From a virus (lineage: Duplodnaviria; Caudoviricetes), in the IMG/VR virus record IMGVR_UViG_3300014205_005221, positions 1-64,000 of that record: a stretch of DNA of 64,000 nt; one strand, given 5' to 3'. Made by a program: the position numbers and the translations under genes. Shown here piece after piece: positions 1 through 64,000 of this stretch. The notes below the pieces were generated by a model. That model did no database searches. It was given only the letters and a program-made list of their open reading frames with translations, and was not told where the DNA came from. Numbering within the stretch: position 1 is the first letter of the stretch; each line of letters begins with the position of its first letter.

Positions 1-261
1 CACGTCGGACGCCACGTAGCCCCACGTGCTGGAGCCGTTGAGATTGACCGACGCCGTGACCGTGCGCGGGCCCGTCGCGATCACAGAGATCGACTCCACC
101 ACAGCGGTGAACTGGCGGAACAGGTCGCCGTCGGCCCAGTCCCGGTGGTCGAGCCCATCGCGGTAGGCCACAGCCTGGCGCTGCGCCTCGACCGCGACCA
201 GTCGGGCCAGCTCCATGTCGCCATCGGAGAATCGGTCGGTGTATCCAGCGGTGTTCGTCAT
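1..261 (-). CDS. MTNT-tagged hypothetical protein, runs off the window edge
   Basis: ATGACGAACACC at 261; TTGCCT-N17-TAGTCT-N6-ATG promoter; frame open to position 1. Confidence 0.75.
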   Translation of the reverse strand, partial: MTNTAGYTDRFSDGDMELARLVAVEAQRQAVAYRDGLDHRDWADGDLFRQFTAVVESISVIATGPRTVTASVNLNGSSTWGYVASDV

Positions 262-305
262 GAGATAAGACTAGCACAGCAACACCAGCAAGGCAAGCAA
301 CCGAG

Positions 306-346
306 CAAAAGAAATCCCCGGGCAGCGGGAGGCAACCCGGGGCAGC
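306..346 (-). terminator. intrinsic terminator
   Basis: CCCCGGG...CCCGGGG hairpin followed by ATTTCTTTT on minus strand. Confidence 0.75.
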
Positions 347-359
347 GGAACCGAGCCCG

Positions 360-707
360 TCAGTCCTTGAAGCCGAGGTAGGGCCAGTACACGATGGTGT
401 CAAGCCCCATGTTGTCGACCGACATGCGGGAAGCCATGCCCTCGAAGATCGACGCCAGCTCCAGCTGGTCCTGCTCGAACTGCGCGTCTGACTCCTCGTC
501 ACCGTCCAGAGCCTCGACCTCCTCGCGGATGGTCTCGGCGTGGCCCAGCAGCGAGGTCTTGACGTCGTAGTAGGGGCCCTCGATCACGATGCCGACACAG
601 CGAGAGCCGAACATGCCTCGTCCGGAGTAGTCCTCGCGGATGTCGGTGTAGGCGACCAGCTCCAGGGCCGACTCGAAGTCGTAGCGGGAGATTTCGGTGT
701 TCGTCAT
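360..707 (-). CDS. MTNT-tagged hypothetical protein, paralog of 7556-7900
   Basis: own promoter and tag; DYSGRGMxG and DxMGLxTxxYxP motifs shared with 7556-7900. Confidence 0.85.
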   Translation of the reverse strand: MTNTEISRYDFESALELVAYTDIREDYSGRGMFGSRCVGIVIEGPYYDVKTSLLGHAETIREEVEALDGDEESDAQFEQDQLELASIFEGMASRMSVDNMGLDTIVYWPYLGFKD

Positions 708-752
708 GAGGTAAGACTAGCACAACAGGTGCAGCAAAGCAAGCAACTCAGC

Positions 753-791
753 AAAAGAAAGGGGGCCGGATCCCCGCAGGAACCCGGCCCC
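753..791 (-). terminator. intrinsic terminator
   Basis: GGGGCCGG...CCGGCCCC hairpin plus T tract. Confidence 0.7.
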
Positions 792-805
792 GTCCGACCC
801 GGAGG

Positions 806-1318
806 TCAGCCCGTCATCGTGACCATGAGCCCGATCCCGTGGTTGGCACCGCCACACGCACAGGTGCAGGTCGCGCCCACAGCAGCGAGGCAAGAGCTGT
901 TGCACTTGTGCTTCGCGGCCGTCGACATGGTGCCGACCAGCTGCGCAGCGCGGACCCGGACCGGCTTCGCACCGTGGTTGGAGCACTTGAGGACGAAGTA
1001 CGCGTCCTTGATCGCGTGCGTCTTGCAGCCCTTGCGGGGACAGGAAGCCGACCAGCGGTTGAACTTCTTCGTGACCGGAGCCTTCGGGGCCGCCTTGGGC
1101 AGGGCCGGTGCGGGCGCCGTGTTGGCCGCAGGGGCGACGAAAGCGGGCAGGGCGACCACCGGAGCGGTGGGAGCCAGGTTGCAGGTGCGCACCGCCTTGA
1201 TGTCGATGTGGCGGAGCTGGACCCGGGAGCCGTTGTCCCAGTGCGAGCACTTGGAGCAGACCGGGCCGGTCAGCGTGTGAGCCGGGATGGTGTGGGCGGG
1301 GGTTCCGGTGTTCGTCAT
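806..1318 (-). CDS. MTNT-tagged Cys-rich, putative Zn-binding protein
   Basis: CxxC pairs and CNSSC..CTCACGGANHG; TTGACT-N17-TAGTCT-N6-ATG. Confidence 0.8.
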   Translation of the reverse strand: MTNTGTPAHTIPAHTLTGPVCSKCSHWDNGSRVQLRHIDIKAVRTCNLAPTAPVVALPAFVAPAANTAPAPALPKAAPKAPVTKKFNRWSASCPRKGCKTHAIKDAYFVLKCSNHGAKPVRVRAAQLVGTMSTAAKHKCNSSCLAAVGATCTCACGGANHGIGLMVTMTG

Positions 1319-1427
1319 GTCTAAAGACTAACCCAGCAAGGCAAGCAAGTCAAGTATTTCAGCCAAGATTCTTTGGACAGAGAAAACCCCGCCACCCGGG
1401 AAGGCAGCGGGGCCGTGAGTCAGGAGG

Positions 1428-1712
1428 TCAGCAGCCGTCGTCGGTGAACGCAGAGATGAGCGCGTCGATGACCAGGATCGACAGACCGCCGGACACGTCG
1501 ACCTGACCGATCACGTCCCACCGGGCCTCGGAGGTGAACTGCTCCAGCCGGAACGAACGGGAGCCGATGTCGGTCCAGCGGAACCCGACACAGCCGCGCA
1601 CGAACATGCCGTCGGCAGCGGCAGGCTCGAAGTCCAGCTCCTCGACGAGCAGGATCTCAATGTCGGACGAGGAAGCGGGGGCGTAGCGGGGGAAGTTCGC
1701 GGTGTTCGTCAT
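1428..1712 (-). CDS. MTNT-tagged hypothetical protein
   Basis: start re-called at the tag ATG 1712; TTGACT-N17-TATCTT-N6-ATG. Confidence 0.8.
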   Translation of the reverse strand: MTNTANFPRYAPASSSDIEILLVEELDFEPAAADGMFVRGCVGFRWTDIGSRSFRLEQFTSEARWDVIGQVDVSGGLSILVIDALISAFTDDGC

Positions 1713-1824
1713 AAACCAAAGATACCAGCTAGAGGTCAGCAAGTCAAGCAATCCAGCAAAAGAAAATGGCCCCCACCCGGATGGGCAGGGGCCAGACAGC
1801 AGGAGGTTGGAACAGCAGAGCCGG

Positions 1825-2079
1825 TCAGCCAGCCCACATCGCGATGAGAGACCGCAGCGATCGCGCCGGGTCCTCGGGGTTCAGCTCCATGCTCGCCACC
1901 ATGTCCAAGTCGTCGCCGACACCACAGCTTTCGTAGAGCTGGAACATCGCCACATCCCCGTCCAGGATCAGCACCCCGGCAAGGCTGCCCTCCCAGCGGG
2001 TCAGCTCCCCGGAGAACCCGGGATCGGGACGGAAGCCGTACTCATCCGCAACCTGGGCAAGTGCTTCGGTGTTCGTCAT
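1825..2079 (-). CDS. MTNT-tagged hypothetical protein
   Basis: tag ATG 2079; TTGACT-N17-TACTGT-N6-ATG. Confidence 0.8.
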   Translation of the reverse strand: MTNTEALAQVADEYGFRPDPGFSGELTRWEGSLAGVLILDGDVAMFQLYESCGVGDDLDMVASMELNPEDPARSLRSLIAMWAG

Positions 2080-2115
2080 GTGAGTACAGTAGCACAGCAA
2101 GGCGAGCAAGTCAAC

Positions 2116-2154
2116 AAAAGAAAGTGCCCCGGGTCGCGGGAGGCAACCCGGGGC
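2116..2154 (-). terminator. intrinsic terminator, near copy of 306-346
   Basis: CCCCGGGTTGCCTCCCGCGACCCGGG hairpin plus T tract. Confidence 0.7.
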
Positions 2155-2170
2155 AGGCGGGCAGGAAGGG

Positions 2171-2440
2171 TCAGGAGCTGGGCACAGCGAGCGCGTCCCA
2201 CAGCGTGTTGGCGTCGCGACCGCACGCATCGCAGCAGCCGTCCCACACGAACGGGGGCTCGTCCTCGGTGTCACGGTTGAGCACGATCAGGAGGTAGCCC
2301 GACCAACGCGACGAGACCAGGTAGCGGAGGTCGACCTCGTCGGACACGCCCGAGTCGTCATCGTTGGCGATCAGCACCCGGCAGTCGTCGCAGACACTGA
2401 TCTCGGTCTCGGTAGGGGCGGGGGTTCCGGTGTTCGTCAT
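2171..2440 (-). CDS. MTNT-tagged small protein with two CxxC motifs
   Basis: tag ATG 2440; TTGACA-N17-TATTGT-N7-ATG; CDDC and CDAC. Confidence 0.8.
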   Translation of the reverse strand: MTNTGTPAPTETEISVCDDCRVLIANDDDSGVSDEVDLRYLVSSRWSGYLLIVLNRDTEDEPPFVWDGCCDACGRDANTLWDALAVPSS

Positions 2441-2539
2441 AAGAGAAACAATACAGCAAGGCGAGCAACATGTCAAGTAGTCCAGCAAAGAAAGATGCCC
2501 CGGGCTCCAGACAGGAACCCGGGGCACGGACAGAGGAGG

Positions 2540-2833
2540 TCAGCCCAGGAAAGGAACGTGCGACCGAGCCGGACCGAACACCCGCTCCGAGCAAGTGAAG
2601 CAACCGCCGCGATCCCGACACGACTCCACCTCACCATCCTCGTCGAGCCACACCTCGACATCCAGACCGCAACGCAAGCACGTCGTGTGCCGCACCTCCG
2701 GACCCGGAGCCTCGACACAGACCTCCAGGTACTGCGCGACGAGAATGGAAATGTTCACGTCCTCGCCCACGACCGAACGCTCGGTCCGGAGCCATGAAGC
2801 GAAGTTGATGAGCTGCTGCGAGGTGTTCGTCAT
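2540..2833 (-). CDS. MTNT-tagged Cys-containing hypothetical protein
   Basis: tag; TTGACA-N18-TAGTCT-N6-ATG. Confidence 0.75.
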   Translation of the reverse strand: MTNTSQQLINFASWLRTERSVVGEDVNISILVAQYLEVCVEAPGPEVRHTTCLRCGLDVEVWLDEDGEVESCRDRGGCFTCSERVFGPARSHVPFLG

Positions 2834-2886
2834 GAGGTAAGACTAGCGCAGACAAGGCAAGCATGTCAACTAGGGAAGCATGTCAA

Positions 2887-3150
2887 CTAGGGAAGCAACG
2901 CAGGAACCGAGCCGTGCGCATCCCAATGGTGATCCTGCAGAGCCCGGAGGTGGGCACCGGTGTCGGTGAACACGGGCGTCAAACACAGGTGACACGCCAC
3001 AACCGACGGACCTCGCACATCGAACCCCTGACCGAACTCACCGCGCAACGCCAGCGAATACCCGGCCCGCACAGCACGCGGGACCGGGTTCCCATCACAA
3101 TCCTCACCGCGCACGATCACAACAACATCAGCCTGCGTGGTGTTCGTCAT
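2887..3150 (-). CDS. MTNT-tagged hypothetical protein, possible C2H2-like motif
   Basis: tag ATG 3150; TTGCTT-N17-TACTCT-N6-ATG; CHLC...HHWDAH. Confidence 0.75.
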   Translation of the reverse strand: MTNTTQADVVVIVRGEDCDGNPVPRAVRAGYSLALRGEFGQGFDVRGPSVVACHLCLTPVFTDTGAHLRALQDHHWDAHGSVPALLP

Positions 3151-3239
3151 ACAAGTAGAGTACCACAGACATGCCAGCAAAGCAAGACGGGCTGCATCCA
3201 TCCGGGTGTGGCCCGTCTGTCAGCAGAGCAGGTGAGAGG

Positions 3240-3467
3240 TCAGACCGCCGGTTCGCGAGCCATGTCCAGGTTCTCCCGGAGACCGTCCATCGCCAGGTCC
3301 ATCACGCCCGTGCACCCGGCGTCCTCCAGCAGCCGGACGTAGCGGTCGGCCACAGCGACCAACAGTCCGAACACGTCGTCGGCCACATCCGAGCCGGACG
3401 CGAAGTACTCGCCCGCCAGCGCGTCGATGTGAAAGTCACTGAACTGGGCAGCAAGGGTGTTCGTCAT
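3240..3467 (-). CDS. MTNT-tagged hypothetical protein
   Basis: tag; TTGCTA-N17-TAGGAT-N6-ATG. Confidence 0.75.
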   Translation of the reverse strand: MTNTLAAQFSDFHIDALAGEYFASGSDVADDVFGLLVAVADRYVRLLEDAGCTGVMDLAMDGLRENLDMAREPAV

Positions 3468-3578
3468 ACCAACATCCTAACATGGTAGGTACTGTGTAGC
3501 AAGGTGATGTGTTGACCCGGAACTAGATGGCGTAGCCGTTCTACCCCCGGGATGGGCTGAAGATCGACAACACGCCGA

Positions 3579-3833
3579 TCAACGCACCTCCATCTTCCGG
3601 ACGTCCACCCCGTTGCGGCGGAGATCCGAGACCGTGTTCATCAGCGTCCGGGAGCACGACGCGGTCGAAGCGATGACACCCAGCAGCCGACCATCGGCAT
3701 TGGTGACCCGCAGGTGGCTGTTGCCGGGGGTGTTGGACACGTCCAGCTCCAGCACCCTCAACCGTTCGACCAGGTCACGGGTGGATCGGGGGAGCGAGCC
3801 CCGGAGCTTGGCGATCTTCTTGGCGTTCGTCAT
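3579..3833 (-). CDS. HicA-like mRNA interferase (dsRBD fold)
   Basis: 84 aa, basic; GNSHLRV motif and C-terminal N..SDLRR.G; tag variant MTNA. Confidence 0.6.
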   Translation of the reverse strand: MTNAKKIAKLRGSLPRSTRDLVERLRVLELDVSNTPGNSHLRVTNADGRLLGVIASTASCSRTLMNTVSDLRRNGVDVRKMEVR

Positions 3834-3873
3834 GTCATAAACCTAGCATGACAAGTCCAACAAGGCAAGCATT

Positions 3874-4056
3874 TCAGCGGCGGTCATCAATGGACGAGGT
3901 GTCCAGGTCCGCGCACACGTAGAACAGCGACCCGGACGCCGTCCAGCACGATCGGTCGTCCGCAGCCTGCACCTCGGGGGCGATGACCGACAGCACGGCC
4001 AACACAAAGATCAGCGAGCCGAGGGTGCCGACCAGGTAGCGCACGGTGTTCGTCAT
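3874..4056 (-). CDS. MTNT-tagged small secreted or membrane protein
   Basis: tag ATG 4056; hydrophobic N-terminus ending VQA-A. Confidence 0.7.
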   Translation of the reverse strand: MTNTVRYLVGTLGSLIFVLAVLSVIAPEVQAADDRSCWTASGSLFYVCADLDTSSIDDRR

Positions 4057-4099
4057 GCGCATGACATTACAGCATGTCAGCAATACAAGCAAGTCGAGA

Positions 4100-4353
4100 T
4101 TGTCGAATAGGCAGGAATGGGGCGGCGCTGCGTGGGGCTGTCGAAACGCGTAGCGGTGGCATGTAGGGGGGTTGTCGAAATGGCGCGGCACGACGTGCAC
4201 GGACAGGGGAGGGGCTGTCGAACTGGGCCGACGTGACACGGCGCGACTCGGCGTGGGTCGTCGAGATGGCCGGGGACGAATGGAAGTGCACCGGGTTGAC
4301 GTGGGTCGTCGGGAGAGATGCGGCGGACGGCGGGATCAGGGGCGGACCTGTCA
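4100..4353 (-). repeat. pentamer-periodic array C (about 6 CGAC-delimited units)
   Basis: GTC(G) delimiters on + strand at 4102, 4140, 4174, 4217, 4260, 4308, 4350; G every 5 nt between them. Confidence 0.8.
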
Positions 4354-4424
4354 AGGGTTTAGCCTGCCCGACAAGCGGGACTTAGAGCAGCCGGAACCTA
4401 TCTCGGCCACCCCAGTCCTACCCC
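4350..4424 (-). promoter_or_regulatory. GGG-TAGGAC promoter plus conserved structured leader of array C
   Basis: homologous to 30500-30580 and 32922-32997. Confidence 0.7.
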
Positions 4425-4425
4425 A

Positions 4426-5031
4426 TCACCAGGCCAACCGAGCCGTCCGCACCCAACTCTCGACCTCGTCGAGATGGTGATCCTCGATGCCGGTCGACGG
4501 GTCCACGTGCAACAACAACGTGGGCAGGTTGCGGCGAGCGCGATCCCACCCGGACAGCTCACGAGCACGGATCTTGCGCGGCGAGTTGAAGCTGTCGTCG
4601 AGCCAGCACAGCGGACGACCAGCAGCGAAGTCGATCATCGCCGGAAACTTCCACAGGTCACGACGCGGGTGCCCGTGGAAATCCACCCACCGCAGCCGAG
4701 GAAGACCCAGAGCCGGTCCGATGACCGTGTTGCAGTTGTGTTCCCACAGCGATGCCCAGACCAGCTCCACATCCGACTCCCGCGACGTCCACGCCAGCGC
4801 GTCCCCGTGCCAGCCCGCCAGATCCAGCCGGGAATACGGGTGCCACGTCGAGCCCGGACGATACGAGATCCGATCCCGAAAGCTCACCGGGCGGTAGCCG
4901 CCCTGCTCCTTGGCATCGAGCTTGAGCTGCTTGAGCGGACGGGCGTACGCGTTGAGGGGACCGTCCACGTCGAGAGCAACGATCGGGGTCGGGAGAGTGG
5001 GCTTGTGGTAGGTACGTCGGGTGTTCGTCAT
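4426..5031 (-). CDS. HAD-superfamily phosphatase (RNA-repair-associated type), MTNT-tagged
   Basis: LDVDGPL motif I, LVWASLW, WLDD; tag ATG 5031. Confidence 0.8.
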   Translation of the reverse strand: MTNTRRTYHKPTLPTPIVALDVDGPLNAYARPLKQLKLDAKEQGGYRPVSFRDRISYRPGSTWHPYSRLDLAGWHGDALAWTSRESDVELVWASLWEHNCNTVIGPALGLPRLRWVDFHGHPRRDLWKFPAMIDFAAGRPLCWLDDSFNSPRKIRARELSGWDRARRNLPTLLLHVDPSTGIEDHHLDEVESWVRTARLAW

Positions 5032-5067
5032 GCTAGCAAGTGTAGCATATGTCAACATGTCTAGCAA

Positions 5068-5180
5068 GTTGCGCACCGTCAGGGGGTCGAACCCATTACC
5101 GCAGGTGACACTGCAGCAGCCGCCAACCGGCTACGGCCCGGTGAGGTCACCTGTCAACAGTGCCTCACCACGTCTTCAAC
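5068..5180 (-). ncRNA. putative structured ncRNA with a T-loop
   Basis: own TTGCCT-N17-TAATCT promoter, no ORF; CAGGTGAC/GTCACCTG stem and GGGTTCGACCCC. Confidence 0.55.
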
Positions 5181-5207
5181 AACTACAGATTAGCACAGCA
5201 AGTGCGA

Positions 5208-6281
5208 CTAGGCAAGCGATGTCACGATGTCAGTCAGCTTCACCGCGTAGTGGTCCTCCAGCCGCTCCTCCCACGCCACCGGCCAGTACTTGTTGCCCCA
5301 CGCAGCACCGGCCAACGCACCGAGGATGGCACCGATCGAGTCGCTGTCGCCGTTGGACAGAGCCGCCCGGCGGAGCAGATCCGACCCGGAGCACAGCACG
5401 TCGGCGTCGAGGATGCCTACGGCCAGAGCCAGCGCCTCCCGCGCACGCCAACCCTCGCCCGCGACCTCGCACGGGTCGAAGCTCCACGGACCACGGATTC
5501 GCAGCTCGTCACGGAGCTGAGCCGCCGCACCGGCCACCCAGCCGACGTGACCCGCACCCTCGACCACGTAGTTGGCCTTGGAGCCGACCCAGACCTTCGA
5601 TCCCATCGGCACGTCAGTACGCTGCGTGACCCGGTACAGGTCGCTGAACGCCGTCGTGTCGTAAAGCGCACTACGCATGTCGTGAGCCATGTCCTCCAGG
5701 TACTCGGAGCACTGACCCGGGACGATCGAGCCGTTTGCCAGCGACCGCGTGAGCCGAGCCGCCGCGATCGAGGTGAACGCGTTCTCCGCCGGACCGTGCG
5801 TGATCACCGCCTGCATCGCAGCGATCGTGTCGATGTTGACCTCGGTGACCTTCGGGTGCAGTCCGATCCACGGAGCCCGCATCACCGAGCCGCACCCGGC
5901 GGAGTCGGACGACGTCGCAGCCAGCCAGCGACCCATGCCCCACCGCTCCAGCCGTCCGATCGAGGACATGCACGTGTCACCGGGGGCACGGTTGTTGCGC
6001 GGGTCGATCGCCCACGCACGGAACGCCGCGATCAGCTCCATACGCAGGTGCGCAAGCTCCACCCCGTCCCACGCGTCGAGCGCCGACCACACCGCCAGCG
6101 ACATCTGCGTGTCGTCGGTGATGCGGAGCTGCAGCGGAACCTCCGGGCCCATGTTGCCGTGCTGGCGGATCAGATGCTCGTAGCCCACGAACTCGGTCGG
6201 AGCACCGATTGCATCACCGTAGGCCATGCCGTAAAGGGCACCGACCTGGGCGTCGAGGAAGGTCTTCGTGGTGTTCGTCAT
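5208..6281 (-). CDS. ADP-ribosylglycohydrolase (DraG/ARH family), MTNT-tagged
   Basis: GDAIGAPTEF, ITDDTQM, GCGSVMRA and GDSDSIGA motifs. Confidence 0.92.
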   Translation of the reverse strand: MTNTTKTFLDAQVGALYGMAYGDAIGAPTEFVGYEHLIRQHGNMGPEVPLQLRITDDTQMSLAVWSALDAWDGVELAHLRMELIAAFRAWAIDPRNNRAPGDTCMSSIGRLERWGMGRWLAATSSDSAGCGSVMRAPWIGLHPKVTEVNIDTIAAMQAVITHGPAENAFTSIAAARLTRSLANGSIVPGQCSEYLEDMAHDMRSALYDTTAFSDLYRVTQRTDVPMGSKVWVGSKANYVVEGAGHVGWVAGAAAQLRDELRIRGPWSFDPCEVAGEGWRAREALALAVGILDADVLCSGSDLLRRAALSNGDSDSIGAILGALAGAAWGNKYWPVAWEERLEDHYAVKLTDIVTSLA

Positions 6282-6363
6282 GCTGACAACTATAGCACAG
6301 GTCAGCAAAGACAGCAACCCCGCTACCCGTTGCCGAGTAGCGGGGTTGCAAGGGTGGGAGAGA

Positions 6364-6684
6364 TCAGCCGACGACCAGCAGAGCCGCAGCTTCCCACGCC
6401 TGGTTGAGCCGGTGCATGCCCAGCTCGGTGATCTTGAGAGTGGTCAGCCCGTCCAGCTCACCGGTGTACTTGCGCTCCTCGACGAGCCCGTTGCGGACCA
6501 GGTCGGCCATGCCCTCCTGGCGCTCCACGGAGAACCCGGACAGATCCGCCGGGGTCTCGGCACCCTTGGAGACCCGCTCCAGCCAGGACAGGTAGCGGAA
6601 CGCCATCGCCGGGTGGTCCCAGTGACCGTCCTCGGTCTGCGAGGTGACAACGTAGTTGGCGGGAACGTTTTCCGTGTTCGTCAT
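6364..6684 (-). CDS. MTNT-tagged protein, possible winged-helix
   Basis: LVRNGLVE...LKITELG pattern; TTGACA-N17-TAGTCT-N6-ATG. Confidence 0.7.
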   Translation of the reverse strand: MTNTENVPANYVVTSQTEDGHWDHPAMAFRYLSWLERVSKGAETPADLSGFSVERQEGMADLVRNGLVEERKYTGELDGLTTLKITELGMHRLNQAWEAAALLVVG

Positions 6685-6728
6685 GGGAGAAGACTACACC
6701 AGCAAGGCAAGCATGTCAACAAGTTGAG

Positions 6729-6765
6729 CAAAAAAAAATCCCCCCGACCCGGAGGCCAGGGGGAT
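6729..6765 (-). terminator. intrinsic terminator
   Basis: ATCCCCC...GGGGGAT hairpin plus long T tract. Confidence 0.8.
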
Positions 6766-6781
6766 CGTCGGACAGGACCGA

Positions 6782-6976
6782 TCAGACCAGCACGCGCTCC
6801 CGGCGGTACCGGATCGTCGGGTTGGCGACCGGAACCGGCTCCGGGCGGAACCGAGGGGCCGACGCCGCCTTGACCAGCGAGACCGCCATGGTCTTGTAGG
6901 TGACGCCCTCCGGGGTGGTGACCAACAGGATCGCGGTGCCGTTGTCGTGACCGATGACCTTCGTGGTGTTCGTCAT
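6782..6976 (-). CDS. MTNT-tagged hypothetical protein
   Basis: tag; TTGACT-N17-TAATCT-N6-ATG. Confidence 0.75.
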   Translation of the reverse strand: MTNTTKVIGHDNGTAILLVTTPEGVTYKTMAVSLVKAASAPRFRPEPVPVANPTIRYRRERVLV

Positions 6977-7079
6977 AGGTAAAGATTAGCCCAGCAAGAC
7001 GAGTAAGTCAAGTATTTCAGCAAGATTCTTTAGACAGCAAAAAGCCCCTACCCGGAGGCAGGGGCCAGATGCGTGCAGG

Positions 7080-7460
7080 TCAGTCCGTGATCAGGACCAA
7101 CTCGGGGTTACGACCGGAACGTCCGTATCGGTCGTCGATGCGGAACGCGACAGTCTGAATCACGACGATGTCGCCCTCGACCAGCTCCACCGTGGCAGGG
7201 TTGTCGCCCGGAACCCGGTGAGCCGAGATCACCGACGCGTTGGGGATCAGGTGCGCAACCGGACGGTCGCTCTCCGAGTCGCCATCCGGGGTGAAGATGA
7301 CCGACCACGTGCAGGTGTGGCCCTGGTGCTTGGAGAACAGCCGGATCTTCGTGATGTCGTTGCGGCAGTCCGGGGTGTGGAACCACGTGCCACCGAGCGT
7401 GCGGTAGGGCTCGACCTCAGCGACGTGGACAGTGGGGATACGGGTTTCGGTGTTCGTCAT
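7080..7460 (-). CDS. MTNT-tagged hypothetical protein
   Basis: tag ATG 7460; TTGACA-N17-TACTGT-N6-ATG. Confidence 0.8.
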   Translation of the reverse strand: MTNTETRIPTVHVAEVEPYRTLGGTWFHTPDCRNDITKIRLFSKHQGHTCTWSVIFTPDGDSESDRPVAHLIPNASVISAHRVPGDNPATVELVEGDIVVIQTVAFRIDDRYGRSGRNPELVLITD

Positions 7461-7555
7461 GTAAGTACAGTAACACAGCAAGGCAAGCATGTCAACAACG
7501 AGAGCAAAGAAAAAAGCCCCCGCCCGGATGGGCAGGGGCTAGACAGCAGAGCCGG

Positions 7556-7900
7556 TCAGTCGTCCTCGTCGGTACCGGGGATGTCACCCTCCAGCTGATA
7601 GCCAGGGAAGTACAGGACCGTGCCCAGCCCCATCGAGTCCATGCACGCGCGCTGAGCCAGCACGACCGCGAAACCCTGCTCCAGGTCCGGCTCGTCGAAC
7701 TCCTGCTGCTCGCCGACCAGCTCACCGAGCGAGGCGAAGAACCGGAACGGGTCCGAGCGGCCGTCGAAAGTGATGCCGAAGCACTCTTCGCCGTACATGC
7801 CGCGACCCGAGTAGTCGTTGCGGACCCGGGCGTCCCAGACCTGCGCGCACTCCAGGGCTTCGGTGATGAATCGAGCGTTGATGGTCTTGGTGTTCGTCAT
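7556..7900 (-). CDS. MTNT-tagged hypothetical protein, paralog of 360-707
   Basis: tag ATG 7900; shared DYSGRGM motif. Confidence 0.85.
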   Translation of the reverse strand: MTNTKTINARFITEALECAQVWDARVRNDYSGRGMYGEECFGITFDGRSDPFRFFASLGELVGEQQEFDEPDLEQGFAVVLAQRACMDSMGLGTVLYFPGYQLEGDIPGTDEDD

Positions 7901-8012
7901 AAGAGAAACATTACAGCAAGGCCAGCAAGCTGTCAACCCCCAGAAATGACAGACGCCCTGGCCTACGCGTATCCGCAGCAGACCAGGGCGTTACACCTGT
8001 CATACCCAGCAG

Positions 8013-8579
8013 TCAGTCCTTCTGGTCTACGACCGTCGGCTTCGTCTCGTCCTTGCGGCCGAACATCAGCGACGCCCACGCAGCCGGATCCGTTGCCTCG
8101 TCGGTGAGCTTCTCCGCAGCCGGGACCTCGGTCCACCCGGACACGATCTCACACGGAGACTCGCCGATCAGCTCCAGCAGATCCTCCCACTTGTGCTTGG
8201 CCGTACCGCGCTGCGACGTCGAATACCAGTTCCCGTCGGCCGCGCGGAACGCTACGTAGACGTACTCCTTCGCAGCCGGAGACGTGAACTGCATCTTGCC
8301 CGTGCCATCCGGAGACGGGAAGAACTGCAGCTCACCGGTCAGCTCCTCGTCGAAGCTCTTGCGCCAGCGCAGCACGGTGCCCTTCGGCGGCTGCTGACCT
8401 CCGAACCGGTTCTGCTGGGCCATGACCTCGGCGAACATCGCCAGAGCCTTCTCGAAGTTCTTCTTTGCCTGCTCCACAGAGCTACCCTTCTGCCTCGACA
8501 CGAGAGCACCCGACGCGCTGACCGTTCTGGCCGAGCGCGACGTCGGGAACACCTCGTCCACAATCCCGTAGTCAGCCAT
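8013..8579 (-). CDS. hypothetical protein
   Basis: 188 aa; GGG-TAGGAC-N6-ATG. Confidence 0.75.
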   Translation of the reverse strand: MADYGIVDEVFPTSRSARTVSASGALVSRQKGSSVEQAKKNFEKALAMFAEVMAQQNRFGGQQPPKGTVLRWRKSFDEELTGELQFFPSPDGTGKMQFTSPAAKEYVYVAFRAADGNWYSTSQRGTAKHKWEDLLELIGESPCEIVSGWTEVPAAEKLTDEATDPAAWASLMFGRKDETKPTVVDQKD

Positions 8580-8813
8580 ATCCCTGTCCTACCCGGAGAT
8601 CAGAGCCTCCACCGAACCTCGACGGTCATCATTCCGGTGACCGTCATGGCAAAAGCAGCAGCGAGCCAAGTGCGCGTCATCGTCGCTAGCAGCGAGAAGC
8701 GTGACCCGCGACCAGATGTACGGCCGTCCAGCTCGGAGCATGTCATGTGAGGCGGAAGCAACGTCGAACGAGTAGGTCTGCTCCTCGGCCATCACGCTGC
8801 TCACCTCCGCATG

Positions 8814-8948
8814 TCAACGCCAATCCTTCAGGGCAGCAGCCCGGCGTCCCGCTCGGGTGGCCTGCTTGCGTACCTTCTTGGCGGGGATAGGGCGGGATGC
8901 ATTGGAGCGTCGAAGCTCCTGCACTTGAGCAACCTTGGTGTTCGTCAT
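8814..8948 (-). CDS. MTNT-tagged 44-aa basic peptide, not in the ORF track
   Basis: MTNTKVAQVQELRRSNASRPIPAKKVRKQATRAGRRAAALKDWR; TTGACT-N17-TAGGCT-N6-ATG. Confidence 0.75.
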   Translation of the reverse strand: MTNTKVAQVQELRRSNASRPIPAKKVRKQATRAGRRAAALKDWR

Positions 8949-8988
8949 GACGTAAGCCTAGCGTAGACATGTCAGCAAGTCAAGCAAG

Positions 8989-9062
8989 TGAACCTGGTGA
9001 GAGTCGAACTCACACATGACGAAGGTTTGAGCTTCGCGCCTCTGCCGTTGGGCTACAGGTCC
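8989..9062 (-). tRNA. tRNA-Leu(CAA), short variable loop
   Basis: cloverleaf; CGAAG-CTCAAAC-CTTCG; GTTCGAC T loop. Confidence 0.8.
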
Positions 9063-9066
9063 GGAG

Positions 9067-9150
9067 TGTCGAAGATGAGAGTCGAACTCATACGTCCCGA
9101 AGGGACACCAGCACCTCAAGCTGGCGCGTCTACCATTCCGCCACAACGAC
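9067..9150 (-). tRNA. tRNA-Leu(GAG), long variable arm
   Basis: CCAGC-TTGAGGT-GCTGG; acceptor stem has mismatches. Confidence 0.8.
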
Positions 9151-9151
9151 G

Positions 9152-9225
9152 TAGCTGCTGCAGGAATTGAACCTACCTGGTCCTCGTTATCAGCGAGGTG
9201 TCCACAACCAGTGGACTTAACAGCC
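9152..9225 (-). tRNA. tRNA-Ile(GAT)
   Basis: CCTCG-CTGATAA-CGAGG; GGTTCAATTCC. Confidence 0.85.
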
Positions 9226-9231
9226 ATACAG

Positions 9232-9345
9232 TGCGCTCGCTCCCCGTTAGAAGCATACCCCGGCGGTGACCCGGCGCGGAGGATTTGAACGACAGCCCCG
9301 TCACGAGAAACTGTCTACCTCTTTCTCCACAGGGGAGCGAGCGCA
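9232..9345 (-). ncRNA. structured ncRNA closed by a 14-bp terminal stem
   Basis: TGCGCTCGCTCCCC/GGGGAGCGAGCGCA; internal GTTCAAATCC; lies between tRNAs. Confidence 0.6.
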
Positions 9346-9346
9346 G

Positions 9347-9419
9347 TAGTTGCGAGTGGATTCGAACCACCACTGAACCGGGTCTGAGCCGGATCCCTCT
9401 ACCGTTGGGGTACGCAACC
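9347..9419 (-). tRNA. tRNA-Leu(CAG), short variable loop
   Basis: CCGG-CTCAGAC-CCGG; GGTTCGAATCC. Confidence 0.8.
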
Positions 9420-9431
9420 ATGTAGTTAGGA

Positions 9432-9494
9432 GGTCCAGGGGAGACGTCTTCCGTTGTTTATGACGAACACCGTCGGGCGCCTCAACCCTGGACC
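9432..9494 (-). ncRNA. hairpin sRNA with a loop complementary to the MTNT 5' tag
   Basis: GGUCCAGGG/CCCUGGACC and GAGGCG/CGUCUC stems; apical CGGUGUUCGUCAU. Confidence 0.75.
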
Positions 9495-9496
9495 AG

Positions 9497-9568
9497 TCGG
9501 AGCGACAAGAATCGAACTTGCGTGGACCTGCTCCCAAAGCAGGTGGGCGACCATTACCCCACACTCCG
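9497..9568 (-). tRNA. tRNA-Pro(TGG)
   Basis: CCTGC-TTTGGGA-GCAGG; C1-G72, A73. Confidence 0.85.
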
Positions 9569-9738
9569 AAATTCAATTATGGTGGATCGGCAGTTTCAGT
9601 GGCCTGCTTTCACCGACCCGTATGGTAACAGGTTCAGCCCAGCTGCGGGATCATGGGTCACCCGGGCGGAATTGAACCGCCAACCTATTGACTTATCTCT
9701 GTCTCACACAGCGGCTCTAGAAACCAACGTGTGCCACG

Positions 9739-9813
9739 TCTGGATGAGAGGATTTGAACCTCTGGCTTCTCCCGTCCGAGGGGAGCACTCTAACCGTGCT
9801 GAGCTACATCCAG
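9739..9813 (-). tRNA. tRNA-Pro(CGG)
   Basis: CTCCC-CTCGGAC-GGGAG; canonical D and T arms. Confidence 0.9.
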
Positions 9814-9824
9814 GTACTTGCTTC

Positions 9825-9860
9825 GCTTATGTTATACCCAACCGCGAAGCAAGTGCAACA
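9825..9860 (-). promoter_or_regulatory. promoter of tRNA/sRNA cluster 1
   Basis: TTGCAC...GGG-TATAAC just upstream of tRNA-Pro(CGG). Confidence 0.55.
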
Positions 9861-9865
9861 CCTTT

Positions 9866-10135
9866 TCAGCGGTTCGCTGAAACATGCTCACCGTTCCACA
9901 CGTGCACACAGCTCAGCGCGAAAGGCATGGCGGGGTACATATTCAGGTAATCAAGCAGCGACTGACCAAAGAACACCTTGTGCGTCACCCCGTCCAGGGT
10001 CGACGCGAGCCAGGTCTCCAGCGCCGCAGCCTGCTGCAGCAGAGCAGGCTCGCGCCGAATCACCTTCAGCGCTTCCCACACCTTCTCCAGCGCCTTGGCC
10101 TCAGATTCCTTCAACTCCCGCACCTGCATATGCAT
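9866..10135 (-). CDS. hypothetical protein
   Basis: GGAGG RBS; follows 10137-10415. Confidence 0.65.
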   Translation of the reverse strand: MHMQVRELKESEAKALEKVWEALKVIRREPALLQQAAALETWLASTLDGVTHKVFFGQSLLDYLNMYPAMPFALSCVHVWNGEHVSANR

Positions 10136-10136
10136 G

Positions 10137-10415
10137 TCAGTCCTCCCAGCCGATGAAAACGTTGATTGCCCGCTCGACTGTCATACCCGCGTCCTCGTCA
10201 GCGTGCTCCAGGATCTCGGTGACCCGGGAGGTCAGCTCGATCGCAGCTACCTCGTCCCAAGGCTCCACCTTCATGAAGACGAGCAGCTGCTCATCGAAAC
10301 GATCCGCAAGGTTACGAGCCCCCTTGTAGCAAGCGTTGAACGCAGCCTTCTGGGCGTCCCAGAGCGCCTGCAGGAGAGCGAGATCGGCCTCGGTCTGAGC
10401 TTCGGTGTTCGTCAT
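10137..10415 (-). CDS. MTNT-tagged hypothetical protein
   Basis: TTGACA-N17-TAGCTT-N6-ATG; similar to 10724-10960. Confidence 0.8.
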   Translation of the reverse strand: MTNTEAQTEADLALLQALWDAQKAAFNACYKGARNLADRFDEQLLVFMKVEPWDEVAAIELTSRVTEILEHADEDAGMTVERAINVFIGWED

Positions 10416-10446
10416 GCCTTAAAGCTACACCAGCAAGGCGAGCTTG

Positions 10447-10692
10447 TCAAGCAAAAAGCGCGATGTCCGCATCCATCACAGACCTACCCGGATGGTCCAC
10501 GAGCCAGACAGCGACCCGTTTCGCAGCCCCAAAACCTCCGTACGCGACCTGGAGCGCGGCGAAGAACACCGACTCCAGCGCAATCTCATCCGTGGCAGAG
10601 ACCAGACCCAACCGGGCCAGCTCGGCGTTGGAGTTATACATGTCATCCAACGCCGAGACCACTTCATACCTCACACGTTCGGTGTTCGTCAT
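10447..10692 (-). CDS. MTNT-tagged hypothetical protein
   Basis: TTGACT-N17-TAGTCT-N6-ATG. Confidence 0.8.
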   Translation of the reverse strand: MTNTERVRYEVVSALDDMYNSNAELARLGLVSATDEIALESVFFAALQVAYGGFGAAKRVAVWLVDHPGRSVMDADIALFA

Positions 10693-10723
10693 GAGGTAAG
10701 ACTAGCACAGCTAGGCCAGCAAG

Positions 10724-10960
10724 TCAAGCAGACTCAAATTTCCAGATGGTCAAGCGCACCGAAGTACCCGGGGACGCGATGAGCATCTTCATGATCCGCA
10801 CAGCGTTGTGATCGGAATACAACTGAGCGCCCAACAGCTCCAGGAACTTCTGGTCCAAGCCTTCCGCGATCACAGGGAAGACAGATTCCAGCTCGCGAGC
10901 GCAGTCCCATAACGACTGCAAAGCGTTGAGGACGCGAAGATCGATCTCGGTGTTCGTCAT
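10724..10960 (-). CDS. MTNT-tagged hypothetical protein
   Basis: promoter nearly identical to that of 10137-10415. Confidence 0.75.
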   Translation of the reverse strand: MTNTEIDLRVLNALQSLWDCARELESVFPVIAEGLDQKFLELLGAQLYSDHNAVRIMKMLIASPGTSVRLTIWKFESA

Positions 10961-11000
10961 GCCTTAAAGCTACACCAGCAAGGACAACTTGTCAAGCATT

Positions 11001-11210
11001 TCAGTCAGAATGTCGAGACGTTCCCCGGATGATCGAACCCAGGATGAACACCGCCACGATCCCGAGGATCACCGGCACCCACATCGAACCCGGCCAATCG
11101 ATGAACATGTAAAGGACCACGCCGAGCACAGCACCGAGCACGACCTTCAACGCGAACTCCCGGAGATCCTTCTCGAACCCGGTGCGCCGTCGCTCCATAT
11201 CCTCGGACAT
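11001..11210 (-). CDS. small two-TM membrane protein
   Basis: two hydrophobic segments; start re-called at MSEDM. Confidence 0.65.
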   Translation of the reverse strand: MSEDMERRRTGFEKDLREFALKVVLGAVLGVVLYMFIDWPGSMWVPVILGIVAVFILGSIIRGTSRHSD

Positions 11211-11810
11211 GTCACAGCATCGTACAGCCCGTCTTGACCTGTGGGAAGACGGAGGTGTCAAAAGATCGAATCCGCAGCAGCTGCGGAGAGTCATCATGCG
11301 TAGGGAGACACCATCCGCACGCGGCCACGTTTTCCCAGGACGCTCTCCGCAGGTGCGGATTCGAGACCGTGAGGTCAGCAAGGCAAACATGCTGCAAGCG
11401 AGCCGGGGGCAGCGCCAGGAGGGTCCGCGTAGGGGCCGCTCTCAACCCTCAAATCCAAAAGCCCAGGCCAGGGGCAGTGCGACAAGTCAGCAAAAGTTTG
11501 CTCGTCATGCGTGAGAAGGGCGGCTCGTCAGGCGATGGTGCGACCTAACCACAGCACACCTAACAGAAAGACTACGATGCTCGGCCACAGATACAAAGCG
11601 AACGGAGAGAAAAACAGCAGCCTACCGGCCGCGTACACCACGAAAATCACGACGAACTCCCAGGTCACAAGCGGTTTGTGAGGCGAGAACGTCAGAGTAC
11701 AGCACGTGTGACAAACAAACAAGTGCTGCAAGGCGGCTGCGGTTCCTTCTTGCCCTGCTCGTCTAGGGCCATCGAGACCCGGAGCCAGACGAGTGACAGC
11801 CGCGTGAGAG

Positions 11811-12440
11811 CTACTTGCCCACCTTGGCAGCGGGCTTGGACGCAGGAGGTGCGTACGGACGAGAGGGCGGAGGCGGCGGGATAGCGGGCTTGGACGGCGC
11901 TGTGTTGACCGTAGAAGCCTTGGGAGCAGAAGTGCGGCCCCCAGTGGCTGATGTGGAAACAGGAGGCTTAGAAACGGAATCAGAGGCCCTGGTGGAGGAC
12001 TGGGAAGAAGAGACACCAAGACCGCCACGCTGGATGGTGGACAACGGGGCAGTGCGAGCACCGGGACGGTAGAGGGACTCACCCGGCTTGAGCTGGGGAT
12101 TCTCCGCGAAACGACCGCGATCGAGATGGGTGGTGCGGATATTCGCAGGGCGAGTACGGGAGTAGGTGGAGGGCACCGGATAGCCCACGTACACCACATC
12201 CACGAACTCAACATCATAGCGATAGGGAGAGTATCCCCAGGTGAAGCGCGAATTTATAGGAGCATCACCGATGGGACAGTACTCATCAGGAACGCGAATG
12301 TTGGAAGAAGGATCTACGCAGATGGTGCTGGCGTAAAAATCATCGTCATAGGGAGAGGAAGTGCCGCAGGATGCGGTGATGAGCGCCGTAGTGGCTAAGA
12401 GAGGGGCGATATAAGGCTTGATGGAGCGCATTGGTGTCAT
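11811..12440 (-). CDS. putative lipoprotein with a Pro/Ser-rich tail
   Basis: signal peptide with a lipobox-like TASC; GAAAGG RBS. Confidence 0.7.
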   Translation of the reverse strand: MTPMRSIKPYIAPLLATTALITASCGTSSPYDDDFYASTICVDPSSNIRVPDEYCPIGDAPINSRFTWGYSPYRYDVEFVDVVYVGYPVPSTYSRTRPANIRTTHLDRGRFAENPQLKPGESLYRPGARTAPLSTIQRGGLGVSSSQSSTRASDSVSKPPVSTSATGGRTSAPKASTVNTAPSKPAIPPPPPSRPYAPPASKPAAKVGK

Positions 12441-12678
12441 CCTTTCTGTGTAGGAGAAATGAGTAGTGGAGGGTGATGAGGTTTGCGGGAGTTAAGCGTT
12501 TCCCCAGGTGGGAGATGAGAATGAGGGGGTTAGGGATGTCGTTGAGAGCTGTGGTGAGCAGCTATCTGAACCACACGGAGCCGCAGCTACACCGGATGAT
12601 CAGGCCCTGATCCGTGGAATAAAGAGGGGGAGTGGGTGGTCTGGATGTGGCGGAGGGCGAGCTTGTGGAACAGCCAGA

Positions 12679-13017
12679 TCATTCGGGGATGTCCTTCCCA
12701 GGAGGAAACAACAGATCAGACAGCACGATGTGCAGAGAAGCCCACTCCCGGGACCTCCACATCGTCTGCACTCCCTCAGCATGAGCAGTCCACCAGCTGC
12801 GAAGAGGCTCCAGATCCGGCTGATTAGTCAGCGCCTCACGACGCGAGTAGTCGAGGAGCTGGACGAGAGCGGTGACCGGCAGGGTGACATCAGGAATGTC
12901 AGGAGAGGGCGTGAGACTCACCTGCGACATCTTCAAAGCATCGAGAACCCGCTCCGCAGCCTCACCGACAAGCCGGGAACGGGAGACAGCGACCTTCAGA
13001 TCGTCAAAAGCAGTCAC
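12679..13017 (-). CDS. hypothetical protein
   Basis: overlaps upstream stop; IPDVTLPV segment similar to its neighbour. Confidence 0.65.
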   Translation of the reverse strand: MTAFDDLKVAVSRSRLVGEAAERVLDALKMSQVSLTPSPDIPDVTLPVTALVQLLDYSRREALTNQPDLEPLRSWWTAHAEGVQTMWRSREWASLHIVLSDLLFPPGKDIPE

Positions 13018-13370
13018 AGCAGATTCACCAGACTCTCGATGAGCTTGAACAGCTCCGGATGGGTGGCAGAGAGATGCTCACCGTTCGTCGAGCGACCGAT
13101 CTTCAAGCTGTCCGACTGAGCGTTGGCCCAGTCGTGGAGCGCCGTGATCCGACCGACGAACTCATTCTCGACGGCATGCTGCTGCGCATTCAGAACGAGC
13201 GCGGCCAGCTCACCGAGGGTAAGCGTGATCTCCGGGCTCGAATCCGAAAGCGTGTTCTTGCACGGACCGTCCGCCAGCTTCGCGAGCTTCTCCGAAACCG
13301 CCACGACGCTGCGAGCATCGGAAGCCAGATCAGAGAGCCGCTTCGATACCGGCTCCACGATTTCCATCAT
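13014..13370 (-). CDS. hypothetical protein
   Basis: GGG-TAGGAC-N6-ATG; SPEITLTL segment. Confidence 0.7.
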   Translation of the reverse strand: MMEIVEPVSKRLSDLASDARSVVAVSEKLAKLADGPCKNTLSDSSPEITLTLGELAALVLNAQQHAVENEFVGRITALHDWANAQSDSLKIGRSTNGEHLSATHPELFKLIESLVNLL

Positions 13371-13512
13371 GTCTGAGTCCTACCCTCAGGCTCGTCGGGA
13401 TCGGAAGGCTGATCTCCGGAATCGAGCCGCGCTCGTTGTTGATCTGAGTGACCTCCGAGAGCGCCTCGGAGTGGTACGCGATATCGGTCAGCTAGGAATC
13501 GAGGCTGGTCAT
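13330..13512 (-). pseudogene. degenerate paralog with an in-frame TAG at codon 7
   Basis: GGG-TAGGAG-N6-ATG, then MTSLDS*LTDIA...IPEISLPI. Confidence 0.45.
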
Positions 13513-13514
13513 GT

Positions 13515-13919
13515 CTAGCTCCTACCCAAGAGGTCGATAGACGCGGTGAACGCGACGTACTCGTCCGAACCCGTCTCCACCTTGGAACGAAGATCCCGGA
13601 ACAGCTCGATCGCAGCCAGCCGCTCCTGCTCAGCCGTCTTCTCCCGCTCGACACCACGACGGATGCGAGCCCGGAACACCCGGAGAAAGAGCAGCGGGCA
13701 AGCAATCAACAAGGTCACCGGCCAGACCCACGCCGCGATCAAGGCGCCGCCCACGAACAGGACCAGCTCCTCGCCGCCATCGTTCGCGCCGTAGTACCAG
13801 CGGTACTTCAAGCCCTCACGCTTGAGCGCCATGTCCCAGACCGCAGCGAGCGCGGCCAGCACCGTGAACAGCAAGGCGCCGCCGAGGTAAGTCCATCCGA
13901 AAACGTCTCCGGTACTCAC
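13515..13919 (-). CDS. membrane protein
   Basis: hydrophobic segments; GTG overlaps the upstream TGA. Confidence 0.65.
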   Translation of the reverse strand: MSTGDVFGWTYLGGALLFTVLAALAAVWDMALKREGLKYRWYYGANDGGEELVLFVGGALIAAWVWPVTLLIACPLLFLRVFRARIRRGVEREKTAEQERLAAIELFRDLRSKVETGSDEYVAFTASIDLLGRS

Positions 13920-14185
13920 GCCTCGCTCCGATTCTCGAAGGCCCGACGCAGATACACCGAGGGATCTGCGTTGGCAAACTCCACCTTCCCCATGATGCGG
14001 CCGACCGTGGTCACCTCCAGCTCCAGGTCGGCTACCAAGACCGCCAACGTACGCATGAGCGCGCCCTTGACCTCCAGCATCGCATCGAGGAACCGAGGGT
14101 CCTCCGACGCTGCCCACTGCCGAAAGATCCCGGCGAGCAGGTCCAGCGCTTCGAGGTCAGCATCAGAAGGAAAGGTGCTCGTCAT
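13916..14185 (-). CDS. hypothetical protein, tag variant MTST
   Basis: ATGACGAGCACC; CGG-TAGGAC-N6-ATG. Confidence 0.7.
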   Translation of the reverse strand: MTSTFPSDADLEALDLLAGIFRQWAASEDPRFLDAMLEVKGALMRTLAVLVADLELEVTTVGRIMGKVEFANADPSVYLRRAFENRSEA

Positions 14186-14194
14186 AAGACTGTC

Positions 14195-14986
14195 CTACCG
14201 TCGAACAGACAGTTCTTCGTAGCGAACACCGCTGCCGTCGGAAACAGCCAGATGCCCCGGCAGCACCTCAGCATACGAACCCGGGTTGATGCACATGTGC
14301 GAGCCGCTGGCACGCTTCACCCAGCCCGGCGAGAGCAGACGCACCGCGATCTTGCGCGGGTTCTTCGGAGGGCTGGAGACCAGGCGAACCCAGCACTTCC
14401 ACTGGGTGTGCCACCGGGCGCTGCCCACAGGATTCCGCTCTTCGGTAGCCGACAGCACCGAGTCAGGGTTCTCCGGAACGGCCGAGCGGCGAGACAACGA
14501 ACGCATGGTCACGCTCACCGACGTGTTGGCGCCCCACTTGTGGCGCGCACCCTTCTTGGACACAAACACCGTGTCCTCCACGAACCGGCAAAACGCCACA
14601 CCGTGAGAGACCGAGTCGACCAACAGCCAGCACTGCCACGCGGTGTGCCACCACTTCTCCCCAGGAGCAGGCTGGAAGTCCGAGGTGACGCCGTCGATCA
14701 GACGTCCTAACTCGGTGCGTGCAGCGGTGTTCCGAGGGACCTGCAGAGGGCTGAGCAGCTTATCGAAAGACACCGTCAGACGGACCTCAGAGCCCTTGGC
14801 AGGCGGCAAAGACGTCGTCGACAAAAAATCGTCCCACGGAACCGAATCATCGACAGCGACGTCACCCGCCGAAACGGTGACGTCTACAGCAGAGTTTGCC
14901 AGCATCTCATTGCCCAGCGCGACCAAGAACTGCGCGAGCCGAACCCGGTCAGCCTGCGACGGACGAGGAAACTTCTCAGTGTGCAC
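14195..14986 (-). CDS. hypothetical protein with an internal WHTxWxCW repeat
   Basis: WWHTAWQCW and RWHTQWKCW; N-terminus resembles 14976-15242. Confidence 0.7.
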   Translation of the reverse strand: MHTEKFPRPSQADRVRLAQFLVALGNEMLANSAVDVTVSAGDVAVDDSVPWDDFLSTTSLPPAKGSEVRLTVSFDKLLSPLQVPRNTAARTELGRLIDGVTSDFQPAPGEKWWHTAWQCWLLVDSVSHGVAFCRFVEDTVFVSKKGARHKWGANTSVSVTMRSLSRRSAVPENPDSVLSATEERNPVGSARWHTQWKCWVRLVSSPPKNPRKIAVRLLSPGWVKRASGSHMCINPGSYAEVLPGHLAVSDGSGVRYEELSVRR

Positions 14987-15242
14987 GAGGATCGTCCTCC
15001 TTCTTAGGTTCGGGGAACTCGGGCAGCTTCTTCATGTGGAAATGCACGCCGATCTCATAGCTCGACGCCTCAGACAGGCTCACCACATGGTGGCGCGTCT
15101 CGACGAACGCCGTCACCGTCCGGACATCGCCCGCCAGCACGGCATTTCCGAGCCCGACCAGGAACCTGGCTACCTTCTCCCGATCCTCAGGATTAGCAGC
15201 AGGAGAGAACCACATGGACTGGCCATCAGGAGGGCGGGGCAT
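14976..15242 (-). CDS. hypothetical protein
   Basis: CGG-TAGAAC-N6-ATG. Confidence 0.65.
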   Translation of the reverse strand: MPRPPDGQSMWFSPAANPEDREKVARFLVGLGNAVLAGDVRTVTAFVETRHHVVSLSEASSYEIGVHFHMKKLPEFPEPKKEDDPRAH

Positions 15243-15325
15243 GCTCGTGTTCTACCGACAGGCTCACCACATGTGCGGTCGGCAGCAGCCCAGACAAAAG
15301 CTGCCGTTAGACGACGGCGAGCCAT

Positions 15326-16234
15326 TCACCAGATCCACGGCGAGCCATTCACCAGATCCGACGCCACGGCGAACGAACGACGCTTCTTCGACTTCGCGTA
15401 GCAGTCGAAGCACTTGTGCCCCAAACCAAAACTCTGCGAAACAGAGCAGAACTCCACCTTAGCGCACTTGAGACAGAACGTCGCAACCGTGCGTGACTTT
15501 GCGGTAAGCAGACCCATGTTGCCCTGGCACGGCTTGCACACCAGGAACTGCCGACCACCGGCCACCGTGCGCGCCGCGTCCACACCGAGAACAGTGGTGT
15601 CGTTGCACCACACGCACGGCGCCGCCTGCAGCCCGGTAGAGCGAGCAGCCAGACGCGGAAGCGACTTCTGATGCACGGAGAACAACGCCAGGAAAGCCAT
15701 TGCGATGCCCGCATACGACGACCCGGCGGAGTAATTACCCATCGCGAAGAACATCAAAGCCAGCCCGACCAGCGTGCCGAAACAGATCACCAGCACGACC
15801 GAGTACACCCGGCCCAACATCCCGACCTTGGTCTTCTCCGGAACAGGGACCGCCTTGGGAAGGTCGTCCACAAGATTCCACAGGTGCGGAGACATCCCGA
15901 GCGGATCCCACGACGGAGGCTTGAGCGGCTCCGGCTCGTCCACCTTGACGTCGACCTCATCCGCGAGATCGGCATACGGAGTCGACACGCTCGACTCGAC
16001 CTGCTCCGACCACGAATCAATCGTCGCCATTAAATCCGCAAACGACGGTCCCCTGTGACGGGTCCGACCATTCACCGCGTGCGACGAGATGACATCGACG
16101 TTGCCGTCGATGGTGGTGCGGACCTCGACGTTCATCGCGTCGATGGTCGCCTTCACCTCAGCCGCCTGCGCATTCAAAGCCCGCAAAGAGGCTTCCAGCC
16201 GCTCGGTCTCATCCGACCAGGAGGTGCTCGTCAT
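15326..16234 (-). CDS. membrane protein with a C-terminal Cys-rich region, tag variant MTST
   Basis: two TM segments and four CxxC motifs; GGG-TAGGAC-N6-ATG. Confidence 0.7.
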   Translation of the reverse strand: MTSTSWSDETERLEASLRALNAQAAEVKATIDAMNVEVRTTIDGNVDVISSHAVNGRTRHRGPSFADLMATIDSWSEQVESSVSTPYADLADEVDVKVDEPEPLKPPSWDPLGMSPHLWNLVDDLPKAVPVPEKTKVGMLGRVYSVVLVICFGTLVGLALMFFAMGNYSAGSSYAGIAMAFLALFSVHQKSLPRLAARSTGLQAAPCVWCNDTTVLGVDAARTVAGGRQFLVCKPCQGNMGLLTAKSRTVATFCLKCAKVEFCSVSQSFGLGHKCFDCYAKSKKRRSFAVASDLVNGSPWIW

Positions 16235-16243
16235 AAAACTGTC

Positions 16244-16525
16244 CTACCCCACAGCACGAGGAAAAGCACGCAACACCCGCAGCTCAGCAGGAGACAGCAC
16301 CACCGCCTGCGGGCGCAGCGAATCCTCGTTCCACAGCACCTCGACACGGTCGGTGTCCACCAGCTTCACGACACGTCCAGTCAAGAGCTGGAAGTTGATC
16401 GAGCAGACCTCGGAGCCGGTGAACACCGGACGGTTGGCCGAATCCCGCACAAGCGAACCCGGCTGCTCGGTAGCCATTCCCCACTCCAGCATCTGACGAG
16501 CGCCAGGAAGGATTCGAGCAGCCAT
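16244..16525 (-). CDS. hypothetical protein
   Basis: GGAGG RBS. Confidence 0.6.
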   Translation of the reverse strand: MAARILPGARQMLEWGMATEQPGSLVRDSANRPVFTGSEVCSINFQLLTGRVVKLVDTDRVEVLWNEDSLRPQAVVLSPAELRVLRAFPRAVG

Positions 16526-16563
16526 GACGTGCCTCCAAGGGCATCGGGGGGAGGGTCAGTCTT

Positions 16564-16974
16564 CTACCGGACCAGAGCCGGGTCACTCAAGGCGCGAGCC
16601 TGATCGAGAGCCGTCTTCAGCCGGTTCTTCATCTCCGACAGAAACTCTCGACGCTCCTGGGAGTGCCCCGCCGACATGTACTCGATGGTCAGATCGTCAA
16701 TGAGCTTCTCGAACGGCTCCACGACGGAGGGCGGGGGAGCCCAGTGCATCGCACCCGCGCCACCAGACCAATACGCCTCCTCGAAGCCGTCGCGGTCGTA
16801 GTCGATCAGCCACCGCTTGAGTCGAGCCTCTGTCCATCCGAGATATTCCGACAGCGTGAGCGTCTTGGATTGAGAATTCTCCCAACGAGTGATCTGACGA
16901 CTGACCTCGTCCACGTCGTCGGGGTCGACCGGGTTGGCGCGATTCGACTCCACGACCTGAGCGTGCCGATCCAT
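16564..16974 (-). CDS. hypothetical protein
   Basis: AAGGA RBS, in operon. Confidence 0.65.
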   Translation of the reverse strand: MDRHAQVVESNRANPVDPDDVDEVSRQITRWENSQSKTLTLSEYLGWTEARLKRWLIDYDRDGFEEAYWSGGAGAMHWAPPPSVVEPFEKLIDDLTIEYMSAGHSQERREFLSEMKNRLKTALDQARALSDPALVR

Positions 16975-16978
16975 TTCC

Positions 16979-17521
16979 TTACTCCTTCTCTAAGCCCAGC
17001 AGCAGCCGCACGGCATCCAGATACACCGGGTCCTCCCGGCGGCACAGCTTCAGCAGATCCAAAACCTCGTTGGCGTCACTGTGGTAGCGATTCAAATGCA
17101 GATGCCGACCGGCCGCTTCAACGCGAAGCGTCAGCAACTCTCGCAACGCCGTAGCAGATTCAAGAGCAGCAGGCTCCGGATTCCACTCAGCCGTCCCCAA
17201 GTCCAAGTGCGACAAAATCGGATCTCCCGCACCGGCCAACTCTTCGGGAGCCGGAGCAGAAATGCGGGCCTTGATCAGGTACCAACGAAAACCCTGAGGG
17301 TAGAACGCCTGCTCGGCGTACTCCGTCGGAGTCAAGGTGTCGATGGGAGGACCGAACTGATCAGCACGCAGAATCAGAGCGCCAATCTTGTGCGCGTCCA
17401 GCAGAATGTCGAGCAGCTGAGTGTCGTGTCCATTGATGAATCGGTTACCAGGACGAACAACCCGACCACAGCCATGACGACACAGATTGTCGCCCCACAC
17501 CAACGTGTATCGATCAGTCAC
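16979..17521 (-). CDS. hypothetical protein with an N-terminal CxxGCG..F..GHD motif
   Basis: GGG-TAGGAG-N6-GTG. Confidence 0.65.
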   Translation of the reverse strand: MTDRYTLVWGDNLCRHGCGRVVRPGNRFINGHDTQLLDILLDAHKIGALILRADQFGPPIDTLTPTEYAEQAFYPQGFRWYLIKARISAPAPEELAGAGDPILSHLDLGTAEWNPEPAALESATALRELLTLRVEAAGRHLHLNRYHSDANEVLDLLKLCRREDPVYLDAVRLLLGLEKE

Positions 17522-18038
17522 ACGGCTCTCCTACCCAGAGACCAGGATCGGGGACACGCACATTCTTCACAGCACGACGGCGCAGAGAACGGCGCGCCTT
17601 GCGATCCTCGAACGCCGTCACGATCTGCAAACCGCTGTCGGTCAGCACGACAGACTGAAGCTTGCGATACCGATCGTGAGGATCATTCTCCTCAACAGCC
17701 CAACGCCTGTTGACGAACGAATGCAGCGTCTGAAAGTGCGCGCACAACTTCGGGTCGGCAGAATACCCATCCGCGTACAGCCGATGGTTAGGCGCCTCAC
17801 CAGCCCGGATCAGCGCCCTCTCCTGCAACGCGGTCATAGCAGGAATTCCGTTCAGAAGAGTCAGATCCGCCTGAATATCCTTGGGGCTGCGCATGGGACG
17901 CACCGTATTACGCGGCCCACCGCGACGGGAAAGCATGCCATACCACGCAACGGACTGGCGCAGCTCCGTCTCCAGAGACACCTCACGACGGTCCAACTCC
18001 GCAGCCAGCTCCAGCAGAAACTCTGTGTGCGTGACCAT
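17514..18038 (-). CDS. hypothetical protein
   Basis: start re-called using GGG-TATAAG-N6-ATG. Confidence 0.65.
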   Translation of the reverse strand: MVTHTEFLLELAAELDRREVSLETELRQSVAWYGMLSRRGGPRNTVRPMRSPKDIQADLTLLNGIPAMTALQERALIRAGEAPNHRLYADGYSADPKLCAHFQTLHSFVNRRWAVEENDPHDRYRKLQSVVLTDSGLQIVTAFEDRKARRSLRRRAVKNVRVPDPGLWVGEPCD

Positions 18039-18045
18039 GCTTGCC

Positions 18046-18441
18046 TTATACCCCGGGATTGGCCCGGAGCAACTCGCCCTCACGCAGCGACAACACCGCC
18101 GCCTCCCCCAGCCAATGACCAACCGGCTGCACCTCCCAGCCGAGGGTGCGCGCCACGTGGATCTCCAACTGAGCGCCCTTGGAATTGGCCCAGCCCTCCA
18201 GCGTTGCCACCGCCTCGCCGTACTGCAGCAGCGCGACCAGATCAGCGCGGAGGAACTCGTGCCACTCATGCGGTTCCGGCCCGCACTTCACCGAGCCCTG
18301 GCAACCGCACGACAGCAGAAGCTCCGCCGGATTGCACACCTCATAGCCCGCAGTACGGAGCTGGTGTGCTGCTCGGTTGAAAGCAGGAAAGTTGTATGAC
18401 GGAAAACCGGACATCGGCCCCGACAGATAAAGCCGCTTCAT
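18046..18441 (-). CDS. DUF4406 / nucleoside deoxyribosyltransferase-like protein
   Basis: LYLSGPMSG..YNFPAF and GW..SKGA.LE. Confidence 0.8.
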   Translation of the reverse strand: MKRLYLSGPMSGFPSYNFPAFNRAAHQLRTAGYEVCNPAELLLSCGCQGSVKCGPEPHEWHEFLRADLVALLQYGEAVATLEGWANSKGAQLEIHVARTLGWEVQPVGHWLGEAAVLSLREGELLRANPGV

Positions 18442-18547
18442 TGAGTCACCAAGATCTTTAAGGACACGTCAGCGCGGATCACAAAAGCCCACTTGTCAAA
18501 GCGAATGTCATAGAGAGACGTGTCAGGTTGAATCGACCAATCGAGGA

Positions 18548-18829
18548 TCAGCCCTGGCGGTAACTCGGCGAGCCACCTTGCGAATAGGGCCTGGTGCGCG
18601 TCGACGGCACGGCGCGCTTCCTCCCACGCTCGTGATTGCCTTTCCCAGGACGAGCCGCCATCCAGCGCAGAAACTGGGCGGCATCCCAAACTCGCTCCCC
18701 CGTCACAGAACGGAAATCGTCCAAGGGCGGGGGAGCTTGTCTGCGGGACACGAGCGCTCGCCATGTCGCTGGCTTGCAACGCAGCAGCGCAGCGCACTCC
18801 GACGTCGAGAGCACGGCTTCCGGATACAT
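18548..18829 (-). CDS. AlpA/excisionase-like HTH protein
   Basis: LSTSECAALL.CKPATW...PPP...RVW. Confidence 0.55.
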   Translation of the reverse strand: MYPEAVLSTSECAALLRCKPATWRALVSRRQAPPPLDDFRSVTGERVWDAAQFLRWMAARPGKGNHERGRKRAVPSTRTRPYSQGGSPSYRQG

Positions 18830-18953
18830 ATCCGGTCACTTCGTCACGCATCACGGCGCTGCCTTATCCGAGCATTCCCAGCTGATACAGCTTGAGAATG
18901 AGAGCCACGTTCATGCCCCAGTGGACGTGCATGATCTCTTCCATGCCGAACTC

Positions 18954-19727
18954 CTACCCGGCGAGAGTCAGCGATGCCACAGACTTGCGAAGCTGACGTG
19001 ACTGCACCAACGCCACAGCGACATCGTCGGCCGCGCGGTGCGGACGGAGCTGGCTCACGATCAAATTGCCCGGAGGAAGCTCGATCCCCTCGACACCGCT
19101 CTTCGTCAGCCGGTCCGTCACGCCTTCCTCGGTCGACAGGCCCAGCTCATCCGGGTCTGCGCCCACCGCAGCGATGAGCTTCTCCTGGTCGCGGATGCCC
19201 GGGATCCCCAGCAGCGTGCGCGCTACCGAGATGTCAGCACTGCGGTAGTGCAGCCGAGGGTGCGAGCCAGTCGAAGCGATCAGCCGCGAGAAGATCTGCT
19301 CCAACACCTGACGATCGAAATGCGACACACCCGCGCCCGCCAGGTACAGCGTGTCTTCAGACTTCCAGCCAGCCGACCACAGATCCTCAAAGATCAGGTG
19401 GTCGAGGTCAGCGTTGCCGCGCAGCTTCACCCACGGCGGAGCAGCCAGCCAGTCCTGCGCCAAAAGCGACTTCCGGTGCATGTCGACAACAACCTGATCA
19501 AGCTGCTGCGTCCAGCCGATACGAGAGGTGCTGCTGTTCACGTACACCGGAGTCACCGGAGTCACCGGAGTAGAGCCGTTGGTCGAGAACTCACAGAACC
19601 GGGACCGCAACGGCGAGAGCTGATGCAGCCGACTATCCGTGACGGTCCACGCGGCCTCAAGGATGGTAGTCGTCTTGACGTCTAGACCGGTGGTCTCGAA
19701 ATCGAGAAACAGAAACTTGTCGCTCAC
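18954..19727 (-). CDS. oligoribonuclease-like DEDDh exonuclease
   Basis: FLDFETTGLD, HFDR, LHYR..DIS, HRAADD. Confidence 0.85.
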   Translation of the reverse strand: MSDKFLFLDFETTGLDVKTTTILEAAWTVTDSRLHQLSPLRSRFCEFSTNGSTPVTPVTPVYVNSSTSRIGWTQQLDQVVVDMHRKSLLAQDWLAAPPWVKLRGNADLDHLIFEDLWSAGWKSEDTLYLAGAGVSHFDRQVLEQIFSRLIASTGSHPRLHYRSADISVARTLLGIPGIRDQEKLIAAVGADPDELGLSTEEGVTDRLTKSGVEGIELPPGNLIVSQLRPHRAADDVAVALVQSRQLRKSVASLTLAG

Positions 19728-19927
19728 TTACCTGCCTCCAAGGGCTTACGTGTCTTTGCGACAGATACCGCCAGGGCATAACCGATCGGAGCCCCGTCGA
19801 AGGCAGCGTCCCGAGGAACCCACTTCAGACCACCCGCCTCGATGATCTCCTTCACCGGCTTGGCCGAGAGACCGCCCGGGACATTCGCCGAATTCAGCGC
19901 GAGACTGCCGAAAGGGTTAGAAGCCAT
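19724..19927 (-). CDS. hypothetical protein
   Basis: GGG-TAGAAC-N6-ATG. Confidence 0.6.
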   Translation of the reverse strand: MASNPFGSLALNSANVPGGLSAKPVKEIIEAGGLKWVPRDAAFDGAPIGYALAVSVAKTRKPLEAGK

Positions 19928-19936
19928 GGGCAGGTT

Positions 19937-20158
19937 CTACCCGAGAAAAATCACCTCAGTTGAACCATTATGTCCGTGAATAGCGATGACAGATTCAATG
20001 TCATTCCACAACACGACAGATGAGTGCTCGCCGATCCAACGGAGTGCAACCCGGCCATCGGTGAACAGGATTCCCTCGCCCACCACTCCCGTGCCACTCA
20101 GACCAGTGTGGTCGACCGCGCGCACAAGATGGAACAGCCGGGGAAGTTTAGATGCCAT
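19937..20158 (-). CDS. small phage protein
   Basis: F.LVR..D.TG.SGTG.V.EG..F.DG....W...HGH.G.T pattern. Confidence 0.7.
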   Translation of the reverse strand: MASKLPRLFHLVRAVDHTGLSGTGVVGEGILFTDGRVALRWIGEHSSVVLWNDIESVIAIHGHNGSTEVIFLG

Positions 20159-20173
20159 GCCCAGGGATTCGGG

Positions 20174-20941
20174 CTACTCCCCCTGGAAGATGAACGGAGA
20201 CGTTGCAATCTCCGTGCCATCGTCGAGCTTCGAGATCTTGAAATCGGCAAAGACGTTCGGGGCAGCCGACTGCAGGTGGATCAGCATCTCGATCGCCAGC
20301 GCCCGAATCTCCACGTCTGCATGCTCGGAAGCACGCATGAACAGGAAATGCCGCAACGCCCGGTAGTTACCGGTGATCACGATCTTGGTCTCGGTGGCGT
20401 TGGTCAGCACCGAGCGCGACGCCTGCCGAGCAGCCTTGCGCAGCGCGGTCTTGGACCACTCCGGATAGTCGGCGGCGATCGACGCCTGCAGCGACGCGTT
20501 CAGCTCGTCGTAGGCCAGCTGTGTGGCGAACACGGCCACCCTGAACGCCTCCAGGCGCGCGGGATCGTCAGAGACGATCTCAGGCACCACCACGGCCGCC
20601 TCAGCCTCATCGACGTACCGCTGCGAGAGCTGGGAGTAGCTGAAGTGCCGATGCCGGATCAGCTCGTGAGTCAGCGAGCGCGAGACCCCGGTGATGTAGA
20701 AGCTCACCGAGCCGTGCTCCAGCACCGAGAGGTGGCCGACCTCCAGGATATGACGGATGTAGCCAGCATTGGTCGCCGTCTTGGGGTTGGGCTTAGACCA
20801 CGACTGGTAACAAGCCCGGCCCGCGAACTCGGCAAGAGCTTGTCCGCCATCCGTCTCGGTTGTCCATTCCGGAACGTCCGGCGGGAAAAACTCTGTCTTC
20901 GCGATCAATTGAACCCGGAGGTTAGCTTTCTTCACAGACAT
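20174..20941 (-). CDS. thyX: FAD-dependent thymidylate synthase
   Basis: [29 protein letters not shown]. Confidence 0.95.
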
Positions 20942-21244
20942 CCTTACGGCTCGGCCCAGCAGTAGCGGCAGCACGTCACTTCGCCGAGGTCACGCCGCCA
21001 CGCCTCTACCCAATAGTGTCTTCCGAGACGACACAGAGTTTGACGGCGCAGATCCGGGCGAGCCTTGTACTCCCACCACAAACGAATGTGGTGAACAGGG
21101 CCGCCGGGCATCGACCAGCAATACGGCGAGAACGGCACGTGCATCAGATCGTGAAACTCGCTGAAAGCTTGTAGAACTTGAACGGAGGTTCGCGCATTCG
21201 CAACGCCGTGACGTGGCGCAACCGGTGAGAACGGAGACGACAGA

Positions 21245-21487
21245 TTAGCTCTCGTCTTCGATTTTTGTAAAATAGCCCTTCACATATCCAGAGCCGCGTG
21301 ATTTGCCAGGCATGAAGTTGCGCATATCCTCTACAACAAAAAAATGGTCCCACGCGCCCAGCTTGTAAGAACCATCGTCGTAGCGACGCAGCTCCACACC
21401 ATCCGGGAACCGCATCACGATAGCGCCCTTACGGGCCTTTGTCGGTTGCGTGTACGAGATCTCCGGGGCACCCGGGACATTCGACAT
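21245..21487 (-). CDS. hypothetical protein
   Basis: GGG-TAGAAC-N6-ATG. Confidence 0.65.
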   Translation of the reverse strand: MSNVPGAPEISYTQPTKARKGAIVMRFPDGVELRRYDDGSYKLGAWDHFFVVEDMRNFMPGKSRGSGYVKGYFTKIEDES

Positions 21488-21496
21488 GCCGACGTT

Positions 21497-21718
21497 CTAC
21501 CCCCAGGCCGAGACACAACCCCAGCGGTGACAGCGGAAATCGGGGTGCACAGAACGTCGATCCAACAGCGTTGTCATGTCAATACGGTAGATAGGAGGAT
21601 TTAAAATCGACATGCAGAACGGAATACCGAAATCGTCCAGGGCGTGATAACGAGAAAGGCCACCCGCCAAAAGGCGAGCGGCCTGACCCGGCTTGGTATC
21701 GATTACTTCCACAGTCAC
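21497..21718 (-). CDS. hypothetical protein
   Basis: GGG-TATGAC-N6-GTG; GTG overlaps the upstream TGA. Confidence 0.55.
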   Translation of the reverse strand: MTVEVIDTKPGQAARLLAGGLSRYHALDDFGIPFCMSILNPPIYRIDMTTLLDRRSVHPDFRCHRWGCVSAWG

Positions 21719-22011
21719 ACGTTCGTCATACCCCGATGCTTCATGCACGGCTCGCAGTACCGGAGCGGAGTGTTGTAGTCCTTGCGAGGATAACTCGGGC
21801 AATGGCCCAGCTCATGCACGTAGAGACTACCGTTAATGCAAAGGGTGACGTCTTCCTCGGTGACCTCGAACTCGCCGACTATGAATTCCAGGTCGTCGAG
21901 TACATCCGTGCGGCCCTCATCGCGGTAGTAGGCCGAGTCGTCCCAGTTGCCACCCGACGGACGCGCATCGCGAATGAAATTCTGCAGCTTCAGCAGCTCC
22001 GAGCGCTTCAT
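21715..22011 (-). CDS. hypothetical protein
   Basis: ATGA overlap with the upstream gene. Confidence 0.6.
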   Translation of the reverse strand: MKRSELLKLQNFIRDARPSGGNWDDSAYYRDEGRTDVLDDLEFIVGEFEVTEEDVTLCINGSLYVHELGHCPSYPRKDYNTPLRYCEPCMKHRGMTNV

Positions 22012-22271
22012 TTCACCAACACCGTCCAATACCAGCTCGACACCGGAACACCGTCATCATCGGTATCCGGAGCCTCCAGCCGACGGTCATACACCGTGCG
22101 CACGCCCATGCGCAGCACCAGCACGTCACCCACCTGCGGGACGTCGATTCCCTGCTTGAGCTTGAAGTCCTCCAGCGACTCGCCCCACGCAGGCTCGACA
22201 CCGTTGAACTGCTCACGATTCTTCAGGCGGTCGAACACCATCGGGTCGTAGGCGATCCACATCATCGGCAT
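22008..22271 (-). CDS. hypothetical protein
   Basis: GGAGG RBS, in operon. Confidence 0.6.
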   Translation of the reverse strand: MPMMWIAYDPMVFDRLKNREQFNGVEPAWGESLEDFKLKQGIDVPQVGDVLVLRMGVRTVYDRRLEAPDTDDDGVPVSSWYWTVLVK

Positions 22272-22274
22272 CGC

Positions 22275-22562
22275 TCAGCCCTCCAGGTTCACAAGCACGT
22301 AGAGGTCGCGCATGGCCTCGTAGACCTGCGTCGCCGCGTGCACCGAACCCTCGAACTCGACCCGGGTGGCGAAGAAGTCATCCTCGCCGTCACCCTTGGC
22401 CTCCGCCTTGACCGTGAGAGCGCCCCGGTAGCCCAGGCTCAGCAGGTGCGTGACCGTGGTCTGCCAGTACGGAAGCTCGTCCTGGGACAGGATCAGGAAC
22501 GCGTTCACGTAACCGGGGGCGACGGTGAACGGGGGCTTGGGGAGAGTCTGCGTGTTCGTCAT
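22275..22562 (-). CDS. MTNT-tagged hypothetical protein
   Basis: TTGCTT-N17-TAGTCT-N6-ATG. Confidence 0.8.
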   Translation of the reverse strand: MTNTQTLPKPPFTVAPGYVNAFLILSQDELPYWQTTVTHLLSLGYRGALTVKAEAKGDGEDDFFATRVEFEGSVHAATQVYEAMRDLYVLVNLEG

Positions 22563-22668
22563 GTCCAAAGACTAACACATGTCGGCAAGGCAAGCAAGTC
22601 CGACATACAACAAGGGGCCCCACCCTCCCCCAGCGAGAAGGTGAGACCCCTTGTCGGATCCCCCGCGA

Positions 22669-23217
22669 TCAGGACGCGTTGTACTCCAACGCGACGTCAA
22701 GGCCGTTCGGAGAAGCGGTGGCCTGGTTCGAAGCCCGGATGGTGAACTTGACGTTGCCCGTCTGACCGAACGCGATCGAGTCGGTGGCCGAGCCACTGTC
22801 GACCGACCAGCCAGCCGGAACAGCCTTCAGGTTGAAGTGGGCTCCGGTGATCGGGCCGCCACCGTTGTTCTTCACCACGGCAACGATGTCACACGATCCG
22901 GTCAGCGTCTCCGACTGCTGACCAGCCGTGACCGTGCGGGTCTTGGCATCGACCTGGACGTTGGAGCCGGACGGAGTGCCCGCCGTGCAATTCACGCCGC
23001 CAGTCAGGTTCTCCACAGACACGGACTGGATGACCAGATCGGCCTGGACGTTGCCCAGCACGGTCGAGCCCTTGAACGATGCCGTCAAGATGATGACCGC
23101 AGCGGCCACGCCTACGGATGCGAACAGGCCGACCAGAGCGCCAATGACAAGCTTGCGGCGGTGTGCGGAAAAGAAACTCACAGGGATGTCCTCGTGTATC
23201 GGGAGAGATTGAGACAC
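22669..23217 (-). CDS. secreted or membrane-anchored beta-rich protein
   Basis: RRK plus hydrophobic signal; Thr/Val/Gly-rich body with a Cys pair. Confidence 0.7.
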   Translation of the reverse strand: MSQSLPIHEDIPVSFFSAHRRKLVIGALVGLFASVGVAAAVIILTASFKGSTVLGNVQADLVIQSVSVENLTGGVNCTAGTPSGSNVQVDAKTRTVTAGQQSETLTGSCDIVAVVKNNGGGPITGAHFNLKAVPAGWSVDSGSATDSIAFGQTGNVKFTIRASNQATASPNGLDVALEYNAS

Positions 23218-23264
23218 CCTATGACCAGGGAGTCGCTAGCCCATCGATGAGAGGACGCCTCTCG

Positions 23265-23546
23265 TTACGAAAGGTTGCTCGGGTTCGCAGAAATTTCTTC
23301 GCGCGCCCACTTCCGGCCGTGCGCCTTGGTCACCACGTAATCGAAACGCGGCAGCAGCACCTCGACAACCGGATCCGGCTGCGACTCCTGCACCTTCATG
23401 CCGTCGTACTCCACCTTGCCGACAGAGCCGTCCCGGCCCATCACCACGACCCCCTTCGGAAGGTCATCGCCAGGCCAGAACACCCGAGGTTCACGCATGC
23501 CACGGCCGCCGGGCCAGAACAGCGACAAAAACTCCGCTACATGCAT
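23265..23546 (-). CDS. hypothetical protein
   Basis: GAGGAG RBS. Confidence 0.5.
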   Translation of the reverse strand: MHVAEFLSLFWPGGRGMREPRVFWPGDDLPKGVVVMGRDGSVGKVEYDGMKVQESQPDPVVEVLLPRFDYVVTKAHGRKWAREEISANPSNLS

Positions 23547-23547
23547 G

Positions 23548-23832
23548 TCAACGCTCCTCGTCAGGAAAATCAGGGCTCACGGTTGTCTCACACAGGAACG
23601 GACTCTCCACATAGAACGACGCCACGAACCACGGCGTGTAGAGATACCCGCTCGACCAACCCCAACTGCCGCGCAACGGCCGACGCGGAGAGAACCGCTT
23701 GATGTCGAACTCCACATTGTTGATGGTCAGATTCCACGTCGGCTCACCCGGAGGACGTCCGTCCTCGGAATACCACCGACGATTGAAATCCACTTCCAGA
23801 AACTGCTGTGTCTTCGTGCCACGCGAACTCAT
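23548..23832 (-). CDS. hypothetical protein
   Basis: start re-called at MSSRG after GGAGG. Confidence 0.55.
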   Translation of the reverse strand: MSSRGTKTQQFLEVDFNRRWYSEDGRPPGEPTWNLTINNVEFDIKRFSPRRPLRGSWGWSSGYLYTPWFVASFYVESPFLCETTVSPDFPDEER

Positions 23833-23833
23833 G

Positions 23834-24280
23834 TCAGTCCGCCTCCTTCTCCAGAAGCAGAAAGACCTCGTTGAGCCACTTGTCCGTCGGATCCACGTGT
23901 TCCACAGGAACACCATGCGCGGTGGCGTAGACACGCTGCGACAACGAAGCCAGCGCGGCGATACGGAAAAACTTCTCCGCCACCGCAGGCGGCAACACAC
24001 GCGGAGGCTCCGTGTCGTAGTCCATGCCGGACTGCTCCGCCGTGTGCACCCGGTAGTCCTCCAGGTGGTTGATCGCGCGCTCCATACCACGCAGCGCAGC
24101 GTCACCGGACTCCCGATAGATGCTATCCCAGCCCTTCAACGCGTGGATGAGCTGGGTCAGCACGTCGGTCACGATCGCCGCGCCCGCCACCTCCAGCACC
24201 GCGCGCGAGACATGGTCGTCAACGCTCAGCACCTTCGCGAACCGAGCAGCGATCTCGTCGGACACCTCTACCGCAGCCAT
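23834..24280 (-). CDS. hypothetical protein
   Basis: TGATG coupling and AGGAGG RBS. Confidence 0.65.
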   Translation of the reverse strand: MAAVEVSDEIAARFAKVLSVDDHVSRAVLEVAGAAIVTDVLTQLIHALKGWDSIYRESGDAALRGMERAINHLEDYRVHTAEQSGMDYDTEPPRVLPPAVAEKFFRIAALASLSQRVYATAHGVPVEHVDPTDKWLNEVFLLLEKEAD

Positions 24281-24915
24281 CAGGACACACCCTCCTTGTC
24301 CGTCCACGCAATCAGCAGACGGATAGACAAAGCCAGCTTGTTGTTGTCACCCTCAACCACGGAACCACCCCACGCACGAGTCACCGCAGGGAGACGACGC
24401 TCCCAGCCCGGGAGACCGCCATCGATGATGGTCTGACGGATTGCCTTCACGACCTGAACCCTGTGGCTACTACCCGGCTTGCGAGCCCCCAGCCACATGC
24501 TGCGCAGCACCGAGTCGAAGAACCACACGTCGAAGTCCAGCTCGCACTGCGCGCAACCGTCGGCACGCAGCGAGCCCGCCTGGTGCGGGCCCTCCGCGCA
24601 CATATCCGGGTCGGGATCCCGCACGAACTCTCCCGCTCCAAGCAACGCGGACACGATCACCTGAACCTCAGCGTCGTTGCCCGAACCACGCAGGAAGTCC
24701 TCCAGCGTGCGAAGCGCGTTGAACGCCGCCTCACCGTTGGGCGAGCCAACACGCTCCAGGTCCACCCGAGCCGTCGCCACACGGGTACGCGCCAGCTGCG
24801 TCAGGTACCAGACCGGAACCCGGCTGGGGCTCTCGGCCACCTTGTTGCGGGTGCGGAAGTCCTGGTACAACGCCCAGAAGTCATCGCGATCCCGAAGCTC
24901 TTCGATGTTCGTCAT
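24280..24915 (-). CDS. hypothetical protein, tag variant MTNI
   Basis: TTGCTT-N17-TATTCT-N6-ATG. Confidence 0.75.
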   Translation of the reverse strand: MTNIEELRDRDDFWALYQDFRTRNKVAESPSRVPVWYLTQLARTRVATARVDLERVGSPNGEAAFNALRTLEDFLRGSGNDAEVQVIVSALLGAGEFVRDPDPDMCAEGPHQAGSLRADGCAQCELDFDVWFFDSVLRSMWLGARKPGSSHRVQVVKAIRQTIIDGGLPGWERRLPAVTRAWGGSVVEGDNNKLALSIRLLIAWTDKEGVS

Positions 24916-24977
24916 GACATAAGAATAGCACGGTCTGACAAGTCAAGCAAGTCAGACCGTGCTAGTTATTTCAGGTC

Positions 24978-25529
24978 TTAGAACCCACCACCACCGGAGT
25001 CGCCACCGCCAGACGAGCCGCCCGAATCCGAGCCACCCGAGCTGTGCGAGGAACCGTAGTCGTGGGACGCGCCGCTGTGACCATACCCGCGGCTGCCCGA
25101 TCCGGACGAGTAGTGCGGGGTCGAGCTGTGAGACGAGCTGGAGTCCGGAGCCGCCGTAGTCGAGCCGTACACGCCCGCAGCGGTCGCCAGATCGGTCAGG
25201 TCGGCGTCAGCAGCCAACTCGGAACGACGACGCTCAGCGGCAGCCTCACGCTTGCGGCGGCGCTCCGCCCCGCTGACCGGCTCACCAGAGACGCGATCGG
25301 CCATGTACTTGGCGAGAAGCGAGTCGTCGAACGTGGCGTAGGTCGACTTGCCCGAACCGTGCGATCCAGTCCGAATGCCAGGGAGCAGGCCCATGTCGTA
25401 CTGCGAGGAAGCATGAACAGCTGCGTGACGACGCTTGATGCGGTCCCGGCGAGCGAAGAACGCCATCACCGATCCAACGATGACCAGGCCCGCCACGATA
25501 ACCGTGACGACAATCCAAGTGTCAGACAT
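24978..25529 (-). CDS. single-pass membrane protein with a Gly/Ser-rich tail
   Basis: N-terminal TM segment; SGGGDSGGGGF C-terminus. Confidence 0.7.
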   Translation of the reverse strand: MSDTWIVVTVIVAGLVIVGSVMAFFARRDRIKRRHAAVHASSQYDMGLLPGIRTGSHGSGKSTYATFDDSLLAKYMADRVSGEPVSGAERRRKREAAAERRRSELAADADLTDLATAAGVYGSTTAAPDSSSSHSSTPHYSSGSGSRGYGHSGASHDYGSSHSSGGSDSGGSSGGGDSGGGGF

Positions 25530-25659
25530 TCCGATCCCTCTCTGTTGTGAACCGAAACTGTCATACCCGGTGACCGGAAAGATTGGCGACATAGCCGCAG
25601 CCGATCAGCCCGCTGCGATCTCTCCGGTTCTTACGTGGCTGCCCACACCGAAACGCAAG

Positions 25660-25732
25660 CGCCCCCGGCAGGACTCGAACCCGCACCTTACGGCCTAGAA
25701 AACCGTTGCCCTATCCATTAGACCACAGAGGC
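25660..25732 (-). tRNA. tRNA-Arg(TCT)
   Basis: ACGGT-TTTCTAG-GCCGT. Confidence 0.88.
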
Positions 25733-25741
25733 TTGTATTTA

Positions 25742-25830
25742 TGGTGCCCCCGGCAGGATTCGAACCTGCGATGGTACTTTCGTACGTCGGATTAAAAGTC
25801 CGAAGAGATCGGCCGCTAGTCGACGAGGGC
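25742..25830 (-). tRNA. tRNA with anticodon TTT (Lys), long variable arm, CCA encoded
   Basis: TCGGA-CTTTTAA-TCCGA followed by a GTAC-GAAA-GTAC arm. Confidence 0.8.
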
Positions 25831-25851
25831 ATGTCTAATTTAGTTGTTACG

Positions 25852-25923
25852 CACCCCCACCAGGAGTCGAACCTGGACAATCAGTTTAGGAAACTGAGGC
25901 TCTGTCCGTTGAGCTATGAGGGC
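25852..25923 (-). tRNA. tRNA-Arg(CCT)
   Basis: TCAGT-TTCCTAA-ACTGA. Confidence 0.88.
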
Positions 25924-26108
25924 TTGCCTGACTACTCACGTCGTTTTCTGTGGGAAGACATTACACGACTAACGCCGAAACCACAGAACAGCACGCAAGC
26001 CGCCAGGTTTTCTTCAGGGTCGACATCAAGGCGCGCACCTTGCCCGATGCCGCTTTGCCCCGGTGACGATGCGCTGGCACCGGGATTCGTCGCAGCCTGA
26101 CCTGCAGA

Positions 26109-26202
26109 GTGGGACGGAGAGGAATCGAACCTCTCGGCGAGCCGTCGCTCACAGACGCCAGTCCACGCAGGAATCGAACCTGCTTACCGCCATGTCGTCC
26201 CA
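26109..26202 (-). ncRNA. tRNA-like RNA with two T arms
   Basis: TGGGACG/CGTCCCA closing stem; two GGTTCGATTCC hairpins. Confidence 0.55.
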
Positions 26203-26215
26203 AGTATGAAGTTGA

Positions 26216-26284
26216 AGGATCGCCACCCGGGACTCGAACCCGGAAGTACTCCCGTCGGAGTGTAGGCCGTCTACGCGACGATCC
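26216..26284 (-). ncRNA. tRNA-like RNA with a collapsed anticodon loop
   Basis: acceptor, D and T arms present; ACTCC-GACG-GGAGT. Confidence 0.55.
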
Positions 26285-26286
26285 AG

Positions 26287-26357
26287 AGCCTGAGCCGGGA
26301 ATCGAACCCGAGGTTGTGTCTTACGAGGACACCGCTTTGCCATTAAGCGACACAGGC
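26287..26357 (-). tRNA. tRNA-Thr(CGT)
   Basis: GTGTC-CTCGTAA-GACAC. Confidence 0.85.
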
Positions 26358-26711
26358 AGAACGGATAGAATCACCGGCGGGCCCGCCAGAACTTCTACCC
26401 TCACCAGCGCTACCGATTACCCGGATCAAACGGCCGGGCTCTTGCGCTACCGATGTCCGGCATTCCCTCCCTGATGCTGCCGACCCCTGCAGAGGGTCTG
26501 CCAGTCGGAAAAGCCTGCGGACAGGTGCACCCATCCGTTGTGGATCCCGAGGGAGATCGAACCCTGCACCCCGCTCCATACTGGATCACGCACGGGGGCC
26601 GCCTGGAGGACCCGTCTGAAGTTTTAGCGCCGAGTGAGGCTCACCAGAGTTTGGAATCGAACCCACTCACCCGACTAAGCAATCCGACGCAGCTGACGTC
26701 TTCTCGCTTTG

Positions 26712-26783
26712 TGTTCCCTGCAGGATTTGAACCTGCGACCTTCGGTATGTCGAACCGACGTTCTACCACTGAACTAAGGAAAC
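26712..26783 (-). tRNA. tRNA-Val(GAC)
   Basis: TCGGT-TCGACAT-ACCGA (C at position 33). Confidence 0.8.
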
Positions 26784-26955
26784 AAGACGGGGAGGGAGCG
26801 ACCCTTCCCCTCATTGGCGCCAGTCAACGTTTCACCAAGGGCTACTCCGTCTTCCCTAACCAATGCTCGCTCGGTGCGCGTACCTACGCCGGGATGCCCT
26901 CGGGCACCACGACGACTCGTCACTACCAAACTTCAAACCGCTGCAGCAGTCTGCG

Positions 26956-27027
26956 TGCCCCCTAGAGGAATCGAACCTCTGTTTCCGGTTCCGTAGACCG
27001 GCGTCTTATCCCCTGGACTAAGAAGGC
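26956..27027 (-). tRNA. tRNA-Arg(ACG)
   Basis: CCGGT-CTACGGA-ACCGG. Confidence 0.88.
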
Positions 27028-27040
27028 ATGTGTGAAATTA

Positions 27041-27144
27041 TCGAAAACAGAACCTGTGCTACCGTACACCATTGACCAGGGCATCCGAAGATGTGTACAC
27101 CCCTAGCGCACCGGAAATGGATCCGGACCTGGATCTGTTTTCAA
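27041..27144 (-). ncRNA. permuted tRNA-like / YrlA-like RNA 1
   Basis: GAAAACAGA/TCTGTTTTC terminal stem; T-like arm precedes D-like arm TGGTGTACGGTAGCAC. Confidence 0.5.
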
Positions 27145-27237
27145 TTTTAGACAAGTACGGCGATCCCGCTTTCCCAAAGCATGTCGCATCAACCTTTTCA
27201 GCTCACGAGTAGGATCTCGGTATTGCTGCTTGTCTAG

Positions 27238-27310
27238 TACGCCGAGTGGGAGTCGAACCCACGCCCTACGAATTAAGAGTTCGCAGCTCTGGCCTCTGAG
27301 CTACCGGCGC
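27238..27310 (-). tRNA. tRNA-Lys(CTT)
   Basis: GCGAA-CTCTTAA-TTCGT. Confidence 0.9.
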
Positions 27311-27316
27311 TTGACA

Positions 27317-27790
27317 TTATTTAATTCTCCACCACCCGAAGGTAGCAGCCGTACGTCGTGTATGGCAATTTGCACAAACTACGTGGCACTTTGCCATTTC
27401 AGCTCGGAGACGCTTAGGAGAACCACCGCTGACAAGGTAAGAAACATTTGCAACCTTGTCGCCCTGATGATCAAACTGAAGAACAACAATGTCGTCTTCA
27501 CCACAATCAACACAGGGATGTTCAATTAAGTAAGCACGAATAATTTCTCGATTGCGATCTCGTTGAGCATTTGCAGTCGCAAGCCTTTTAGGGTTCTGAT
27601 AAGCTTTTGTCACAATATACGACGCAGCATTGTCAAGAACTCTACATGGTTTGCAATTAGCTTGCAAACCATCATTGCGAGCTGCATTCTTACCAAAATC
27701 ACTGGCCGGTACAAATTCTTTGCACCGGCCACATCGCTTCTTACCGGGCGGAACCACGTCCGGCTCTGCCCATCTCACCGCCTCGGACAT
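27317..27790 (-). CDS. HNH endonuclease
   Basis: CGRC..CKPC, CVDCG..LQFDH, CANCH; AT-richer than its surroundings; TTGCAT-N17-TACTCT-N7-ATG. Confidence 0.8.
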   Translation of the reverse strand: MSEAVRWAEPDVVPPGKKRCGRCKEFVPASDFGKNAARNDGLQANCKPCRVLDNAASYIVTKAYQNPKRLATANAQRDRNREIIRAYLIEHPCVDCGEDDIVVLQFDHQGDKVANVSYLVSGGSPKRLRAEMAKCHVVCANCHTRRTAATFGWWRIK

Positions 27791-27835
27791 GGCAGTAAGA
27801 GTAACAACATTCAGAGTCAAATGCAACTAAGAATT

Positions 27836-27966
27836 AGGGTCGGCGTGTTTGGCCGCTACACTACCTCGCCATACAGGATCAGACAGCGCGGCCACGCCGT
27901 CCAAGATCCGTCGGAAGGCGCTAGCAGCCTCCAGCGAGAACGGGATTCGAACCCGCGTCTCCGATT
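27836..27966 (-). ncRNA. permuted tRNA-like RNA 2
   Basis: TCGG-AGAC-T arm-TCTCGCT ... GGCGAGG-TA-D arm-CCGA. Confidence 0.7.
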
Positions 27967-27981
27967 ATTAAATTAAAAACA

Positions 27982-28116
27982 GGCAGGGTGTGCTTTATCC
28001 GTACACCACACCGCGAATCCAGAAACTATACAGCTGTACACACTGTACCGCTTCCTCGGGGCTGCGCAAACCCTTTTGGCGATGGCCCAGGGACTTGAAC
28101 CCGGCCCCTCCCTGCC
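27982..28116 (-). ncRNA. permuted tRNA-like RNA 3
   Basis: GGCAGGG-T arm-CATCGC ... GCGGTG-TG-D arm-CCCTGCC. Confidence 0.7.
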
Positions 28117-28139
28117 CTTAGCTATGAACTTATCAACTA

Positions 28140-28204
28140 GAGAAAATCTAGCATTTAGCTGCTTGCTTGTCAACACCTGCTTGGCGCAGACCCTGTCCTA
28201 CCCC
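28140..28204 (-). promoter_or_regulatory. tandem promoters of tRNA/ncRNA cluster 2
   Basis: TTGACA-N17-TAGATT and an upstream GGG-TAGGAC. Confidence 0.6.
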
Positions 28205-28217
28205 GCCAACGAGCGGA

Positions 28218-28523
28218 TCAGACGTACTCTGCCGGATCAATCTTCACGAACGCCGACGGGATCAGCTCGATCGAACGCACCCAGGAACGGTCCTTCGAGA
28301 TCCGCTCCGCCATCGAACGATTGAGGTTAGCCTGCGCCGATCCCATACCACGCTGCATGCGACGGCCATTACGCTGCAGCGGATTGTAGAACGCCACCCT
28401 GCCCTGCTCGTCAAGCAGCCACCAGTAATTCTTGTAGCACATCACGATGCCCGCAGGCGAATCGGTCAGCTCTGCCACAGAAATCCAGACATAGTGATCC
28501 AGAGGAATCTCGGTGTTCGTCAT
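28218..28523 (-). CDS. MTNT-tagged hypothetical protein
   Basis: TTGACA-N17-TAAGGT-N6-ATG. Confidence 0.8.
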   Translation of the reverse strand: MTNTEIPLDHYVWISVAELTDSPAGIVMCYKNYWWLLDEQGRVAFYNPLQRNGRRMQRGMGSAQANLNRSMAERISKDRSWVRSIELIPSAFVKIDPAEYV

Positions 28524-28559
28524 GTGACTACCTTACCGTTCTTGTCAGCAGTTGTCAAC

Positions 28560-29471
28560 TCACCGGCGGTCGTCATCCATGAAGTTCTTCAGAGCCGACT
28601 TCGCGATCGGGCCCAGGAACTCGAACACCGAACTCAGATCCGGCGCGTCCTTCCCGGCCTTGTCCGTAGCACCCGGGTCAGCGGCACGCTCAGCCTTCAG
28701 CGCCTCCAGCTCGGCCTCCAGGCCCGCAATACGCGTGCGCGCCTTGCCGACCTCCTCGTGCAGGTGCAGAGCGTTCTTGCCTTCAACATCGCGCTGCTGA
28801 ATCGCTGCGGAAAGCTGCTGAGCGAGAGCCATGTTCCTCTCGTCCAACTCATTGGCTTCGCGGACCGCCTCGTCACGCTCCTTGGTCAGAGCCAGGCCCT
28901 TGCGATACGCGGTCCGATACGACTCACGCACATCGTCGAGCTGCGTCTTCAGACCAGCCACCTGACCGCGCAGCTTCAGAATCTCTTCAAACCGCTGCTT
29001 CTGATCACGTCCCTGACTTCCGGTCAAAGGCGCGTACTCCGCGTCAGCCTTACGAACCCTCTCGATAAGAACCTTCTTATCACGATTCAGGTCGTGCAGA
29101 CGATCCGTAGCCGCCTCAATGACCTCCAACGGCTCCGCCTCGCCCAACCGATCCTGATCAACCGGGGCCAGACCCTCCAACAGAGCCGCAGCAGCATCCC
29201 GCAGCTTGCCCTGCTCGATCATCCGGGACGTGTTGTCGAGATCGGTGTTCGCTTCCTGCGTTTCGGCCTGGCGCTTCCACAGGTTCGCCAGCTCGCGAAG
29301 CGCGTGGTGCGGAGCAGGCTCAGCCGACTCCAGACCACGGCGCACCGCGTCCCACAGCATCTCCGACTTGGCAGACGGGACATGCGACAGCGGCTTACCG
29401 TTTTCGTCGAAGACATCCGGGTGCATCGCAGCCGCTGCCTTACGAACCTGCCATTCCTGGATGTTCGTCAT
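28560..29471 (-). CDS. coiled-coil protein, tag variant MTNI
   Basis: heptad-rich; GGG-TAGGAC-N6-ATG. Confidence 0.75.
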   Translation of the reverse strand: MTNIQEWQVRKAAAAMHPDVFDENGKPLSHVPSAKSEMLWDAVRRGLESAEPAPHHALRELANLWKRQAETQEANTDLDNTSRMIEQGKLRDAAAALLEGLAPVDQDRLGEAEPLEVIEAATDRLHDLNRDKKVLIERVRKADAEYAPLTGSQGRDQKQRFEEILKLRGQVAGLKTQLDDVRESYRTAYRKGLALTKERDEAVREANELDERNMALAQQLSAAIQQRDVEGKNALHLHEEVGKARTRIAGLEAELEALKAERAADPGATDKAGKDAPDLSSVFEFLGPIAKSALKNFMDDDRR

Positions 29472-29488
29472 GTCGCTGTCCTACCCAC

Positions 29489-30241
29489 TCAGCTAGAGAT
29501 AACGCCGTGCTTAGTGGCCGCGTCGATCCAGCTCTGCCACTCGTCGACCATCAGATCGGCGAACGCCAGCTCGGCGATGCCCTGCGGGTCCGGAATGTCC
29601 TTAGCGTCGATGTTGTCGAGCAGCCTATCCTTCTCCGTGGCGTCGTCCAGCTCCTGCAGGAAGTCGACCGGGCGCAGCGACAGGAACTTGATGAACACCG
29701 GGTACCCGGCCAGCTCGTAGGCTACCTTCTTGGTGGCGCGCTTGTCCTCGCGGTTCGGAGACCCGTCACCGATGACAACCGCGAACACCGGGTAATCCGA
29801 CTTCTCGGCAATAGCCTTGAGCGCCTCCAGCGGAGCCGACATGACCGTCGAGCCCATCTCGTGGCGGCGCCAAATCTGCGAGTCGACCACGCCCTGATAG
29901 TTGTCCACGGTCACCGTGACAGCAGGGTAGAGACGGCTGTCGAACGCGATCACCGGGATCTCGCCGTCAGCATCGACCTGCAGCGAAAACGCCAGCACAC
30001 GCTCGACCAGAGCCTGCACCGCGCCGTTGTGGTAGTCGTAGTTCATCGAACCGGAGTGATCGAGCAGCAGCACTACCTGCGCCCGCATGCCGGACAGCCC
30101 CGCCTTCGACAGCGAGATACCAACCTTGTCGGCACGCTTCTTCAGATCGATGCGGGACTCACCGAGCGAATCCAGATCGAACGCCGGAGCGCCCGCCGGA
30201 TCCTTCGTAAGCTTGACGGTCTTCTTCACCATGTCAGGCAT
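29489..30241 (-). CDS. vWA domain protein (Ter-cluster / TerF-associated type)
   Basis: MIDAS DHSGSM, GDG, FLQELDD..RLLDN. Confidence 0.8.
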   Translation of the reverse strand: MPDMVKKTVKLTKDPAGAPAFDLDSLGESRIDLKKRADKVGISLSKAGLSGMRAQVVLLLDHSGSMNYDYHNGAVQALVERVLAFSLQVDADGEIPVIAFDSRLYPAVTVTVDNYQGVVDSQIWRRHEMGSTVMSAPLEALKAIAEKSDYPVFAVVIGDGSPNREDKRATKKVAYELAGYPVFIKFLSLRPVDFLQELDDATEKDRLLDNIDAKDIPDPQGIAELAFADLMVDEWQSWIDAATKHGVISS

Positions 30242-30255
30242 TCAATGCTCCAGGT

Positions 30256-30504
30256 TAGTCGGAAAGAGCGGGGCGGGGACACGCTGTGAGGGATTGTCGA
30301 TGAGAAACGGCTAGATCGTGATAGGGCAAGTCGAAGTGATCAGAGCGGAGCTGTTCGGTGGTGAACGTGGTCTGTCGATTGGCACGGGCAGATTCCGGAG
30401 GGTCCGGGTGCCGGGCGGGGTTGTCGAGAAGCAGCGGTTCGTTCGGGCGCGTACGTGGTCAGTCAAATTGCGCAGACGCGTTCCGGGATACGAAGGGTAG
30501 TCGA
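30256..30504 (-). repeat. pentamer-periodic array B (about 6 units)
   Basis: GTC(G) at 30258, 30296, 30330, 30374, 30423, 30462, 30500. Confidence 0.8.
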
Positions 30505-30580
30505 AGGGCTTAGCCCAGCCCGAAAGCTCCGGGACTCAGGGGCGGCCGGTGCCTAACTCCAGCCGCCCCTGTCCTACCCC
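30500..30580 (-). promoter_or_regulatory. GGG-TAGGAC promoter plus structured leader of array B
   Basis: GGGGCGGCTGG-AGTTAGGCA-CCGGCCGCCCC hairpin, TGAGT, second hairpin, TAAGCCCTTCGAC. Confidence 0.7.
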
Positions 30581-30583
30581 AGA

Positions 30584-31342
30584 TCAGGCGCTAGCGGCCG
30601 TCTTACGACGAGCAGCAGGCTTCTTCGACGAACCCGTCACCTTCGCCCCCGCCTTGCCAACCTCAACACGATCCCAGTTGACAATGCGGTACTTGCCGAA
30701 CGACTGCGAACGGCTCGCACCGATACCCTGCTCCTCACCGGTCAGCCAGATCATGGCCCACTCGGTGTCGGTGAACGCCCAGTCCGAGAGCACCGTGAAG
30801 TTCAGATCGACCTCGTGACAAATCTCCTCGTACTGAATGCCGGTGCCGCGCCAGGTGTGCACGAACCGCTGCACGATCTCATCGTGCTCCAGGACAGACT
30901 CACCGTCCCGGGTCAGATAGATGCGGTCGTCGTCCACGACGATGTGCTCCGCGAGGAACCCGAGCAAACCCTTGTTGGTCACGCCCCAGCCACGCTGGTT
31001 GAGCTTGCCCGCAGCGACGGCAACGTTGGCCGCCTCCTTGAGCGCCGCCTTCAGCTGACGACCTTCGATGTAAAGACCGTGCTGGTCCCGGCGAAAACCG
31101 TTGAGGTGCTTCGCCGAACCGACCAGAGCAACAGCCTCGTCAGCCGTGACACCACGCTCGGTCATAACCTTGGCGACCTCCTCACGAATCAGATCGTCGG
31201 AGGTGCCGAGCTTCGACCGGAGATGACCCTCAATGACCTTGGGATCGGTCGGAGTGCCGCCAGCGATGGCCCGGACGTGGAGGGTGCCGTTGAACTTGTA
31301 CGGCCACGCCTGTCCACGGAACTGCTCGAAAACGCTATCCAT
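30584..31342 (-). CDS. Cas7/Csm3-like RAMP-fold RNA-binding protein (stand-alone)
   Basis: LYIEGRQLKAALKEAA resembles the RAMP Y-I-P-G-S-S-L-K-G motif; C-terminal Gly loop GIGASRSQSFGKY. Confidence 0.65.
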   Translation of the reverse strand: MDSVFEQFRGQAWPYKFNGTLHVRAIAGGTPTDPKVIEGHLRSKLGTSDDLIREEVAKVMTERGVTADEAVALVGSAKHLNGFRRDQHGLYIEGRQLKAALKEAANVAVAAGKLNQRGWGVTNKGLLGFLAEHIVVDDDRIYLTRDGESVLEHDEIVQRFVHTWRGTGIQYEEICHEVDLNFTVLSDWAFTDTEWAMIWLTGEEQGIGASRSQSFGKYRIVNWDRVEVGKAGAKVTGSSKKPAARRKTAASA

Positions 31343-31389
31343 TTTTACTGTGCCTCCTGGGCATCTTGGTAATGGATGTGTTTGCTTTC

Positions 31390-31938
31390 CTATGCCGGAA
31401 TGGTCACAGGAGCCTTAACAATCGAGCGCATCAGCCTGTCATACTCAGACTCGGTGAATACGCTCGACACCGTGCCGTCTCCTACCCGGGAAGCAACAGC
31501 CCGGTGGAACGCGGCAAGCATGCGCGAAGTGTTCGCAGAAACCTCATACCGGTCCGCGACAAAAAGACAATCCGCAGCCGTCATCTCGGCAACACGACGC
31601 TGAGTATCCATACCGTCCACCACATAACGCTGGTCGAACGGAGACATCGCTGCGACGTCACCAGTCTGCTCGAACTCCTTCGCAGCGCGAGCGAAAGCTC
31701 CCGCCACCGCATGCGCACGAGCGCGAGCCCGGCGGGAACCGATCACACGGGTGATCTGCTCACGCAGGATGGACTCCGCCCGCGCCTCCAGCCACGCGGT
31801 CAGCACCTCGGGAGACGTCTCGCGCAACGTCGCCACGATATTCGCTGCCGCTACAGCAGGAATGACGTCTTCCTCTGCTTCAAGAAAGTCTCTGATGAAC
31901 GAATTGATGTACTCATCAGGAGATGCTACTTCGATCAC
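31390..31938 (-). CDS. hypothetical helical protein, upstream partner of the RAMP-like gene
   Basis: GGG-TAGGAG-N6-GTG; lies between array A and the RAMP-like gene. Confidence 0.7.
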   Translation of the reverse strand: MIEVASPDEYINSFIRDFLEAEEDVIPAVAAANIVATLRETSPEVLTAWLEARAESILREQITRVIGSRRARARAHAVAGAFARAAKEFEQTGDVAAMSPFDQRYVVDGMDTQRRVAEMTAADCLFVADRYEVSANTSRMLAAFHRAVASRVGDGTVSSVFTESEYDRLMRSIVKAPVTIPA

Positions 31939-31972
31939 AACACTCTCCTACCCGATGACCAGCGAAAAAGGA

Positions 31973-32926
31973 ACGTCGACGTGACACGGGGTGCGCGGAG
32001 ACGCGACGGGCTGAGGCGGAAAGTCGAACCGGCGAGGCACGACAGGAGCGGATGCAGAGCTGCGCAGTCGAAGGGGTCGCGGTGCGTAGCGGCGGGAGGA
32101 TCGAGGGTTGTCGAACTGAACTGGGATGCAAGGAACCCGAGCGGAGTGGGGCTGTCGAGTGGGGGCGACCAGAGATGGGCAGGTGCCGGGAAGTCGGATG
32201 GATAAGGGCAGGCAAGGGATGTGTTGTCGGACTGACTCAGGGGCGCGTTGCGAAAGCGCGGGGAAGACTCGGGACGTCGACGGGCCAGCGGTGTCGAGAC
32301 GGGGGATGTCATGAGATAAGGGGTGGGCGGGGACAAAGATGGCATGGGCAGTCGAGAAGACGTGGGACGGCAGTGAAAAGTCGACGGGTGCTGAAGTGAA
32401 TTGTTCTGGCAAGGGTAGTCGTAACACTGGGTAGTCGAATGGAGGCGAAGCGGCCAGAAGCGCGGCGGCTTGGAGTTGTCAGAAGGATCGGGCTGCGGCG
32501 GCTTGGAGTTGTCAGAAGGATCGGGCTGCATGCGCAAGGGGCGGTGGGGGGTTGTCGTGTGAATTGACAGGAGAAGGGGCGGAGCTGGGTTGTCGGCACG
32601 GGACGCGGCTTGAGATGACCCGGATAGTCGCAGCGGGTGGGCGAGATCAAATGTGGGGAGACATGTCGATGCGCGGCGCGGTGGGCGCGAGCAGGCGTGA
32701 CGATGGATTGTCGAAACGGCTGGTCAGGGCGGGAAGACGACTTGACGATGTCGAGCGGAAGGAAGGGGCAGGGCATGCCAGGGAGTGGTACGGGATGTCG
32801 AAGCGAGCCGGACAGGCGCGAGATGACCAGAAACGACTTGTCGAAACGGCGGGGCAGGGCGCGCGGTGGCGAGCGTGGTCGAAACGGAGGGATCGCGGAC
32901 CGTGCTGACGAGACCAGACATGTCGA
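31973..32926 (-). repeat. pentamer-periodic array A (about 22-25 units)
   Basis: GTCG delimiters mostly 33, 38-39, 43-44 or 48 nt apart; G every 5 nt on + strand. Confidence 0.85.
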
Positions 32927-32997
32927 GGGCTTACCCTGCCGCGATGCGGACTTAGTGGGCCGGGCGCCTAACTCCCGGAGACACAACAATTCTACCC
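32922..32997 (-). promoter_or_regulatory. GGG-TAGAAT promoter plus structured leader of array A
   Basis: CCGGG-AGTTAGGCG-CCCGG, CTAAGT, CCGC/GCGG, TAAGCCCTCGAC. Confidence 0.7.
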
Positions 32998-33000
32998 AGA

Positions 33001-33032
33001 GAAAAGGCCCCGGATCCGAAGACCCGGGGCCG
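33001..33032 (-). terminator. intrinsic terminator after the helicase
   Basis: GGCCCCGG-GTCTTCGGAT-CCGGGGCC-TTTT. Confidence 0.75.
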
Positions 33033-33039
33033 ATTTCCG

Positions 33040-34809
33040 TCAGGAACGCTGTTCGATCCGCTCCTTGGCGTCCGGAGAAACCGTGAGACCGAACCGCTCA
33101 GCCACGTCCAACACAGCCGCACGCGCGAGCACAATCCGCACCTTCTCGAAACCCGCGTAGTCCGCGCGGTAGCGCATCTTCGGGTCACCGAACGGCAGCT
33201 CCTGCTGCGCCTTGACCAACTCCGGGTTGTACTTGGTCCCCGTCATGATCACGCGGTCCTCGTCTTCCGGGTCGCACATGACGTTGCAGATCTGCGACTC
33301 GGACACGTCCGCCAGCACCGTCACGACGTCGGTCAGGAACACCCGCTCGCCCTCAGCAGGCTTCGTGAGCGGCTCGATCCACGGCGTCAGCGCCGACGAG
33401 TCGACATACTGCTTGCCGCGCGTCACAGCCACGTAGGCCAGCCGCAGCTCCGGAGCCGAGAGACCCTCCTCCGACATCGGCATCGGAAAGTCAGACGCCA
33501 ACTTGACCGAATTCCACTCGCGACCCTTGCTCTTGTGAGCAGTGCTGATCAGCAGCTGCGCGGCACGCTCGGGAACCGCACGCTCGACAGCGGCGAGAAT
33601 GACCTGCGGAGTGTGGTCGTCAACGAGGTTGACCAGCGTCTGCAGGTCACGCGCCTCCTTGTCCTCAGTGACGTACTCACGAACCTGATTCCACGACTCG
33701 AACGCCCGAAGCTCCGGGTGATCTGTCGGACGGCCCTCCGTGAGGTCCAAAGCAGCCTGTGCCAGCCACTGCACCGCCTGGGTACCGCCGACCAGACCCG
33801 CCCGGATGCCCGACATCTGCGCCGTGAGCAGCCGCGAGACCGCCTCGGCGTTGGTGCGGCACAGGACGGTGTCCGGGTTGTCCAGGAACGCCAGCGCAGA
33901 GGACTCCGGTCCGAGACCCTGCAACTGATACGGCGTCTCCAGCAGCGACAGGATGCGATTGGCCTCATCAGCAATGGACTGGCCGAACCGGAACGACGCG
34001 GTCAGCGGAAGCCGGTACTCGGCATCGAACTGGTCGAGCGCGTCGATCGCACCACGCCACGCGTAGATCTGCTGGTTGCTGTCACCGTTCGGGATCAGCT
34101 GAACGCCGTGATCGGTCTGCATGCGCTGCACGATGCTCATGACCACCGGGTCCGCATCCTGCGCCTCATCAAAGAGAACGACCTCGCCCGGAAGTCGGAA
34201 ATTCTTGTCCATGCTGGCGAGCTTCAGGTAGTGGTCGTGCATGAAACGGAGCTGACCCCTGCCCGAGGTGATGTCAGCCCAAGCACGCTGCACGTACGGG
34301 AACACGAACTCCTGCAGCGCCTTGCGCGGCTCGGGAAGATCCATACCCGGAACGCGGGGGATGTGGTGCATGCCGGGCTCAGGAGCGTCGGAAGCGCAGA
34401 ACCGAGCCACCGACTCCATGACCAGACCAGCCAGCTGACGGTCGCGAAGCTTGAAGTCGCCGAACACGAAGTCCTCGCGGATGCGCAGGATCTGCGCCTG
34501 CTTCCAACGCGGGACACGCTCCTGGCTCTGCAGCCGGTCCAGCAGCTCCGGACGGCTCGCCTTGATGTGGTGGTAGGCGAAGCTATGCGCGGTCGCCGCC
34601 GTGACGTTGCGCGGGAACCTGCGCTTGGCCTCATCGGCAATCGACTTGTTGAACGCGATGTAGCAGAAGCTCTTCTCAGCGTTCTCCCGAGAGATCAGCT
34701 CCAGGGTCGACGTCTTGCCGGTACCGGCAAGCGCCTCTACCACCACGTCCTTGCCGGTCGCAGCCGCGTCCATGATGTCGCACTGCTCACTTGTAGGCTT
34801 GAAAGCCAT
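33040..34809 (-). CDS. UvrD/Rep-like SF1 helicase
   Basis: ALAGTGKTST, DEAQD, GDSNQQIYAWRGA, STAHKSKGRE, YVAVTR. Confidence 0.92.
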   Translation of the reverse strand: MAFKPTSEQCDIMDAAATGKDVVVEALAGTGKTSTLELISRENAEKSFCYIAFNKSIADEAKRRFPRNVTAATAHSFAYHHIKASRPELLDRLQSQERVPRWKQAQILRIREDFVFGDFKLRDRQLAGLVMESVARFCASDAPEPGMHHIPRVPGMDLPEPRKALQEFVFPYVQRAWADITSGRGQLRFMHDHYLKLASMDKNFRLPGEVVLFDEAQDADPVVMSIVQRMQTDHGVQLIPNGDSNQQIYAWRGAIDALDQFDAEYRLPLTASFRFGQSIADEANRILSLLETPYQLQGLGPESSALAFLDNPDTVLCRTNAEAVSRLLTAQMSGIRAGLVGGTQAVQWLAQAALDLTEGRPTDHPELRAFESWNQVREYVTEDKEARDLQTLVNLVDDHTPQVILAAVERAVPERAAQLLISTAHKSKGREWNSVKLASDFPMPMSEEGLSAPELRLAYVAVTRGKQYVDSSALTPWIEPLTKPAEGERVFLTDVVTVLADVSESQICNVMCDPEDEDRVIMTGTKYNPELVKAQQELPFGDPKMRYRADYAGFEKVRIVLARAAVLDVAERFGLTVSPDAKERIEQRS

Positions 34810-34899
34810 GCTAGCTCCTGAAGCTGGGGCGGATTTTTCTCCGCCGCGATGAAAAGAGCTTAGCATGCTCGCAGAGACATGCAAGCTTGACTTGCTGAC

Positions 34900-35115
34900 C
34901 TAATCCTGGCCGAGCGCAGCTTCGACGGTCCGGAACCCGGACGCCCGCAGCAGGTCGACCAGCTCCTCGGCAGCGTTGACCACACGCCACCCGTCCTGGG
35001 CACAACTCACCAGGGTGTCCACATCGAACTCGGCGCCGTGATCTTTGATCTGACGCAGCATTTCCAGCGCGTTCTGCAACGAACGAAACTTAGCGCGCAT
35101 CTCGTCAGCGCTCAT
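34900..35115 (-). CDS. hypothetical protein
   Basis: ATGA overlap. Confidence 0.55.
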   Translation of the reverse strand: MSADEMRAKFRSLQNALEMLRQIKDHGAEFDVDTLVSCAQDGWRVVNAAEELVDLLRASGFRTVEAALGQD

Positions 35116-35309
35116 CGCAGACCCTTGGGCCGGTAGCCGCCGTGGGCATACCACTCAGACAGACTCCGAGCATGCTCAGCGATCTGGTCAGCCAACTCAG
35201 CAACAGCGTCTAAATCCCGACGCGACAGGTCGATCACGTGGCTGGCTTGAATTTCTTGAATGTAGCTGATGTCCCGAGACAACAGCCGTACAACCTCTTC
35301 CGGGTCCAC
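35112..35309 (-). CDS. hypothetical protein
   Basis: GGG-TAGAAC-N6-GTG. Confidence 0.6.
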   Translation of the reverse strand: MDPEEVVRLLSRDISYIQEIQASHVIDLSRRDLDAVAELADQIAEHARSLSEWYAHGGYRPKGLR

Positions 35310-35689
35310 ACAGATGTTCTACCCGGAGATCGGAAAGCCTCGCGGATCGGTGGGATCATCGCGCAACGCATGACGGCCCGAGGAATCCACCGGAGTGTCA
35401 TCCTCGGACCAGTCACGTTCAAACACGGTAAACGGATCTCCGAGCCGATCCACCAGGTCCAGGTAGAAACGCAGCTCCTCCATACCCCGGCCTTCGTCCC
35501 AGCTAGACGAGCGTGACCACCAGAAACCACGTCAGCAAAGACATGACAATGCCGGTGACACAACACGCGATCAACAAATCCGTGGTGGTCCACAAATCTT
35601 CATGTCGAACATTACGGGTGCGTCTCACTCGCATGGACGAATACGCACGATGGGACGGAGAACTCACTTGCACACAGCTCCTGCGGGGT

Positions 35690-37051
35690 TCAGGAAATCC
35701 AGTCACTGCGGACTTGGAGCAACACAGCCCGGACGGAACCCGCCGCCTCTTCGCCTTCGGGGAGGCTGTCCTGCACCACAACAAACGCGGGGCGAGACCG
35801 TGAGCGGTCGGTTCCGAGCAGCAAGCGGACGTTGACCCCTTCATCGGAACCGTTCGACGCAGAACGTGCAAGAGCAGACGCTCGAACAGCCTCAGTTAAA
35901 CGCTTTTGGTTGAGCAGAACCGTCCTCGGTGACGGAGCGCTATCGCTGCCAAGCCGACGGAATGTCACCGTCAACTGCTCCGATGACAGATCCCCGTAGC
36001 GGTTACGCGTCGCCACCGTCAGCTCATCCGGCTCCGGATACCCCACCTTGAGCGCTACCGCCAGCGTCTCCTCATCCGAGGTCGGCTGCGCGCGATCGAG
36101 CGCCTCGACCAGAGTGTCCGCATTGACGATGACCTCATCACGGTTCTCCGCGATGGGAGTCTCAATGATGGTCCGAGCCTCCGCCGGAAAAGACTCGGTG
36201 TTATGCGCGACGATCATGCGATCCGCCGCATCCACCGGACCGATCTCCGCGACCAGATGGAAACGCGTGTCGGCGAGCCGAAACTCCTGCGCGTCGTTGC
36301 GGTCCAGCATCTTGACCAGGAGATCCACCGCCGACGTCGACAGCTCACACGTCAGATTCGCAGGAAGCATGCCTCGGACCTGCGCAAACGACGTCTTGTC
36401 TGTGGTCGTAGCGATACCATTATGAATGTCGAGCTGCATGCGGCCTGGATCATTCTCATCCGATCCTGCGGCGTAGCGGACGGCTGAGACCGCACGCGTG
36501 AAATCCGCACGCGACAGCGAGTGCCAGGTCAATTCGTCAAGCGCGGCAAGCCGAACGTATTCCTGCACGCCCGCAATACGCAGCGACCAGGAGCTACTGC
36601 CCGAGTCGATGTGCAGCAGCTGGTCCTCGGTACGAAGCTTCACCGTCGGACCCGATGCTCGCTTGATGACGTTGGCAAACTTGGCCGCTCCGATCAGCAG
36701 CCGACCCGGGTTTAAGGTTCGCACCGCCAGCGACGTCGAGACGACCGTCGACCCCGAATTCGAGCCGGTGATCACCAGACGGCCATCGGAGGCGTCCAGC
36801 ACCAGGTTCTTCAGCTCCGGAACGAAATCCCCGGACGGCACCACGAGCATGGCCTGATCGACCATACGACGCAGCACCGTCCGAGGAACCTCGAAGTGCG
36901 GTGGCGACGCGAGCACCACCGACGGCAGCTTGACCTGAGGAAGAATCTCGTCCTCTTCGTCCTCCACCGCTTCCGGTGCGGACAGATCGATTCCAAGAGA
37001 CTTCAGAATGTCTTCACCGGCGTCGGTGGTCTCTTCCGAGACGTCAGCCAT
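35690..37051 (-). CDS. DNA polymerase III beta-clamp-like protein
   Basis: DnaN-like pattern (L..LVL.A..G.L.ITGS; V.YAA..DE; TTD...AQ); AAGGAG RBS. Confidence 0.75.
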   Translation of the reverse strand: MADVSEETTDAGEDILKSLGIDLSAPEAVEDEEDEILPQVKLPSVVLASPPHFEVPRTVLRRMVDQAMLVVPSGDFVPELKNLVLDASDGRLVITGSNSGSTVVSTSLAVRTLNPGRLLIGAAKFANVIKRASGPTVKLRTEDQLLHIDSGSSSWSLRIAGVQEYVRLAALDELTWHSLSRADFTRAVSAVRYAAGSDENDPGRMQLDIHNGIATTTDKTSFAQVRGMLPANLTCELSTSAVDLLVKMLDRNDAQEFRLADTRFHLVAEIGPVDAADRMIVAHNTESFPAEARTIIETPIAENRDEVIVNADTLVEALDRAQPTSDEETLAVALKVGYPEPDELTVATRNRYGDLSSEQLTVTFRRLGSDSAPSPRTVLLNQKRLTEAVRASALARSASNGSDEGVNVRLLLGTDRSRSRPAFVVVQDSLPEGEEAAGSVRAVLLQVRSDWIS

Positions 37052-37065
37052 TGCTCTCCTTCAAC

Positions 37066-37589
37066 TCAGTCATCAGAACGGATACTCCGCAACCAACGCC
37101 CAGCCTGATCAAGATCCAAGGAAGTCAATCCGATACGAGGACTCACATAGTGCAGCCGGTAAGGCGGCTGACCCTTGCGCTGCTCGGCAAACCAATCACG
37201 CTCAGTCGGAAACCTGTCAAAGTCGTCATCCAGCCAAACGAACGGGCGATCCTTGGCGTACTCCAGAACCCCGTCAAACTTCCAGTGGAACGCCTTGAAG
37301 CCCCACTCGATGACAGGAAGTACCGGAAGACCGATTGCCGGACCAATGTAGTCGTTGGCTTCATGCTCCCACGTGGTCGCCCACGCCAGCTCCGCGTCGT
37401 GCTCAGCGGCGAACGCGAGCAGCGCGGGACCGTGCTCGGGAGCCAGCCACACTCGGAGCGGGTGCTTCTGATACTCCCAGCCCGACGGACGAAGCCGATG
37501 AGTCCCATAGCCCTCAGGACGTCTTGTCGGCTTTGCCATGTACGGATTCAAGGGCCGTCCACATCCAGCAGAACTAACGGACGATTCAC
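37066..37589 (-). pseudogene. HAD phosphatase paralog with a frameshift after DVDGP
   Basis: VNRPLVLLDVDGP then TGA; LNPY..WATTW..WLDD continues in another frame. Confidence 0.65.
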
Positions 37590-37963
37590 GACACCACCCC
37601 CTTAGGTCGGGTCGACGGAGTCACCGAAATGACCTCGCCAGGGACTACACGCGGAGCTTCGACGGCACGCGGTGGAACGCTCAACGCCTGGCGTTGGACC
37701 ACTTCAACACGAGCCGAGACGACAAAGCGGTGCACATAATGATGCACATAATGATGAACATGATGGACCACGACTCGTTCCTCGGGACACGGCGTACACC
37801 GTGCAGGATCCGGAAACTTCGTGCGCGGACGATGTCGATAGCGTCCCCGAACAAACAAGCCTCCCACAGCTAGAGCCAGCAATCCGTGCACCAACAGAGC
37901 CAGCGCAACGCTCACCGACCAGAGGCTCAACAGCCAGTCGAAAACGCTACCGATCAGACTCAC
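37586..37963 (-). CDS. membrane protein with a His/Val-rich stretch
   Basis: GGG-TAGAAG-N6-GTG; TM segment. Confidence 0.55.
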   Translation of the reverse strand: MSLIGSVFDWLLSLWSVSVALALLVHGLLALAVGGLFVRGRYRHRPRTKFPDPARCTPCPEERVVVHHVHHYVHHYVHRFVVSARVEVVQRQALSVPPRAVEAPRVVPGEVISVTPSTRPKGVVS

Positions 37964-38450
37964 GACGTGCTTCTACCCTCAGACGGTATGCCTGAAGACG
38001 GTATGCCTGAAGATCCGCCAGCACGTCATGCGCGGGATCCGACCACGGCAGGTTATGAGAGACCCGGCTCAGCGACGACAACGGCTGCGTGGCCTCCACC
38101 AGACGCACGCCCTCGACAGGCTCAAACCGCCATGCCGGGCCGGACGCCTCCACCGGAGCAGCGCACGGCCAGCCCGCAGCTCGCCCGTGACGGCCGCAGT
38201 ACACCACCCCAGGCTCAGAGCATTCGTGACGCCAGCAACGCGACCGAGAACGCCTACGGCGATGTTTCACGGACAACCCCTCACAACGTGGACGGCGCTA
38301 CCAGCACCACCAGAACAAACGCCCCGACGTAGCCGATAACGAGCAGCGCCTTCATCCAGAAACGGTCCACCGAGCCAACCGCGTATCCCGCAGCGAACAC
38401 GTAAATGACCGCGATGATCGCAAGCGCGACAACACTCTGCCACTGCACGA

Positions 38451-38705
38451 CTACTCCTCCGGACGTTCCGTCCGATCCAGAGCAGAGCGGACTTTCTCCA
38501 CCTCAGCGTCCAGCTCCGCGTCAATACGATCGAGCAAAGCCCGCGCTTCCTCTTCAGAATCCACGTTGAAGTCCGACTTCAGCTTCTCCAGCTGCCGGTC
38601 GTACTCACCCTTCGCGGCCTCAGCCTGAGCTTCGATCCGCTGCTGCTGACCGCGAAGGGTTTCCGCGCGCTGACGAAGGTCAGCTACCTCTTCATCTTTC
38701 GCCAC
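38451..38705 (-). CDS. coiled-coil protein
   Basis: GGG-TAGGAC-N6-GTG. Confidence 0.7.
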   Translation of the reverse strand: MAKDEEVADLRQRAETLRGQQQRIEAQAEAAKGEYDRQLEKLKSDFNVDSEEEARALLDRIDAELDAEVEKVRSALDRTERPEE

Positions 38706-38724
38706 AAAGCTGTCCTACCCCAGG

Positions 38725-38985
38725 TCAATCGAGACTCCTCAGATCTTCCAGCATCTGACGACGCTCAACCTCAACCTTATTCAGATCGATGTCAAAGTAA
38801 TCCGCGAACAACTGCTCAAAACTGCGGGCGTCCAGGACCATGATCTCCTGAGAGTATCCCTTGGGCTTCACGTAATGGCCGATGAAACGCCCGTTCTGAC
38901 CCAGCCAGTCCACAAAATCCGAAAGCACATCCGACTCGTTGCGGACAGCACGCATCTTCTCACACTCAGGATAGCGATCAGGCAT
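38725..38985 (-). CDS. hypothetical protein
   Basis: GGG-TAGGAG-N6-ATG. Confidence 0.7.
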   Translation of the reverse strand: MPDRYPECEKMRAVRNESDVLSDFVDWLGQNGRFIGHYVKPKGYSQEIMVLDARSFEQLFADYFDIDLNKVEVERRQMLEDLRSLD

Positions 38986-38986
38986 G

Positions 38987-39409
38987 TCAGTCTCCTACCC
39001 TCTCAGGTGCACGATAGATTCCGCCGATGCCCTCGAACGCGTGGTAGCGATCCGCCAGGTGCATGATCGCCGACTCCACGCCGAGCACAAAACCCTGATC
39101 CCGGAGACGCTCCTCCACCGGATCGCGGTACTCCGAGGGAGCGAGCGTGTCGTTGGCGAACCGGTGTGCGCGAGCACGAGCGCGATTTATCCACTCAGAA
39201 TTATCGAAGCACAGCGCGGTGGCGTCGAGGTATTCCACGTACTCCCGTCGTCTCCGAAGCAGACTGCGCAGGATGTGCAGCTCGCGGTCCTCACCAGAAG
39301 CGTCCAGGTCGGACCTAAACACGACCTCGATGAGCCAATCGCAGAGGTCGGACACCCTCTTAGGACGGAACGTTCCATCCGAGAGATGCCCGTACTGAAT
39401 GTCAGCCAC
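38987..39409 (-). CDS. hypothetical protein (sigma-A-like promoter, no tag)
   Basis: TTGCTT-N17-TAGCTT-N6-GTG. Confidence 0.7.
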   Translation of the reverse strand: MADIQYGHLSDGTFRPKRVSDLCDWLIEVVFRSDLDASGEDRELHILRSLLRRRREYVEYLDATALCFDNSEWINRARARAHRFANDTLAPSEYRDPVEERLRDQGFVLGVESAIMHLADRYHAFEGIGGIYRAPERVGD

Positions 39410-39447
39410 GACTACAAGCTAGCACAGGTCAGCAAAGTAAGCAAGTT

Positions 39448-40305
39448 CTACTTTGCAACCTTCTGCTTGGGTCGGAAGACGCCGGTGCTCGTCGGCCTGT
39501 ATTTGGCGCAAGCGTGACGCACTGGACACCAAGAGCACGCCTTGTCGTCCTTGTTCGGTTCCGTGTCGCCACGCCAGATGTCATGAGCCATCGCCACGAT
39601 GCGAGCCATCATCGAAGACAGATCCGCGTCGGTGATGTCGACGTAGGCGATGGGATTGGTCTCCACCATGGGCTGCACGAACGCGAACGTCCGCAGCGGC
39701 ACGCCCTCACGAGCGTAATGCGCCAGCGAATAGAACACGCCCTGCCCCAACGTCTTGCGCAGGTAATCCGGGTTCGCCGTGGCCTTGAGGTCATAGGCAG
39801 CCCAGACCGGCGGCAACTTCGACTCTCGCACCAGGATGTCCATGCCGCCGACCAGCATGATCTGCGCCGTCTCCCCGTTGAGATCCGGGATGCGCAACGG
39901 CACCCGGAATCGGGCCTCGGGCTCGTACTCGTAGGGAATGACTTCCTTGAGCAGGAACGGCTCCAACCGCGTCACCAGCTGACGCACCCACTCCGCCATC
40001 TCCGCGCGGTCGGTGTCACTCTTCCAATTCACGACACCGTCGCTGGTGCGCTTCGCTTCCTCGATCTCGTGATCAATCATGAAGTCGACCCAGGTCGCCA
40101 TCTCGCCCGGGACCTGCTGGTCGGCTTCGAGCCAGCGGCGCATCACACGGTCGGCCACCGTGCCGTGAAAGAACGGACGGATGTTCGTGACTGGGTTCTT
40201 TTTCTTCTCCCGAAACAGAAACGCCCGCTGCTTACATGCAGTATGCGCTTGAAGTGCTGACCAACTAATCTTAATTGGCTTTGGGCCGTCGCATTTTGTA
40301 GTCAT
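39448..40305 (-). CDS. RecB/Cas4-like PD-(D/E)XK exonuclease
   Basis: SWS.L...C, HGT..D, GGMD..YDLK, CSWCPVRHAC. Confidence 0.8.
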   Translation of the reverse strand: MTTKCDGPKPIKISWSALQAHTACKQRAFLFREKKKNPVTNIRPFFHGTVADRVMRRWLEADQQVPGEMATWVDFMIDHEIEEAKRTSDGVVNWKSDTDRAEMAEWVRQLVTRLEPFLLKEVIPYEYEPEARFRVPLRIPDLNGETAQIMLVGGMDILVRESKLPPVWAAYDLKATANPDYLRKTLGQGVFYSLAHYAREGVPLRTFAFVQPMVETNPIAYVDITDADLSSMMARIVAMAHDIWRGDTEPNKDDKACSWCPVRHACAKYRPTSTGVFRPKQKVAK

Positions 40306-40338
40306 ACCAACTCATTCGTCTGGGGATACGAATGAGTT

Positions 40339-41448
40339 CTACCCTTCAGCAGTAAAACAGCCCTGCCTGCGAAGCCTTACACGACACAACTCCACCGACT
40401 TCAAATCCCGCTCGACGCCCACCACTTCGCGGCCCTCCATCACGGCCGCCTCGATCGTCGACCCCGACCCGGCAAACGGCTCGATGATGCGATCTCCAGG
40501 CATGGTCAGCAGCCGCACGAGAAAACGCATCAGGCCAAGAGGCTTGACCGTGTTGTGCTTAATGCTGGTCGACCAGTTGTCCATTTTCGGCTCGTACGAA
40601 TCATGGCCGCACACGTCGTGAGGACGGTTGGCGTACTTCGATCCCGAGCCCATATACGAGCGCGTCACCACGCCGCACACCGTGCACTCCCACGCCCTGA
40701 CCTTGCCCAGCGTCGACAGATCCTTCACACCCTCACCCGCCTCCACCTTGATGACGGGGCGCTCAGCGTTGTTGGGCTTGGACTGAAAGCGGAACGTCGG
40801 GAAATACGAGATCGCATCTCCGAACGCCGGAACCGGGCAGCCCGGAACGCACGCACCGGGAGGCTCCTCGCACAGCGACGAATGCTGCACCAGCACGTTG
40901 GGCGGAGCCGAGCCGTTGGGCAGCGCGCAGCCATCCAGATCAAGCGTGGCGGTCTTATGCTCGGCAATGGTGGGTGTGAGCCCGCCAGGCAGCATCGGCG
41001 CGCGAGCGAGCACAGCAGGCTCATGACGAGAATGAAGGGCCGACCCCCGGCCCTTCATCTCGACCGCGAGATCCTCATGCCCAGCCTTGCGCAGGCGCTC
41101 GGGCACGTTGGTGCTACGCATGAAGCCCGACGGGTAGTGCCAGATGATCGAGTCCATGACATCCCAGCCAGCCCGGTCGATGCCGGTAGCCAGATCATGC
41201 CAAGTCTTCCCCGCGCCAAACGCGACCAGCCAGCCGCCGGGCTTCGTGATTCGCAACAGCTCGCGCGACCACGTCTCGCACCACGCCGCAAAGTTCGGGA
41301 TCGCGTCCCACTCGTCGGTGCCTCCGCCCATAGCGAGGTTGTACGGAGGATCGGTAATGACTGCAGAACACGAGTTGTCCGGGATCAGCGCGAGCGCATC
41401 CTCAACGGCACCGTGCAGCAGCGTGACCGGATGCTTCAGCTCGATCAA
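40339..41448 (-). CDS. amino (N6A/N4C) DNA methyltransferase, beta class
   Basis: TDPPY, H.TVKP, EPFAGSGST. Confidence 0.9.
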   Translation of the reverse strand: MIELKHPVTLLHGAVEDALALIPDNSCSAVITDPPYNLAMGGGTDEWDAIPNFAAWCETWSRELLRITKPGGWLVAFGAGKTWHDLATGIDRAGWDVMDSIIWHYPSGFMRSTNVPERLRKAGHEDLAVEMKGRGSALHSRHEPAVLARAPMLPGGLTPTIAEHKTATLDLDGCALPNGSAPPNVLVQHSSLCEEPPGACVPGCPVPAFGDAISYFPTFRFQSKPNNAERPVIKVEAGEGVKDLSTLGKVRAWECTVCGVVTRSYMGSGSKYANRPHDVCGHDSYEPKMDNWSTSIKHNTVKPLGLMRFLVRLLTMPGDRIIEPFAGSGSTIEAAVMEGREVVGVERDLKSVELCRVRLRRQGCFTAEG

Positions 41449-42428
41449 GACAATTCCCCATTCGCTGCAGACACCAGCAGCTCCGTCGCCAAATCCTGCT
41501 CAGCCTTCGGGAGACCCATCTCGCGCACAGCCTCGACCACCGACTCGATCGACGACGCCATCACCGTAGACGCGCCCACCGCCGCCAGGAACTGGTCCAT
41601 ACGCTGCTGGTAATCCACTATCGCAGCATGCTGTTCTACCCGGAACACCTCGGAACCCGGCTTGGCTGTCTGCAGCTCGACACGCTCGAACGCAGCAGCG
41701 CCCTCGACACCGGAATGCCAGATGGTGATCGCAGGCTTACGCGTCAGATCCGACTCATGCAGCGATCCCCGCGACAGCGCACCTTGGTTGCAGAACGTGA
41801 CTCCGTCAACCTCAAACACCCCGTGATAGTCGTGGACATGGCCGTAATACAGATGGCCTTTGTGACCTGCCCACTCAGCCACAGTACCTGCCGGAATGTT
41901 CTCATATGGAAGCTCTCGACCCACCGGATACAGCGGCGCGTGCGTCACGATCAACCCGCCTGACTCCGACCAGGGAGTCCTCGACGCGCGCCAGTCCTGG
42001 AACGCCGCAGAAGCATCCTGCCAGTCCTGCTGCCACGGGACACCGTAGAGCGGCAGATCCTCAGCCCAGCCATCGAGCAAGCGCATTCCCGCCTGCAGCA
42101 GCACACCGAAAGGCTGAGTCTCGAACACAGAGTCAATGCGGTCATGCTGAATGTCGTGATTGCCAATCACACCGTAGACCGGGCACGGGGATGCGTGAAT
42201 CACATCAATCATGCGCTGCACCGTCTTATGCGAGGTGCGGTCCGGGCGCTTAATATGAAAGATGTCACCAGACAGAACTAAAGCCTTCAGATTACGTTCT
42301 GTGGCGATCTTAATGATCTCATCCAGAAGACCGAACAGATCATCGTTATAGGTGTCATAACACTGACTTGGAGCTTTGTCAGAGAGATGCACATCGCCGA
42401 CAGTGCCAATCTCAACTTCTGAATCCAC
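41445..42428 (-). CDS. Mre11/SbcD-like metallophosphoesterase
   Basis: DVH, GDIF, GNHD, GHVH, GALSR. Confidence 0.88.
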   Translation of the reverse strand: MDSEVEIGTVGDVHLSDKAPSQCYDTYNDDLFGLLDEIIKIATERNLKALVLSGDIFHIKRPDRTSHKTVQRMIDVIHASPCPVYGVIGNHDIQHDRIDSVFETQPFGVLLQAGMRLLDGWAEDLPLYGVPWQQDWQDASAAFQDWRASRTPWSESGGLIVTHAPLYPVGRELPYENIPAGTVAEWAGHKGHLYYGHVHDYHGVFEVDGVTFCNQGALSRGSLHESDLTRKPAITIWHSGVEGAAAFERVELQTAKPGSEVFRVEQHAAIVDYQQRMDQFLAAVGASTVMASSIESVVEAVREMGLPKAEQDLATELLVSAANGELS

Positions 42429-42478
42429 AGCCCTCTCCTACCCTGAGACAGGGAGAGCTTCGAGCTTTAAGCGCTATG

Positions 42479-42961
42479 TCATGCAGACAACGCTACAGGT
42501 TTAGCAAGCATTGTATGCCGTCGCTGCTCGGGTAACGCTCTACCCGGAGGCGGTGTAAACACCATGGTGGGAGACGTTTGCTGCGGCATCCTCAACATCC
42601 AGCGAGACACGTTCGACGCCCACAACGCCGACGAATCCGACAATCGAGTCAACGCAGCAAGCTCGTCCGAACGTGCATGCATGATCGCCGCCTTATACAA
42701 CGATCGGCGAGGCACCTCACCCGAGAACAGCGGCCACTTCTCCGAGCCCGGGTGCAAGGAAAGCACCTCGTGGAACACCCGGGCAGCCACCTTGGAATCC
42801 GCATCGGACTCCGGTGCTTCTGGATTGTCGGGAGCTGCATGAATCTCCCGAAGGATACGCAGCAGCTCCCGACAGCAGTCCTCAGTCCAGGCAGAGCTGA
42901 GAACCACCCCATCCGTTGTACGGAGAACCTCTGACGCTTGAGACACAGATGATGTCGTCAT
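42479..42961 (-). CDS. hypothetical protein
   Basis: 160 aa, in operon orientation. Confidence 0.5.
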   Translation of the reverse strand: MTTSSVSQASEVLRTTDGVVLSSAWTEDCCRELLRILREIHAAPDNPEAPESDADSKVAARVFHEVLSLHPGSEKWPLFSGEVPRRSLYKAAIMHARSDELAALTRLSDSSALWASNVSRWMLRMPQQTSPTMVFTPPPGRALPEQRRHTMLAKPVALSA

Positions 42962-42975
42962 TGGAATCCTGTTCT

Positions 42976-44073
42976 CTAGACGACGTTATCGACCTGAGCG
43001 TGAGCTGCCGAGGCCCCGCACAACGGACAACTACCAGCCAGGCTCAGAGCCTGACTAAACCGATGACGTGCCTCGTCGGCAGCAGCACGGGCATCGGAAA
43101 TCAAATGAGACAAACGGACAACACTGCCGTCGGTCTCGGACAACTTCTCCAGAGCTTGACGCAAATTCGCGCGCTGTGCCAGCAATCGGCTCAAATTCTC
43201 CGTCTCAGGTACTAGACGTAACCCCACGGTCGCTGTAGAGCAACGTTCTCGGGCTGATTCCACGTCATCGAGCCGATCTGACACGCGAGCGCGCACCTCG
43301 GCCAGCTTTTCCAAACGATCCGTACTCGGGATTTCACGACGCTGAGCCAAAGATGTACGCAATCGAGCGGCGGACGACTTCAACGTCTCCAGACCGGCGT
43401 TCAACGAGAACGCTATGTCTTCAAGCTCCTCAGCGTATCCCATCGCCGTCTGCGCTTCATCCGCAGCAGCCAACCGACCCGGGAGTCTGGCAAACTTCCG
43501 GCCCGACTCGGTCACCGAATCCAGCTCAGACGCCTTCGAAGAATAAGCACGTCGCGCCTCGGAAGCCCGGCGGTTGGACTCGCGCACAGCGGCGTAAATC
43601 ATGTTGACGTTGGTGAGCTTGCCCAGCACACGAGCAACCTCAGCGCCGGTCTCATCGAGCAGATACGGGCGATCGAACTGGCCCGCGACCCACAGCTTCG
43701 TCTCGCCCAGCTGCAGGCCCTGAGAGACACCGTCCGGCACTCCAGACGCACACTTGGTGTACACCACCGGCTCGGCGTGCATACCCGGGAGCAGCAGCGT
43801 GTAGGACGAGACGCCCTTACCCCGCTCCACGGTCACGACCGTCGATGCGTCGAGCACCGGCTCCGAACCCGCAAGCTCCAAAGCAACCCGACACGACTTC
43901 GCGCCCTGACGGACATAGCTCGTGCCACGAGCGTTCTCCGCTACCAGCTTGAGCGCTCGCACTACGGCAGACTTGCCCGAGCTTGATGAGCCAACAATTA
44001 CTGTGAATGGGCCCAACGGTAAATGCGTACTCTGATGCGACTGAAAATCAGTCAGAGTCACAGAGCGAAACAT
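42976..44073 (-). CDS. Rad50/SbcC-like ATPase, N-terminal half
   Basis: L.DFQSH, GSSSSGKS Walker A, coiled coil, terminal CPLCG. Confidence 0.8.
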   Translation of the reverse strand: MFRSVTLTDFQSHQSTHLPLGPFTVIVGSSSSGKSAVVRALKLVAENARGTSYVRQGAKSCRVALELAGSEPVLDASTVVTVERGKGVSSYTLLLPGMHAEPVVYTKCASGVPDGVSQGLQLGETKLWVAGQFDRPYLLDETGAEVARVLGKLTNVNMIYAAVRESNRRASEARRAYSSKASELDSVTESGRKFARLPGRLAAADEAQTAMGYAEELEDIAFSLNAGLETLKSSAARLRTSLAQRREIPSTDRLEKLAEVRARVSDRLDDVESARERCSTATVGLRLVPETENLSRLLAQRANLRQALEKLSETDGSVVRLSHLISDARAAADEARHRFSQALSLAGSCPLCGASAAHAQVDNVV

Positions 44074-44221
44074 GCAGAGTTCCCTTTCACGTCACCGAGA
44101 CACAGTCCTACTGCTGTGCACATCGGTGGGATGCGCCGGTAACCCGGAGCACCTCCACGATGCGCTCAGCACGCGATCATGAGCAGGGCCGAACGGGGGA
44201 ACTATCGAAACGTTCCGAACC

Positions 44222-44662
44222 TCAGGAGCGATTACTTGCGGAGAGCAGCACTTTACTCAGCGCCAAAGCGCCGGTGTCAACATTACGCTCCACAGCCAAT
44301 CGCAGCACGAGATCATCTGCAACCGACAAGCGAACCAAGTCGGCCTCTGCTTCCAGGTCTTCTACCCAGTTGCTGGCCTTAACCTTGTCCTTGGCGCCGC
44401 GAGCCTTGTTCTTGGCCTTTAAGGCTTCCCACTCAGCGAGCGCCTTCGCGGCCTTCGCCTGAGTCTTCTTGGAAACCTTGTCTCCGCCAGCCGCCCAAAC
44501 TTTAATGCGTGAAATAGCGATAGCAATAGCCTGAGAAAGAGACTTGCCAGTCTTCTCTACAGAACGCGCAATCTCACGTACATAAGCTGGCAAGTCGCCA
44601 GAATTCTCTACCCAATTCTTTTTGGGTGACCTATCTAAACTAGCTGAGGACCCCACTGACAA
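44222..44662 (-). CDS. hypothetical basic protein
   Basis: 146 aa, Lys/Ala-rich. Confidence 0.55.
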   Translation of the reverse strand: MSVGSSASLDRSPKKNWVENSGDLPAYVREIARSVEKTGKSLSQAIAIAISRIKVWAAGGDKVSKKTQAKAAKALAEWEALKAKNKARGAKDKVKASNWVEDLEAEADLVRLSVADDLVLRLAVERNVDTGALALSKVLLSASNRS

Positions 44663-44852
44663 CTCCCGACGTGGCCTCTTCCGTTACCTCAGAATTCGAC
44701 CCGAGCGCGACAGATTCCGCGTACTCATAGTTAAAACCTTCACCAGAAACCGCTATCGAAAACCGATCCCACAACTGAGAAACCGTCCAGCCATCAGCAA
44801 TACGGTTCTTCATGTCCTCAGTTGCAACAGCACCACGCGGATCGAAAGCCAT
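44640..44852 (-). CDS. hypothetical protein
   Basis: GGG-TAGGAG-N6-ATG. Confidence 0.55.
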   Translation of the reverse strand: MAFDPRGAVATEDMKNRIADGWTVSQLWDRFSIAVSGEGFNYEYAESVALGSNSEVTEEATSGVVSGVLS

Positions 44853-44917
44853 ACGTGTCTCCTACCCCAGACAGCAGAAAAGCCCCCACCCGGAGGCAGG
44901 GGCTGATCTGGGATTCG

Positions 44918-46126
44918 TCAGTGCGCGTGACCGTCCACGCCCTCCGGGAGGACACGGTGACAACCGCCGCAGCGCTCGGCGTGACGAATGACATCTCCGC
45001 CACTGCGCATGAGACGCTGCTGCTCCGCCGTGCTAGCCGCGTTGTTCGCAGCCTGGGTGACAGCGTTGGTGAGCGCGTACATGGTCAGCTGGTCATTCTC
45101 GACCAGGTTGTTCATGATGCGCGTCCGAGCCGCCGTCGGAATGCGGTACTGCTCGAACAGATCCGTAGCCGTCGCGCCGACGTTGTTCGGGTCGATGCGA
45201 AGATGCACCAGCTGCTGCACACGCTCGAAAATGCCATCAAAATGACCGAGCGCGTCCTCGACAGCCTGACCAGCCCACGCGAGCAGCGGCTCCAGCTCCT
45301 GGCCGCTGGTGCGACGATTCCACACGCCGCCGTCCGGAAGGACGTCGATGTAGCCGTTGGTGCACCGCTGCCTAAACATAAACGCCGCGATCTCGGTCTG
45401 CTTCGACGCGGTGAGACTGTTGGTCAGCTGCAGACCTCCCCACCAGCGGTCATCGACCTCGTTGGTGCCCTCGATCAGGCGCGCGACGTCGGGGAGCACC
45501 AGCTGCAGATGCGTGAGCAGCAGGCTGTGGCTGATCTTGTTGCGGTCCACATACACCGAGACACCCGGGTGGACGCGCTCGATGACCTCCAGCGCACGGT
45601 CGAGCAGCGCCAGGTTGGAGAACGGCTGCACCGAGTCGCTGGTGAACGCCGAGCCGAGCTGATCCTCACCGATGACCATGAGCTGAAGGCTCTTGTCCAT
45701 GCCGGTCCGGAAGTGATAGTTCAGCATGTCCTCGGTGAGGTGACCCGGGACGCGCTCGACCAGACCCTTACCCATGCTGAACTGCTTGGCAGCACCATGC
45801 AGACCGTCGAGAGACAGCTGATACTCGGTGCCGTCGTTCATTCCGTCCATGAACGTGACAAACGCGTTCACCGGCTCGGTGCCGTGAATAGCACCAAGAT
45901 CCTGATTCCAGTCGTCCTCAACCCGGAACCTGACGTGAGGACCGGTGTCGAAATTGACATACGCCAGAGGCTCAGTCTTGCCGAGAATCTCACGGCCCTG
46001 CTCCAGAGTCACGAGCTTCTCGCGCTCGATCATCTGCTCGATGGTGATGGGCGGGTCGTTCGGACCCCAGCTCATCACATCGGTCGGTGCATGGCCGAGA
46101 TCGCCACCCACAGTGGGAGCGGTCAT
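44918..46126 (-). CDS. DUF932-like protein
   Basis: L.NS...FRQRCTNG and T.Y...NAVT motifs; GAGGAGG RBS. Confidence 0.6.
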   Translation of the reverse strand: MTAPTVGGDLGHAPTDVMSWGPNDPPITIEQMIEREKLVTLEQGREILGKTEPLAYVNFDTGPHVRFRVEDDWNQDLGAIHGTEPVNAFVTFMDGMNDGTEYQLSLDGLHGAAKQFSMGKGLVERVPGHLTEDMLNYHFRTGMDKSLQLMVIGEDQLGSAFTSDSVQPFSNLALLDRALEVIERVHPGVSVYVDRNKISHSLLLTHLQLVLPDVARLIEGTNEVDDRWWGGLQLTNSLTASKQTEIAAFMFRQRCTNGYIDVLPDGGVWNRRTSGQELEPLLAWAGQAVEDALGHFDGIFERVQQLVHLRIDPNNVGATATDLFEQYRIPTAARTRIMNNLVENDQLTMYALTNAVTQAANNAASTAEQQRLMRSGGDVIRHAERCGGCHRVLPEGVDGHAH

Positions 46127-46225
46127 GTCTTTGCCTCCTCAGGCTTTTCGATTTCCGCTTTCACGACTGTTCTACCCACGGAAATGGGAAACGAGATTCG
46201 GTGAACGCGCTATCTGACAGATTCG

Positions 46226-48697
46226 TCAGACGAGCCGCCTGGCGCCGGACAAATCCGGGCCGCCCTGTCGCTGCTTGACCGCCGACGTAGGAACCGTCGG
46301 CATAGCGACCGGCTGCGGTGCATCAGGAGGTGTCGACACCGTGGGCATCGGAACCGGAGGCGGCCCACTCAACTCGACCTGCGGCATGGGGGCAGGCTTG
46401 GGCAACGGAGCTGTCACCGGTACGTCCTCGGGATCCACAGGCTCCTCGGCAACTTCAGGAGCGTGACCGTCCCCCTCCGGATCATCAACCAACTTCGGCT
46501 GCAGGTCCGCGATGTCCATGCTCAACTCAGCACGAGCACGGGCCGAAAGCTTGGCGCCCCACTCCGGATCGAAATCCGCCAAATCCAACACGTTTCCGAG
46601 CCCCTGCAGCTGCGGCCCCTTCTCGCTCGACTTCATCTGCGGGTGATACAGATCATCGGGGAAATACCAAAACGCGCCCGACTTCCGTACGATCTTGGAC
46701 GCCTCCAGCACCCGCATTGCAGCGTGCGCATCGGAGAACCCTTGGCCCAACACAAGATACAACTGGGCCGCCTGCATCGGCTTGCCGACTTTGTTCTTGG
46801 TCACCAGCGCCTGGCTCATCACCGAGTGCGTCTCGTTGATCTTCTCGCCCGACAGCGGGTCGACGCGCTCGCCCTTGAACTGCTTCACGATCTTGAACTG
46901 CACACGCTGCGAGCTGTAGAACTTCAGACCCGAGCCTCCCGGCGTAGTCGTCCGCTTGGGCATGCCCGGACGGGTGGGGCCGGTCTCGATGACGTCGCGC
47001 TCGTGATTGATGAAAATAGCAGCGGTGCCGGTCTTCGCCAGGAACGAAATCATCTTGGACAATTCGTTCTGCAGCAACCGAGCACGCTCCATAGCGGTGG
47101 TACGGGACTCGCCGTCCTCCTCCACCAGCTTGCGCGGAGCCATCGCCGCCACCGAATCGAAGATGGCCAGGCCCAGCTGTCCGGTGCGGATCGCCTGCGA
47201 CGCCACGGACATGCCCTGCTCCAGCGATGCGGCTGGGTACGGCTTGAACAGGTCGCGGTTGTCGACGTCCACACCCAGAGCCCGGAGATAGGGCTTGTCG
47301 AGAGCCTGCTCGAAGTCGACGTAAAGAACCGGCAGACCCATCTTCATGCACTCAGCGGCGCACTGAGCGGCCGTCGTGGTGTTGTGCGTCGGAATAAAGT
47401 CATCGGTCACAAACAACTTGCTCAAAGCGGACACCGAGATGCACTGCGCTTCAGCTCGACGAGAGAACTCCACCGACACCAGCACACGCGGGCGCATACC
47501 ATCGACCCAACCTGGACGCTCTCCGGTCTGCGAGCGTCGCGCCCAACACTCGGCCTTGCGCGCAAGCCGGAACAACGGCGAGGTCCGCGACGTGATCCGC
47601 GCGGTGTAGCACGGGAAATACTCGCCTCCACTCACGCGCACGCCCTTAGGCTGGCGCTGCCCCAAAGTCACCCGGCAGCCGAGCGAACGAGCCAGCCACA
47701 CCACGTCATCGCGAAGCTGTCGTGACGCAGATCCGAAGATCGCTGCACCACCGCCAGCACATGCCTCTGCATCAGTGTCGAGCAACCCCTGCAACACAGC
47801 AAGTCTCGTCTTTGCGGAAGCAATCTTGTAAGACTCAGGAACAAACTTAGTATCCGCCTTGTGTCCCATGACGCCCAACTCGCGCAACGACGCCGTAAGG
47901 GGATTCACCGAGCCGCCACGAGAACCGCACGAGAGACGGTACGACACACCGCGACCTGCGCGGCTTGCCTCGTACAGCTCCACCCCTGCAGGAAGCGTCT
48001 GAGAAACCGCATCAATCAACTCAGAATCAGCTGAAGTGAACAACGCGACGCCGCCCATACCGCCATCGCCGAGCAACAAGCCGAGCAGGTAGGGATCCAG
48101 CGGCAACGGACCCTCAGCGAAGTCCAGGTCCGGGCGCAGCTCCGCATCCAACACGGGACGACACGTCGAGCTGTTGAGCCGTGATGGCACCATCATTTCC
48201 GAGAGCGGCACCACCTTGTGCTCGACAAAAATCTGACGCTCACGACGCACACCACGCCGCTTGGACGACCGTCCTCCCTCCTGCACCCGACGGGACACGC
48301 GATATCGAAACGGCCACAAGTGATCGGCAGTGGACTCACACGTCGAACCGTCCGAAAACGTCAGACGGTAGATATCCATCTCGCCCTGCGGGAAAACGCC
48401 AGTGACCTCTGAAGGCTGTCCCTCAGGATCGATGACAGCATCTCCGACCTGCAGATCACCCATGCGAACATAGCCGGTAGGTGTCAACACCAAGCCGTCC
48501 AACGCAAGCGCCTTGCCTGATTGGCTGAGTCCGTACAGCTCTGCGATGCGCCCGCGCGCGATGCCGCCGCCCAACACAAAATCGAGAGCCAAATTACCGG
48601 TGGGAATGAATCCCTTATCACCGATGACAGACTCGTAGTCCAACTCTTCTTCGGCGTACGCCGCCTGAAGAATGTCATCAAGAGTTTTTACAGCCAC
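46226..48697 (-). CDS. recA: RecA-family recombinase with an intein
   Basis: IPTG..LD..LGGG, ELYG.SQSGK|TT, DSVAAM, FINHER, GGSGLKFYSS.R, KNKVG.P. Confidence 0.92.
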   Translation of the reverse strand: MAVKTLDDILQAAYAEEELDYESVIGDKGFIPTGNLALDFVLGGGIARGRIAELYGLSQSGKALALDGLVLTPTGYVRMGDLQVGDAVIDPEGQPSEVTGVFPQGEMDIYRLTFSDGSTCESTADHLWPFRYRVSRRVQEGGRSSKRRGVRRERQIFVEHKVVPLSEMMVPSRLNSSTCRPVLDAELRPDLDFAEGPLPLDPYLLGLLLGDGGMGGVALFTSADSELIDAVSQTLPAGVELYEASRAGRGVSYRLSCGSRGGSVNPLTASLRELGVMGHKADTKFVPESYKIASAKTRLAVLQGLLDTDAEACAGGGAAIFGSASRQLRDDVVWLARSLGCRVTLGQRQPKGVRVSGGEYFPCYTARITSRTSPLFRLARKAECWARRSQTGERPGWVDGMRPRVLVSVEFSRRAEAQCISVSALSKLFVTDDFIPTHNTTTAAQCAAECMKMGLPVLYVDFEQALDKPYLRALGVDVDNRDLFKPYPAASLEQGMSVASQAIRTGQLGLAIFDSVAAMAPRKLVEEDGESRTTAMERARLLQNELSKMISFLAKTGTAAIFINHERDVIETGPTRPGMPKRTTTPGGSGLKFYSSQRVQFKIVKQFKGERVDPLSGEKINETHSVMSQALVTKNKVGKPMQAAQLYLVLGQGFSDAHAAMRVLEASKIVRKSGAFWYFPDDLYHPQMKSSEKGPQLQGLGNVLDLADFDPEWGAKLSARARAELSMDIADLQPKLVDDPEGDGHAPEVAEEPVDPEDVPVTAPLPKPAPMPQVELSGPPPVPMPTVSTPPDAPQPVAMPTVPTSAVKQRQGGPDLSGARRLV
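47381..48511 (-). mobile_element. intein (377 aa) with LAGLIDADG endonuclease; Ala1, class 3 signature
   Basis: ALALD start; TADHLW; LGLLLGDG and LQGLLDTD; AQCISV; THN|T. Confidence 0.88.
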
Positions 48698-48820
48698 AGA
48701 AAGCTCCTCAGAAAACAAACACGGCCCGGGAGTCGAAGCCATTCCGCCGGGATCTAGCGAGGCGACTCAACCGGGCCGTGCGATAGCGATTATACCCGGC
48801 CGAAAACAAAACAAACAACG

Positions 48821-49366
48821 TCACGCTGCGAGACGCGCCAGCAGGCGGCGAGCAGGAGGATCTTCGAGATACTCCGCACCCCTCCGGAACGCCGCAGGAT
48901 CATCTCGAAGATGTCCGACAATCTTGCGGTTGCACATCGTGCACAGAAGTCCTCGAACGCACAACGTGCACGCATTTTCTGCCGGATGGTCTGCAGTGCA
49001 CGAATGATTGTGATCCACCGCAAGGCGCTTAGACTTTCCGTAAGCACGCTCGCAGATGTAGCACATTCCCTTTTGAAACTCGTACAGCTGCCAGTAGAAC
49101 TCAGAAGAAATGCCGTACGTCTTCACCACACGACGTGCATGCGACGCGGCGCTGTCCACAGCTCTCTTAGCACGAGTATGCGTAGTGCAACGCGGACCAG
49201 GAACTAGCTTGCCGCTTTTGTCTTTCGCCAAGGGACGACGCACACGAGGGCGATACTGCTTGTCCGGAACAGGCTCCGTGCCCGGCTCCAGATACGGCAG
49301 CGCCCGGCATTCCTTGCACTCCGGGGGAGGCTTCACTGGCGCTGGTTTACGAACCCGAGGTGGCAT
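48821..49366 (-). CDS. endonuclease VII-family resolvase
   Basis: YGIS..Y..Q.G.C.IC, LAVDHNH, VRGLLC..CN. Confidence 0.88.
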   Translation of the reverse strand: MPPRVRKPAPVKPPPECKECRALPYLEPGTEPVPDKQYRPRVRRPLAKDKSGKLVPGPRCTTHTRAKRAVDSAASHARRVVKTYGISSEFYWQLYEFQKGMCYICERAYGKSKRLAVDHNHSCTADHPAENACTLCVRGLLCTMCNRKIVGHLRDDPAAFRRGAEYLEDPPARRLLARLAA

Positions 49367-49430
49367 AGCTCAACCTTCGTCTAAAGACACCACCGGCCGG
49401 GCACCCGTAGATGCCCGGCCGGTGACAGCG

Positions 49431-50441
49431 TCACTTCATGTCGAGATTGAGACCAGCCATGATGTCAGAGAACGAGTTGCTCTCCTTGGCCTTGGACTGC
49501 GGAATCGCCGACGTAGTAGCGGTCTCCGGCTCCTCGGCAGCCGCAGGAGAGCCCACCGTGTCATCCAGATCCGCAAGGGAAGCGGCGGGAGCCTCTTCCT
49601 TCTTGGAGCCGGACTGCTGGTCGATCAGCGATCCCGAGAGCGTGGACGAGAAGTCCGGCTCCGGGATCTTGTTGCCGCCCTGCGACACCGACTGCCACTT
49701 CGCGATGATTGAGTCAACGTCGGACTTGGTGTAGCGCGGGTCCGACTTGCGACCGCAGTACGCGGAGAGATCGCCAGCGTTGTTGCCCTGGAAGATCTCC
49801 TCGGCCTCCGCCAGCTTCTTGGGGTTAGCCGCGAGTACGCAGCGGGGAGCACCCTGGATCTCGTAGTTCTGGAACTTGGGGCTGTTGCACGGGCCGAGCG
49901 TCAGGTCGACGTCCAGCACGTTGCCGTTCTCAGCGAACTCCTCCAGCACCGCAACCACACGGGCGTACCGGCGCTCGGTCATTTTGAAGACCTTGACCTG
50001 AATGCTGATCGGCTCAGCAGCCTTGGAGGTGTTGCCCTGGCACGCGTACTCGAACACGTGCACCGCCCACTTGCGCTCCGGCTTCTCGAACCACTCCGAG
50101 TGGTCGAGCGCAGCCTTGCACATCACACAGTTGTCAGGGTCGATGCCGCGATCGGACAGCGCGTCATCCGCGCCGTGGCAGATCGGAGAACCGACGTACT
50201 CCAGGTCGGGGACCTCACGGGTCTCCTTGTCGTCGCCCTTACCGACCTCGATGGTCTTCATGACCAGCTGACCGGTGACATTGGACAGGCGCGGAGCCCG
50301 AAGCTGGTGAACCCACTCAAAGGTGGGCTCCGCCTCGGCCAACTTGATACGGGTGTTGTCCCCGATCTTGTCCAGCTTCAGGACGGGAAAAGACGTCCCT
50401 GACGCCCGGACGTTCGTCGACGCAAAACTCGACTTTGGCAC
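49431..50441 (-). CDS. putative ssDNA-binding protein (gp32-like)
   Basis: Cys cluster, acidic low-complexity tail, replication context. Confidence 0.55.
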   Translation of the reverse strand: MPKSSFASTNVRASGTSFPVLKLDKIGDNTRIKLAEAEPTFEWVHQLRAPRLSNVTGQLVMKTIEVGKGDDKETREVPDLEYVGSPICHGADDALSDRGIDPDNCVMCKAALDHSEWFEKPERKWAVHVFEYACQGNTSKAAEPISIQVKVFKMTERRYARVVAVLEEFAENGNVLDVDLTLGPCNSPKFQNYEIQGAPRCVLAANPKKLAEAEEIFQGNNAGDLSAYCGRKSDPRYTKSDVDSIIAKWQSVSQGGNKIPEPDFSSTLSGSLIDQQSGSKKEEAPAASLADLDDTVGSPAAAEEPETATTSAIPQSKAKESNSFSDIMAGLNLDMK

Positions 50442-50524
50442 GGCACTCTCGCTCTCTCTGATTCACAAGTGCGGCTCCGTGAGCCACGAACTACTTATAC
50501 CCGGAAGGCCCGACAGTTTCGGGA

Positions 50525-51058
50525 TCAGCAGTGATTCCACAAACCGCGATGCGCATTCCTGGCTTCTGTTTCGGCTGCTTCGATGTCAGACTGCAAAGAA
50601 ACAGGCCGCTTGTCATAAACGTAATTGCGTGACATTCCTGCACGTGCAGACTCAACACTGAAATCCAATGTCTGATTGTCTTTGACGTACTTCACGTACG
50701 CCAATCGACGACCATACCGATCCGTGTCTTCCCTACCGGCTTCCGTCTGCAAAGCCACCTGCGAACCGATCGGCAGCTGCAGCTTCGCCCACGCCGTGGA
50801 CTCCGGACCACCGCACTGCACCGGAGTGTTGGGCTTGCGCGTCTCCGGGGAATCGATCCCCAAGATGCGCACGGTCAACGTGCCTTCGCGCACCACAATG
50901 GTATCCCCGTCCACCACACGCGTGACGGTCTCCTGCTGCACGTTCGTGCCCGGAACAGGGTCCACGGCAGGCATGTAGCTCGACAGCGATCCGCACCCCG
51001 CGAGCAGACCGGCACACACCAGCAACGCAGTCAGCCCACGACTACCTCTCTTGCACAT
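50525..51058 (-). CDS. thermonuclease (SNase) lipoprotein
   Basis: LLAGC lipobox; VVDGDT, R.LGIDSPE, DRYGR.LAY, GLW. Confidence 0.9.
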   Translation of the reverse strand: MCKRGSRGLTALLVCAGLLAGCGSLSSYMPAVDPVPGTNVQQETVTRVVDGDTIVVREGTLTVRILGIDSPETRKPNTPVQCGGPESTAWAKLQLPIGSQVALQTEAGREDTDRYGRRLAYVKYVKDNQTLDFSVESARAGMSRNYVYDKRPVSLQSDIEAAETEARNAHRGLWNHC

Positions 51059-51266
51059 TCTCCCACGCCCTGATCACGGCCTCGCCCACCACAGCCAACT
51101 TGTACAGGTCACGGAGATCCCCCAACGAAATCCCCGTGACCTCTCCCTGCTCGGTGAGCGTCGCAGCGAGAACCAACGTGTCATCAGGAGCGCCAGCGTT
51201 AGCAGCCAGCGTATGTCGAAGGTCGCCCACCGGGGTGCCGTCCGGGTACGGCAACGCGTCACCCAT
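51042..51266 (-). CDS. hypothetical protein
   Basis: GGAG RBS; overlaps neighbours. Confidence 0.55.
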   Translation of the reverse strand: MGDALPYPDGTPVGDLRHTLAANAGAPDDTLVLAATLTEQGEVTGISLGDLRDLYKLAVVGEAVIRAWENVQER

Positions 51267-51831
51267 CGGTGCGCTCCAAACGATGCTCCACAGAGAACAG
51301 CCGCAGCATCGCGTGCAGATCGAAGCGCACCGATTCCAGGCCCTTATAGACCCGCTCCAGCCCGCGCACAGCATCGTCAGCAGCGTCGAGCACCCGCTCA
51401 CGCTGGCGCATCACGATCCGATCGCCCATGACCGCCACATCGGCTCGGGCGTACCGCTCGCGCGGTCCCTCCACCTCACCAGAGCCGGTGAACGTCCCCT
51501 TTCGGCGACTGGTTGCGCCGCCTCCCGCCACACGCTCCGCCCACTTGTCATCCACACGAGCAGTCGATCGCTTGAAGACAACCCGAGCGCCGGTACGGAA
51601 GCGCGAGACCTCCGAGAGCAGCACCTCAACGGCGTCCAAACGCAGCCGGACATCGGCCAGACATTCGAGCAGCGCACCCGATCCCATGGAAAGACTAGGG
51701 AGACCGTTGCGATAACGATGCTCCTCAGCCTCGTTCAGCTTCACCTCCAGCATGGCCTCCGCGTCAGAGATCCACTCGTCAACCTGCTCAGAGGTCATCT
51801 CTGTTACCGGAGTACCCGCTGGAGCTGTCAC
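51259..51831 (-). CDS. hypothetical helical protein
   Basis: GTGA overlap. Confidence 0.65.
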   Translation of the reverse strand: MTAPAGTPVTEMTSEQVDEWISDAEAMLEVKLNEAEEHRYRNGLPSLSMGSGALLECLADVRLRLDAVEVLLSEVSRFRTGARVVFKRSTARVDDKWAERVAGGGATSRRKGTFTGSGEVEGPRERYARADVAVMGDRIVMRQRERVLDAADDAVRGLERVYKGLESVRFDLHAMLRLFSVEHRLERTDG

Positions 51832-52151
51832 GAAATCGCTGCCTTCACCTTCTGAGAAACCTCGCCGTACTCATCGGCCGCTGCCTTAAGCATCGGCATG
51901 CCGACCGTCTCCAGCCAGCCCTTCTGATTCACATCGTTACGCGCAGCCGATGTCAGTCGCTTCCAGATCAAAACCCGGGCAAGCGCCGACAGCACCTCGT
52001 AACGAAGGATGAGCGGAATGGAGTCGAACAAAGACTCCGACACACCCCACTCCGCCATCAGCTTCTCGAAGTCGGACGAATCCAACTCCACTTCTGGCTT
52101 GACCCACGAACCGTCTCCCAGCTCCAGGCTGGATCCCTCAACAACGCGCAT
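51828..52151 (-). CDS. hypothetical protein
   Basis: GGG-TAGGAC-N6-ATG. Confidence 0.7.
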   Translation of the reverse strand: MRVVEGSSLELGDGSWVKPEVELDSSDFEKLMAEWGVSESLFDSIPLILRYEVLSALARVLIWKRLTSAARNDVNQKGWLETVGMPMLKAAADEYGEVSQKVKAAIS

Positions 52152-52168
52152 AAGAACGTCCTACCCGA

Positions 52169-54151
52169 TCAGGAAGCCGCTGCAGTTGGAATAATAATCT
52201 GGAACTGCTCATCCAACTTCAACGCGTGCATGTCGCCCCACTTGACTCCGACTTCCCAATCCGCGCGGAGATTCGGCCACCCCTCAATGGGAAACACGAC
52301 CTCGGGCTGCACCAGATCGATGACCGCCTGCGGAGGAACCGTATGGTGAGTCTCGAACACCAGCGCGTCGTGGATGTTCATAATCATATGAATGCGATCC
52401 GCATACTCCGACTGCTCGATCGCCCGGTCGCAGCGCACCATCGCGATGCGCATGACGTCCGCCGCGCCGCCCTGCACAGGAGCGTTGACGCACAGACGCT
52501 CGCCGTTGGCCCGGATTGCAGGCTTGTCAGACTCCAACGCCCAGATCGGATGTACACGGCCGAACTTGCTCAGCGTGCGACCGTTGGCGACACCAGAGCG
52601 CGTCTGCTTGTCCACCCAGCTCTTCACCGACGAGTAGATCGCAAAGTACTTCTGCAGGAACGCCTTGGCCTCATCAATCGAGATGCCCATGCGCTCGGCC
52701 ATTCCCTTAGGACCCTGGCCATACAGCAAAGAGAAGTTAATGGTCTTCCCGATCGAACGCTGCTCGTCGGTGACTTCATCCACCGGGATACCGAACATCA
52801 GCGCCGACGTCATCCGGTGCACGTCGATCTCTTCGTTGAACGCCTTCACCAGCGCGGGCTCACCGGAAAGCCCAGCCAGCACGCGCAGCTCCACCTGCGA
52901 ATAGTCGAACCCGATCAGATAGTGATGCGGTGCGGCCACCACGATGTTGCGGAACTTGATCGCAAACTCTTCGCCGCTCTTGAGCTTGTAAAAGTACTTC
53001 TTGGGCAGCTGCTGATAGGCAGGGTCCGACACCGCGAAACGGCCCGAGACCACCGCGCAGGACTGATGCGAAGGATGTCCTCGACCGTCCTCAGCGTAAT
53101 TGAAGTCGCGAGGATACTTGGTCAAATACGAGCCGGACAGCTTGCGCAACTCTCGCCACTCCAAGATGCGCTGCACCGCTGGATTCTTCTTCGCAAGCCC
53201 GGCAAGCGCCTTCGCGTCGGTGCTCATGCCACCAGAATCAGTGAGCTTGGTGGTACGAAGGCCCATCTTCCCGTAGAGAACCGACGACACCTGCGGCGAT
53301 GAACTCAGATTAATGTCAATCGCTTCGCCGGTGATCTCCGAAAGATCCTGCATGATCTCCGCGCGCATCGCATCCGCGAAAGCCTGAGCCCGGACATCCC
53401 ACTTGCTCATCGTCGCCCAGTCCAGCTGGATGCCCCGGTCCTCCATCTTCGCGAGGATAGGAATGATCTGCATGTCAACACGAAACATCAGCCGGTCCTT
53501 GACCAGCGGAAAGTGCTTCCGGTGCAGCCCGAGCGTCCACGCCGAGTCCTCGCACGCATACGACACCGTGCGGGAGTCCAACGGAAGCGTGTTGAACCGC
53601 TGAGCCTTGTTCTGCTTGGCTGTAGCGTCCGGGAACAGATCGGAGAACTCGGTCATCTTGTGGCCGAACACCTCCAGCACGGCCGCCTTCAGACCCACCA
53701 TGCGGAAACGGCCCAGCGCCCACAGCTCGACCATCGAGTCCGAGCGGATCGGGTAGTACCCGTTCGACTTGAGACCAAATGAGAGCAGGTCTTTCTCCGT
53801 CAAATTCTCTCGGAGAAACTTGGCAATGTGTCGAAGCTCGAACAAACCGTTGTGCGGAACACCGAACCCTGAACCGAGCAGCTTCGCAAGCAGATACGCG
53901 AAGTCCTTAACGTTCTCAGCGTTGCCGCCATCGTCGTGGCGAAGTGGGGTGTAGCGCGCCCAAGATGGGTGACCCGAGTAAGAGATCCCGGTGATGAACG
54001 CCGTCTCAGGGTGCAGCGAAAACTTCTCGCGGGGCGGGCCTGAATAGCCCGTCTCGATGTCGAACCCGAACCCATCCTCGATACCAGCCAGCTTGTCAAA
54101 AAGCTTTTCGATCTGGTCGAGATCAGTGAGCACATCAAAATCAACGGCCAC
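52169..54151 (-). CDS. polA: family A DNA polymerase with 3'-5' exonuclease
   Basis: DIET, DYSQVELR, R..GKTINF.LLYG, NAPVQG.AAD, IHD. Confidence 0.95.
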   Translation of the reverse strand: MAVDFDVLTDLDQIEKLFDKLAGIEDGFGFDIETGYSGPPREKFSLHPETAFITGISYSGHPSWARYTPLRHDDGGNAENVKDFAYLLAKLLGSGFGVPHNGLFELRHIAKFLRENLTEKDLLSFGLKSNGYYPIRSDSMVELWALGRFRMVGLKAAVLEVFGHKMTEFSDLFPDATAKQNKAQRFNTLPLDSRTVSYACEDSAWTLGLHRKHFPLVKDRLMFRVDMQIIPILAKMEDRGIQLDWATMSKWDVRAQAFADAMRAEIMQDLSEITGEAIDINLSSSPQVSSVLYGKMGLRTTKLTDSGGMSTDAKALAGLAKKNPAVQRILEWRELRKLSGSYLTKYPRDFNYAEDGRGHPSHQSCAVVSGRFAVSDPAYQQLPKKYFYKLKSGEEFAIKFRNIVVAAPHHYLIGFDYSQVELRVLAGLSGEPALVKAFNEEIDVHRMTSALMFGIPVDEVTDEQRSIGKTINFSLLYGQGPKGMAERMGISIDEAKAFLQKYFAIYSSVKSWVDKQTRSGVANGRTLSKFGRVHPIWALESDKPAIRANGERLCVNAPVQGGAADVMRIAMVRCDRAIEQSEYADRIHMIMNIHDALVFETHHTVPPQAVIDLVQPEVVFPIEGWPNLRADWEVGVKWGDMHALKLDEQFQIIIPTAAAS

Positions 54152-54271
54152 GAGGTGCCTTACTACTAAGGGAGCCGCACTGAAAACTGCTAAGTCTGAA
54201 AAAACGACTTACCTGCAGAGCCGGTCTCCACGCCGCGTGTTCACACTCGCATTCGAGCGTGGGCCATTCTT

Positions 54272-55381
54272 CTACCCAGTGGGTGACCACGACGCGATCA
54301 GCGATTCCCCAAAACCCAACGGCACTACCTGCGATGATCCCAGTCTGGAATCAAAATCAGCGATCAGATTCCGACAGCGCCTGACCCGAGTGAGGTCAAA
54401 CTTCCGTGCGATGTTGAATCGCTGATCTCCACGATGCGCATAGTGAAGAATCATGTGTCGGGGGATCTGCAGCCGCCTCATAACCTGATCCAGATGCTCA
54501 CCTGTAGCCAGCGCGCCGTGCAACGCTGAAAGCCAGTCCACCCGCTGCGCAAGCAACCCGAGAATCTTCCGCCAATCCGAATGCTCGAAAGTCTGATCTG
54601 AGATCGACGCGAAAGCCTCCAGCTTCCTGTCGAACAACAAATGCTCCACAAAATCCTCGGCACCGTACATTCCCGCAATCAGCTGCACGCGCTCCTGAAA
54701 CTCCGACGTCGCCAGCGCGGTGAGATCGGTATAGCCGAGCAGCACGAACGTGCGCACCACGTCGCGAGCGAGCAGCGTAGAACCACCCACGCGACGCCAC
54801 AGAAACTCCGCCTGACGCTGCGAGATAGGAACCTGCAACGAAAGCCAACGCTGCGCTGATGACGGCTTGGTCGGATCCTGCTGATCAGCTGAAAGCGAAG
54901 CACACGAAATGACGCCAGCGCCCGTGTAATCACGAAGCGACGACTCCCACTCCTCGTAACTGTCCTCCCACACCGGAGCACCCGGAAGGCTCTTCTCGCG
55001 GTTGCGCACGCGCTTGCCCAGCCGGTTGCGGTCGAGCACCAACACCAGCGACGTCTCGGGAAACGCCTTCGCTCCCTCGATGAACGTCTTCAGATTCGTC
55101 CACGACCGATCGCGCATCTTGTCAGCGTGATGAATGACGACCAATCGACGCGAGATCCCCGGCATAGGCTGGGTGAACACTGCGTCCCAGATCTGCGCCG
55201 CCGTAGCCGCCTCAGAATCGCCCGAGCGGCCCGCGTGCAGATACGTAGCCTCCTGCGCGCCCGCGAGCCGCACAGCGGTATCCAGAGCCTCCGCGCGCAG
55301 CACCGCGTCCTCACCGTGAATGACGGTAATCCGGTAACGCTTGGGCTTTCCCGAAGAAACCCACTGCAGAAAAGATGGCAC
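54272..55381 (-). CDS. clamp-loader delta (HolA)-like protein
   Basis: IHGED..L..EA and RRLVVIHHADK patterns; context. Confidence 0.55.
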   Translation of the reverse strand: MPSFLQWVSSGKPKRYRITVIHGEDAVLRAEALDTAVRLAGAQEATYLHAGRSGDSEAATAAQIWDAVFTQPMPGISRRLVVIHHADKMRDRSWTNLKTFIEGAKAFPETSLVLVLDRNRLGKRVRNREKSLPGAPVWEDSYEEWESSLRDYTGAGVISCASLSADQQDPTKPSSAQRWLSLQVPISQRQAEFLWRRVGGSTLLARDVVRTFVLLGYTDLTALATSEFQERVQLIAGMYGAEDFVEHLLFDRKLEAFASISDQTFEHSDWRKILGLLAQRVDWLSALHGALATGEHLDQVMRRLQIPRHMILHYAHRGDQRFNIARKFDLTRVRRCRNLIADFDSRLGSSQVVPLGFGESLIASWSPTG

Positions 55382-55462
55382 GCTTTCTCCTACCCCACAC
55401 AGCAAGAGGCCCCTTGGCGGTCACCAAGGGGCCTCAGATTCCCGGTCGGAGGAACCGGGAAG

Positions 55463-55750
55463 TCACCGAGAATGATCGTTCGCCCAGAACATGTCAAGCA
55501 AGACCTGCTCGACAATCCAGCGAAGATCGTTCTTACGTTCGATCTGACGGTTGATCCAAAGGAACCGCTTGTGCCAGTCCGCGAAATCCGGACGCGCCAA
55601 CTTCGGACCCTCCACCCGGATCCGCTCCAACAGGTGCAGCCACTCACCGGTCGAGAGCTTGCCGTCGGAGATTTCGCTGACCAGCGCGGTCAACCACTCC
55701 GCTCGCAGCAGCTTGGAACTCTTGATCTGAAGTGTGTCGGTGTTCGTCAT
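55463..55750 (-). CDS. MTNT-tagged hypothetical protein
   Basis: TTGCTG-N17-TACAGT-N7-ATG; hairpin downstream. Confidence 0.8.
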   Translation of the reverse strand: MTNTDTLQIKSSKLLRAEWLTALVSEISDGKLSTGEWLHLLERIRVEGPKLARPDFADWHKRFLWINRQIERKNDLRWIVEQVLLDMFWANDHSR

Positions 55751-55779
55751 GACAGCAACTGTAGCAGAGTCCAGCTAGG

Positions 55780-56112
55780 TCAGCAAGTCAATCGCATCTT
55801 CGTGATATAGCCCCGCCAGAACTCTGCTGGGTCGACGTTGGCGACCTCGGAGGCAACCACCACCCAGCGCGCCGTCTCCACGCCACCGGTGAGCAAAGCG
55901 ATGTCACGATCCGAATCCGCACGTAGACCCAGCCGAGCAAAAAGATCGGCATAGCGCGCCCGGAACATCGCCGCGCTCATATCGGCATCCTCAGCAGCCA
56001 CGATCGGAAGCACCGCTGTGACGACCTCCCACAGAGGCTCTCGCTCCGACAGGGCGCGGGTCGCGGTCATCATCTCGTCAACCTCTTCCTTAAAATCATC
56101 GTCGGCTGGCAT
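55780..56112 (-). CDS. hypothetical protein
   Basis: 110 aa, in operon. Confidence 0.55.
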   Translation of the reverse strand: MPADDDFKEEVDEMMTATRALSEREPLWEVVTAVLPIVAAEDADMSAAMFRARYADLFARLGLRADSDRDIALLTGGVETARWVVVASEVANVDPAEFWRGYITKMRLTC

Positions 56113-56142
56113 GTGACCGCCTTGGTACTGAAGATCCACCTC

Positions 56143-57054
56143 TCACCCACCTGCCAGAGCTGCAACAGCTCCCAGCAGGATCCGAGGGCGGGCGCCGCGA
56201 TGCCTTGCAACAGTACGAAGAACCCGCTCTGCAGCCGATACTGACACTTCCGGAGCGCCGCTGCCAGCGAAGATCACGTAATTATTCGTGATCCGTTCAT
56301 GCGCCCAGCGAATCAGCATCTCCGTATCCGCGTCACTCCAGATCCGTGACTTCTCCGTCAGAGCCACCTGATCATGCGAACGCAGCGACGTAAGAACATC
56401 CACCACAGCTTGTACCGAACCCTCAAAGCCACGCGCATCGATCGACGGCTGCACCCGGCCACCACCCAAACGACCCGCCATCCGCGACTCCACTTCAGAC
56501 AGATCCGAGACCGCAAACACGATCTCCTCGACCTGCTCCGGAGACAGCAACCCGCCCGTCAACTCGACCGCGCGCGAGCGGATCATCGGCATCGTCGGCT
56601 GCGTAGCCAGCAACACAAACCGGGTCGTAGCTGGGGGTTCTTCCAACAGCTTGAGCATCGACGCCAGCGTGCGCGCAGACGCCCGCCACTCCGAACCATC
56701 CGGTCGAACGTTGTCGAGACGCACGATCGCCACCTTGAACGGCGATGCCATCGGCGCCTTACGCGACCACGCGATCAGATCCCGGACATGGGTGATCGTC
56801 AGCTCCAGCTCGAACGTCGACGCCACCTCCGCGCGCTCGTTCGACGGATCGATGGGACGCCCATACTCGTCGCGCTGCTCCAGAGGCGGATACAGCTTCA
56901 TATCCGTCACCTCCACGCCCGCACGACGTGCCGCAGCTAACGCCACCGTGCGCTTGCCCGTCGACGACGGAGCGCGAATCAGCGTAACGGGAGAGGGCGA
57001 GACCAGCAGCTGCTCCAGCCACCGATCTCGCCCTACGATCTTTCCGACCTTCAT
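56143..57054 (-). CDS. clamp-loader delta-prime/gamma-like AAA+ protein
   Basis: PSSTGKRT, LKLLEEPP, IRSR. Confidence 0.8.
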   Translation of the reverse strand: MKVGKIVGRDRWLEQLLVSPSPVTLIRAPSSTGKRTVALAAARRAGVEVTDMKLYPPLEQRDEYGRPIDPSNERAEVASTFELELTITHVRDLIAWSRKAPMASPFKVAIVRLDNVRPDGSEWRASARTLASMLKLLEEPPATTRFVLLATQPTMPMIRSRAVELTGGLLSPEQVEEIVFAVSDLSEVESRMAGRLGGGRVQPSIDARGFEGSVQAVVDVLTSLRSHDQVALTEKSRIWSDADTEMLIRWAHERITNNYVIFAGSGAPEVSVSAAERVLRTVARHRGARPRILLGAVAALAGG

Positions 57055-57093
57055 GAATTCACTTCTACCCGGAGAAGCCCAGGCCAGAAGCAT

Positions 57094-57354
57094 TCAAGAG
57101 AGCGCCACATTCTGTGCATGCTCCGCCGCGAGCAGCGACGTGAACACCGACGGCATGATCTTGTTGATCTCCGTCTGCGGCAGCGACTCCAACTCGGGGT
57201 AGATGCGCTTCGCCGCCATCGCCGTAGCGATGCACGGAGGCTGCCCGGTGCCGAGCACCACACCCGCCACGTGGATCGACGCAGACGCCACCTCGGCGCT
57301 GATCGGCTCGCGGTCCCACATACGCAGGAACGCCGCCTCGGGAGACTCGCTCAC
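57094..57354 (-). CDS. hypothetical protein
   Basis: GTGA overlap and AAGGAG RBS. Confidence 0.55.
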   Translation of the reverse strand: MSESPEAAFLRMWDREPISAEVASASIHVAGVVLGTGQPPCIATAMAAKRIYPELESLPQTEINKIMPSVFTSLLAAEHAQNVALS

Positions 57355-57620
57355 TTGGCTCGCTCCTTCCTGGTCTTGGGTGCGTCCGGCTGATCGGAGG
57401 TGAACCACGGGTTCCGGTCTTCGCTAGGGAACTCCTTGATGCAGAAACGCTCCCAGCTGCGTCCATCCAGGATCCATCGGTCGTGGGCCGCGTCCGCCAC
57501 CTTCTCGAACGGAATGGAGACAGCGGAGGCAGCAGACGCCACTCCGCCCCACGCGCGGTAGCGCCAGTACAAAACGGCAGCCTTCGCGCAGTTGATTCGA
57601 AACTTAATGGTGTTCGTCAT
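57351..57620 (-). CDS. MTNT-tagged hypothetical protein
   Basis: TTGACA-N17-TATTTT-N7-ATG. Confidence 0.75.
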   Translation of the reverse strand: MTNTIKFRINCAKAAVLYWRYRAWGGVASAASAVSIPFEKVADAAHDRWILDGRSWERFCIKEFPSEDRNPWFTSDQPDAPKTRKERAK

Positions 57621-57680
57621 GGCTCCTAAAATAGCAGCAAGGCCAGACCGTGTCAACAGTCTGGCCTTGCTTGAATGACT

Positions 57681-59819
57681 TCAACCCTTGACGCACAACA
57701 GGGTGTCGAGCTTCGCGATCGGGCGGACCAAGTCGGTCTGATTCGCCATCACAGCAGCAAGATCCTTGTATGCCGCAGGAATCTCGTCCACGATCCCGGC
57801 GTCCTTACGGCACTCCACGCCCGCCGTCTGCTCGACCAGATCCGCCTCGGTGAACGTCCGACGCGCCTCGCCACGGCTCATCCTGCGACCAGCGCCGTGC
57901 GATGCCGAACAATAGCTGTCCTCGTTCGCCAAGCCCTGCACGATGAACGACCCCGTGCCCATCGAACCCGGGATCACGCCGAGACGGCCGTCGCGCGTCG
58001 AGATCGCACCCTTACGGGTCACGATCATGTCCTTACCGTCGTACGTCTCCTCGGAAACGTAGTTGTGGTGACAGTTGATCTCGGAACCGAACTTCGAGAT
58101 TCCGGTGATCTCGGTGAACGCCTTCTTCACCAGACCCATCATCACCGCGCGGTTGCGGAACGCGTAGTCCTGCGCCCACATCAGGTCATTACGGTACGCG
58201 TCCATCTCCGGAGTGCCGAGGAAAAACGCCGCGAGGTGCCGATCCGGGACGTCCTGGTTCTGCGGAAGTGCAGCCGCCACCTCGATGTGGCGCTCCGCCA
58301 ACTCCTTGCCCACGTTGCGCGACCCGGAGTGCAGCATCAACCAGATCTGGTCAGACTCGTCCTTGCAGACCTCGACAAAGTGATTGCCCCCTCCGAGCGT
58401 TCCGATCTGGTTCATGACGCGATCGGTGTAATCGCTCGCCGACAGACGCCGAGTCGTCATCTTGCCGACACTCAGGTTGTCGTAGCTCGCGAAGAATCCC
58501 GACCAGCCGCCAATGCGCGACGCCTGCATGCGGCCGTCGGTACCGAGGTAGGTCGTGTGCGAAGACTGACCCACCGGCACCGCAGCCTCGATCGCCGCGC
58601 GCAGCGGACCCAGGTCATCAGGAAGCTGATCGATTTCCATGGTGACCGGAACTGCGTTCATGCCACAGTTTCCAGTCATAACAATGTTGCCTCCACGCCG
58701 CATCACCCAGAACCCGGACGGAACCGTGAAACAGTAAGCGCGACCATCCGCAGACGGAACGCGAACGATCTCGCTCTTGGGCGTCCCCATCATGGTCACC
58801 CGGCGATTGGGCTGAGCGAACACCCGGAAGTCCAGCGTGTCGTCCTCGCTCTTGTCCTCGCGAAGGACAGCCCGGAACCCGACGGCCGTGAACACGTAGT
58901 GCATGAAGTCCGCCGACGCACGATCACGCGTGTAGAAACAGCGATCCTCCGCGTTACCGTCCCACAACAAACACTCTTCGGCAATCACAGCGAGCTGCTC
59001 CCAGGACGCCTCCCACCAGTCGCCCGAGAACGACTTCGTGAGGCGCGGAGGAGCAAACCGGAACGTGGTGACGCCGCCGGACTCCGAACGCGAGGCATCG
59101 ACGCCCGATGCCGCGAAAAGCTGCTCAGCCCGATCGATCTTGCGCTGCTTCTTGAGCCGCAGAACAGCCCTCCGGCCATCCAGATGCGCGTCCGCGTGCA
59201 CCATGACCTGCACACGAATCTGCTCGTCGGAAAGAGGAAGCTCCGTCTCGATCTCCGGCTCAAAACTGGTCTCGAACTCCGCCTTGATGCCGACCTTCAG
59301 CCGGGTGTGCTCAGCCTCGAACTGCTCAGCGAGTAGTACCTCCTGCACACGACGCCGGTCACGACCAACCATCCGCCACACCAGCATCCGGTGATCCGGC
59401 GACAGCATCTGGTCAATGCCGTACTTCGTGCGCAGCCACAGGAACTCCGGACAGTCCCTCACGACAAACCGGCTGGGCTCCACGAACTGCCCGCGCGAGG
59501 TCTCCGGGTCGTACTGCATGACCGGACCGCCCGTGTAGTCGGCAATACGCCGCCACCCCTGCGGAGACAAATATTCCGAATCTGCATCGACACAGCCGAT
59601 GTCAACTCCCACCGCAGCAGGACAGACAGCGTTGCGCGACGCGATGACCGTGCCGATCGTCGCACCCTTGCCTGCGTGAACGTCCGGCATCACCGCCAGG
59701 CCCTCGACCCACGGCATGTCCGCCACCGTGCGGATCTGGTTCAGCGCGGTCCACTCGACGTCGGTCGGGTCGATCCACATCCGGACCGGCGACTTGGTAC
59801 CCGCCATCTCGTGATACAT
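57681..59819 (-). CDS. rtcB: RtcB RNA ligase with an intein
   Basis: MPDVHAGKG, DIG|CGM, GTLGGGNHF.E, HSGSR, HHNY, SHGAGR, E.P.AYK. Confidence 0.93.
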   Translation of the reverse strand: MYHEMAGTKSPVRMWIDPTDVEWTALNQIRTVADMPWVEGLAVMPDVHAGKGATIGTVIASRNAVCPAAVGVDIGCVDADSEYLSPQGWRRIADYTGGPVMQYDPETSRGQFVEPSRFVVRDCPEFLWLRTKYGIDQMLSPDHRMLVWRMVGRDRRRVQEVLLAEQFEAEHTRLKVGIKAEFETSFEPEIETELPLSDEQIRVQVMVHADAHLDGRRAVLRLKKQRKIDRAEQLFAASGVDASRSESGGVTTFRFAPPRLTKSFSGDWWEASWEQLAVIAEECLLWDGNAEDRCFYTRDRASADFMHYVFTAVGFRAVLREDKSEDDTLDFRVFAQPNRRVTMMGTPKSEIVRVPSADGRAYCFTVPSGFWVMRRGGNIVMTGNCGMNAVPVTMEIDQLPDDLGPLRAAIEAAVPVGQSSHTTYLGTDGRMQASRIGGWSGFFASYDNLSVGKMTTRRLSASDYTDRVMNQIGTLGGGNHFVEVCKDESDQIWLMLHSGSRNVGKELAERHIEVAAALPQNQDVPDRHLAAFFLGTPEMDAYRNDLMWAQDYAFRNRAVMMGLVKKAFTEITGISKFGSEINCHHNYVSEETYDGKDMIVTRKGAISTRDGRLGVIPGSMGTGSFIVQGLANEDSYCSASHGAGRRMSRGEARRTFTEADLVEQTAGVECRKDAGIVDEIPAAYKDLAAVMANQTDLVRPIAKLDTLLCVKG
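58668..59594 (-). mobile_element. intein (309 aa) in RtcB
   Basis: CVDADSEYL start, SPDHRM block B, YCFTVPSG block F, TGN|C end. Confidence 0.85.
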
Positions 59820-60268
59820 CAGCTCTTCTCCCTCTTCACCCTCACGCGCAGAATGCCCCGAGTACGCGGCCTCGTGTCCAGAATGGCCCGAGCGTTCGCC
59901 ACCGCAACACTCCACGAAGTGCCCTCATCCTGCTCGTCCTGGACATTGATAACCGCGTCGAGCAAATCCCAATCAACATCGAAACGGCCCAGCTCGGCGA
60001 CATCAGAGACCACAGACAAAGCCGTCCTGCCCTCGCGCCGCTCCAGCTCAACGAGGGGAACCTGCTTCTTCTCGTGCAGCCACACACCAACGATGCACGA
60101 AGGGGCGGAGCCATCCTCGGAGACATACCAGCAGCTCAGATCAGAACCCTCACGGTCGGTCTTCCGGTACACGAAGTCGTGACCCAGCTCAGCCTTGCGC
60201 GCTTCCGCGATCTCGGCCAGCTCATCGAGCGCCTGGTAAGCCAACGCGTAGATCTCTGTGTTCGTCAT
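59819..60268 (-). CDS. MTNT-tagged hypothetical protein, coupled to rtcB
   Basis: TTGCTT-N17-TAGGTT-N6-ATG; TGATG overlap. Confidence 0.8.
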   Translation of the reverse strand: MTNTEIYALAYQALDELAEIAEARKAELGHDFVYRKTDREGSDLSCWYVSEDGSAPSCIVGVWLHEKKQVPLVELERREGRTALSVVSDVAELGRFDVDWDLLDAVINVQDEQDEGTSWSVAVANARAILDTRPRTRGILRVRVKREKS

Positions 60269-60317
60269 GTCAGCAACCTAACATAGTCTGACAAAACAAG
60301 CAAGTAGTCTAAGCAAA

Positions 60318-60356
60318 CAAAAAGCCCCGGCTCCGCCGTGAGGGAGAGCCGGGGCT
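60318..60356 (-). terminator. intrinsic terminator
   Basis: AGCCCCGGCTC...GAGCCGGGGCT-TTTT. Confidence 0.8.
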
Positions 60357-60365
60357 AAGAACAAC

Positions 60366-60455
60366 TGCAAGGAGAGCGGGTCCGCTGAACTATAGGAGTC
60401 AGCCCTTGCGGGCCGATTAGGTTAGAAGGAAGCGGTAATAACCCATTGCCTTGCA
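60366..60455 (-). ncRNA. Y-RNA-like ncRNA, copy 2
   Basis: TGCAAGG/CCTTGCA stem; CAATG..GCTTCCTTCTAA..CGCTCT core. Confidence 0.6.
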
Positions 60456-60462
60456 TGTACTA

Positions 60463-60561
60463 GGTGTAGTGCAGATGTGCGGAGAGCGTGAGCACTGTGC
60501 TTATTCACCAATTGAAAGTTTAGAAGGAAGCACCCTCATTGCCGCACATCTGCACTACACC
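60463..60561 (-). ncRNA. Y-RNA-like ncRNA, copy 1
   Basis: perfect 20-bp terminal stem; same core as copy 2; GGG-TAGAAC promoter. Confidence 0.65.
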
Positions 60562-60567
60562 ATAGTT

Positions 60568-62763
60568 CTACCCGACCAGCAACTCGATGAGCCGCTCCGG
60601 CGAAACAATCTCCGAACCCTCCGGAAGACCGTCCGGCACCTCGCGGCCCACGAACGTCACCGGGTGCTCCAACTCCAGCTTCTCGTCCCACAGCTCCGCG
60701 ACGGCAGCCTTCTCCATCAGCAGACCGGTGAGGTACCCAACCTTCAGGTACTTGCGCTCCAGGATCGCACGCACGAGCTGCGTCGTGGTCGACATGTTCG
60801 ACTCCACGCGGTTACCCCAACTGTCACCCTTCAGGAACAGGTGCAGCCACTTCGCCGACCAACCGTCCCCGCGCGAGAACACCAGCGGCAGCGCGATACG
60901 AGAATCCCCACGCAGCTCCGAACGCATGCGAACGGTACGCGGCTCGAACGGCATGCCCTTCTGCGAACGGTGCCGCATCTGGTAGCCGAACAGCGATTCC
61001 GCCACCTCATCGAAGCCCTCACCCGCAAACACGTTCACCTGCGGAATGACGTACTCGATGACCGGATCCAGACGGCTGAGAACGACGTCAATGAACTCCG
61101 CCGCGCCGTTACGCGACTCCGTGATGTCACCAGAGTGCGTCACAACTCCATCACGGAGCCGCGTGTACGAAACGTGCGTGACGTACTGGAAGTCCTTGTC
61201 CAGCATCAGAACCGACAGATCGAAGTCCGTGCGGTGCTTCTGCTCCCGCCAGTAGGTGAAGAACCGCAGCGTGTCGTGCGCGTCGGTATCCAACGGAGCG
61301 TGCGAGCCGCGCGGCTTCACCGCGAACCCGTTCTCCGTAGCCTTGCCCGACAGCGACAACGCTTCCCCGAACATCGCCGGGTCGATGACCAGACGCATGT
61401 AGCTCGGAGCCCGGCGCAGCAGCTCCTCGTCGATCAGCCGAGCCGCCCGCGCGATGACACCGCTCGGCAGCACCGGACGCATGTCGTCCACGACCTTGGC
61501 GCGCTTGCTACGACCGACGAACACCCGCTTGCGCTGCGGCTGGTTCCGGTTGATCAGGTGCTCGCGCAACGACAGCAGCACACGGGCCGAAACCTTCGGG
61601 AACACCTCGCCCAGCGTCGAGAGCAGCCCCTCGAACTGACCCGAGGATGCGTTGCGCAACAGCTGATCGGTCTGGCGCACGAGAGCACCCGGAGCCACGG
61701 ACAGAGCCCGCGCTGCCGAGACCACGTCACCGGCCACCATGAACTGCTCGAAACTCGAGTTCGGCGTCGGAATCTTCTTGTCCCGGACGACCTCCTCGAA
61801 CATGCGAACCGCGAGCGTGTACTGCGGGTAGTCATGCGGGTGCAGCGCCTTCGCAGCTCGCTTCCACACCTCGCGGCGCTTCACGACGTCACCGACCTTG
61901 GCCCAGTCGACGAGCAGAACCCGGTGCAGCTCCAAGAGCAGCGCACGACGCTCCGGGCGCGCGAAGTTGCGGAACCGCGTCAGCCGCTCCAGCGTGACAT
62001 CACCGTCGTCGGATGCCGCCGCCATGATGCGCAGCACGTCGGTCACGGTGTCCACGCCGAGCAGGTCCCGGCCCAACACCAAGCGCAGCGCGTTGATGAG
62101 CGCGCGGTTCTCCCGCACCGGGATGACCTCCGGGTGCGGTCCGGCCAGACGCTCCAGCGCCAGCTGTCCCAGGATCTTGCGGTCGCCCTCCGACAGCGGC
62201 ACCGCCGACCCGGCCAGCTGCAAGTACAGCGAGGTGATCTCCTCGTCCAGCGTTCCGCCCAGGTGCAGCACGGTCAGCCGGTCGGTCTTGGCCTCGACGA
62301 ACACCTCGTGGGCTGCGACCAGCTCCTCGAAGGTGTGCTGGTAGCGACCGTAGGTCGGGATCGACAACAGGCTGAAGCCCGGGGAGGACAGGATCTCGTC
62401 GAGCTGCTTGGTCGTCACGCGAGCACCGACCAGCGCACCGCGCAGCGAGTCCCGCCAGAACTCCACGGTCTCGGGCACGCCCGTCGGGAAGTGCTTGAAG
62501 TACGCGTTGTGGGAGACGTGATCACCGACGATCTTGCGTGCAGCCGACAGCGTCGCCACCGACAGACGCACCGCCTCGGACCGCTCCAGACCCGCAACAT
62601 GCTCCAGCAGCGCGCGGGATCCGAGGAACCCGACACGCGCGAGCACGGCCGACAACTGCTGCGCCACGATCCGGCCATCACCAGACGGACCCTCGGACGC
62701 CGGTACGCGAAGGGTCTTCTCCACCAGTACGTCAAACATGGTTTCTCCCATGGTGCTCGTCAT
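60568..62763 (-). CDS. Ro/TROVE-like helical protein fused to a TerD-like domain, tag variant MTST
   Basis: HN..F..FP..VP, TVTDVLR, PG.L.R..D.LLR; C-terminal DFDLS, HSGDI, AEFID. Confidence 0.7.
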   Translation of the reverse strand: MTSTMGETMFDVLVEKTLRVPASEGPSGDGRIVAQQLSAVLARVGFLGSRALLEHVAGLERSEAVRLSVATLSAARKIVGDHVSHNAYFKHFPTGVPETVEFWRDSLRGALVGARVTTKQLDEILSSPGFSLLSIPTYGRYQHTFEELVAAHEVFVEAKTDRLTVLHLGGTLDEEITSLYLQLAGSAVPLSEGDRKILGQLALERLAGPHPEVIPVRENRALINALRLVLGRDLLGVDTVTDVLRIMAAASDDGDVTLERLTRFRNFARPERRALLLELHRVLLVDWAKVGDVVKRREVWKRAAKALHPHDYPQYTLAVRMFEEVVRDKKIPTPNSSFEQFMVAGDVVSAARALSVAPGALVRQTDQLLRNASSGQFEGLLSTLGEVFPKVSARVLLSLREHLINRNQPQRKRVFVGRSKRAKVVDDMRPVLPSGVIARAARLIDEELLRRAPSYMRLVIDPAMFGEALSLSGKATENGFAVKPRGSHAPLDTDAHDTLRFFTYWREQKHRTDFDLSVLMLDKDFQYVTHVSYTRLRDGVVTHSGDITESRNGAAEFIDVVLSRLDPVIEYVIPQVNVFAGEGFDEVAESLFGYQMRHRSQKGMPFEPRTVRMRSELRGDSRIALPLVFSRGDGWSAKWLHLFLKGDSWGNRVESNMSTTTQLVRAILERKYLKVGYLTGLLMEKAAVAELWDEKLELEHPVTFVGREVPDGLPEGSEIVSPERLIELLVG

Positions 62764-62887
62764 GTGTTACAAGCTAGCACAGCCAGTACAACTAGGCAAG
62801 CGATTTAACCTTGATTCTGATATGCCAATAACGAACGCCTCCGACCCAGCCGGTGAGCGGGTCGGAGGCGTTCGTTCTGCTGCAGGC

Positions 62888-63676
62888 TTACGCCCGCTTG
62901 CGACCCCGCACCGCGTCCTCGCCGACCAGATCGCGAAGGGCAGACCGAACGGCGTTGAGAGCCGACCGGGCGGCACCGGGCTCGGTCTCCAGGTGCGCCG
63001 CGAGCTTGCCCTGCGTCACCCGGCCCGTGTCCTCGACCAGGAACAGCATGGCGTCCACAACCTCAGGGTCCGGAACCCGGGTCCGCAGCGCAGCCACGAT
63101 CTCGGCGAACTCCATGTCAGCCTCGACGGTGTCAGTGTGGTGCGGCGCCTTGAGGTCAGCCCAGGTGGTGCCGTCCTCACCGACAGGCGCGTCCAGGATC
63201 GCCAGGTTCCGCTTCACGTAACGAACGTGATTGCGGTGCTTGCCCGATGCATATCCGACGACGAACTTCGAGTAGTAGGACTGGAAACGCGACTTCTTGG
63301 TGATCGAACGCGTCTTCCACTCCCGACGGAACACGCCCAGCGAGTCACGCTCGATGAAACGAGTCATGATCTCGTTGACGGTGTCCTCGACCTGGCGCGA
63401 GTCGATACCGGTCTTGCGGACCCAGAAAAAGGTCTCGTCGCGGTACTGCTCCCACCAGGTGGCGTAGTCAGGCGGGCAGTTCACCTGGTCGTCCATGCCA
63501 GTCCAGAGACCGTGGGTTTCCGGCCGAATCGGCTGGCGGTCCTCCGGAGCGACGACATGTCCGGTCTTGCGTCCCAAAACATCTTTACCAGCGGAACGCG
63601 CGCCCTCCAGAATCTCTCCATCGGAGTCCGAAACGGCGGCATCCAGAAGCTCCACATCGTTGGTGGAGTCGTCCAT
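62888..63676 (-). CDS. phage sigma70/ECF-like sigma factor
   Basis: region-2-like VEDTVNEI..F...F.SY; C-terminal HTH TQGKLAAHL; GAGGAG RBS. Confidence 0.65.
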   Translation of the reverse strand: MDDSTNDVELLDAAVSDSDGEILEGARSAGKDVLGRKTGHVVAPEDRQPIRPETHGLWTGMDDQVNCPPDYATWWEQYRDETFFWVRKTGIDSRQVEDTVNEIMTRFIERDSLGVFRREWKTRSITKKSRFQSYYSKFVVGYASGKHRNHVRYVKRNLAILDAPVGEDGTTWADLKAPHHTDTVEADMEFAEIVAALRTRVPDPEVVDAMLFLVEDTGRVTQGKLAAHLETEPGAARSALNAVRSALRDLVGEDAVRGRKRA

Positions 63677-64000
63677 GTCATGCTCCTCTTGCGATTCCAG
63701 TACCGGCCGGAGATCCCTCCCGGCCAGCTGCGGGGTGATCCCTCCCCCGCTTGCCTTGCCAGCCTAACATCAACTTGCTGGCTTTGACAAGTTACTGCCG
63801 CACTTAGTTCACAGAGACTGCGGAATGTCCCAAAACTCAACATTCACCGGACCCGGCTCGCGCACCGGCACCTCCACCGGGGCTGCCCGGCGTGGGGTCC
63901 TCTTCGGCTTCTCCGCAACGGCAACCGTAGCGGCAGGCACCGACACTTCCGGAGCGACCTTGGAGACAGGGCGGGGAGCAGCAGAAACAACGCGCTCAGC

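Follow-up and report, generated by a model that had tools for sequence, protein, structure and literature searches.

A nucleotide tag shared by the starts of putatively leaderless phage genes, and a candidate antisense hairpin RNA complementary to it

Results

Tagged genes of the phage

The window analysed here, a stretch of 64,000 nucleotides, belongs to a circular 186-kb phage contig (hereafter called C1) found within an actinobacterial MAG. The other contigs of this bin harbour seven WhiB genes, and binning ties the phage to its host indirectly. Many genes of the window open with the same tag, defined as the 12 bases counted from the start codon (+1 to +12) and located inside the coding sequence. 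Neither the remaining 397 contigs of the MAG nor any of 20 related host genomes carry the tag. The tagged starts are listed below with their promoters (class A or class B, see below), together with a predicted hairpin and two untagged starts.

250..306, minus strand, class-A promoter and tag cassette, start 261; 119 aa, spans the circular junction
696..752, minus strand, class-A cassette, start 707; 115 aa
1307..1363, minus strand, class-A cassette, start 1318; 170 aa
1701..1757, minus strand, class-A cassette, start 1712; 94 aa
2068..2124, minus strand, class-A cassette, start 2079; 84 aa
2429..2485, minus strand, class-A cassette, start 2440; 89 aa
2822..2878, minus strand, class-A cassette, start 2833; 97 aa
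3139..3195, minus strand, class-A cassette, start 3150; 87 aa
3456..3512, minus strand, class-A cassette, start 3467; 75 aa
3822..3878, minus strand, class-A cassette, start 3833; 84 aa, tag variant with G at position 10
4045..4101, minus strand, class-A cassette, start 4056; 60 aa
5020..5076, minus strand, class-A cassette, start 5031; 201 aa
6270..6326, minus strand, class-A cassette, start 6281; 357 aa, ADP-ribosylglycohydrolase
6673..6729, minus strand, class-A cassette, start 6684; 106 aa, position 12 of the tag varies
6965..7021, minus strand, class-A cassette, start 6976; 64 aa
7449..7505, minus strand, class-A cassette, start 7460; 126 aa
7889..7945, minus strand, class-A cassette, start 7900; 114 aa
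8937..8993, minus strand, class-A cassette, start 8948; 44 aa, immediately preceded by the tRNA array
9432..9494, minus strand, anti-tag hairpin (predicted RNA) between tRNA-Pro(TGG) and tRNA-Leu(CAG); exact 12-nt complement of the tag
10404..10460, minus strand, class-A cassette, start 10415; 92 aa
10681..10737, minus strand, class-A cassette, start 10692; 81 aa
10949..11005, minus strand, class-A cassette, start 10960; 78 aa
14174..14205, minus strand, tag-like start 14185; class-B GGTAGGA-N7 motif upstream, codon 3 AGC
16223..16254, minus strand, tag-like start 16234; class-B motif upstream, codon 3 AGC
22551..22607, minus strand, class-A cassette, start 22562; 95 aa
24904..24960, minus strand, class-A cassette, start 24915; 211 aa, codon 4 ATC
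27779..27835, minus strand, untagged ATG start 27790; same promoter type but weaker
28512..28568, minus strand, class-A cassette, start 28523; 101 aa
29460..29491, minus strand, tag-like start 29471; class-B motif upstream, codon 4 ATC
39398..39455, minus strand, untagged, putatively leaderless GTG start of gene 39409; same promoter class, 140 aa
55739..55795, minus strand, class-A cassette, start 55750; 95 aa
57609..57665, minus strand, class-A cassette, start 57620; 89 aa
60257..60313, minus strand, class-A cassette, start 60268; 149 aa
62752..62808, minus strand, class-A cassette, start 62763; 731 aa, codon 3 AGC

Exact matches to ATGACGAACACC number 23 in the window, all but one on the minus strand, whereas shuffled windows contained 0.03 on average and never more than 1. 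The first-pass annotation had listed 31 tagged starts, and a search of the window with at most one mismatch recovered every one of them. All are on the minus strand, and each ATG opens an ORF, with products of 44 to 731 residues. These had been described as unrelated, and comparison of the 31 proteins minus their first four residues indeed revealed a single similar pair (starts 707 and 7900, 34% identity).

Conservation at the nucleotide level

The invariable use of ACG for Thr2, another early observation, holds for 31/31 starts of the window and for 37/37 across the genome, compared with 39% ACG in the gene bodies of C1 (P about 7e-16). Codon statistics covered three genomes of very different codon usage, namely C1, the relative G002 (49.5% GC) and the phage Zeta1847. 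In G002, Asn3 is encoded by AAC in 19/19 cases, as opposed to 17% in gene bodies, where AAT makes up 83% (P = 2e-15), and Thr2 by ACG in 18/18 (P = 1e-9). Similarly, Thr2 of Zeta1847 is ACG in 11/11 cases vs 11% in gene bodies (P = 4e-11). The information content of the tag is 2 bits at positions +1 to +11 and less than 0.7 bits past +12. The three-genome statistics thus strongly support the proposal of nucleotide-level conservation: the tag is conserved as nucleic acid, not as a peptide.

Promoters and start geometry

Using the strict pattern TTG(A/C)NN-N17/18-TANNNT-N6/7-ATG, we retrieved exactly 28 of the 31 starts (class A), the number given initially. The three exceptions, 14185, 16234 and 29471, have GGTAGGA-N7 instead (class B). 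SD-like words are found at 5 of the 31 starts only, each overlapping the -10 or the GGTAGGA motif, in keeping with the reported usual absence of an SD. The whole genome encodes 37 class-A cassettes and 3 tag-like starts behind the second promoter type, and strong terminators, at least 10 in number, are found between the cassettes. The end of the -10 hexamer is separated from the ATG by 6 nt in 23 of the 37 cassettes and by 7 nt in 14, with mostly C at position -1 and A at +1. As first suggested, this geometry matches that of actinobacterial leaderless genes, in which a TANNNT -10 element ends about 6-8 nt before the start codon, so that the latter coincides with the TSS, and no SD is present, and we infer from it that the tagged mRNAs are leaderless. 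Their predicted 5' ends are unusually open: the mean MFE over 45 nt is -5.3, whereas class B averages -9.9 and random segments -12.1. The promoter ahead of the tRNA array resembles both classes.

In the 186 kb, 34 of the 38 strong class-A promoters are followed by the tag, and the four others drive other products. The two untagged promoters of the same type noted initially are both real: gene 39409 has a GTG start 6 nt past TAGCTT, and the gene at 27790 begins with ATGTCC. Such cases had served to argue that the tag is not just a promoter element; the statement stands, but with 34/38 promoters tagged, two to four exceptions are a thin basis. Better support comes from the class-B starts of C1 and from other phages. 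The tag is also present in phages unrelated to C1, including the cultured phage Zeta1847, which grows on Microbacterium and in a BLAST comparison shares only DNA polymerase A with C1. Different promoters precede the same tag in G002, Zeta1847, L328 and others, and in contig G005 it follows C/A-rich SD leaders and a coupled start, implying that it goes with the start codon. Comparison with other phages shows the tag to be a feature of the start codon, not of the promoter.

Codons 2-4 are diverse in approximately 45 class-B genes of the same phage that are probably leaderless as well. In mycobacteria, a downstream element is unnecessary for leaderless translation (PMC4633059). The tag therefore does not appear to be required for leaderless translation.

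A hairpin complementary to the tag

The sole non-coding inverted copy of the tag is found at 9432-9494, in a hairpin between two tRNAs. The predicted fold (-30.4 kcal/mol, z-score -3.15) exposes CGUCAU in its apical loop, and no Rfam family matched this segment. The tag/anti-tag duplex is predicted to encompass 12/12 nt including the start codon, at -19.6 kcal/mol. Among the 12-mers repeated at least five times in C1 and G002, a reverse copy exists only for those of the tag. Two further anti-tag copies are located inside coding sequences.

We identified anti-tag elements in six tag-bearing genomes, C1, G002, Zeta1847 (candidate RNA region 44,960-45,040), L328, G030 and G028. CGUCAU has an unpaired probability of 0.8-1.0 in the predicted hairpins of the first three. 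In L328 the element lies in the loop of a strong hairpin and in G028 in that of a weaker one; in G030 it is single-stranded, flanked by two hairpins. The stems differ among genomes and the core UGUUCGUCAUA recurs. No convincing anti-tag was detected in G003 (100% complete), G027 (99%), G005 (74%) and G029, and G026 is ambiguous; about half of the checked tag-bearing phages thus lack a clear one, which implies that the tag must also have value of its own. Compensatory covariation was not found: tags ending in AAC rather than ACC are not matched by a changed anti-tag, leaving a pairing of 10 bp. Likewise, no lineage with a changed tag core was found, and variants at positions 11-12 are not tracked by the anti-tag. 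Internal variants of the tag are all wobble-compatible transitions, although ordinary transition bias could yield the same.

Discussion

The anti-tag hairpin adds a piece to the first-pass annotation, which named no reader of the tag. Its loop is exactly complementary to the tag, which suggests that a single small RNA controls all of these genes. Our best reading, to which we give roughly an even chance of being correct, is that the tagged genes constitute an early regulon of leaderless messages and that a phage-encoded antisense hairpin RNA targets the 5' tag they have in common. The tagged genes would form the class transcribed by the host RNA polymerase (sigma-A type), presumably early, each as a self-contained cassette of terminator, promoter and small ORF. 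Transcription would begin at the A of the ATG, leaving the mRNA without a leader. The first 11-12 nt, AUGACGAACAC(C), are held constant as nucleic acid, and we suggest two reasons for this. First, a C/A-rich 5' end that stays open may favour the loading of 70S ribosomes. Second, and probably more importantly, the tag may provide a common handle for the antisense RNA, which would be excised from the tRNA operon (9432-9494) in C1 and be carried by an early-gene 3' UTR, directly ahead of the terminator, in other phages. The exposed CGUCAU loop could nucleate pairing with AUGACG, and its possible extension to 12 bp would cover the start codon, so that the whole class might be tuned or shut off together. 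Dozens of targets per genome would leave the tag little room to change, which would fit its identity across distant phages.

Alternatively, the tag might act purely in cis as an optimal first 12 nt for expression, with A at +4, favourable first codons and a 5' end that is unstructured, rich in C and A and poor in U, its inverted copies playing no part in regulating the tagged genes. Unrelated phages would then have converged independently on it, for genes expressed hard at the onset of infection. We regard this possibility as serious if rather unlikely. It would account for the tag in phages with no detectable anti-tag, for its position behind C/A-rich SD leaders in G005 and for 5' ends far less structured than those of other leaderless starts, and C/A repeats past the start codon boost leaderless translation in E. 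coli (Martin-Farmer and Janssen 1999, as cited in PMC9031893). However, G at +6 does not vary, nor does the exact 11-mer, even though ACC or ACA would form no more structure, some 45 putatively leaderless genes of the same phage manage without the tag, and mycobacterial leaderless translation requires the start codon alone (PMC4633059). The tag also lacks complementarity to the 16S rRNA of the host genus, the best duplex (-10.2 kcal/mol) being weaker than the mean for shuffled tags (-12.0 kcal/mol), which speaks against a downstream box based on mRNA-16S rRNA pairing. Finally, a cis-acting role leaves unexplained the tag-specific inverted copies in or beside hairpins of six genomes.

It is improbable that the 12-mer is read as DNA, either as an asymmetric +1 to +12 operator for a repressor or class-switch protein or as an initially transcribed sequence required by the promoter. 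The tagging of 34/38 strong class-A promoters and the probable overlap of the tag with the transcription start are in line with such a site. Its copy number, asymmetry and single orientation recall the stoperators of Cluster A mycobacteriophages, DNA sites for the repressor that are asymmetric, multi-copy and in one orientation. Nevertheless, the tag is also found behind leaders, at a coupled start and behind another promoter class, and four class-A promoters drive other products without it. BLAST detects no regulator common to the unrelated tag-bearing phages, with DNA polymerase A alone shared by C1 and Zeta1847, and a DNA site gives no reason for an inverted copy in an RNA hairpin loop.

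We consider it slightly less probable still that the tag is a functionless by-product of cassette shuffling, in which promoter-plus-start modules are copied and homogenised by recombination, as modelled on the PeSL cassettes of T4-type phages. The cassettes do have the terminator-promoter-small-ORF architecture, and some are near-identical over at least 35 nt, such as 10415 and 10960, but the tag reaches 2 bits where the accompanying promoter has 0.2-1.2 bits, conservation ends sharply at +12, and unrelated promoters precede the same tag in unrelated phages. Lastly, a constraint on the peptide Met-Thr-Asn-Thr (Met removal, N-terminal acetylation, stability or targeting) is very improbable: the wobble base of codon 4 varies in G002 with Thr retained in 13/19 cases, but codons 2 and 3 are synonymously invariant against a strong opposite bias (P from 1e-9 to 1e-15).

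Comparison with known systems

The start-associated sequences (SAS) of Cluster K mycobacteriophages (Pope et al. 2011, PMC3203893) are, like the tag, short asymmetric repeats fixed to start codons and almost all in one orientation. They accompany 13-19 unrelated non-structural genes, with a single copy on the opposite strand (PMC3203893). In Adephagia, we found 16 forward SAS copies and 1 reverse copy, the latter in the loop of a long intergenic hairpin, as is the anti-tag of C1. The function of SAS was still without assignment in the literature of 2024. SAS are located 3-9 bp upstream of the start codon, include the Shine-Dalgarno core and belong to leadered genes, whereas the tag, of unrelated sequence, occupies +1 to +12 of mostly leaderless messages, as inferred from their promoters; the contrast drawn initially, a motif within the coding sequence, is therefore correct. 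The tag does not qualify as an SAS: the bases just upstream of its start codons are those of the promoter rather than a conserved 13-mer with a ribosome-binding site.

The PeSL (promoter-early stem-loop) cassettes of T4-type phages (Arbiol et al. 2010, PMC2839356) resemble C1 in their arrays of small ORFs of unknown function, each with a strong sigma-70-type promoter and a stem-loop terminator; sigma-70-like promoters and terminator stem-loops similarly surround small ORFs in C1. They differ by having no conserved coding piece and by belonging to leadered genes of Gram-negative phages, and their proposed role is in recombination, not translation control. Like the RNA proposed here, the T4 translational repressor RegA would shut off many early mRNAs together after transcription, via a site that overlaps the start codon, but it is a protein that recognises a loose A/U-rich site (reviewed in PMC3014915), and we found no protein reader of the tag.

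GcvB is a multi-target sRNA that silences C/A-rich translation enhancers (PMC3879156). One G/U-rich region of this RNA pairs with a C/A-rich element by many start codons, and that element is itself thought to aid translation, as proposed for the tag. GcvB is host-encoded and Hfq-dependent, with loosely conserved targets upstream of the start, whereas the putative anti-tag RNA would be phage-encoded and would target, at the very 5' end of the mRNA, an exact sequence of 11-12 nt that takes in the start codon. The c4 RNA of phages P1 and P7 is a phage antisense RNA that acts in trans and is cut from its precursor by RNase P; its loops pair with the translation start region of a phage mRNA, that of the single target operon icd-ant, in an immunity circuit. 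The proposed RNA of C1 would similarly be a small hairpin RNA freed by tRNA-processing enzymes, with loops pairing at translation starts, but would address approximately 40 targets with a common coding tag instead of a single operon.

Tagged cassettes in the phage genome

The tag ATGACGAACACC, a 12-nt sequence spanning positions +1 to +12 of genes from the ATG on, has 23 exact copies in the window (22 on the minus strand and one on the plus strand), for an expectation of 0.03. The 31 tagged starts listed in the first-pass annotation were all recovered with at most one mismatch, each of them opens an ORF (44-731 aa, 31/31), and its count of 28 starts preceded by TTG[AC]NN-N17/18-TANNNT-N6/7-ATG, hereafter called the class-A promoter, proved exact. 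At the three exceptions (14185, 16234 and 29471), GGTAGGA-N7-ATG takes the place of this promoter; we call class B the motif GGTAGGA or GGGTAGRA located 7 nt before a start codon. The proteins of the tagged genes are unrelated, as had been stated, with the exception of one weakly similar pair, and the small tagged ORFs lack significant Pfam families (20/20), one sub-threshold DUF4900 match being found. In the first 8 kb, we counted at least ten strong terminators between cassettes, and thus each gene forms its own terminator-promoter-ORF unit. The whole C1 phage genome harbours 37 cassettes of this kind. The initial observation is confirmed, and its interpretation as a leaderless regulon is supported, the genes being predicted to be leaderless from their geometry. 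In addition, we found a strong class-A promoter without a tag:

5040-5222, minus strand: untagged class-A promoter, whose -10 ends near 5187; downstream of it, a structured, non-coding stretch of ~130 nt that includes a tRNA-like T-arm and has no ARAGORN or Rfam call

C1 (186,050 bp, of which the window represents bases 1-64000) is part of a MAG of 2.9 Mb in 398 contigs. Seven WhiB genes are present in the remainder of the bin, which is therefore actinobacterial. The ends of C1 overlap by 7 nt; once this overlap is trimmed, the gene with its start at 261 continues across the contig junction to a full length of 119 aa and is followed by a perfect terminator and the next cassette, indicating that C1 represents a complete phage genome, circular or permuted. 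The block of tagged genes extends from ~183.2 kb over the junction to ~11 kb. The window encodes a family A DNA polymerase, an ADP-ribosylglycohydrolase and 13 tRNAs. The phage-encoded tRNAs include tRNA-Thr(CGT) (26286-26357, minus strand), cognate to the invariant second codon ACG; the repertoire of the cultured Microbacterium phage Zeta1847 consists of tRNA-Gln only, so tRNA-Thr(CGT) is no general companion of the tag. No close relative of C1 was found in the annotated phage collection. Its assignment to the Cluster M mycobacteriophages (many tRNAs, CR repeats) was rejected, as megablast searches were empty and protein matches were to distant large phages only. Similarly, the tag is not a host-wide feature: none of the other 397 bin contigs and none of 20 related genomes contains it, and a scan of genome contigs yielded single matches only, at chance level.

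Anti-tag hairpins

The complement of the tag, hereafter called the anti-tag, was found in the tRNA array of the window and elsewhere in C1, as follows:

9460-9471, plus strand: sole plus-strand copy of the tag in the window
9432-9494, minus strand: hairpin with the exact 12-nt complement of the tag, 2 nt past tRNA-Pro(TGG) and 13 nt ahead of tRNA-Leu(CAG)
9226-9345 and 9569-9737, minus strand: spacers of the tRNA array with more GC-rich structured segments, one with a T-arm-like motif, not called as tRNAs
9830-9885, minus strand: region ahead of the tRNA array with a GCTGAAA upstream element as in class-A cassettes, and a -10 region (GGGTATAAC) with similarity to each of the two promoter classes
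180,757-180,768 and 181,327-181,338, gene strand, outside the window: two further anti-tags separated by 570 nt, of which one is exact and the other has a single mismatch

The hairpin at 9432-9494, on the same strand as the tagged genes and the tRNAs, has a predicted folding energy of -30.4 kcal/mol (z -3.15). The half of the anti-tag that pairs with AUGACG is in a 7-nt apical loop, with unpaired probabilities of 0.8-0.9, and the remaining half is paired at the top of the stem. No Rfam family matched this hairpin at E values up to 1. As controls, we collected the 33 twelve-mers with at least five tag-strand copies in C1, of which only those overlapping the tag recur on the opposite strand; in the related contig G002, 1 of 14 repeated twelve-mers has an opposite-strand copy, again the tag. 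As only tag-overlapping twelve-mers have such copies, these analyses indicate that the hairpin is not an inverted cassette. The two anti-tags outside the window belong to two neighbouring minus-strand genes that lie behind a class-B motif; each encodes Gly-Val-Arg-His close to the end of its gene, an arrangement unlikely to have arisen by chance.

We also identified anti-tags in other genomes. G002 (146 kb, 49.5% GC) is a true relative of C1, with dozens of common proteins at 35-75% identity, and Zeta1847 has only DNA polymerase A in common with C1. The single inverted copy of G002 maps to the 3' UTR of a tagged gene, directly ahead of a terminator, where a 10-bp GC stem holds it in its loop. 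Zeta1847 also has one inverted copy; it occupies a hairpin loop in the interval between genes 69 and 70, and a terminator comes next. Contigs L328, G028 and G030 each have a 10-nt anti-tag, which is placed in the loop of a strong hairpin in the first, in a weaker hairpin in the second and, in the third, in single-stranded sequence flanked by two hairpins. Across lineages, the stems are wholly different and the core UGUUCGUCAUA is preserved, for a chance expectation of a 12-mer of 0.003-0.011 per strand and genome. No convincing anti-tag was found in the tag-bearing contigs G003 (complete), G027 (99% complete), G005 and G029, and an extra inverted copy in G026 is ambiguous, as it lies within a possible coding region without Pfam matches on either strand. 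None of the compared lineages shows a compensating tag/anti-tag change, and G032, a more distant relative (133.7 kb, complete) included for the covariation test, has no tag system at all. A 15-mer search of viral contigs for further anti-tags yielded 64 matches, of which that of G002 alone is real.

At the sequence level, these analyses establish three things: a class of self-contained cassettes whose geometry is leaderless, a tag that is tied to the start codon at the RNA or DNA level, and a same-strand structured element that displays the complement of the tag. We propose that the hairpin RNA would be freed from the tRNA precursor in C1, and from early 3' UTRs in other phages, that its loop would base-pair with all tagged mRNAs at their 5' ends (12 bp, -19.6 kcal/mol), and that this pairing would conceal the start codon. 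With dozens of targets the tag could hardly change, which would fit its identity among distant phages. We consider that the chances for and against such pairing of the anti-tag hairpin RNA, and the resulting masking of start codons, are roughly balanced.

Predicted leaderless starts and possible cis effects of the tag

Alternatively, the tag might be purely cis-acting, which we regard as rather unlikely. It is not needed for leaderless translation, as genes with leaderless geometry are found behind GGGTAGRA-N7 (~45 in C1 and 25 in G002) with diverse codons 2-4 and, in some cases, GTG starts. Sites of this type in the window, ~20 in all, include the following:

GGGTAGRA sites: 8586, 13377, 15249, 17528, 19934, 21494, 31945, 35316, 38712, 38992, 42435, 44859, 52158, 55387, 57062

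The Pfam signatures Sigma70_r2 and Sigma70_r4 have no match on C1, and we therefore do not assert that class B is read by a phage sigma factor. In mycobacteria, a 5'-terminal ATG or GTG suffices and is required for leaderless translation, and no downstream element was found (PMC4633059). A downstream-box function is not supported, as complementarity between the tag and the 16S rRNA of the host genus is unremarkable. The tagged 5' ends are unusually open, with a mean MFE of -5.3 kcal/mol over the first 45 nt, class-B starts and random segments being at -9.9 and -12.1, respectively, and a C/A-rich stretch after the start codon is described as a known enhancer in E. coli (PMC9031893), which makes a cis benefit of the tag plausible. 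Such a benefit would leave unexplained the invariant G at +6 and the exact identity of the tag across lineages.

Tag and promoter

That the tag is a DNA operator or a promoter element appears very unlikely, even if tag and promoter are almost inseparable within C1 alone. Using a weight matrix built from the promoter part only, we scanned both strands of the 186 kb and found 38 strong class-A sites, 34 of which bear the tag; the four others precede a GTG-start leaderless gene (39409) or apparently non-coding sequence. The first-pass annotation had concluded from two exceptions that the tag is not simply part of the promoter; this argument is thin, and it is the other genomes that uphold the claim. 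Promoters of a quite different kind precede the identical 11-12-mer in G002, in Zeta1847 with its relatives G003 and G004, and in a number of further IMG/VR contigs of 54-70% GC. Three genes of C1 and one of G002 have the tag behind the second promoter-like motif (GGGTAGRA-N7). In contig G005, one promoter type precedes one leaderless tagged gene and two genes in which a ~38-nt leader and a Shine-Dalgarno sequence come before the tag, and a fourth tag is at a translationally coupled start. The presence of the tag behind varied promoters, after Shine-Dalgarno leaders and at a coupled start indicates that it is tied to the start codon and not to the transcription start.

Two side observations concern these start regions. 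The leaders of the Shine-Dalgarno-led tagged genes of G005 (2300-2370 and 4400-4460) are long runs of C/A-rich, CACC-type repeats, whose composition continues that of the tag. In Zeta1847 (MH271320), the annotated starts of genes 43, 45, 49, 55, 60, 61, 64, 67, 70 and 71 are 15-48 nt upstream of the tagged leaderless ATG and in frame with it, and therefore the deposited N-termini of these ten genes probably run through promoters.

Nucleotide-level constraint

Homogenisation of the cassettes and a signal in the encoded peptide are the remaining readings, and both appear very unlikely. The codon statistics of C1, G002 and Zeta1847 bear out the earlier proposal that the conserved tag is nucleotide-level.

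Codon usage at tagged starts and in gene bodies
C1: Thr2 = ACG, 37/37; ACG share in gene bodies 39%; P = 7e-16
G002: Thr2 = ACG, 18/18; ACG share in gene bodies 32%; P = 1e-9
G002: Asn3 = AAC, 19/19; AAC share in gene bodies 17%; P = 2e-15
Zeta1847: Thr2 = ACG, 11/11; ACG share in gene bodies 11%; P = 4e-11

The wobble base of codon 4 is free in G002. The information content is 2 bits at +1 to +11 and less than 0.7 bits beyond +12, and the promoter positions are far less conserved. The invariance of ACG and AAC against codon bias, together with this drop after +12, indicates that the constraint bears on 11-12 nucleotides and not on the peptide Met-Thr-Asn-Thr. In the genomes compared, the feature is real, reaches cultured phages and has a specific candidate reader that can be tested, the anti-tag hairpin.

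Comparison with known systems

The nearest described objects are the start-associated sequences (SAS) of Cluster K mycobacteriophages, 13-mers positioned at the start of each of 13-19 genes (PMC3203893), described in 2011 and still without a known function in 2024. SAS precede the start codon and contain the Shine-Dalgarno core, whereas the tag is inside the coding sequence; the tag is thus not an SAS. Pope et al. reported a single complementary-strand SAS copy in four phages (PMC3203893). In Adephagia (JF704105), we found 16 forward copies and one reverse copy with one mismatch, at 58,682. A long hairpin with nearly perfect pairing, on the gene strand between genes 92 and 93 (58,632-58,744, corresponding to ~8,632-8,744 of L399), carries the latter in its apical loop. 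This is the same architecture as that of the anti-tag, in a cultured phage with existing RNA-seq (PMC11373665). The inverted copy is noted in the published papers, which do not describe the hairpin. This hairpin may be an anti-SAS RNA, and the tag/anti-tag model offers a testable idea for the role of SAS in Cluster K. As both Zeta1847 and Adephagia are cultured, the model is directly testable.

In its broadest form, which we put forward tentatively, one small phage RNA, derived from a tRNA operon or an early 3' UTR, would mask the starts of ~20-40 leaderless early mRNAs through a 12-nt tag in their first four codons; the same pair would operate in unrelated actinophages including Zeta1847, and SAS would follow the same principle, making this a widespread, undescribed post-transcriptional class switch. 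If so, a phage would be able to label an entire temporal class of genes within their coding sequences and to reach all of them with one RNA. A coding tag would solve a real problem, because leaderless mRNAs offer no 5' UTR for regulation. As a tool, the cassette combines promoter and start in one compact module for driving expression in Microbacteriaceae; should the model hold, it would come with its own RNA off-switch.

We found no published description of a coding-start tag in leaderless phage genes, in a search that covered few subscription journals. The promoter-early stem-loop cassettes (PeSL) of T4-type phages have in common with the cassettes described here the layout of promoter, terminator and small ORF, but lack a coding tag. 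The closest phage antisense RNA to the anti-tag hairpin is the c4 RNA of P1 and P7, which is likewise excised by a tRNA-processing enzyme, and the closest mechanistic analogue of the proposed anti-tag RNA is the silencing of C/A-rich enhancers by GcvB. The tag system may be viewed as a variant of two known kinds of systems, start-associated repeats and antisense sRNA regulons.

Follow-up and report, generated by a model that had tools for sequence, protein, structure and literature searches.

VIPR, a gene-silencing system related to CRISPR and described in 2026 (bioRxiv 2026.04.26.720920), associates a Vipr protein with vrRNAs built of pentamers. In the VIPR papers, Vipr is presented as a minimal RAMP that forms a filament, with one protomer per pentamer (bioRxiv 10.64898/2026.04.26.720920,.720927, 2026.10.15.759431, 2026.10.21.760802). 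The published vrRNAs consist of 9-16 GGY/NN pentamers and end in an invariant 3′ tail; their NN bases pair with double-stranded DNA, every third base being skipped (1-nt-skip rule; bioRxiv 10.64898/2026.04.26.720920 group). Seven types are distinguished in the same papers, which also cover staggered arrays, pentamers with another consensus and solo vrRNAs, the latter known in F5 satellites and in vipr-null phages of the SUSP1 family (bioRxiv 10.64898/2026.10.15.759431). Several non-canonical pentamers were reported, including NNNNG, GAC/NN and CAC/NN (fig. S18 of 2026.04.26.720920; section 2.3 of 2026.10.21.760802). An absence of self-targeting is published for VIPR, as is the idea of decoy sites for VIPR complexes, which lie in host genomes. 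It should be noted that the rules of the system, namely a GGY scaffold, a 3′ tail and a single guide in each RNA, are founded on a few proteobacterial phages.

The window analysed here is the first 64 kb of a 186-kb phage contig, taken from a 2.9-Mb assembly of 398 contigs. It contains a periodic non-coding region, named array C, that probably belongs to a divergent VIPR system. Systems of this kind were already published in 2026, and solo or distal guides likewise. What appears to be new is the grammar of the clade, with a C-anchored sense RNA, a 5′ leader, short anchors and multi-unit arrays, together with the variation in the position of the cassettes; as far as the text of the VIPR papers goes, these traits appear to set the clade apart from the seven published types.

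Setting of array C

Almost all genes of the contig are carried by the minus strand. Array C occupies 330 non-coding bases, bordered on one side by the stop codon of a HAD-domain gene and on the other by the sigma-70-like promoter that drives a 60-aa MTNT cassette gene. Three arrays of this type, A, B and C, and no others, are found in the 186 kb. Arrays A and B surround a Vipr-like gene and its partner gene; array C lies 26 kb away from them, as the earlier note had proposed for a third array distant from a RAMP-like gene. The features used below are as follows.

3874-4056, minus strand: leaderless MTNT cassette gene (60 aa), driven by the sigma-70-like promoter at 4057..4092
4057..4092, minus strand: sigma-70-like promoter of this gene (TTGCTT-N17-TAATGT-N7-ATG), read by eye, abutting the end of array C
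4093..4101, minus strand: vestigial terminal unit of array C (anchor + 6 nt, 9 nt) at the promoter-distal end, from the parse
4102..4352, minus strand: six guide-like units of array C with the junction anchor at 4350-4352, from the dynamic-programming parse
4353..4415, minus strand: structured leader of array C, from a six-copy alignment and RNAalifold
4416..4423, minus strand: promoter word of array C, GGGTAGGA, beginning 2 nt past the stop codon of the HAD gene
4426..5076, minus strand: HAD-domain gene directly upstream of array C (PF18143 in homologues)
5208-6317, minus strand: ADP-ribosylglycohydrolase gene, neighbour of the HAD gene
30258..30579, minus strand: array A (promoter, leader, six units), immediately past the vipr stop codon
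30584..31342, minus strand: gene of the 252-aa Vipr-like RAMP that presumably serves the three arrays, from a model and structure matches
31390..31938, minus strand: vap-like partner gene (182 aa), with its own GGGTAGGA promoter at 31953
31975..32997, minus strand: array B (promoter, leader, about 25 units), upstream of the partner gene

The HAD gene beside array C encodes a domain of the kind seen in 'Swiss Army Knife' RNA-repair proteins (PF18143 in homologues). Together with the ADP-ribosylglycohydrolase gene it forms a pair whose synteny is kept in at least three related phages. General searches of the array region gave little. Neither megablast nor blastn matched it to GenBank phages, Tandem Repeats Finder returned nothing at 4093-4423, and Rfam gave no family, its sole row being a DnaX frameshift element (E 0.98) outside the array. 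A sigma-70 promoter and terminator scan of both strands of 3800-4600 listed nothing, the promoter read by eye at 4057..4092 included.

Comparison with described systems

The locus resembles the type II VIPR of Escherichia phage SUSP1 (Vipr, vap1 and four vrRNAs) in being phage-borne and in associating a lone small Cas7-like RAMP with one accessory gene, with neither a CRISPR array nor other cas genes. In both cases, the non-coding flanks have a 5-nt period made of a semi-fixed trinucleotide and two hypervariable bases, and the tracts (GGYNN in SUSP1) lie on the vipr-sense strand. However, this strand is C-rich here, with an invariant C, whereas it carries GG in SUSP1, and the guides have 6-9 pentamers as against 9-16 in the published ones. 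Many head-to-tail units per transcript are predicted here, bounded by a UUCGAC anchor and placed behind a promoter and a single structured 5′ leader. In SUSP1, each vrRNA has an invariant pseudoknotted 3′ tail, whereas here no tail, only the 6-nt anchor, follows each tract. The 252-aa protein is longer than that of SUSP1 (195 aa), without a significant sequence match, and the 182-aa partner is unrelated to vap1. On the promoter-defined strand, the arrays do not show the GGY of canonical VIPR, which lowers the case for a canonical type but not the case for VIPR, since alternative consensus forms are published.

Like solo vrRNAs, array C is a guide gene distant from vipr, it would need Vipr in trans and its presence varies among close relatives. 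The earlier note had called it an orphan. This stands insofar as no vipr gene is adjacent; yet the same contig encodes vipr (30584-31342), so that distal array describes it better than true orphan. Moreover, it consists of six units and a leader, unlike the one or two single vrRNAs of the solo cases. The same note had regarded the persistence of the array in phages lacking the RAMP-like gene as a refutation, but this is not a valid one, because solo vrRNAs are published in vipr-null phages.

The staggered and non-canonical VIPR arrays share with the present ones the lack of long tails between abutting units and a departure of the pentamers from GGY/NN. The running text of these papers contains no C-rich sense-strand array, no GAC-anchored units and no promoter-leader, although the arrays studied here may overlap one of the seven types. 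CRISPR arrays and the Cas7 filaments of class 1 are comparable in having a promoter-leader, many unique guides split by a constant word and, as would be expected here, periodic binding of the RNA by a Cas7-fold protein. In contrast to CRISPR, where repeats measure 24-48 nt, the constant word here is 6-12 nt long. The period is 5 instead of 6, contiguous spacers are lacking, and no cas1/cas2, cas6 or other cas genes are present.

Grammar of the units

The dynamic-programming parse, which rewards a G at every fifth base, divides array C into units at 4102 (38 nt, 7 pentamers), 4140 (34 nt), 4174 (43 nt), 4217 (43 nt), 4260 (48 nt) and 4308 (42 nt), with 6-9 pentamers each. Splitting at GTCGA-like words gives the same spacings, and the six units put forward in the earlier note, spaced by 38, 34, 43, 43, 48 and 42, are reproduced exactly. 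On the plus strand, all steps except one begin with G. The parse score is 50.2, as compared with 22.9 ± 3.2 in 500 dinucleotide-preserving shuffles, none of which scored as high (z = 8.7). This agrees with the earlier view that the region is not a low-complexity artefact and that it obeys the same five-base rule as the other arrays, with which it has grammar and anchor in common. Autocorrelation of G in array C reaches z = 2.2 for lag 5 and z = 3.4 for lag 10. When the whole 186-kb contig is scanned for periodicity, arrays B, C and A give the highest windows.

A logo built on 41 anchors shows G at +3, +8 (85%), +13, +18, -5 (85%) and -10, and the unit lengths move in 5-nt steps. The best reading of the anchor is a GTC trinucleotide joined directly to a GAA trinucleotide, without a variable pair between them, which accounts for unit lengths of 3 + 5n. 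At most, the constant word between units is GGGYT-GTCGAA. Statistics on pentamers were taken in phase on the plus strand of all three arrays, among those starting with G, so that position 1 is G by selection; position 2 is a purine in 77% of them and positions 4-5 have a near-maximal entropy (1.94-1.96 bits). The trinucleotide thus reads G-R-N on the plus strand and N-Y-C on the promoter-defined minus strand, where GGY is absent. The plus strand of array C contains 47% G and 21% C, the opposite of the window average.

Among the 34 guides that were compared, guide content in common is no higher than chance and no unit of array C repeats a unit of A or B. The comparison of units suggested by the earlier note therefore yields a common grammar with guide content not shared above chance, which makes the units spacer-like in their diversity. 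The register of the unit nearest the leader (4308) is irregular, that of the others being almost perfect.

The Vipr-like protein, its partner and their link to the arrays

Sequence searches with the 252-aa ORF gave no match in Pfam, PHROG or the PDB. Its AF2/AlphaFold model (pLDDT 77.5) retrieved with Foldseek top matches that are all Csm3/Cas7 (E 1e-5), and VIA-align superimposed it on Csm3 (6ae2_B) with Z 10.2 and an rmsd of 3.3 over 155 residues. The model shows a long beta-hairpin at 155-186. No solved Vipr structure is among the library matches. According to this model, the protein folds as a Cas7/Csm3-like RAMP, and in this it corresponds to the minimal RAMP that defines Vipr, with its RRM core, glycine-rich loop and thumb hairpin.

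More than 1165 homologues at 60-70% identity were found, the named ones coming from Streptomyces, Nocardiopsis, Pseudonocardia and similar genera. The motif G-I-G-A-S-R-S-Q-x-F-G (residues 206-216) is invariant in this family. Comparison of the family profile with SUSP1 Vipr by hhalign gave a probability of 1.1% and E 0.048, with a convincing alignment in the G-loop region alone. In this weak alignment, GIGASR of the family stands opposite G-V-G-D-W-R-P-R-F-G of SUSP1 Vipr. It is suggestive only, as read from the aligned sequences, that the guanine-reading Asp177 and Trp178 of SUSP1 Vipr may be replaced by Ala and Ser in this clade.

Linkage of the protein to periodic arrays was assessed at 36 loci having a Vipr-like homologue (26 IMG/VR contigs, an AICE-like element, three metagenomic phage fragments, five partner-gene loci and the phage Mae-JY09). 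In 35 of them a 5-periodic array is found on the strand of the gene, C-rich on that strand. It often abuts the vipr start codon or lies between the partner gene and vipr. A sixth partner-gene locus (L162) has neither a vipr match nor an array. Several readings of the periodic region were dropped once this link with the RAMP gene held across loci, namely TRAP-like ring binding, a Rho or CsrA-type sponge, a TIGR-Tas array, a telomere-like repeat and a coding repeat.

In the phage, the vipr locus comprises vipr and one vap-like gene with long non-coding flanks, without CRISPR and without cas genes besides the lone RAMP, which agrees with the minimal, mostly viral loci of VIPR. The 182-aa partner is encoded upstream of vipr in four other fragments (L004, L007, L008, L009), and the order partner, array, vipr is seen in four more (L161, L164, L165, L166). 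Only seven homologues of the partner occur in 5.8 billion proteins, and those for which the context was fetched adjoin phage-type vipr genes. Its model (pLDDT 78) consists of a 50-residue helix and a small alpha/beta domain. It has no match in Pfam or PHROG and no fold match in the PDB at E <= 0.001, so that no processing nuclease is proposed.

Other members of the family show varied surroundings. Many cellular or proviral copies of the vipr-like gene lie in conjugative-element-like contexts (TrbL, NlpC/P60, DUF2637, FtsK/SpoIIIE). At L001:5165-5990, an 830-nt CCC/NN array fills the entire gap up to the ribosome-binding site. On another viral contig, a periodic array with GTC anchors (L026:13340-13740) lies 3.4 kb downstream of the vipr homologue, showing that distal arrays are not unique to the phage studied here. 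The sole GenBank phage with a Vipr-like homologue is Microcystis phage Mae-JY09 (PP395641.1, L167), an isolated phage whose protein is 35% identical. In this phage the homologue is at 2420-3166 and is directly followed, on the same strand, by a C-rich, CGAC-anchored periodic tract (3170-3560).

Promoter, leader and the strand of the RNA

Of the 69 copies of the promoter word GGGTAGRA on the 186-kb contig, 67 are on the minus strand and two on the plus strand, and most stand 7 nt ahead of an ATG or GTG; the other 2.7 Mb of the assembly contain 74 copies. The contig thus appears to be transcribed almost wholly in one direction. Each of the three arrays starts on the minus strand with this word (4423, 30579 and 32997). 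Behind it, a leader of about 60-65 nt forms hairpin 1, a linker and hairpins 2 and 3, and runs into the first GAC anchor. In array C, the loop of hairpin 1 is GAGATAGGTT and the linker is CTAAGTCC; across the three arrays the loop reads GAG(A/T)TAGG and the linker CT(A/G)AGTCC. This leader signature occurs three times in the whole 2.9-Mb assembly. The promoter and leader claimed earlier to be shared with the other arrays are therefore confirmed, array C having GGGTAGGA at 4416-4423 (minus) and its leader at 4353-4415.

Related leader copies are present in two metagenomic phage fragments, L004 having two and L159 one. Alignment of these with the three copies of the window shows a common architecture with differing stems. 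RNAalifold, run with five copies, favours the minus strand (-11.6 kcal/mol) over the plus strand (-6.6 kcal/mol); 8 pairs are retained through changes on both sides, and several G.U pairs of the leader become C.A mismatches on the plus strand. Folding of the whole of array C does not discriminate between strands (z about +0.8 on both; -92 kcal/mol for minus, -128 kcal/mol for plus). It should be noted that transcription starting 7 nt past the promoter word, as for the leaderless genes, would omit part of the outer stem of hairpin 1. A scan of IMG/VR with a leader motif was too loose, giving at least 117 matches, none with the full leader.

The strand that serves as RNA has to be considered with care. 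If it were the plus strand, the RNA would be G-rich and antisense to all neighbouring genes, its pentamers would be near-canonical G-R-N/NN, and the conserved 80-nt element would have the role of a 3′ tail, as in the vrRNAs of SUSP1. An invariant G followed by a purine (77%) indeed resembles GGY/NN, the G-strand trinucleotide is GGS in L004 and L001, the conserved element would sit 3′ of the units like the published tail, and published Vipr reads guanines, to which G-R-N/NN looks closer. Yet no promoter-like element common to the left ends of the three arrays was found on the plus strand, and neither of the two plus-strand copies of the promoter word is near an array. In the wider family, arrays that abut the vipr start or lie between co-directional genes leave no room for an antisense promoter. 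The G.U pairs of the leader are lost on that strand, the presumed tail would be carried by the last unit alone, out of 6-25, and, in the weak alignment, the guanine-reading D177 and W178 of SUSP1 correspond to Ala and Ser. A plus-strand RNA is therefore unlikely, though it is the main rival reading. The vipr-sense arrays of this clade are C-rich and the GGYNN tracts of SUSP1 are also on the sense strand, which makes sense transcription the rule and the RNA of this clade C-rich. Together with the bias of the promoter word, the lack of a shared plus-strand promoter and the asymmetry of the leader fold, this makes the minus-strand, C-anchored reading the best supported, and we consider it probable.

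Position of the cassette in related phages

Three phage fragments found through homologues of the flanking HAD gene (L156, L158 and L159) have the same order of ADP-ribosylglycohydrolase, HAD and MTNT-cassette genes as the window. In all three, the next gene follows the HAD gene after 43-168 nt and the array is absent from this place. In L156 and L158, the HAD gene is followed by a leaderless MTNT cassette behind the same sigma-70-like promoter. L159 carries an array elsewhere, at 4028-4300. In it, the GGGTAGGA promoter is combined with a leader, whose loop is GGGGATTGGCT and whose linker is CTAAGTCC, and with four units of 38, 38, 33 and 33 nt. It lies between the ADP-ribosylglycohydrolase gene and a sigma-70-driven ncRNA/HAD block, about 0.9 kb further upstream than the site of array C. 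The vipr-bearing fragment L004 and L159 share one sample of origin (SRR27544741).

The array-free site in relatives and the displaced cassette of L159 indicate that cassettes occupy different intergenic sites in related phages, which gives comparative support to the mobility proposed in the earlier note. No target-site duplication was found. These syntenic relatives support the idea of a portable, trans-acting cassette. If it works, array C would use the Vipr-like protein made 26 kb away, in trans. Indeed, no RAMP gene is adjacent, the promoter, leader and grammar are those of A and B, and the partner gene has the same promoter word, so that co-expression and use of the distant protein are the simplest reading; the trans action suggested earlier appears essentially right.

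Search for targets

The 34 guides were decoded according to the published rule (NN and one wildcard), with 0-, 2- and 3-nt skips and with rules using 3 or 4 of the 5 bases, and matches were compared with shuffled-guide nulls. No guide exceeded these nulls in the 2.9-Mb assembly, in the phage contig with arrays masked, in 26 viral vipr loci together with L001-L009, or in the sister-phage fragments L156, L158, L159, L004, L007 and L009. Nor do the guides spell the neighbouring gene as carried by sister phages. The exact 18-base pattern of unit 4260, which contains the longest guide of array C, had two matches in IMG/VR, both in contigs of 45% GC and at chance level; with at most one mismatch, it had one match in 390 genomes of the host order, as did the reversed-pattern control. 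The phage is matched by its own guides no better than by chance, which is in line with the published lack of self-targeting.

Proposed mechanism and implications

The region 4093-4423 of the window is probably a self-contained promoter-leader-guide cassette of a divergent VIPR system. It can be proposed that a sigma-type promoter of the phage itself (GGGTAGGA) would start a minus-strand transcript made of a folded leader of about 60 nt and six C-rich units. Each unit RNA would contain 6-9 pentamers, formed by two variable bases and a semi-fixed trinucleotide ending in an invariant C, and its borders would be UUCGAC, where two trinucleotides abut without a variable pair. Cas7-like Vipr protomers produced from the distant gene would bind one per pentamer, hiding the fixed bases and presenting the variable dinucleotides. 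By analogy with published VIPR, the unit or a piece processed from it may then find its gapped target sequence in the DNA of a competing mobile element, with silencing as the outcome. Such a cassette would be accessory, and could be gained, lost or relocated.

Two other explanations deserve attention. The array might act as DNA, its units being iterons bound by protein. Such a site could serve the Vipr complex or another DNA-binding protein as a decoy or for loading, or it could have a part in replication or partition. The short GTCGA anchors are regularly spaced, every 34-48 bp, and decoy sites are published for VIPR, though in host genomes. Against this, the variable dinucleotides have near-maximal entropy and no content is common to two units, unlike in iterons; each array has a dedicated promoter and a covarying folded leader; with the three arrays masked, the guides find no match above chance in the phage itself; and the strict linkage to an RNA-binding RAMP fold across 35 loci points to RNA. 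A purely DNA-level role is thus very improbable. Equally hard to credit is the view that recombination left array C as a partial copy of the main arrays, now without function and in decay. The irregular register of unit 4308, the 9-nt vestige at the far end and the failure to find a target would fit with decay. However, the promoter word is intact, the leader stems are kept with compensatory and G.U changes, five of the six units are almost perfectly in register and none was copied from A or B. A functional, RNA-producing guide cassette is the preferred reading.

At the level of the clade, a broader proposal can be made, which we regard as having an even chance of being correct. This clade, which is both actinobacterial and phage-borne, would use a complementary, cytosine-anchored pentamer code on sense RNA, with CRISPR-like multi-unit arrays behind a promoter and a structured leader, and cassettes moving as units between intergenic sites of related large phages. 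It would then represent a distinct VIPR type with altered G-loop recognition (Asp/Trp to Ala/Ser). A large and well-conserved actinobacterial clade of more than 1100 proteins that apparently builds its guides on C would mean that the code by which a RAMP recognises RNA can evolve. Moreover, 6-25 guides behind one leader, with cassettes scattered in a 186-kb genome, would bring VIPR and CRISPR arrays closer in architecture. Array C is the piece that bears on cassettes placed away from the protein gene, at positions differing between relatives, with a use in trans as the likely consequence. If true, a second scaffold chemistry would be at hand, and with it a broader choice of programmable gapped-code DNA binders for practical use.

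Finally, array B offers an observation on the origin of the units. Its segment 32462-32529 is a perfect 33-nt tandem duplication, corresponding to exactly one unit, and the units at 32478 and 32511 have identical first three pentamers. This one-unit duplication raises the possibility that arrays grow by duplication of units followed by divergence.

What the first reader, a model, noticed from the sequence alone, without database searches (positions are those of the whole stretch)
9432..9494. One hairpin sRNA in the tRNA operon is antisense to the shared 5' tag of about 31 phage mRNAs
Seen: between tRNA-Pro(TGG) and tRNA-Leu(CAG) the minus-strand transcript reads GGUCCAGGG UU GAGGCG CCCGA CGGUGUUCGUCAU AAACAACGGAAGA CGUCUC C CCCUGGACC. 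Its apical GGUGUUCGUCAU is the exact complement of AUGACGAACACC, and this is the only inverted copy of the tag I found. By hand count, 22 genes carry the exact 12-mer and 3 differ only at position 12. The other 6 carry A8G (14185, 16234, 62763), A10G (3833) or C11U (24915, 29471). Each of these changes the amino acid but preserves a G-U pair, which favours RNA-RNA pairing over peptide selection. The U-CAU-AA context also mimics an initiator-tRNA anticodon loop. Inference: processing of the flanking tRNAs releases this RNA, which acts as a single switch that occludes (or possibly assists) the start codon of a whole leaderless regulon, for example early-gene shut-off.
Basis: partly seen in the sequence, partly recalled or inferred. 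Interest (0 to 1): 0.92.

Follow-up and report, generated by a model that had tools for sequence, protein, structure and literature searches.

The report
Phage hairpin RNA mirroring shared start tag
A large actinobacterial phage starts about 40 of its genes with the same 12 letters, and a hairpin RNA in its tRNA operon displays the exact mirror of those letters. The same arrangement occurs in two other phages, so it is probably one small RNA that controls a whole gene class by covering the start codons, though no expression data exist.

Summary
That copy lies in the apical part of a stable hairpin between tRNA-Pro(tgg) and tRNA-Leu(cag).

New evidence:
- The same tag follows sigma-70-like leaderless promoters in at least eight other actinophage genomes (48-74% GC).
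- Two of these also carry one exact anti-tag on the transcribed strand, intergenic and in a hairpin. They are a distant relative of this phage (G002, 46% protein identity) and the unrelated Microbacterium phage Zeta1847. Chance expects about 0.08 copies across all genomes.
- All three share CCCG-N2-3-GGUGUUCGUCAUA, with an accessible UCGUCAU.
- Tag variants that would break pairing occur at 1 of 72 sites in phages with an anti-tag and 17 of 39 in phages without one.

Limits:
- Six tag-bearing phages lack an anti-tag, so the tag does not exist for the RNA.
- The initiator-tRNA mimic idea fails.
- A second inverted copy lies inside an ORF outside the window.
- No expression data could be obtained.

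Best reading (about 0.5): a trans-acting antisense RNA, released by tRNA processing, that occludes the 5'-terminal AUG of tagged leaderless mRNAs. This scan has noted analogous "anti-start" RNAs in other uncultured phages; I did not check those notes.

The parts
9432..9494 (-). Anti-tag hairpin: 9-bp and 6-bp lower stems, internal loop, weak upper stem GGUGUU/AACAAC, 7-nt loop CGUCAUA
   Evidence: MFE -30.4 kcal/mol, z -3.15. No Rfam family at E<=10.
9460..9471 (-). Anti-tag GGUGUUCGUCAU on the minus-strand transcript, the exact complement of AUGACGAACACC
   Evidence: Expected by chance 0.028 per contig strand. Opening cost 3.6 kcal/mol for 12 nt and 1.3 for UCGUCAU; duplex -18.7.
9420..9495 (-). 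Predicted 76-nt RNA left after the flanking tRNAs are excised (inferred ends)
   Evidence: tRNA coordinates. Processing by RNase P and RNase Z is inferred from general tRNA biology.
9496..9568 (-). tRNA-Pro(tgg), immediately 5' of the hairpin
   Evidence: (53.4 bits).
9346..9419 (-). tRNA-Leu(cag), 12 nt 3' of the hairpin
   Evidence: (48.9 bits).
9831..9858 (-). Putative promoter of the tRNA/sRNA operon: TTGCAC-N16-(GGG)TATAAC. It has no tag and combines features of both promoter classes.
   Evidence: Read; class-2 motif. The consensus scanner did not call it because it requires T at -10 position 6.
250..261 (-). tag, exact
696..707 (-). tag, exact
1307..1318 (-). tag, exact
1701..1712 (-). 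tag, exact
2068..2079 (-). tag, exact
2429..2440 (-). tag, exact
2822..2833 (-). tag, exact
3139..3150 (-). tag, exact
3456..3467 (-). tag, exact
3822..3833 (-). tag, A10G (keeps G-U)
4045..4056 (-). tag, exact
5020..5031 (-). tag, exact
6270..6281 (-). tag, exact
6673..6684 (-). tag, C12G
6965..6976 (-). tag, exact
7449..7460 (-). tag, exact
7889..7900 (-). tag, exact
8937..8948 (-). tag, exact; first gene after the tRNA operon
10404..10415 (-). tag, exact; gene directly upstream of the tRNA operon
10681..10692 (-). tag, exact
10949..10960 (-). tag, exact
14174..14185 (-). tag, A8G; class-2 promoter (GGTAGGAC)
16223..16234 (-). tag, A8G; class-2 promoter
22551..22562 (-). tag, C12G
24904..24915 (-). 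tag, C11U (keeps G-U)
28512..28523 (-). tag, exact
29460..29471 (-). tag, C11U; class-2 promoter
55739..55750 (-). tag, exact
57609..57620 (-). tag, exact
60257..60268 (-). tag, C12A
62752..62763 (-). tag, A8G

Best explanation
The hairpin is the core of a small antisense RNA of about 63-76 nt. It is co-transcribed with the phage's tRNAs and released when the flanking tRNA-Pro and tRNA-Leu are excised. Its loop and weak upper stem display GGUGUUCGUCAU. The loop part (UCGUCAU) nucleates pairing with the extreme 5' end (AUGACGA) of every tagged leaderless mRNA, and the duplex then extends to 11-12 bp. A leaderless mRNA is recognised through its 5'-terminal AUG, so the duplex should block ribosome loading and may also alter decay. 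One stable RNA would thus act on about 40 mRNAs of one class (mainly those from sigma-70-like, presumably early, promoters) while leaving the roughly 60 untagged class-2 leaderless genes alone. The tag itself predates the RNA and has some other primary role, because many phages have the tag without the RNA; the RNA exploits it as a common handle. Shown: the complementarity, the structure, recurrence in three phages, conservation across a deep divergence, and the pattern of tag variation. Inferred: transcription, processing, action in trans, and the sign of the effect (repression).
For: (1) Non-random occurrence. An exact anti-tag lies on the transcribed strand in C1, G002 and Zeta1847. Order-2 Markov expectations are 0.028, 0.028 and 0.0016; the sum over eight tag-bearing genomes is about 0.08, and four copies are seen, three of them intergenic. 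(2) Same design in three contexts. In the window it lies between two tRNAs. In G002 it starts about 20 nt after the stop codon of a tagged 108-aa ORF and is followed by a second strong hairpin and the next tagged promoter (MFE -67.2, z -5.97). In Zeta1847 it lies between gp69 and gp70 and is followed by a canonical terminator (GGCCCCCGAGC...GCUCGGGGGCC UUUCU). (3) Accessibility. Opening UCGUCAU costs 1.3, 1.4 and 0.3 kcal/mol; opening the whole 12-mer costs 3.6-6.8, against -18.7 for the duplex. The first 12 nt of tagged mRNAs are 67% unpaired on average. (4) Conservation. C1 and G002 share 94 ORFs at a mean 46% identity and differ by 11 points in GC. Only one of C1's small early-region ORFs finds a weak, non-syntenic match anywhere in G002, yet the hairpin core is kept. 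All three phages share CCCG-N2-3-GGUGUUCGUCAUA. (5) Coupling of tag and anti-tag. Sites with a pairing-breaking change at positions 1-11 number 1/72 with an anti-tag and 17/39 without (Fisher 1.6e-8). Changes split 14:1 wobble-keeping to breaking against 4:20 (4.7e-6). De-replicated (genome, change) types split 7:1 against 3:13 (0.0023). Within the Zeta1847 lineage it is 0/11 against 8/17 for Honk plus Cen1621 (0.0097). The C11A variant, common in phages without an anti-tag, is absent from phages with one. (6) Class specificity. The 63 class-2 leaderless starts have diverse first codons, so the tag is not needed for leaderless translation as such. (7) The operon also carries other non-tRNA structured RNAs, so it serves as an expression platform for small RNAs.
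Against: Six tag-bearing phages have no anti-tag, even at 2 mismatches in a plausible context, so the RNA is dispensable for the tag system. Only two independent lineages carry the anti-tag, so the statistics rest on few evolutionary events, and tag copies within a genome are not independent. Zeta1847's promoter cassettes are near-identical repeats, which could by itself explain its 11/11 exact tags. The complementarity stops exactly at the 12-mer in all three phages and does not extend into the ACC that follows most Zeta1847 tags, which fits a fixed recognition 'word' as well as it fits RNA pairing. The RNA is made from what looks like an early-type promoter, which is an odd arrangement for an early shut-off factor unless it works through accumulation. 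A simple ensemble cofold gave only a modest advantage for tagged over untagged 5' ends (mean -4.5 against -2.5 kcal/mol). A second inverted copy sits inside an ORF.
Confidence: 0.5

Rival explanations
1. The element acts in cis. The anti-tag pairs with the tag at the 5' end of the same long transcript, closing the mRNA's 5' and 3' ends on each other to control that one operon's translation or stability. It does not act on the whole regulon.
For: In Zeta1847 and G002 the anti-tag lies in the 3'-UTR of an operon that starts with a tag, just before its terminator. In the window, no terminator is evident between the tagged gene starting at 10415 and the tRNA operon. 3'-UTR to 5'-region pairing within one mRNA is established for icaR of Staphylococcus aureus (my own knowledge; also named in earlier notes of this scan).
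Against: In the window the tRNAs between and around the element would be excised, cutting the anti-tag away from any upstream tag. The tRNA operon's own predicted 5' end carries no tag. A cis role for a single operon does not explain why all 72 tags in the three genomes avoid pairing-breaking variants.
Confidence: 0.12
2. The pairing occurs but has a positive or protective effect. The RNA covers the 5' end to shield tagged mRNAs from 5'-end-dependent decay, or stores them for later release. A related version is that it acts as an initiator-tRNA-like helper at the 5'-terminal AUG.
For: The structural and comparative evidence is the same as for the main explanation, and computation cannot tell the sign of the effect. 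The RNA is co-expressed with its targets from an early-type promoter.
Against: A duplex over the AUG of a leaderless mRNA should prevent start-codon recognition (general knowledge of leaderless initiation). The tRNA-mimic version fails on loop register and stem composition. The requirement for three G-C pairs in the initiator anticodon stem is stated in the abstract of PMC6393288.
Confidence: 0.12
3. The 12-mer is a double-stranded DNA site, an operator for a phage or host protein that sits at +1 to +12 of each promoter. The inverted copies are extra operator sites, and their hairpin context is incidental.
For: The conserved unit has the same sharp 12-bp boundaries in both orientations. Position +1 to +12 is a classic operator location. 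The tag is shared by unrelated phages of related hosts. Asymmetric, orientation-biased sites are known in actinophages, for example the stoperators of Cluster A mycobacteriophages (my own knowledge).
Against: A DNA-binding protein gives no reason for A>G and C>U, specifically, to be the tolerated changes only in genomes that carry an inverted copy. It also does not explain why the inverted copy sits in the apical part of an RNA hairpin three times, always on the transcribed strand and always intergenic. No protein is shared specifically by the three phages.
Confidence: 0.08
4. The hairpin is only a structural spacer or processing signal of the tRNA operon, and its match to the tag is a non-functional by-product, for example a recombination scar from a tagged cassette.
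For: The operon has other structured spacers. Most tag-bearing phages do without an anti-tag. One inverted copy in this genome is evidently incidental, being inside an ORF.
Against: The joint chance probability is about 1e-6. The inverted copies carry none of the promoter sequence that a recombination scar would bring along. The core is conserved between C1 and G002 although the surrounding early regions have diverged beyond recognition.
Confidence: 0.08

Closest known systems
c4 antisense RNA of phages P1 and P7
   Same: It is a phage-encoded, structured antisense RNA of about 77 nt, cut out of a longer transcript by the tRNA-processing enzyme RNase P. Its loops pair with the translation-initiation region of the target mRNA (as summarised in PMC5320573).
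   Different: c4 targets one operon (ant) through two loops at a Shine-Dalgarno site, as part of lysogenic immunity. Here a single seed would target the 5'-terminal AUG of about 40 leaderless mRNAs. There is no Rfam C4 match. Release would come from excision of flanking tRNAs and not from RNase P cutting the RNA's own stem.
T4 RegA (translational repressor) and RegB (endoribonuclease)
   Same: They provide global post-transcriptional control of a temporal class of phage mRNAs through a motif shared by their initiation regions. RegB cuts GGAG in early ribosome-binding sites, and RegA binds many early initiation regions (PMC3014915).
   Different: Those regulators are proteins that act on leadered mRNAs. 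Here the proposed regulator is an RNA, and the shared motif is the first 12 nt of leaderless mRNAs.
T4 RNAC and RNAD, small stable RNAs from the T4 tRNA region
   Same: They are non-tRNA small RNAs encoded within a phage tRNA cluster and matured alongside the tRNAs.
   Different: [quoted passage not shown] The RNA described here comes with an explicit predicted target set. No sequence relationship was tested.
Start-associated sequences (SAS/ESAS) of Cluster K mycobacteriophages and Cluster EF Microbacterium phages
   Same: They are unusually conserved short motifs tied to the translation starts of a subset of actinophage genes, with unexplained function (PMC7302621).
   Different: SAS lie upstream of the start codon at the ribosome-binding site and match the 16S 3' end. 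The tag here begins at the ATG of leaderless genes, has no notable 16S complementarity, and has a matching antisense hairpin.
Small RNAs derived from tRNA spacers, such as the 3'ETS of the leuZ transcript in E. coli
   Same: A functional base-pairing RNA is released as a by-product of tRNA operon processing (my own knowledge; not checked in a paper here).
   Different: 3'ETS-leuZ acts as a sponge for other small RNAs. It is not a regulator of mRNA start codons and is not phage-encoded.

Membership tests
tRNA (Rfam RF00005) | Cloverleaf with D, anticodon and T arms, detected by a covariance model or ARAGORN | tested here: not met
   ARAGORN finds nothing at 9420-9495. cmscan at E<=10 gives no tRNA hit there, while the six neighbouring tRNAs score 47-65 bits.
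C4 antisense RNA family (P1/P7 type, in Rfam) | Sequence and structure match to the family covariance model | tested here: not met
   No hit at E<=10 in 8800-10000 on either strand.
C4 antisense RNA family (P1/P7 type, in Rfam) | Loop(s) complementary to the translation-initiation region of the target mRNA | tested here: met
   The loop plus upper stem is the exact complement of nt 1-12 of the tagged mRNAs.
C4 antisense RNA family (P1/P7 type, in Rfam) | Maturation from a longer precursor by tRNA-processing enzymes | not testable with these tools
   Only inferred, from the position 1-2 nt after tRNA-Pro and 12 nt before tRNA-Leu.
Trans-encoded base-pairing small RNA | Accessible seed conserved among relatives | tested here: met
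   UCGUCAU opening cost is 0.3-1.4 kcal/mol in three phages. The core is conserved between C1 and G002 at 46% protein identity.
Trans-encoded base-pairing small RNA | Targets and seed are evolutionarily coupled | tested here: inconclusive
   No phage with a changed seed was found, so there is no true compensatory change. The indirect coupling is strong (1/72 against 17/39 pairing-breaking tag sites) but rests on two lineages.
Trans-encoded base-pairing small RNA | Discrete expressed transcript with defined ends | not testable with these tools
Intrinsic (rho-independent) terminator | G+C-rich stem followed directly by a U tract on the transcribed strand | tested here: not met
   In the window the hairpin is followed by UCCUAACUACAU and then a tRNA, and the scanner calls no minus-strand terminator there. 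In Zeta1847 and G002 a separate terminator-like hairpin follows the anti-tag hairpin.
Initiator-tRNA anticodon stem-loop mimic | 7-nt loop with CAU at loop positions 3-5 after U33, and three consecutive G-C pairs in the stem | tested here: not met
   The predicted loop is C-G-U-C-A-U-A, with CAU at positions 4-6. The closing stem is U-A, U-A, G-C, U-A, and in G002 it is mostly G-U and U-A. The three-G-C rule is stated in the abstract of PMC6393288.
Start-associated sequences (SAS) of actinophages | Motif lies upstream of the start codon at the ribosome-binding site and is complementary to the 16S 3' end | tested here: not met
   The tag starts at the ATG, 6-7 nt after the -10 element. The best 16S pairing run is 8 including G-U, which 69 of 300 shuffled tags reach.

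The most novel reading that the evidence does not exclude
ATGACGAACACC is a common 5' 'handle' on leaderless mRNAs of many unrelated actinophages. Some phages have evolved or acquired a portable anti-handle RNA (CCCG-N2-3-GGUGUUCGUCAUA in a hairpin) that switches off the whole handle-bearing gene class at once by covering the 5'-terminal start codon. This would be an RNA-only counterpart of T4 RegA/RegB and the first riboregulator known to act on leaderless initiation. Here it is delivered from a tRNA operon, which would also give a function to the long-unexplained class of non-tRNA RNAs found in phage tRNA clusters.
Probability: 0.35. Interest if true: 0.9.

Novelty: new variant of a known kind. 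Interest (0 to 1): 0.8.

Why it matters
How leaderless mRNAs are regulated after transcription is largely unknown. They have no 5' UTR, so the usual small-RNA and riboswitch targets are missing. A small RNA that pairs with the first 11-12 nt, start codon included, would be a simple general answer, and it would make one RNA the master switch for dozens of genes. It would also give a role to a non-tRNA RNA embedded in a phage tRNA cluster, a class known since T4 RNAC/RNAD and still unexplained. Separately, the 12-nt tag is shared at the nucleotide level by actinophages from 48 to 74% GC, and I found no description of it. One carrier of both tag and anti-tag, Microbacterium phage Zeta1847, is an isolated phage with a culturable host. 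Its close relatives Honk and Cen1621 naturally lack the anti-tag, so the hypothesis can be tested directly.

Tried and rejected
1. Rfam scan of 8800-10000 at E<=10: only the six tRNAs and noise, nothing on the hairpin.
2. Microbacterium phage Cece, the best DNA hit to the tRNAs: different tRNA order and no tag (4 one-mismatch hits against 2 in the control). Not a useful relative.
3. Pol I as a probe for relatives: the best isolate is Magritte at 36% identity. The viral-contig look-up returned only 24%-identity hits and missed G002.
4. Exact hairpin core GGTGTTCGTCATAAACAAC in viral contigs: 0 hits.
5. Pattern of an anti-tag followed within 95-125 nt by a tagged promoter: G002 only.
6. The 17-position motif CCCG-N2-3-GGTGTTCGTCATA in the viral, metagenome and genome collections (7, 82 and 67 stretches), and two 15-mers in viral contigs (64 and 38). 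After filtering for nearby promoter-linked tags, no new member remained; the rest are chance matches or ordinary gene starts on the other strand.
7. The idea that the tag pairs with 16S rRNA, which would make the hairpin an rRNA mimic: rejected.
8. The idea that the tag is a host regulon: host-clade genomes have 0-4 scattered copies each.
9. The idea that the inverted copy starts a plus-strand gene: no promoter lies upstream in any of the three phages, and in G002 the ORF would be 9 codons (read from sequence).
10. Short anti-tag cores (UUCGUCAU) in Honk and Cen1621: one and zero hits, as chance predicts.
11. A protein shared only by the three anti-tag phages: none found; only Pol I is shared, and the other phages have it too.
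12. Ensemble cofold ddG of the whole RNA against 40-nt 5' ends: poorly discriminating because it allows unrelated pairings. Replaced by duplex energy plus opening energies.
14. Literature: the exact 12-mer appears in no phage paper. The Microbacterium phage genomics paper lists other motifs but none for Zeta1847. No paper in the library describes a phage small RNA against leaderless starts.
Full report
**What is there.** The window is the first 64 kb of a 186,050-bp contig at 60.4% GC. The contig was binned with a 2.9-Mb MAG of 61% GC. It encodes RecA, RtcB, family-A DNA polymerase, a UvrD-type helicase and a sliding clamp, and 13 tRNAs in two clusters, so it is a large tailed-phage genome. 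The 12-mer ATGACGAACACC occurs 31 times on the minus strand at up to 1 mismatch and once on the plus strand, against 0.4 expected.

Each tag lies 6-7 nt downstream of a TAnnnT -10 element with a TTGAC/TTGCT-type -35 element. The A of the ATG should therefore be at or next to +1, making these leaderless mRNAs by inference. Across the whole contig there are about 40 such sites. The block at 183-186 kb continues across the contig end into 0-11 kb.

**The hairpin.** The plus-strand copy (9460-9471) is read on the minus-strand transcript as GGUGUUCGUCAU. It lies in the 76 nt between tRNA-Pro(tgg) and tRNA-Leu(cag). This RNA folds at -30.4 kcal/mol (z = -3.15). It has two G+C-rich lower stems, a weak upper stem formed by GGUGUU with AACAAC, and a 7-nt loop CGUCAUA. 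It matches no Rfam family, tRNA and C4 included, at E<=10. On the transcribed strand it has no U tract, so it is not a terminator.

The operon has its own promoter-like sequence, TTGCAC-N16-(GGG)TATAAC, and no tag. At least one other strongly structured non-tRNA RNA lies in the same operon, at 9226-9345 (14-bp closing stem, z = -4.3).

**Relatives.** No close relative exists among isolated phages. The best Pol I match is Microbacterium phage Magritte at 36% identity, and Cece, which shares tRNA similarity, has no tag. Scanning IMG/VR for '-10 element plus tag' showed that the tag is not private to this phage. It follows sigma-70-like promoters in the following genomes:
- Microbacterium phage Zeta1847, identical to IMG/VR record 2974520264_000001 (72% GC, 11 tags).
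- Zeta1847's relatives Honk and Cen1621.
- A 146-kb contig, G002 (49% GC, 20 tags).
- Contigs G025 (105 kb, 72% GC), G027, G028 and G004.
- Several smaller fragments.

Promoter sequences differ between these phages, but the 12-mer is the same. Host-clade genomes carry only 0-4 scattered copies each. The tag has no meaningful complementarity to 16S rRNA. The tag is therefore not a requirement of leaderless translation; it marks a gene class.

**The anti-tag recurs.** Two of these phages each have one exact inverted copy on the transcribed strand.

In G002 it starts about 20 nt after the stop codon of a tagged 108-aa ORF. It sits in a hairpin with an 11-bp G+C-rich lower stem, an upper stem GGGUGUU/AAUAUCU and the same 7-nt loop CGUCAUA. 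A second strong hairpin and the next tagged promoter follow (MFE -67.2, z = -5.97).

In Zeta1847 it lies between gp69 and gp70. The stem is CCGC(A)GGUG/CACCGCGG and the loop is UUCGUCAUAC. A textbook terminator and the next tagged promoter follow.

Order-2 Markov expectations for an exact anti-tag on the transcribed strand are 0.028 (C1), 0.028 (G002) and 0.0016 (Zeta1847), and about 0.08 summed over the eight assembled genomes. Four copies are seen, three of them intergenic and in hairpins. The fourth, C1:180757, is in frame inside an ORF and looks incidental. On the other strand, none of the three is preceded by a promoter, and in G002 the ORF would be 9 codons, so they are not divergent gene starts.

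**Homology and design.** C1 and G002 are distant relatives: 94 ORFs match at a mean 46% identity, and their GC differs by 11 points. Only one of C1's small early-region ORFs has even a weak (34%), non-syntenic match in G002, yet the hairpin core aligns. The unrelated Zeta1847 shares only Pol I and two short, weak ORF matches with C1, yet it has the same extended motif CCCG-N2-3-GGUGUUCGUCAUA. The 12-bp duplex is worth -18.7 kcal/mol. Opening the anti-tag costs 3.6-6.8 kcal/mol, and opening the seed UCGUCAU costs only 0.3-1.4. The first 12 nt of tagged mRNAs are mostly unpaired.

The comparison between phages is informative, however. I collected promoter-linked tags with up to 2 mismatches.
- In the three phages with an anti-tag, 1 of 72 sites has a change at positions 1-11 that would break pairing.
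- In the six phages without one, 17 of 39 sites do (Fisher p = 1.6e-8).
- By individual changes, the split is 14:1 wobble-keeping to breaking against 4:20.
- De-replicated to (genome, change) types, it is 7:1 against 3:13 (p = 0.0023).
- Within the Zeta1847 lineage, it is 0/11 against 8/17 for Honk plus Cen1621 (p = 0.0097).

The commonest variant in phages without an anti-tag, C11A (MTNN), never occurs in phages with one; their commonest internal variant is C11U. Position 12 varies freely everywhere, so the effective duplex is 11 bp.

There are caveats. Only two independent lineages carry the anti-tag, copies within a genome are not independent, and Zeta1847's promoter cassettes are near-identical repeats.

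**What argues against the model.** Honk, Cen1621, G025, G027, G028 and G004 keep the tag but have no anti-tag. At the junction syntenic with Zeta1847's gp69/gp70, Honk has no intergenic module at all. The tag therefore exists for another reason, and the RNA is an optional add-on. That reason may be an initial transcribed sequence, a CA-rich enhancer of leaderless translation (the latter from my own knowledge), or a site for some factor.

Searches with the 17-position motif and two 15-mers across the viral, metagenome and genome collections found no further members. The initiator-tRNA mimic idea fails on loop register and stem composition.

**Mechanism proposed.** The mechanism has five steps.
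1. The tRNA operon is transcribed (inferred).
2. Excision of tRNA-Pro and tRNA-Leu releases a hairpin RNA of about 76 nt (inferred).
3. The loop UCGUCAU contacts the 5'-terminal AUGACGA of tagged leaderless mRNAs, and the duplex spreads to 11-12 bp (thermodynamically favourable).
4. The start codon, the only ribosome-recognition element of a leaderless mRNA, is occluded, lowering translation of the tagged class and sparing class-2 genes (inferred).
5. In G002 and Zeta1847 the same RNA is made as a terminator-bounded 3'-UTR product (architecture shown, expression inferred).

The rivals are a cis 5'-3' closure, a protective or activating effect, a DNA operator, and a non-functional relic. They are listed with their tests.

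**Comparison with known systems.** The nearest known analogue by mechanism is the P1/P7 c4 RNA, which is about 77 nt, matured by RNase P and pairs through its loops with an initiation region (PMC5320573). The nearest by logic are T4 RegA and RegB, which control early mRNAs globally through their initiation regions. [quoted passage not shown] The element here is not a member of the C4 family, the tRNAs, the terminators or the start-associated sequences (membership table).

The exact 12-mer appears in no phage paper in the library. The Microbacterium phage genomics paper does not report the motif for Zeta1847 (PMC7302621).

Earlier notes of this scan describe analogous 'anti-start' RNAs in unrelated uncultured phages. 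I did not check those notes, and they did not affect the scores.

**Verdict.** I class this as a new variant of a known kind, an antisense riboregulator, with an unusual target: the shared 5' end of leaderless mRNAs. My confidence in the trans-repressor model is about 0.5, and about 0.7 that the anti-tag is a functional RNA element that pairs with the tag in some way.

Noticed in passing
window 9226-9345 (-): A 120-nt unassigned RNA lies between tRNA-Leu(cag) and tRNA-Ile. It has a perfect 14-bp closing stem and a T-loop-like GUUCAAAUCC, folds at -58.2 kcal/mol (z -4.3), and matches no tRNA or Rfam family.
   Followed up: partly
window 9569-9737 (-): A 169-nt spacer lies between the two tRNA-Pro genes. 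It contains a T-arm-like GGCGGUUCAAUUCCGCC but no detectable tRNA and is only weakly structured overall (z -1.97). It may be a decayed tRNA.
   Followed up: partly
whole contig; in the window e.g. 14185, 16234, 29471, 31938, 35309, 38985: A second promoter class, (G/C)GGTA(G/T/C)(A/G)A-N6-8-ATG/GTG, occurs at 63 sites on the minus strand with diverse first codons. It is probably a middle or late leaderless promoter class. Three of its sites carry tag variants.
   Followed up: partly
G000:C1:180757-180768 (outside the window): A second exact inverted copy of the tag lies in frame (G-V-R-H) inside a 173-codon minus-strand ORF about 2.5 kb downstream of the last tagged promoter of the 183-186 kb block. 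There is no special hairpin.
   Followed up: yes
Zeta1847 (MH271320) 44118/44133 and 45050/45095; L132: The deposited starts of gp67 and gp70 lie 15 and 45 nt upstream of the promoter-linked tag ATGs. If these genes are leaderless, as the promoter geometry implies, the annotated starts are probably wrong.
   Followed up: no
L127-L130, L143, L154-L165 and others: The identical 12-nt start tag follows sigma-70-like promoters in actinophage genomes spanning 48-74% GC and 48-186 kb. Positions 1-8 (ATGACGAA) are almost invariant everywhere, and ACG is kept for Thr even in 72% GC genomes. I found no published description.
   Followed up: partly
L131 (IMGVR_UViG_3300042988_002177, 40% GC): Two copies of the 12-mer lie inside a repeated stretch of about 50 nt (CTAACTACAGTCCATACACTATTAGC-ATGACGAACACC-AGTTAAAGT). 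There is no clear -35 element, and this is probably an unrelated repeat.
   Followed up: no
window 46226-48742 (-) and 57681-59915 (-): RecA (838 aa) and RtcB (744 aa) are far longer than their Pfam domains, and each matches in two stretches. This suggests inteins or N-terminal fusions. Zeta1847's relatives Honk and Cen1621 also encode RtcB.
   Followed up: no
window 25659-27310 (-): The second tRNA cluster (7 tRNAs) has gaps of 170-360 nt between genes. These could hold further small RNAs or small ORFs.
   Followed up: no
Zeta1847 23454-23465 and Honk 35998-36009: Both phages have GGCCUUCGUCAU (2 mismatches from the anti-tag, keeping the UUCGUCAU core) right after a G+C-rich hairpin. One 8-mer hit per genome is about what chance predicts, so this is probably coincidental.
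   Followed up: partly
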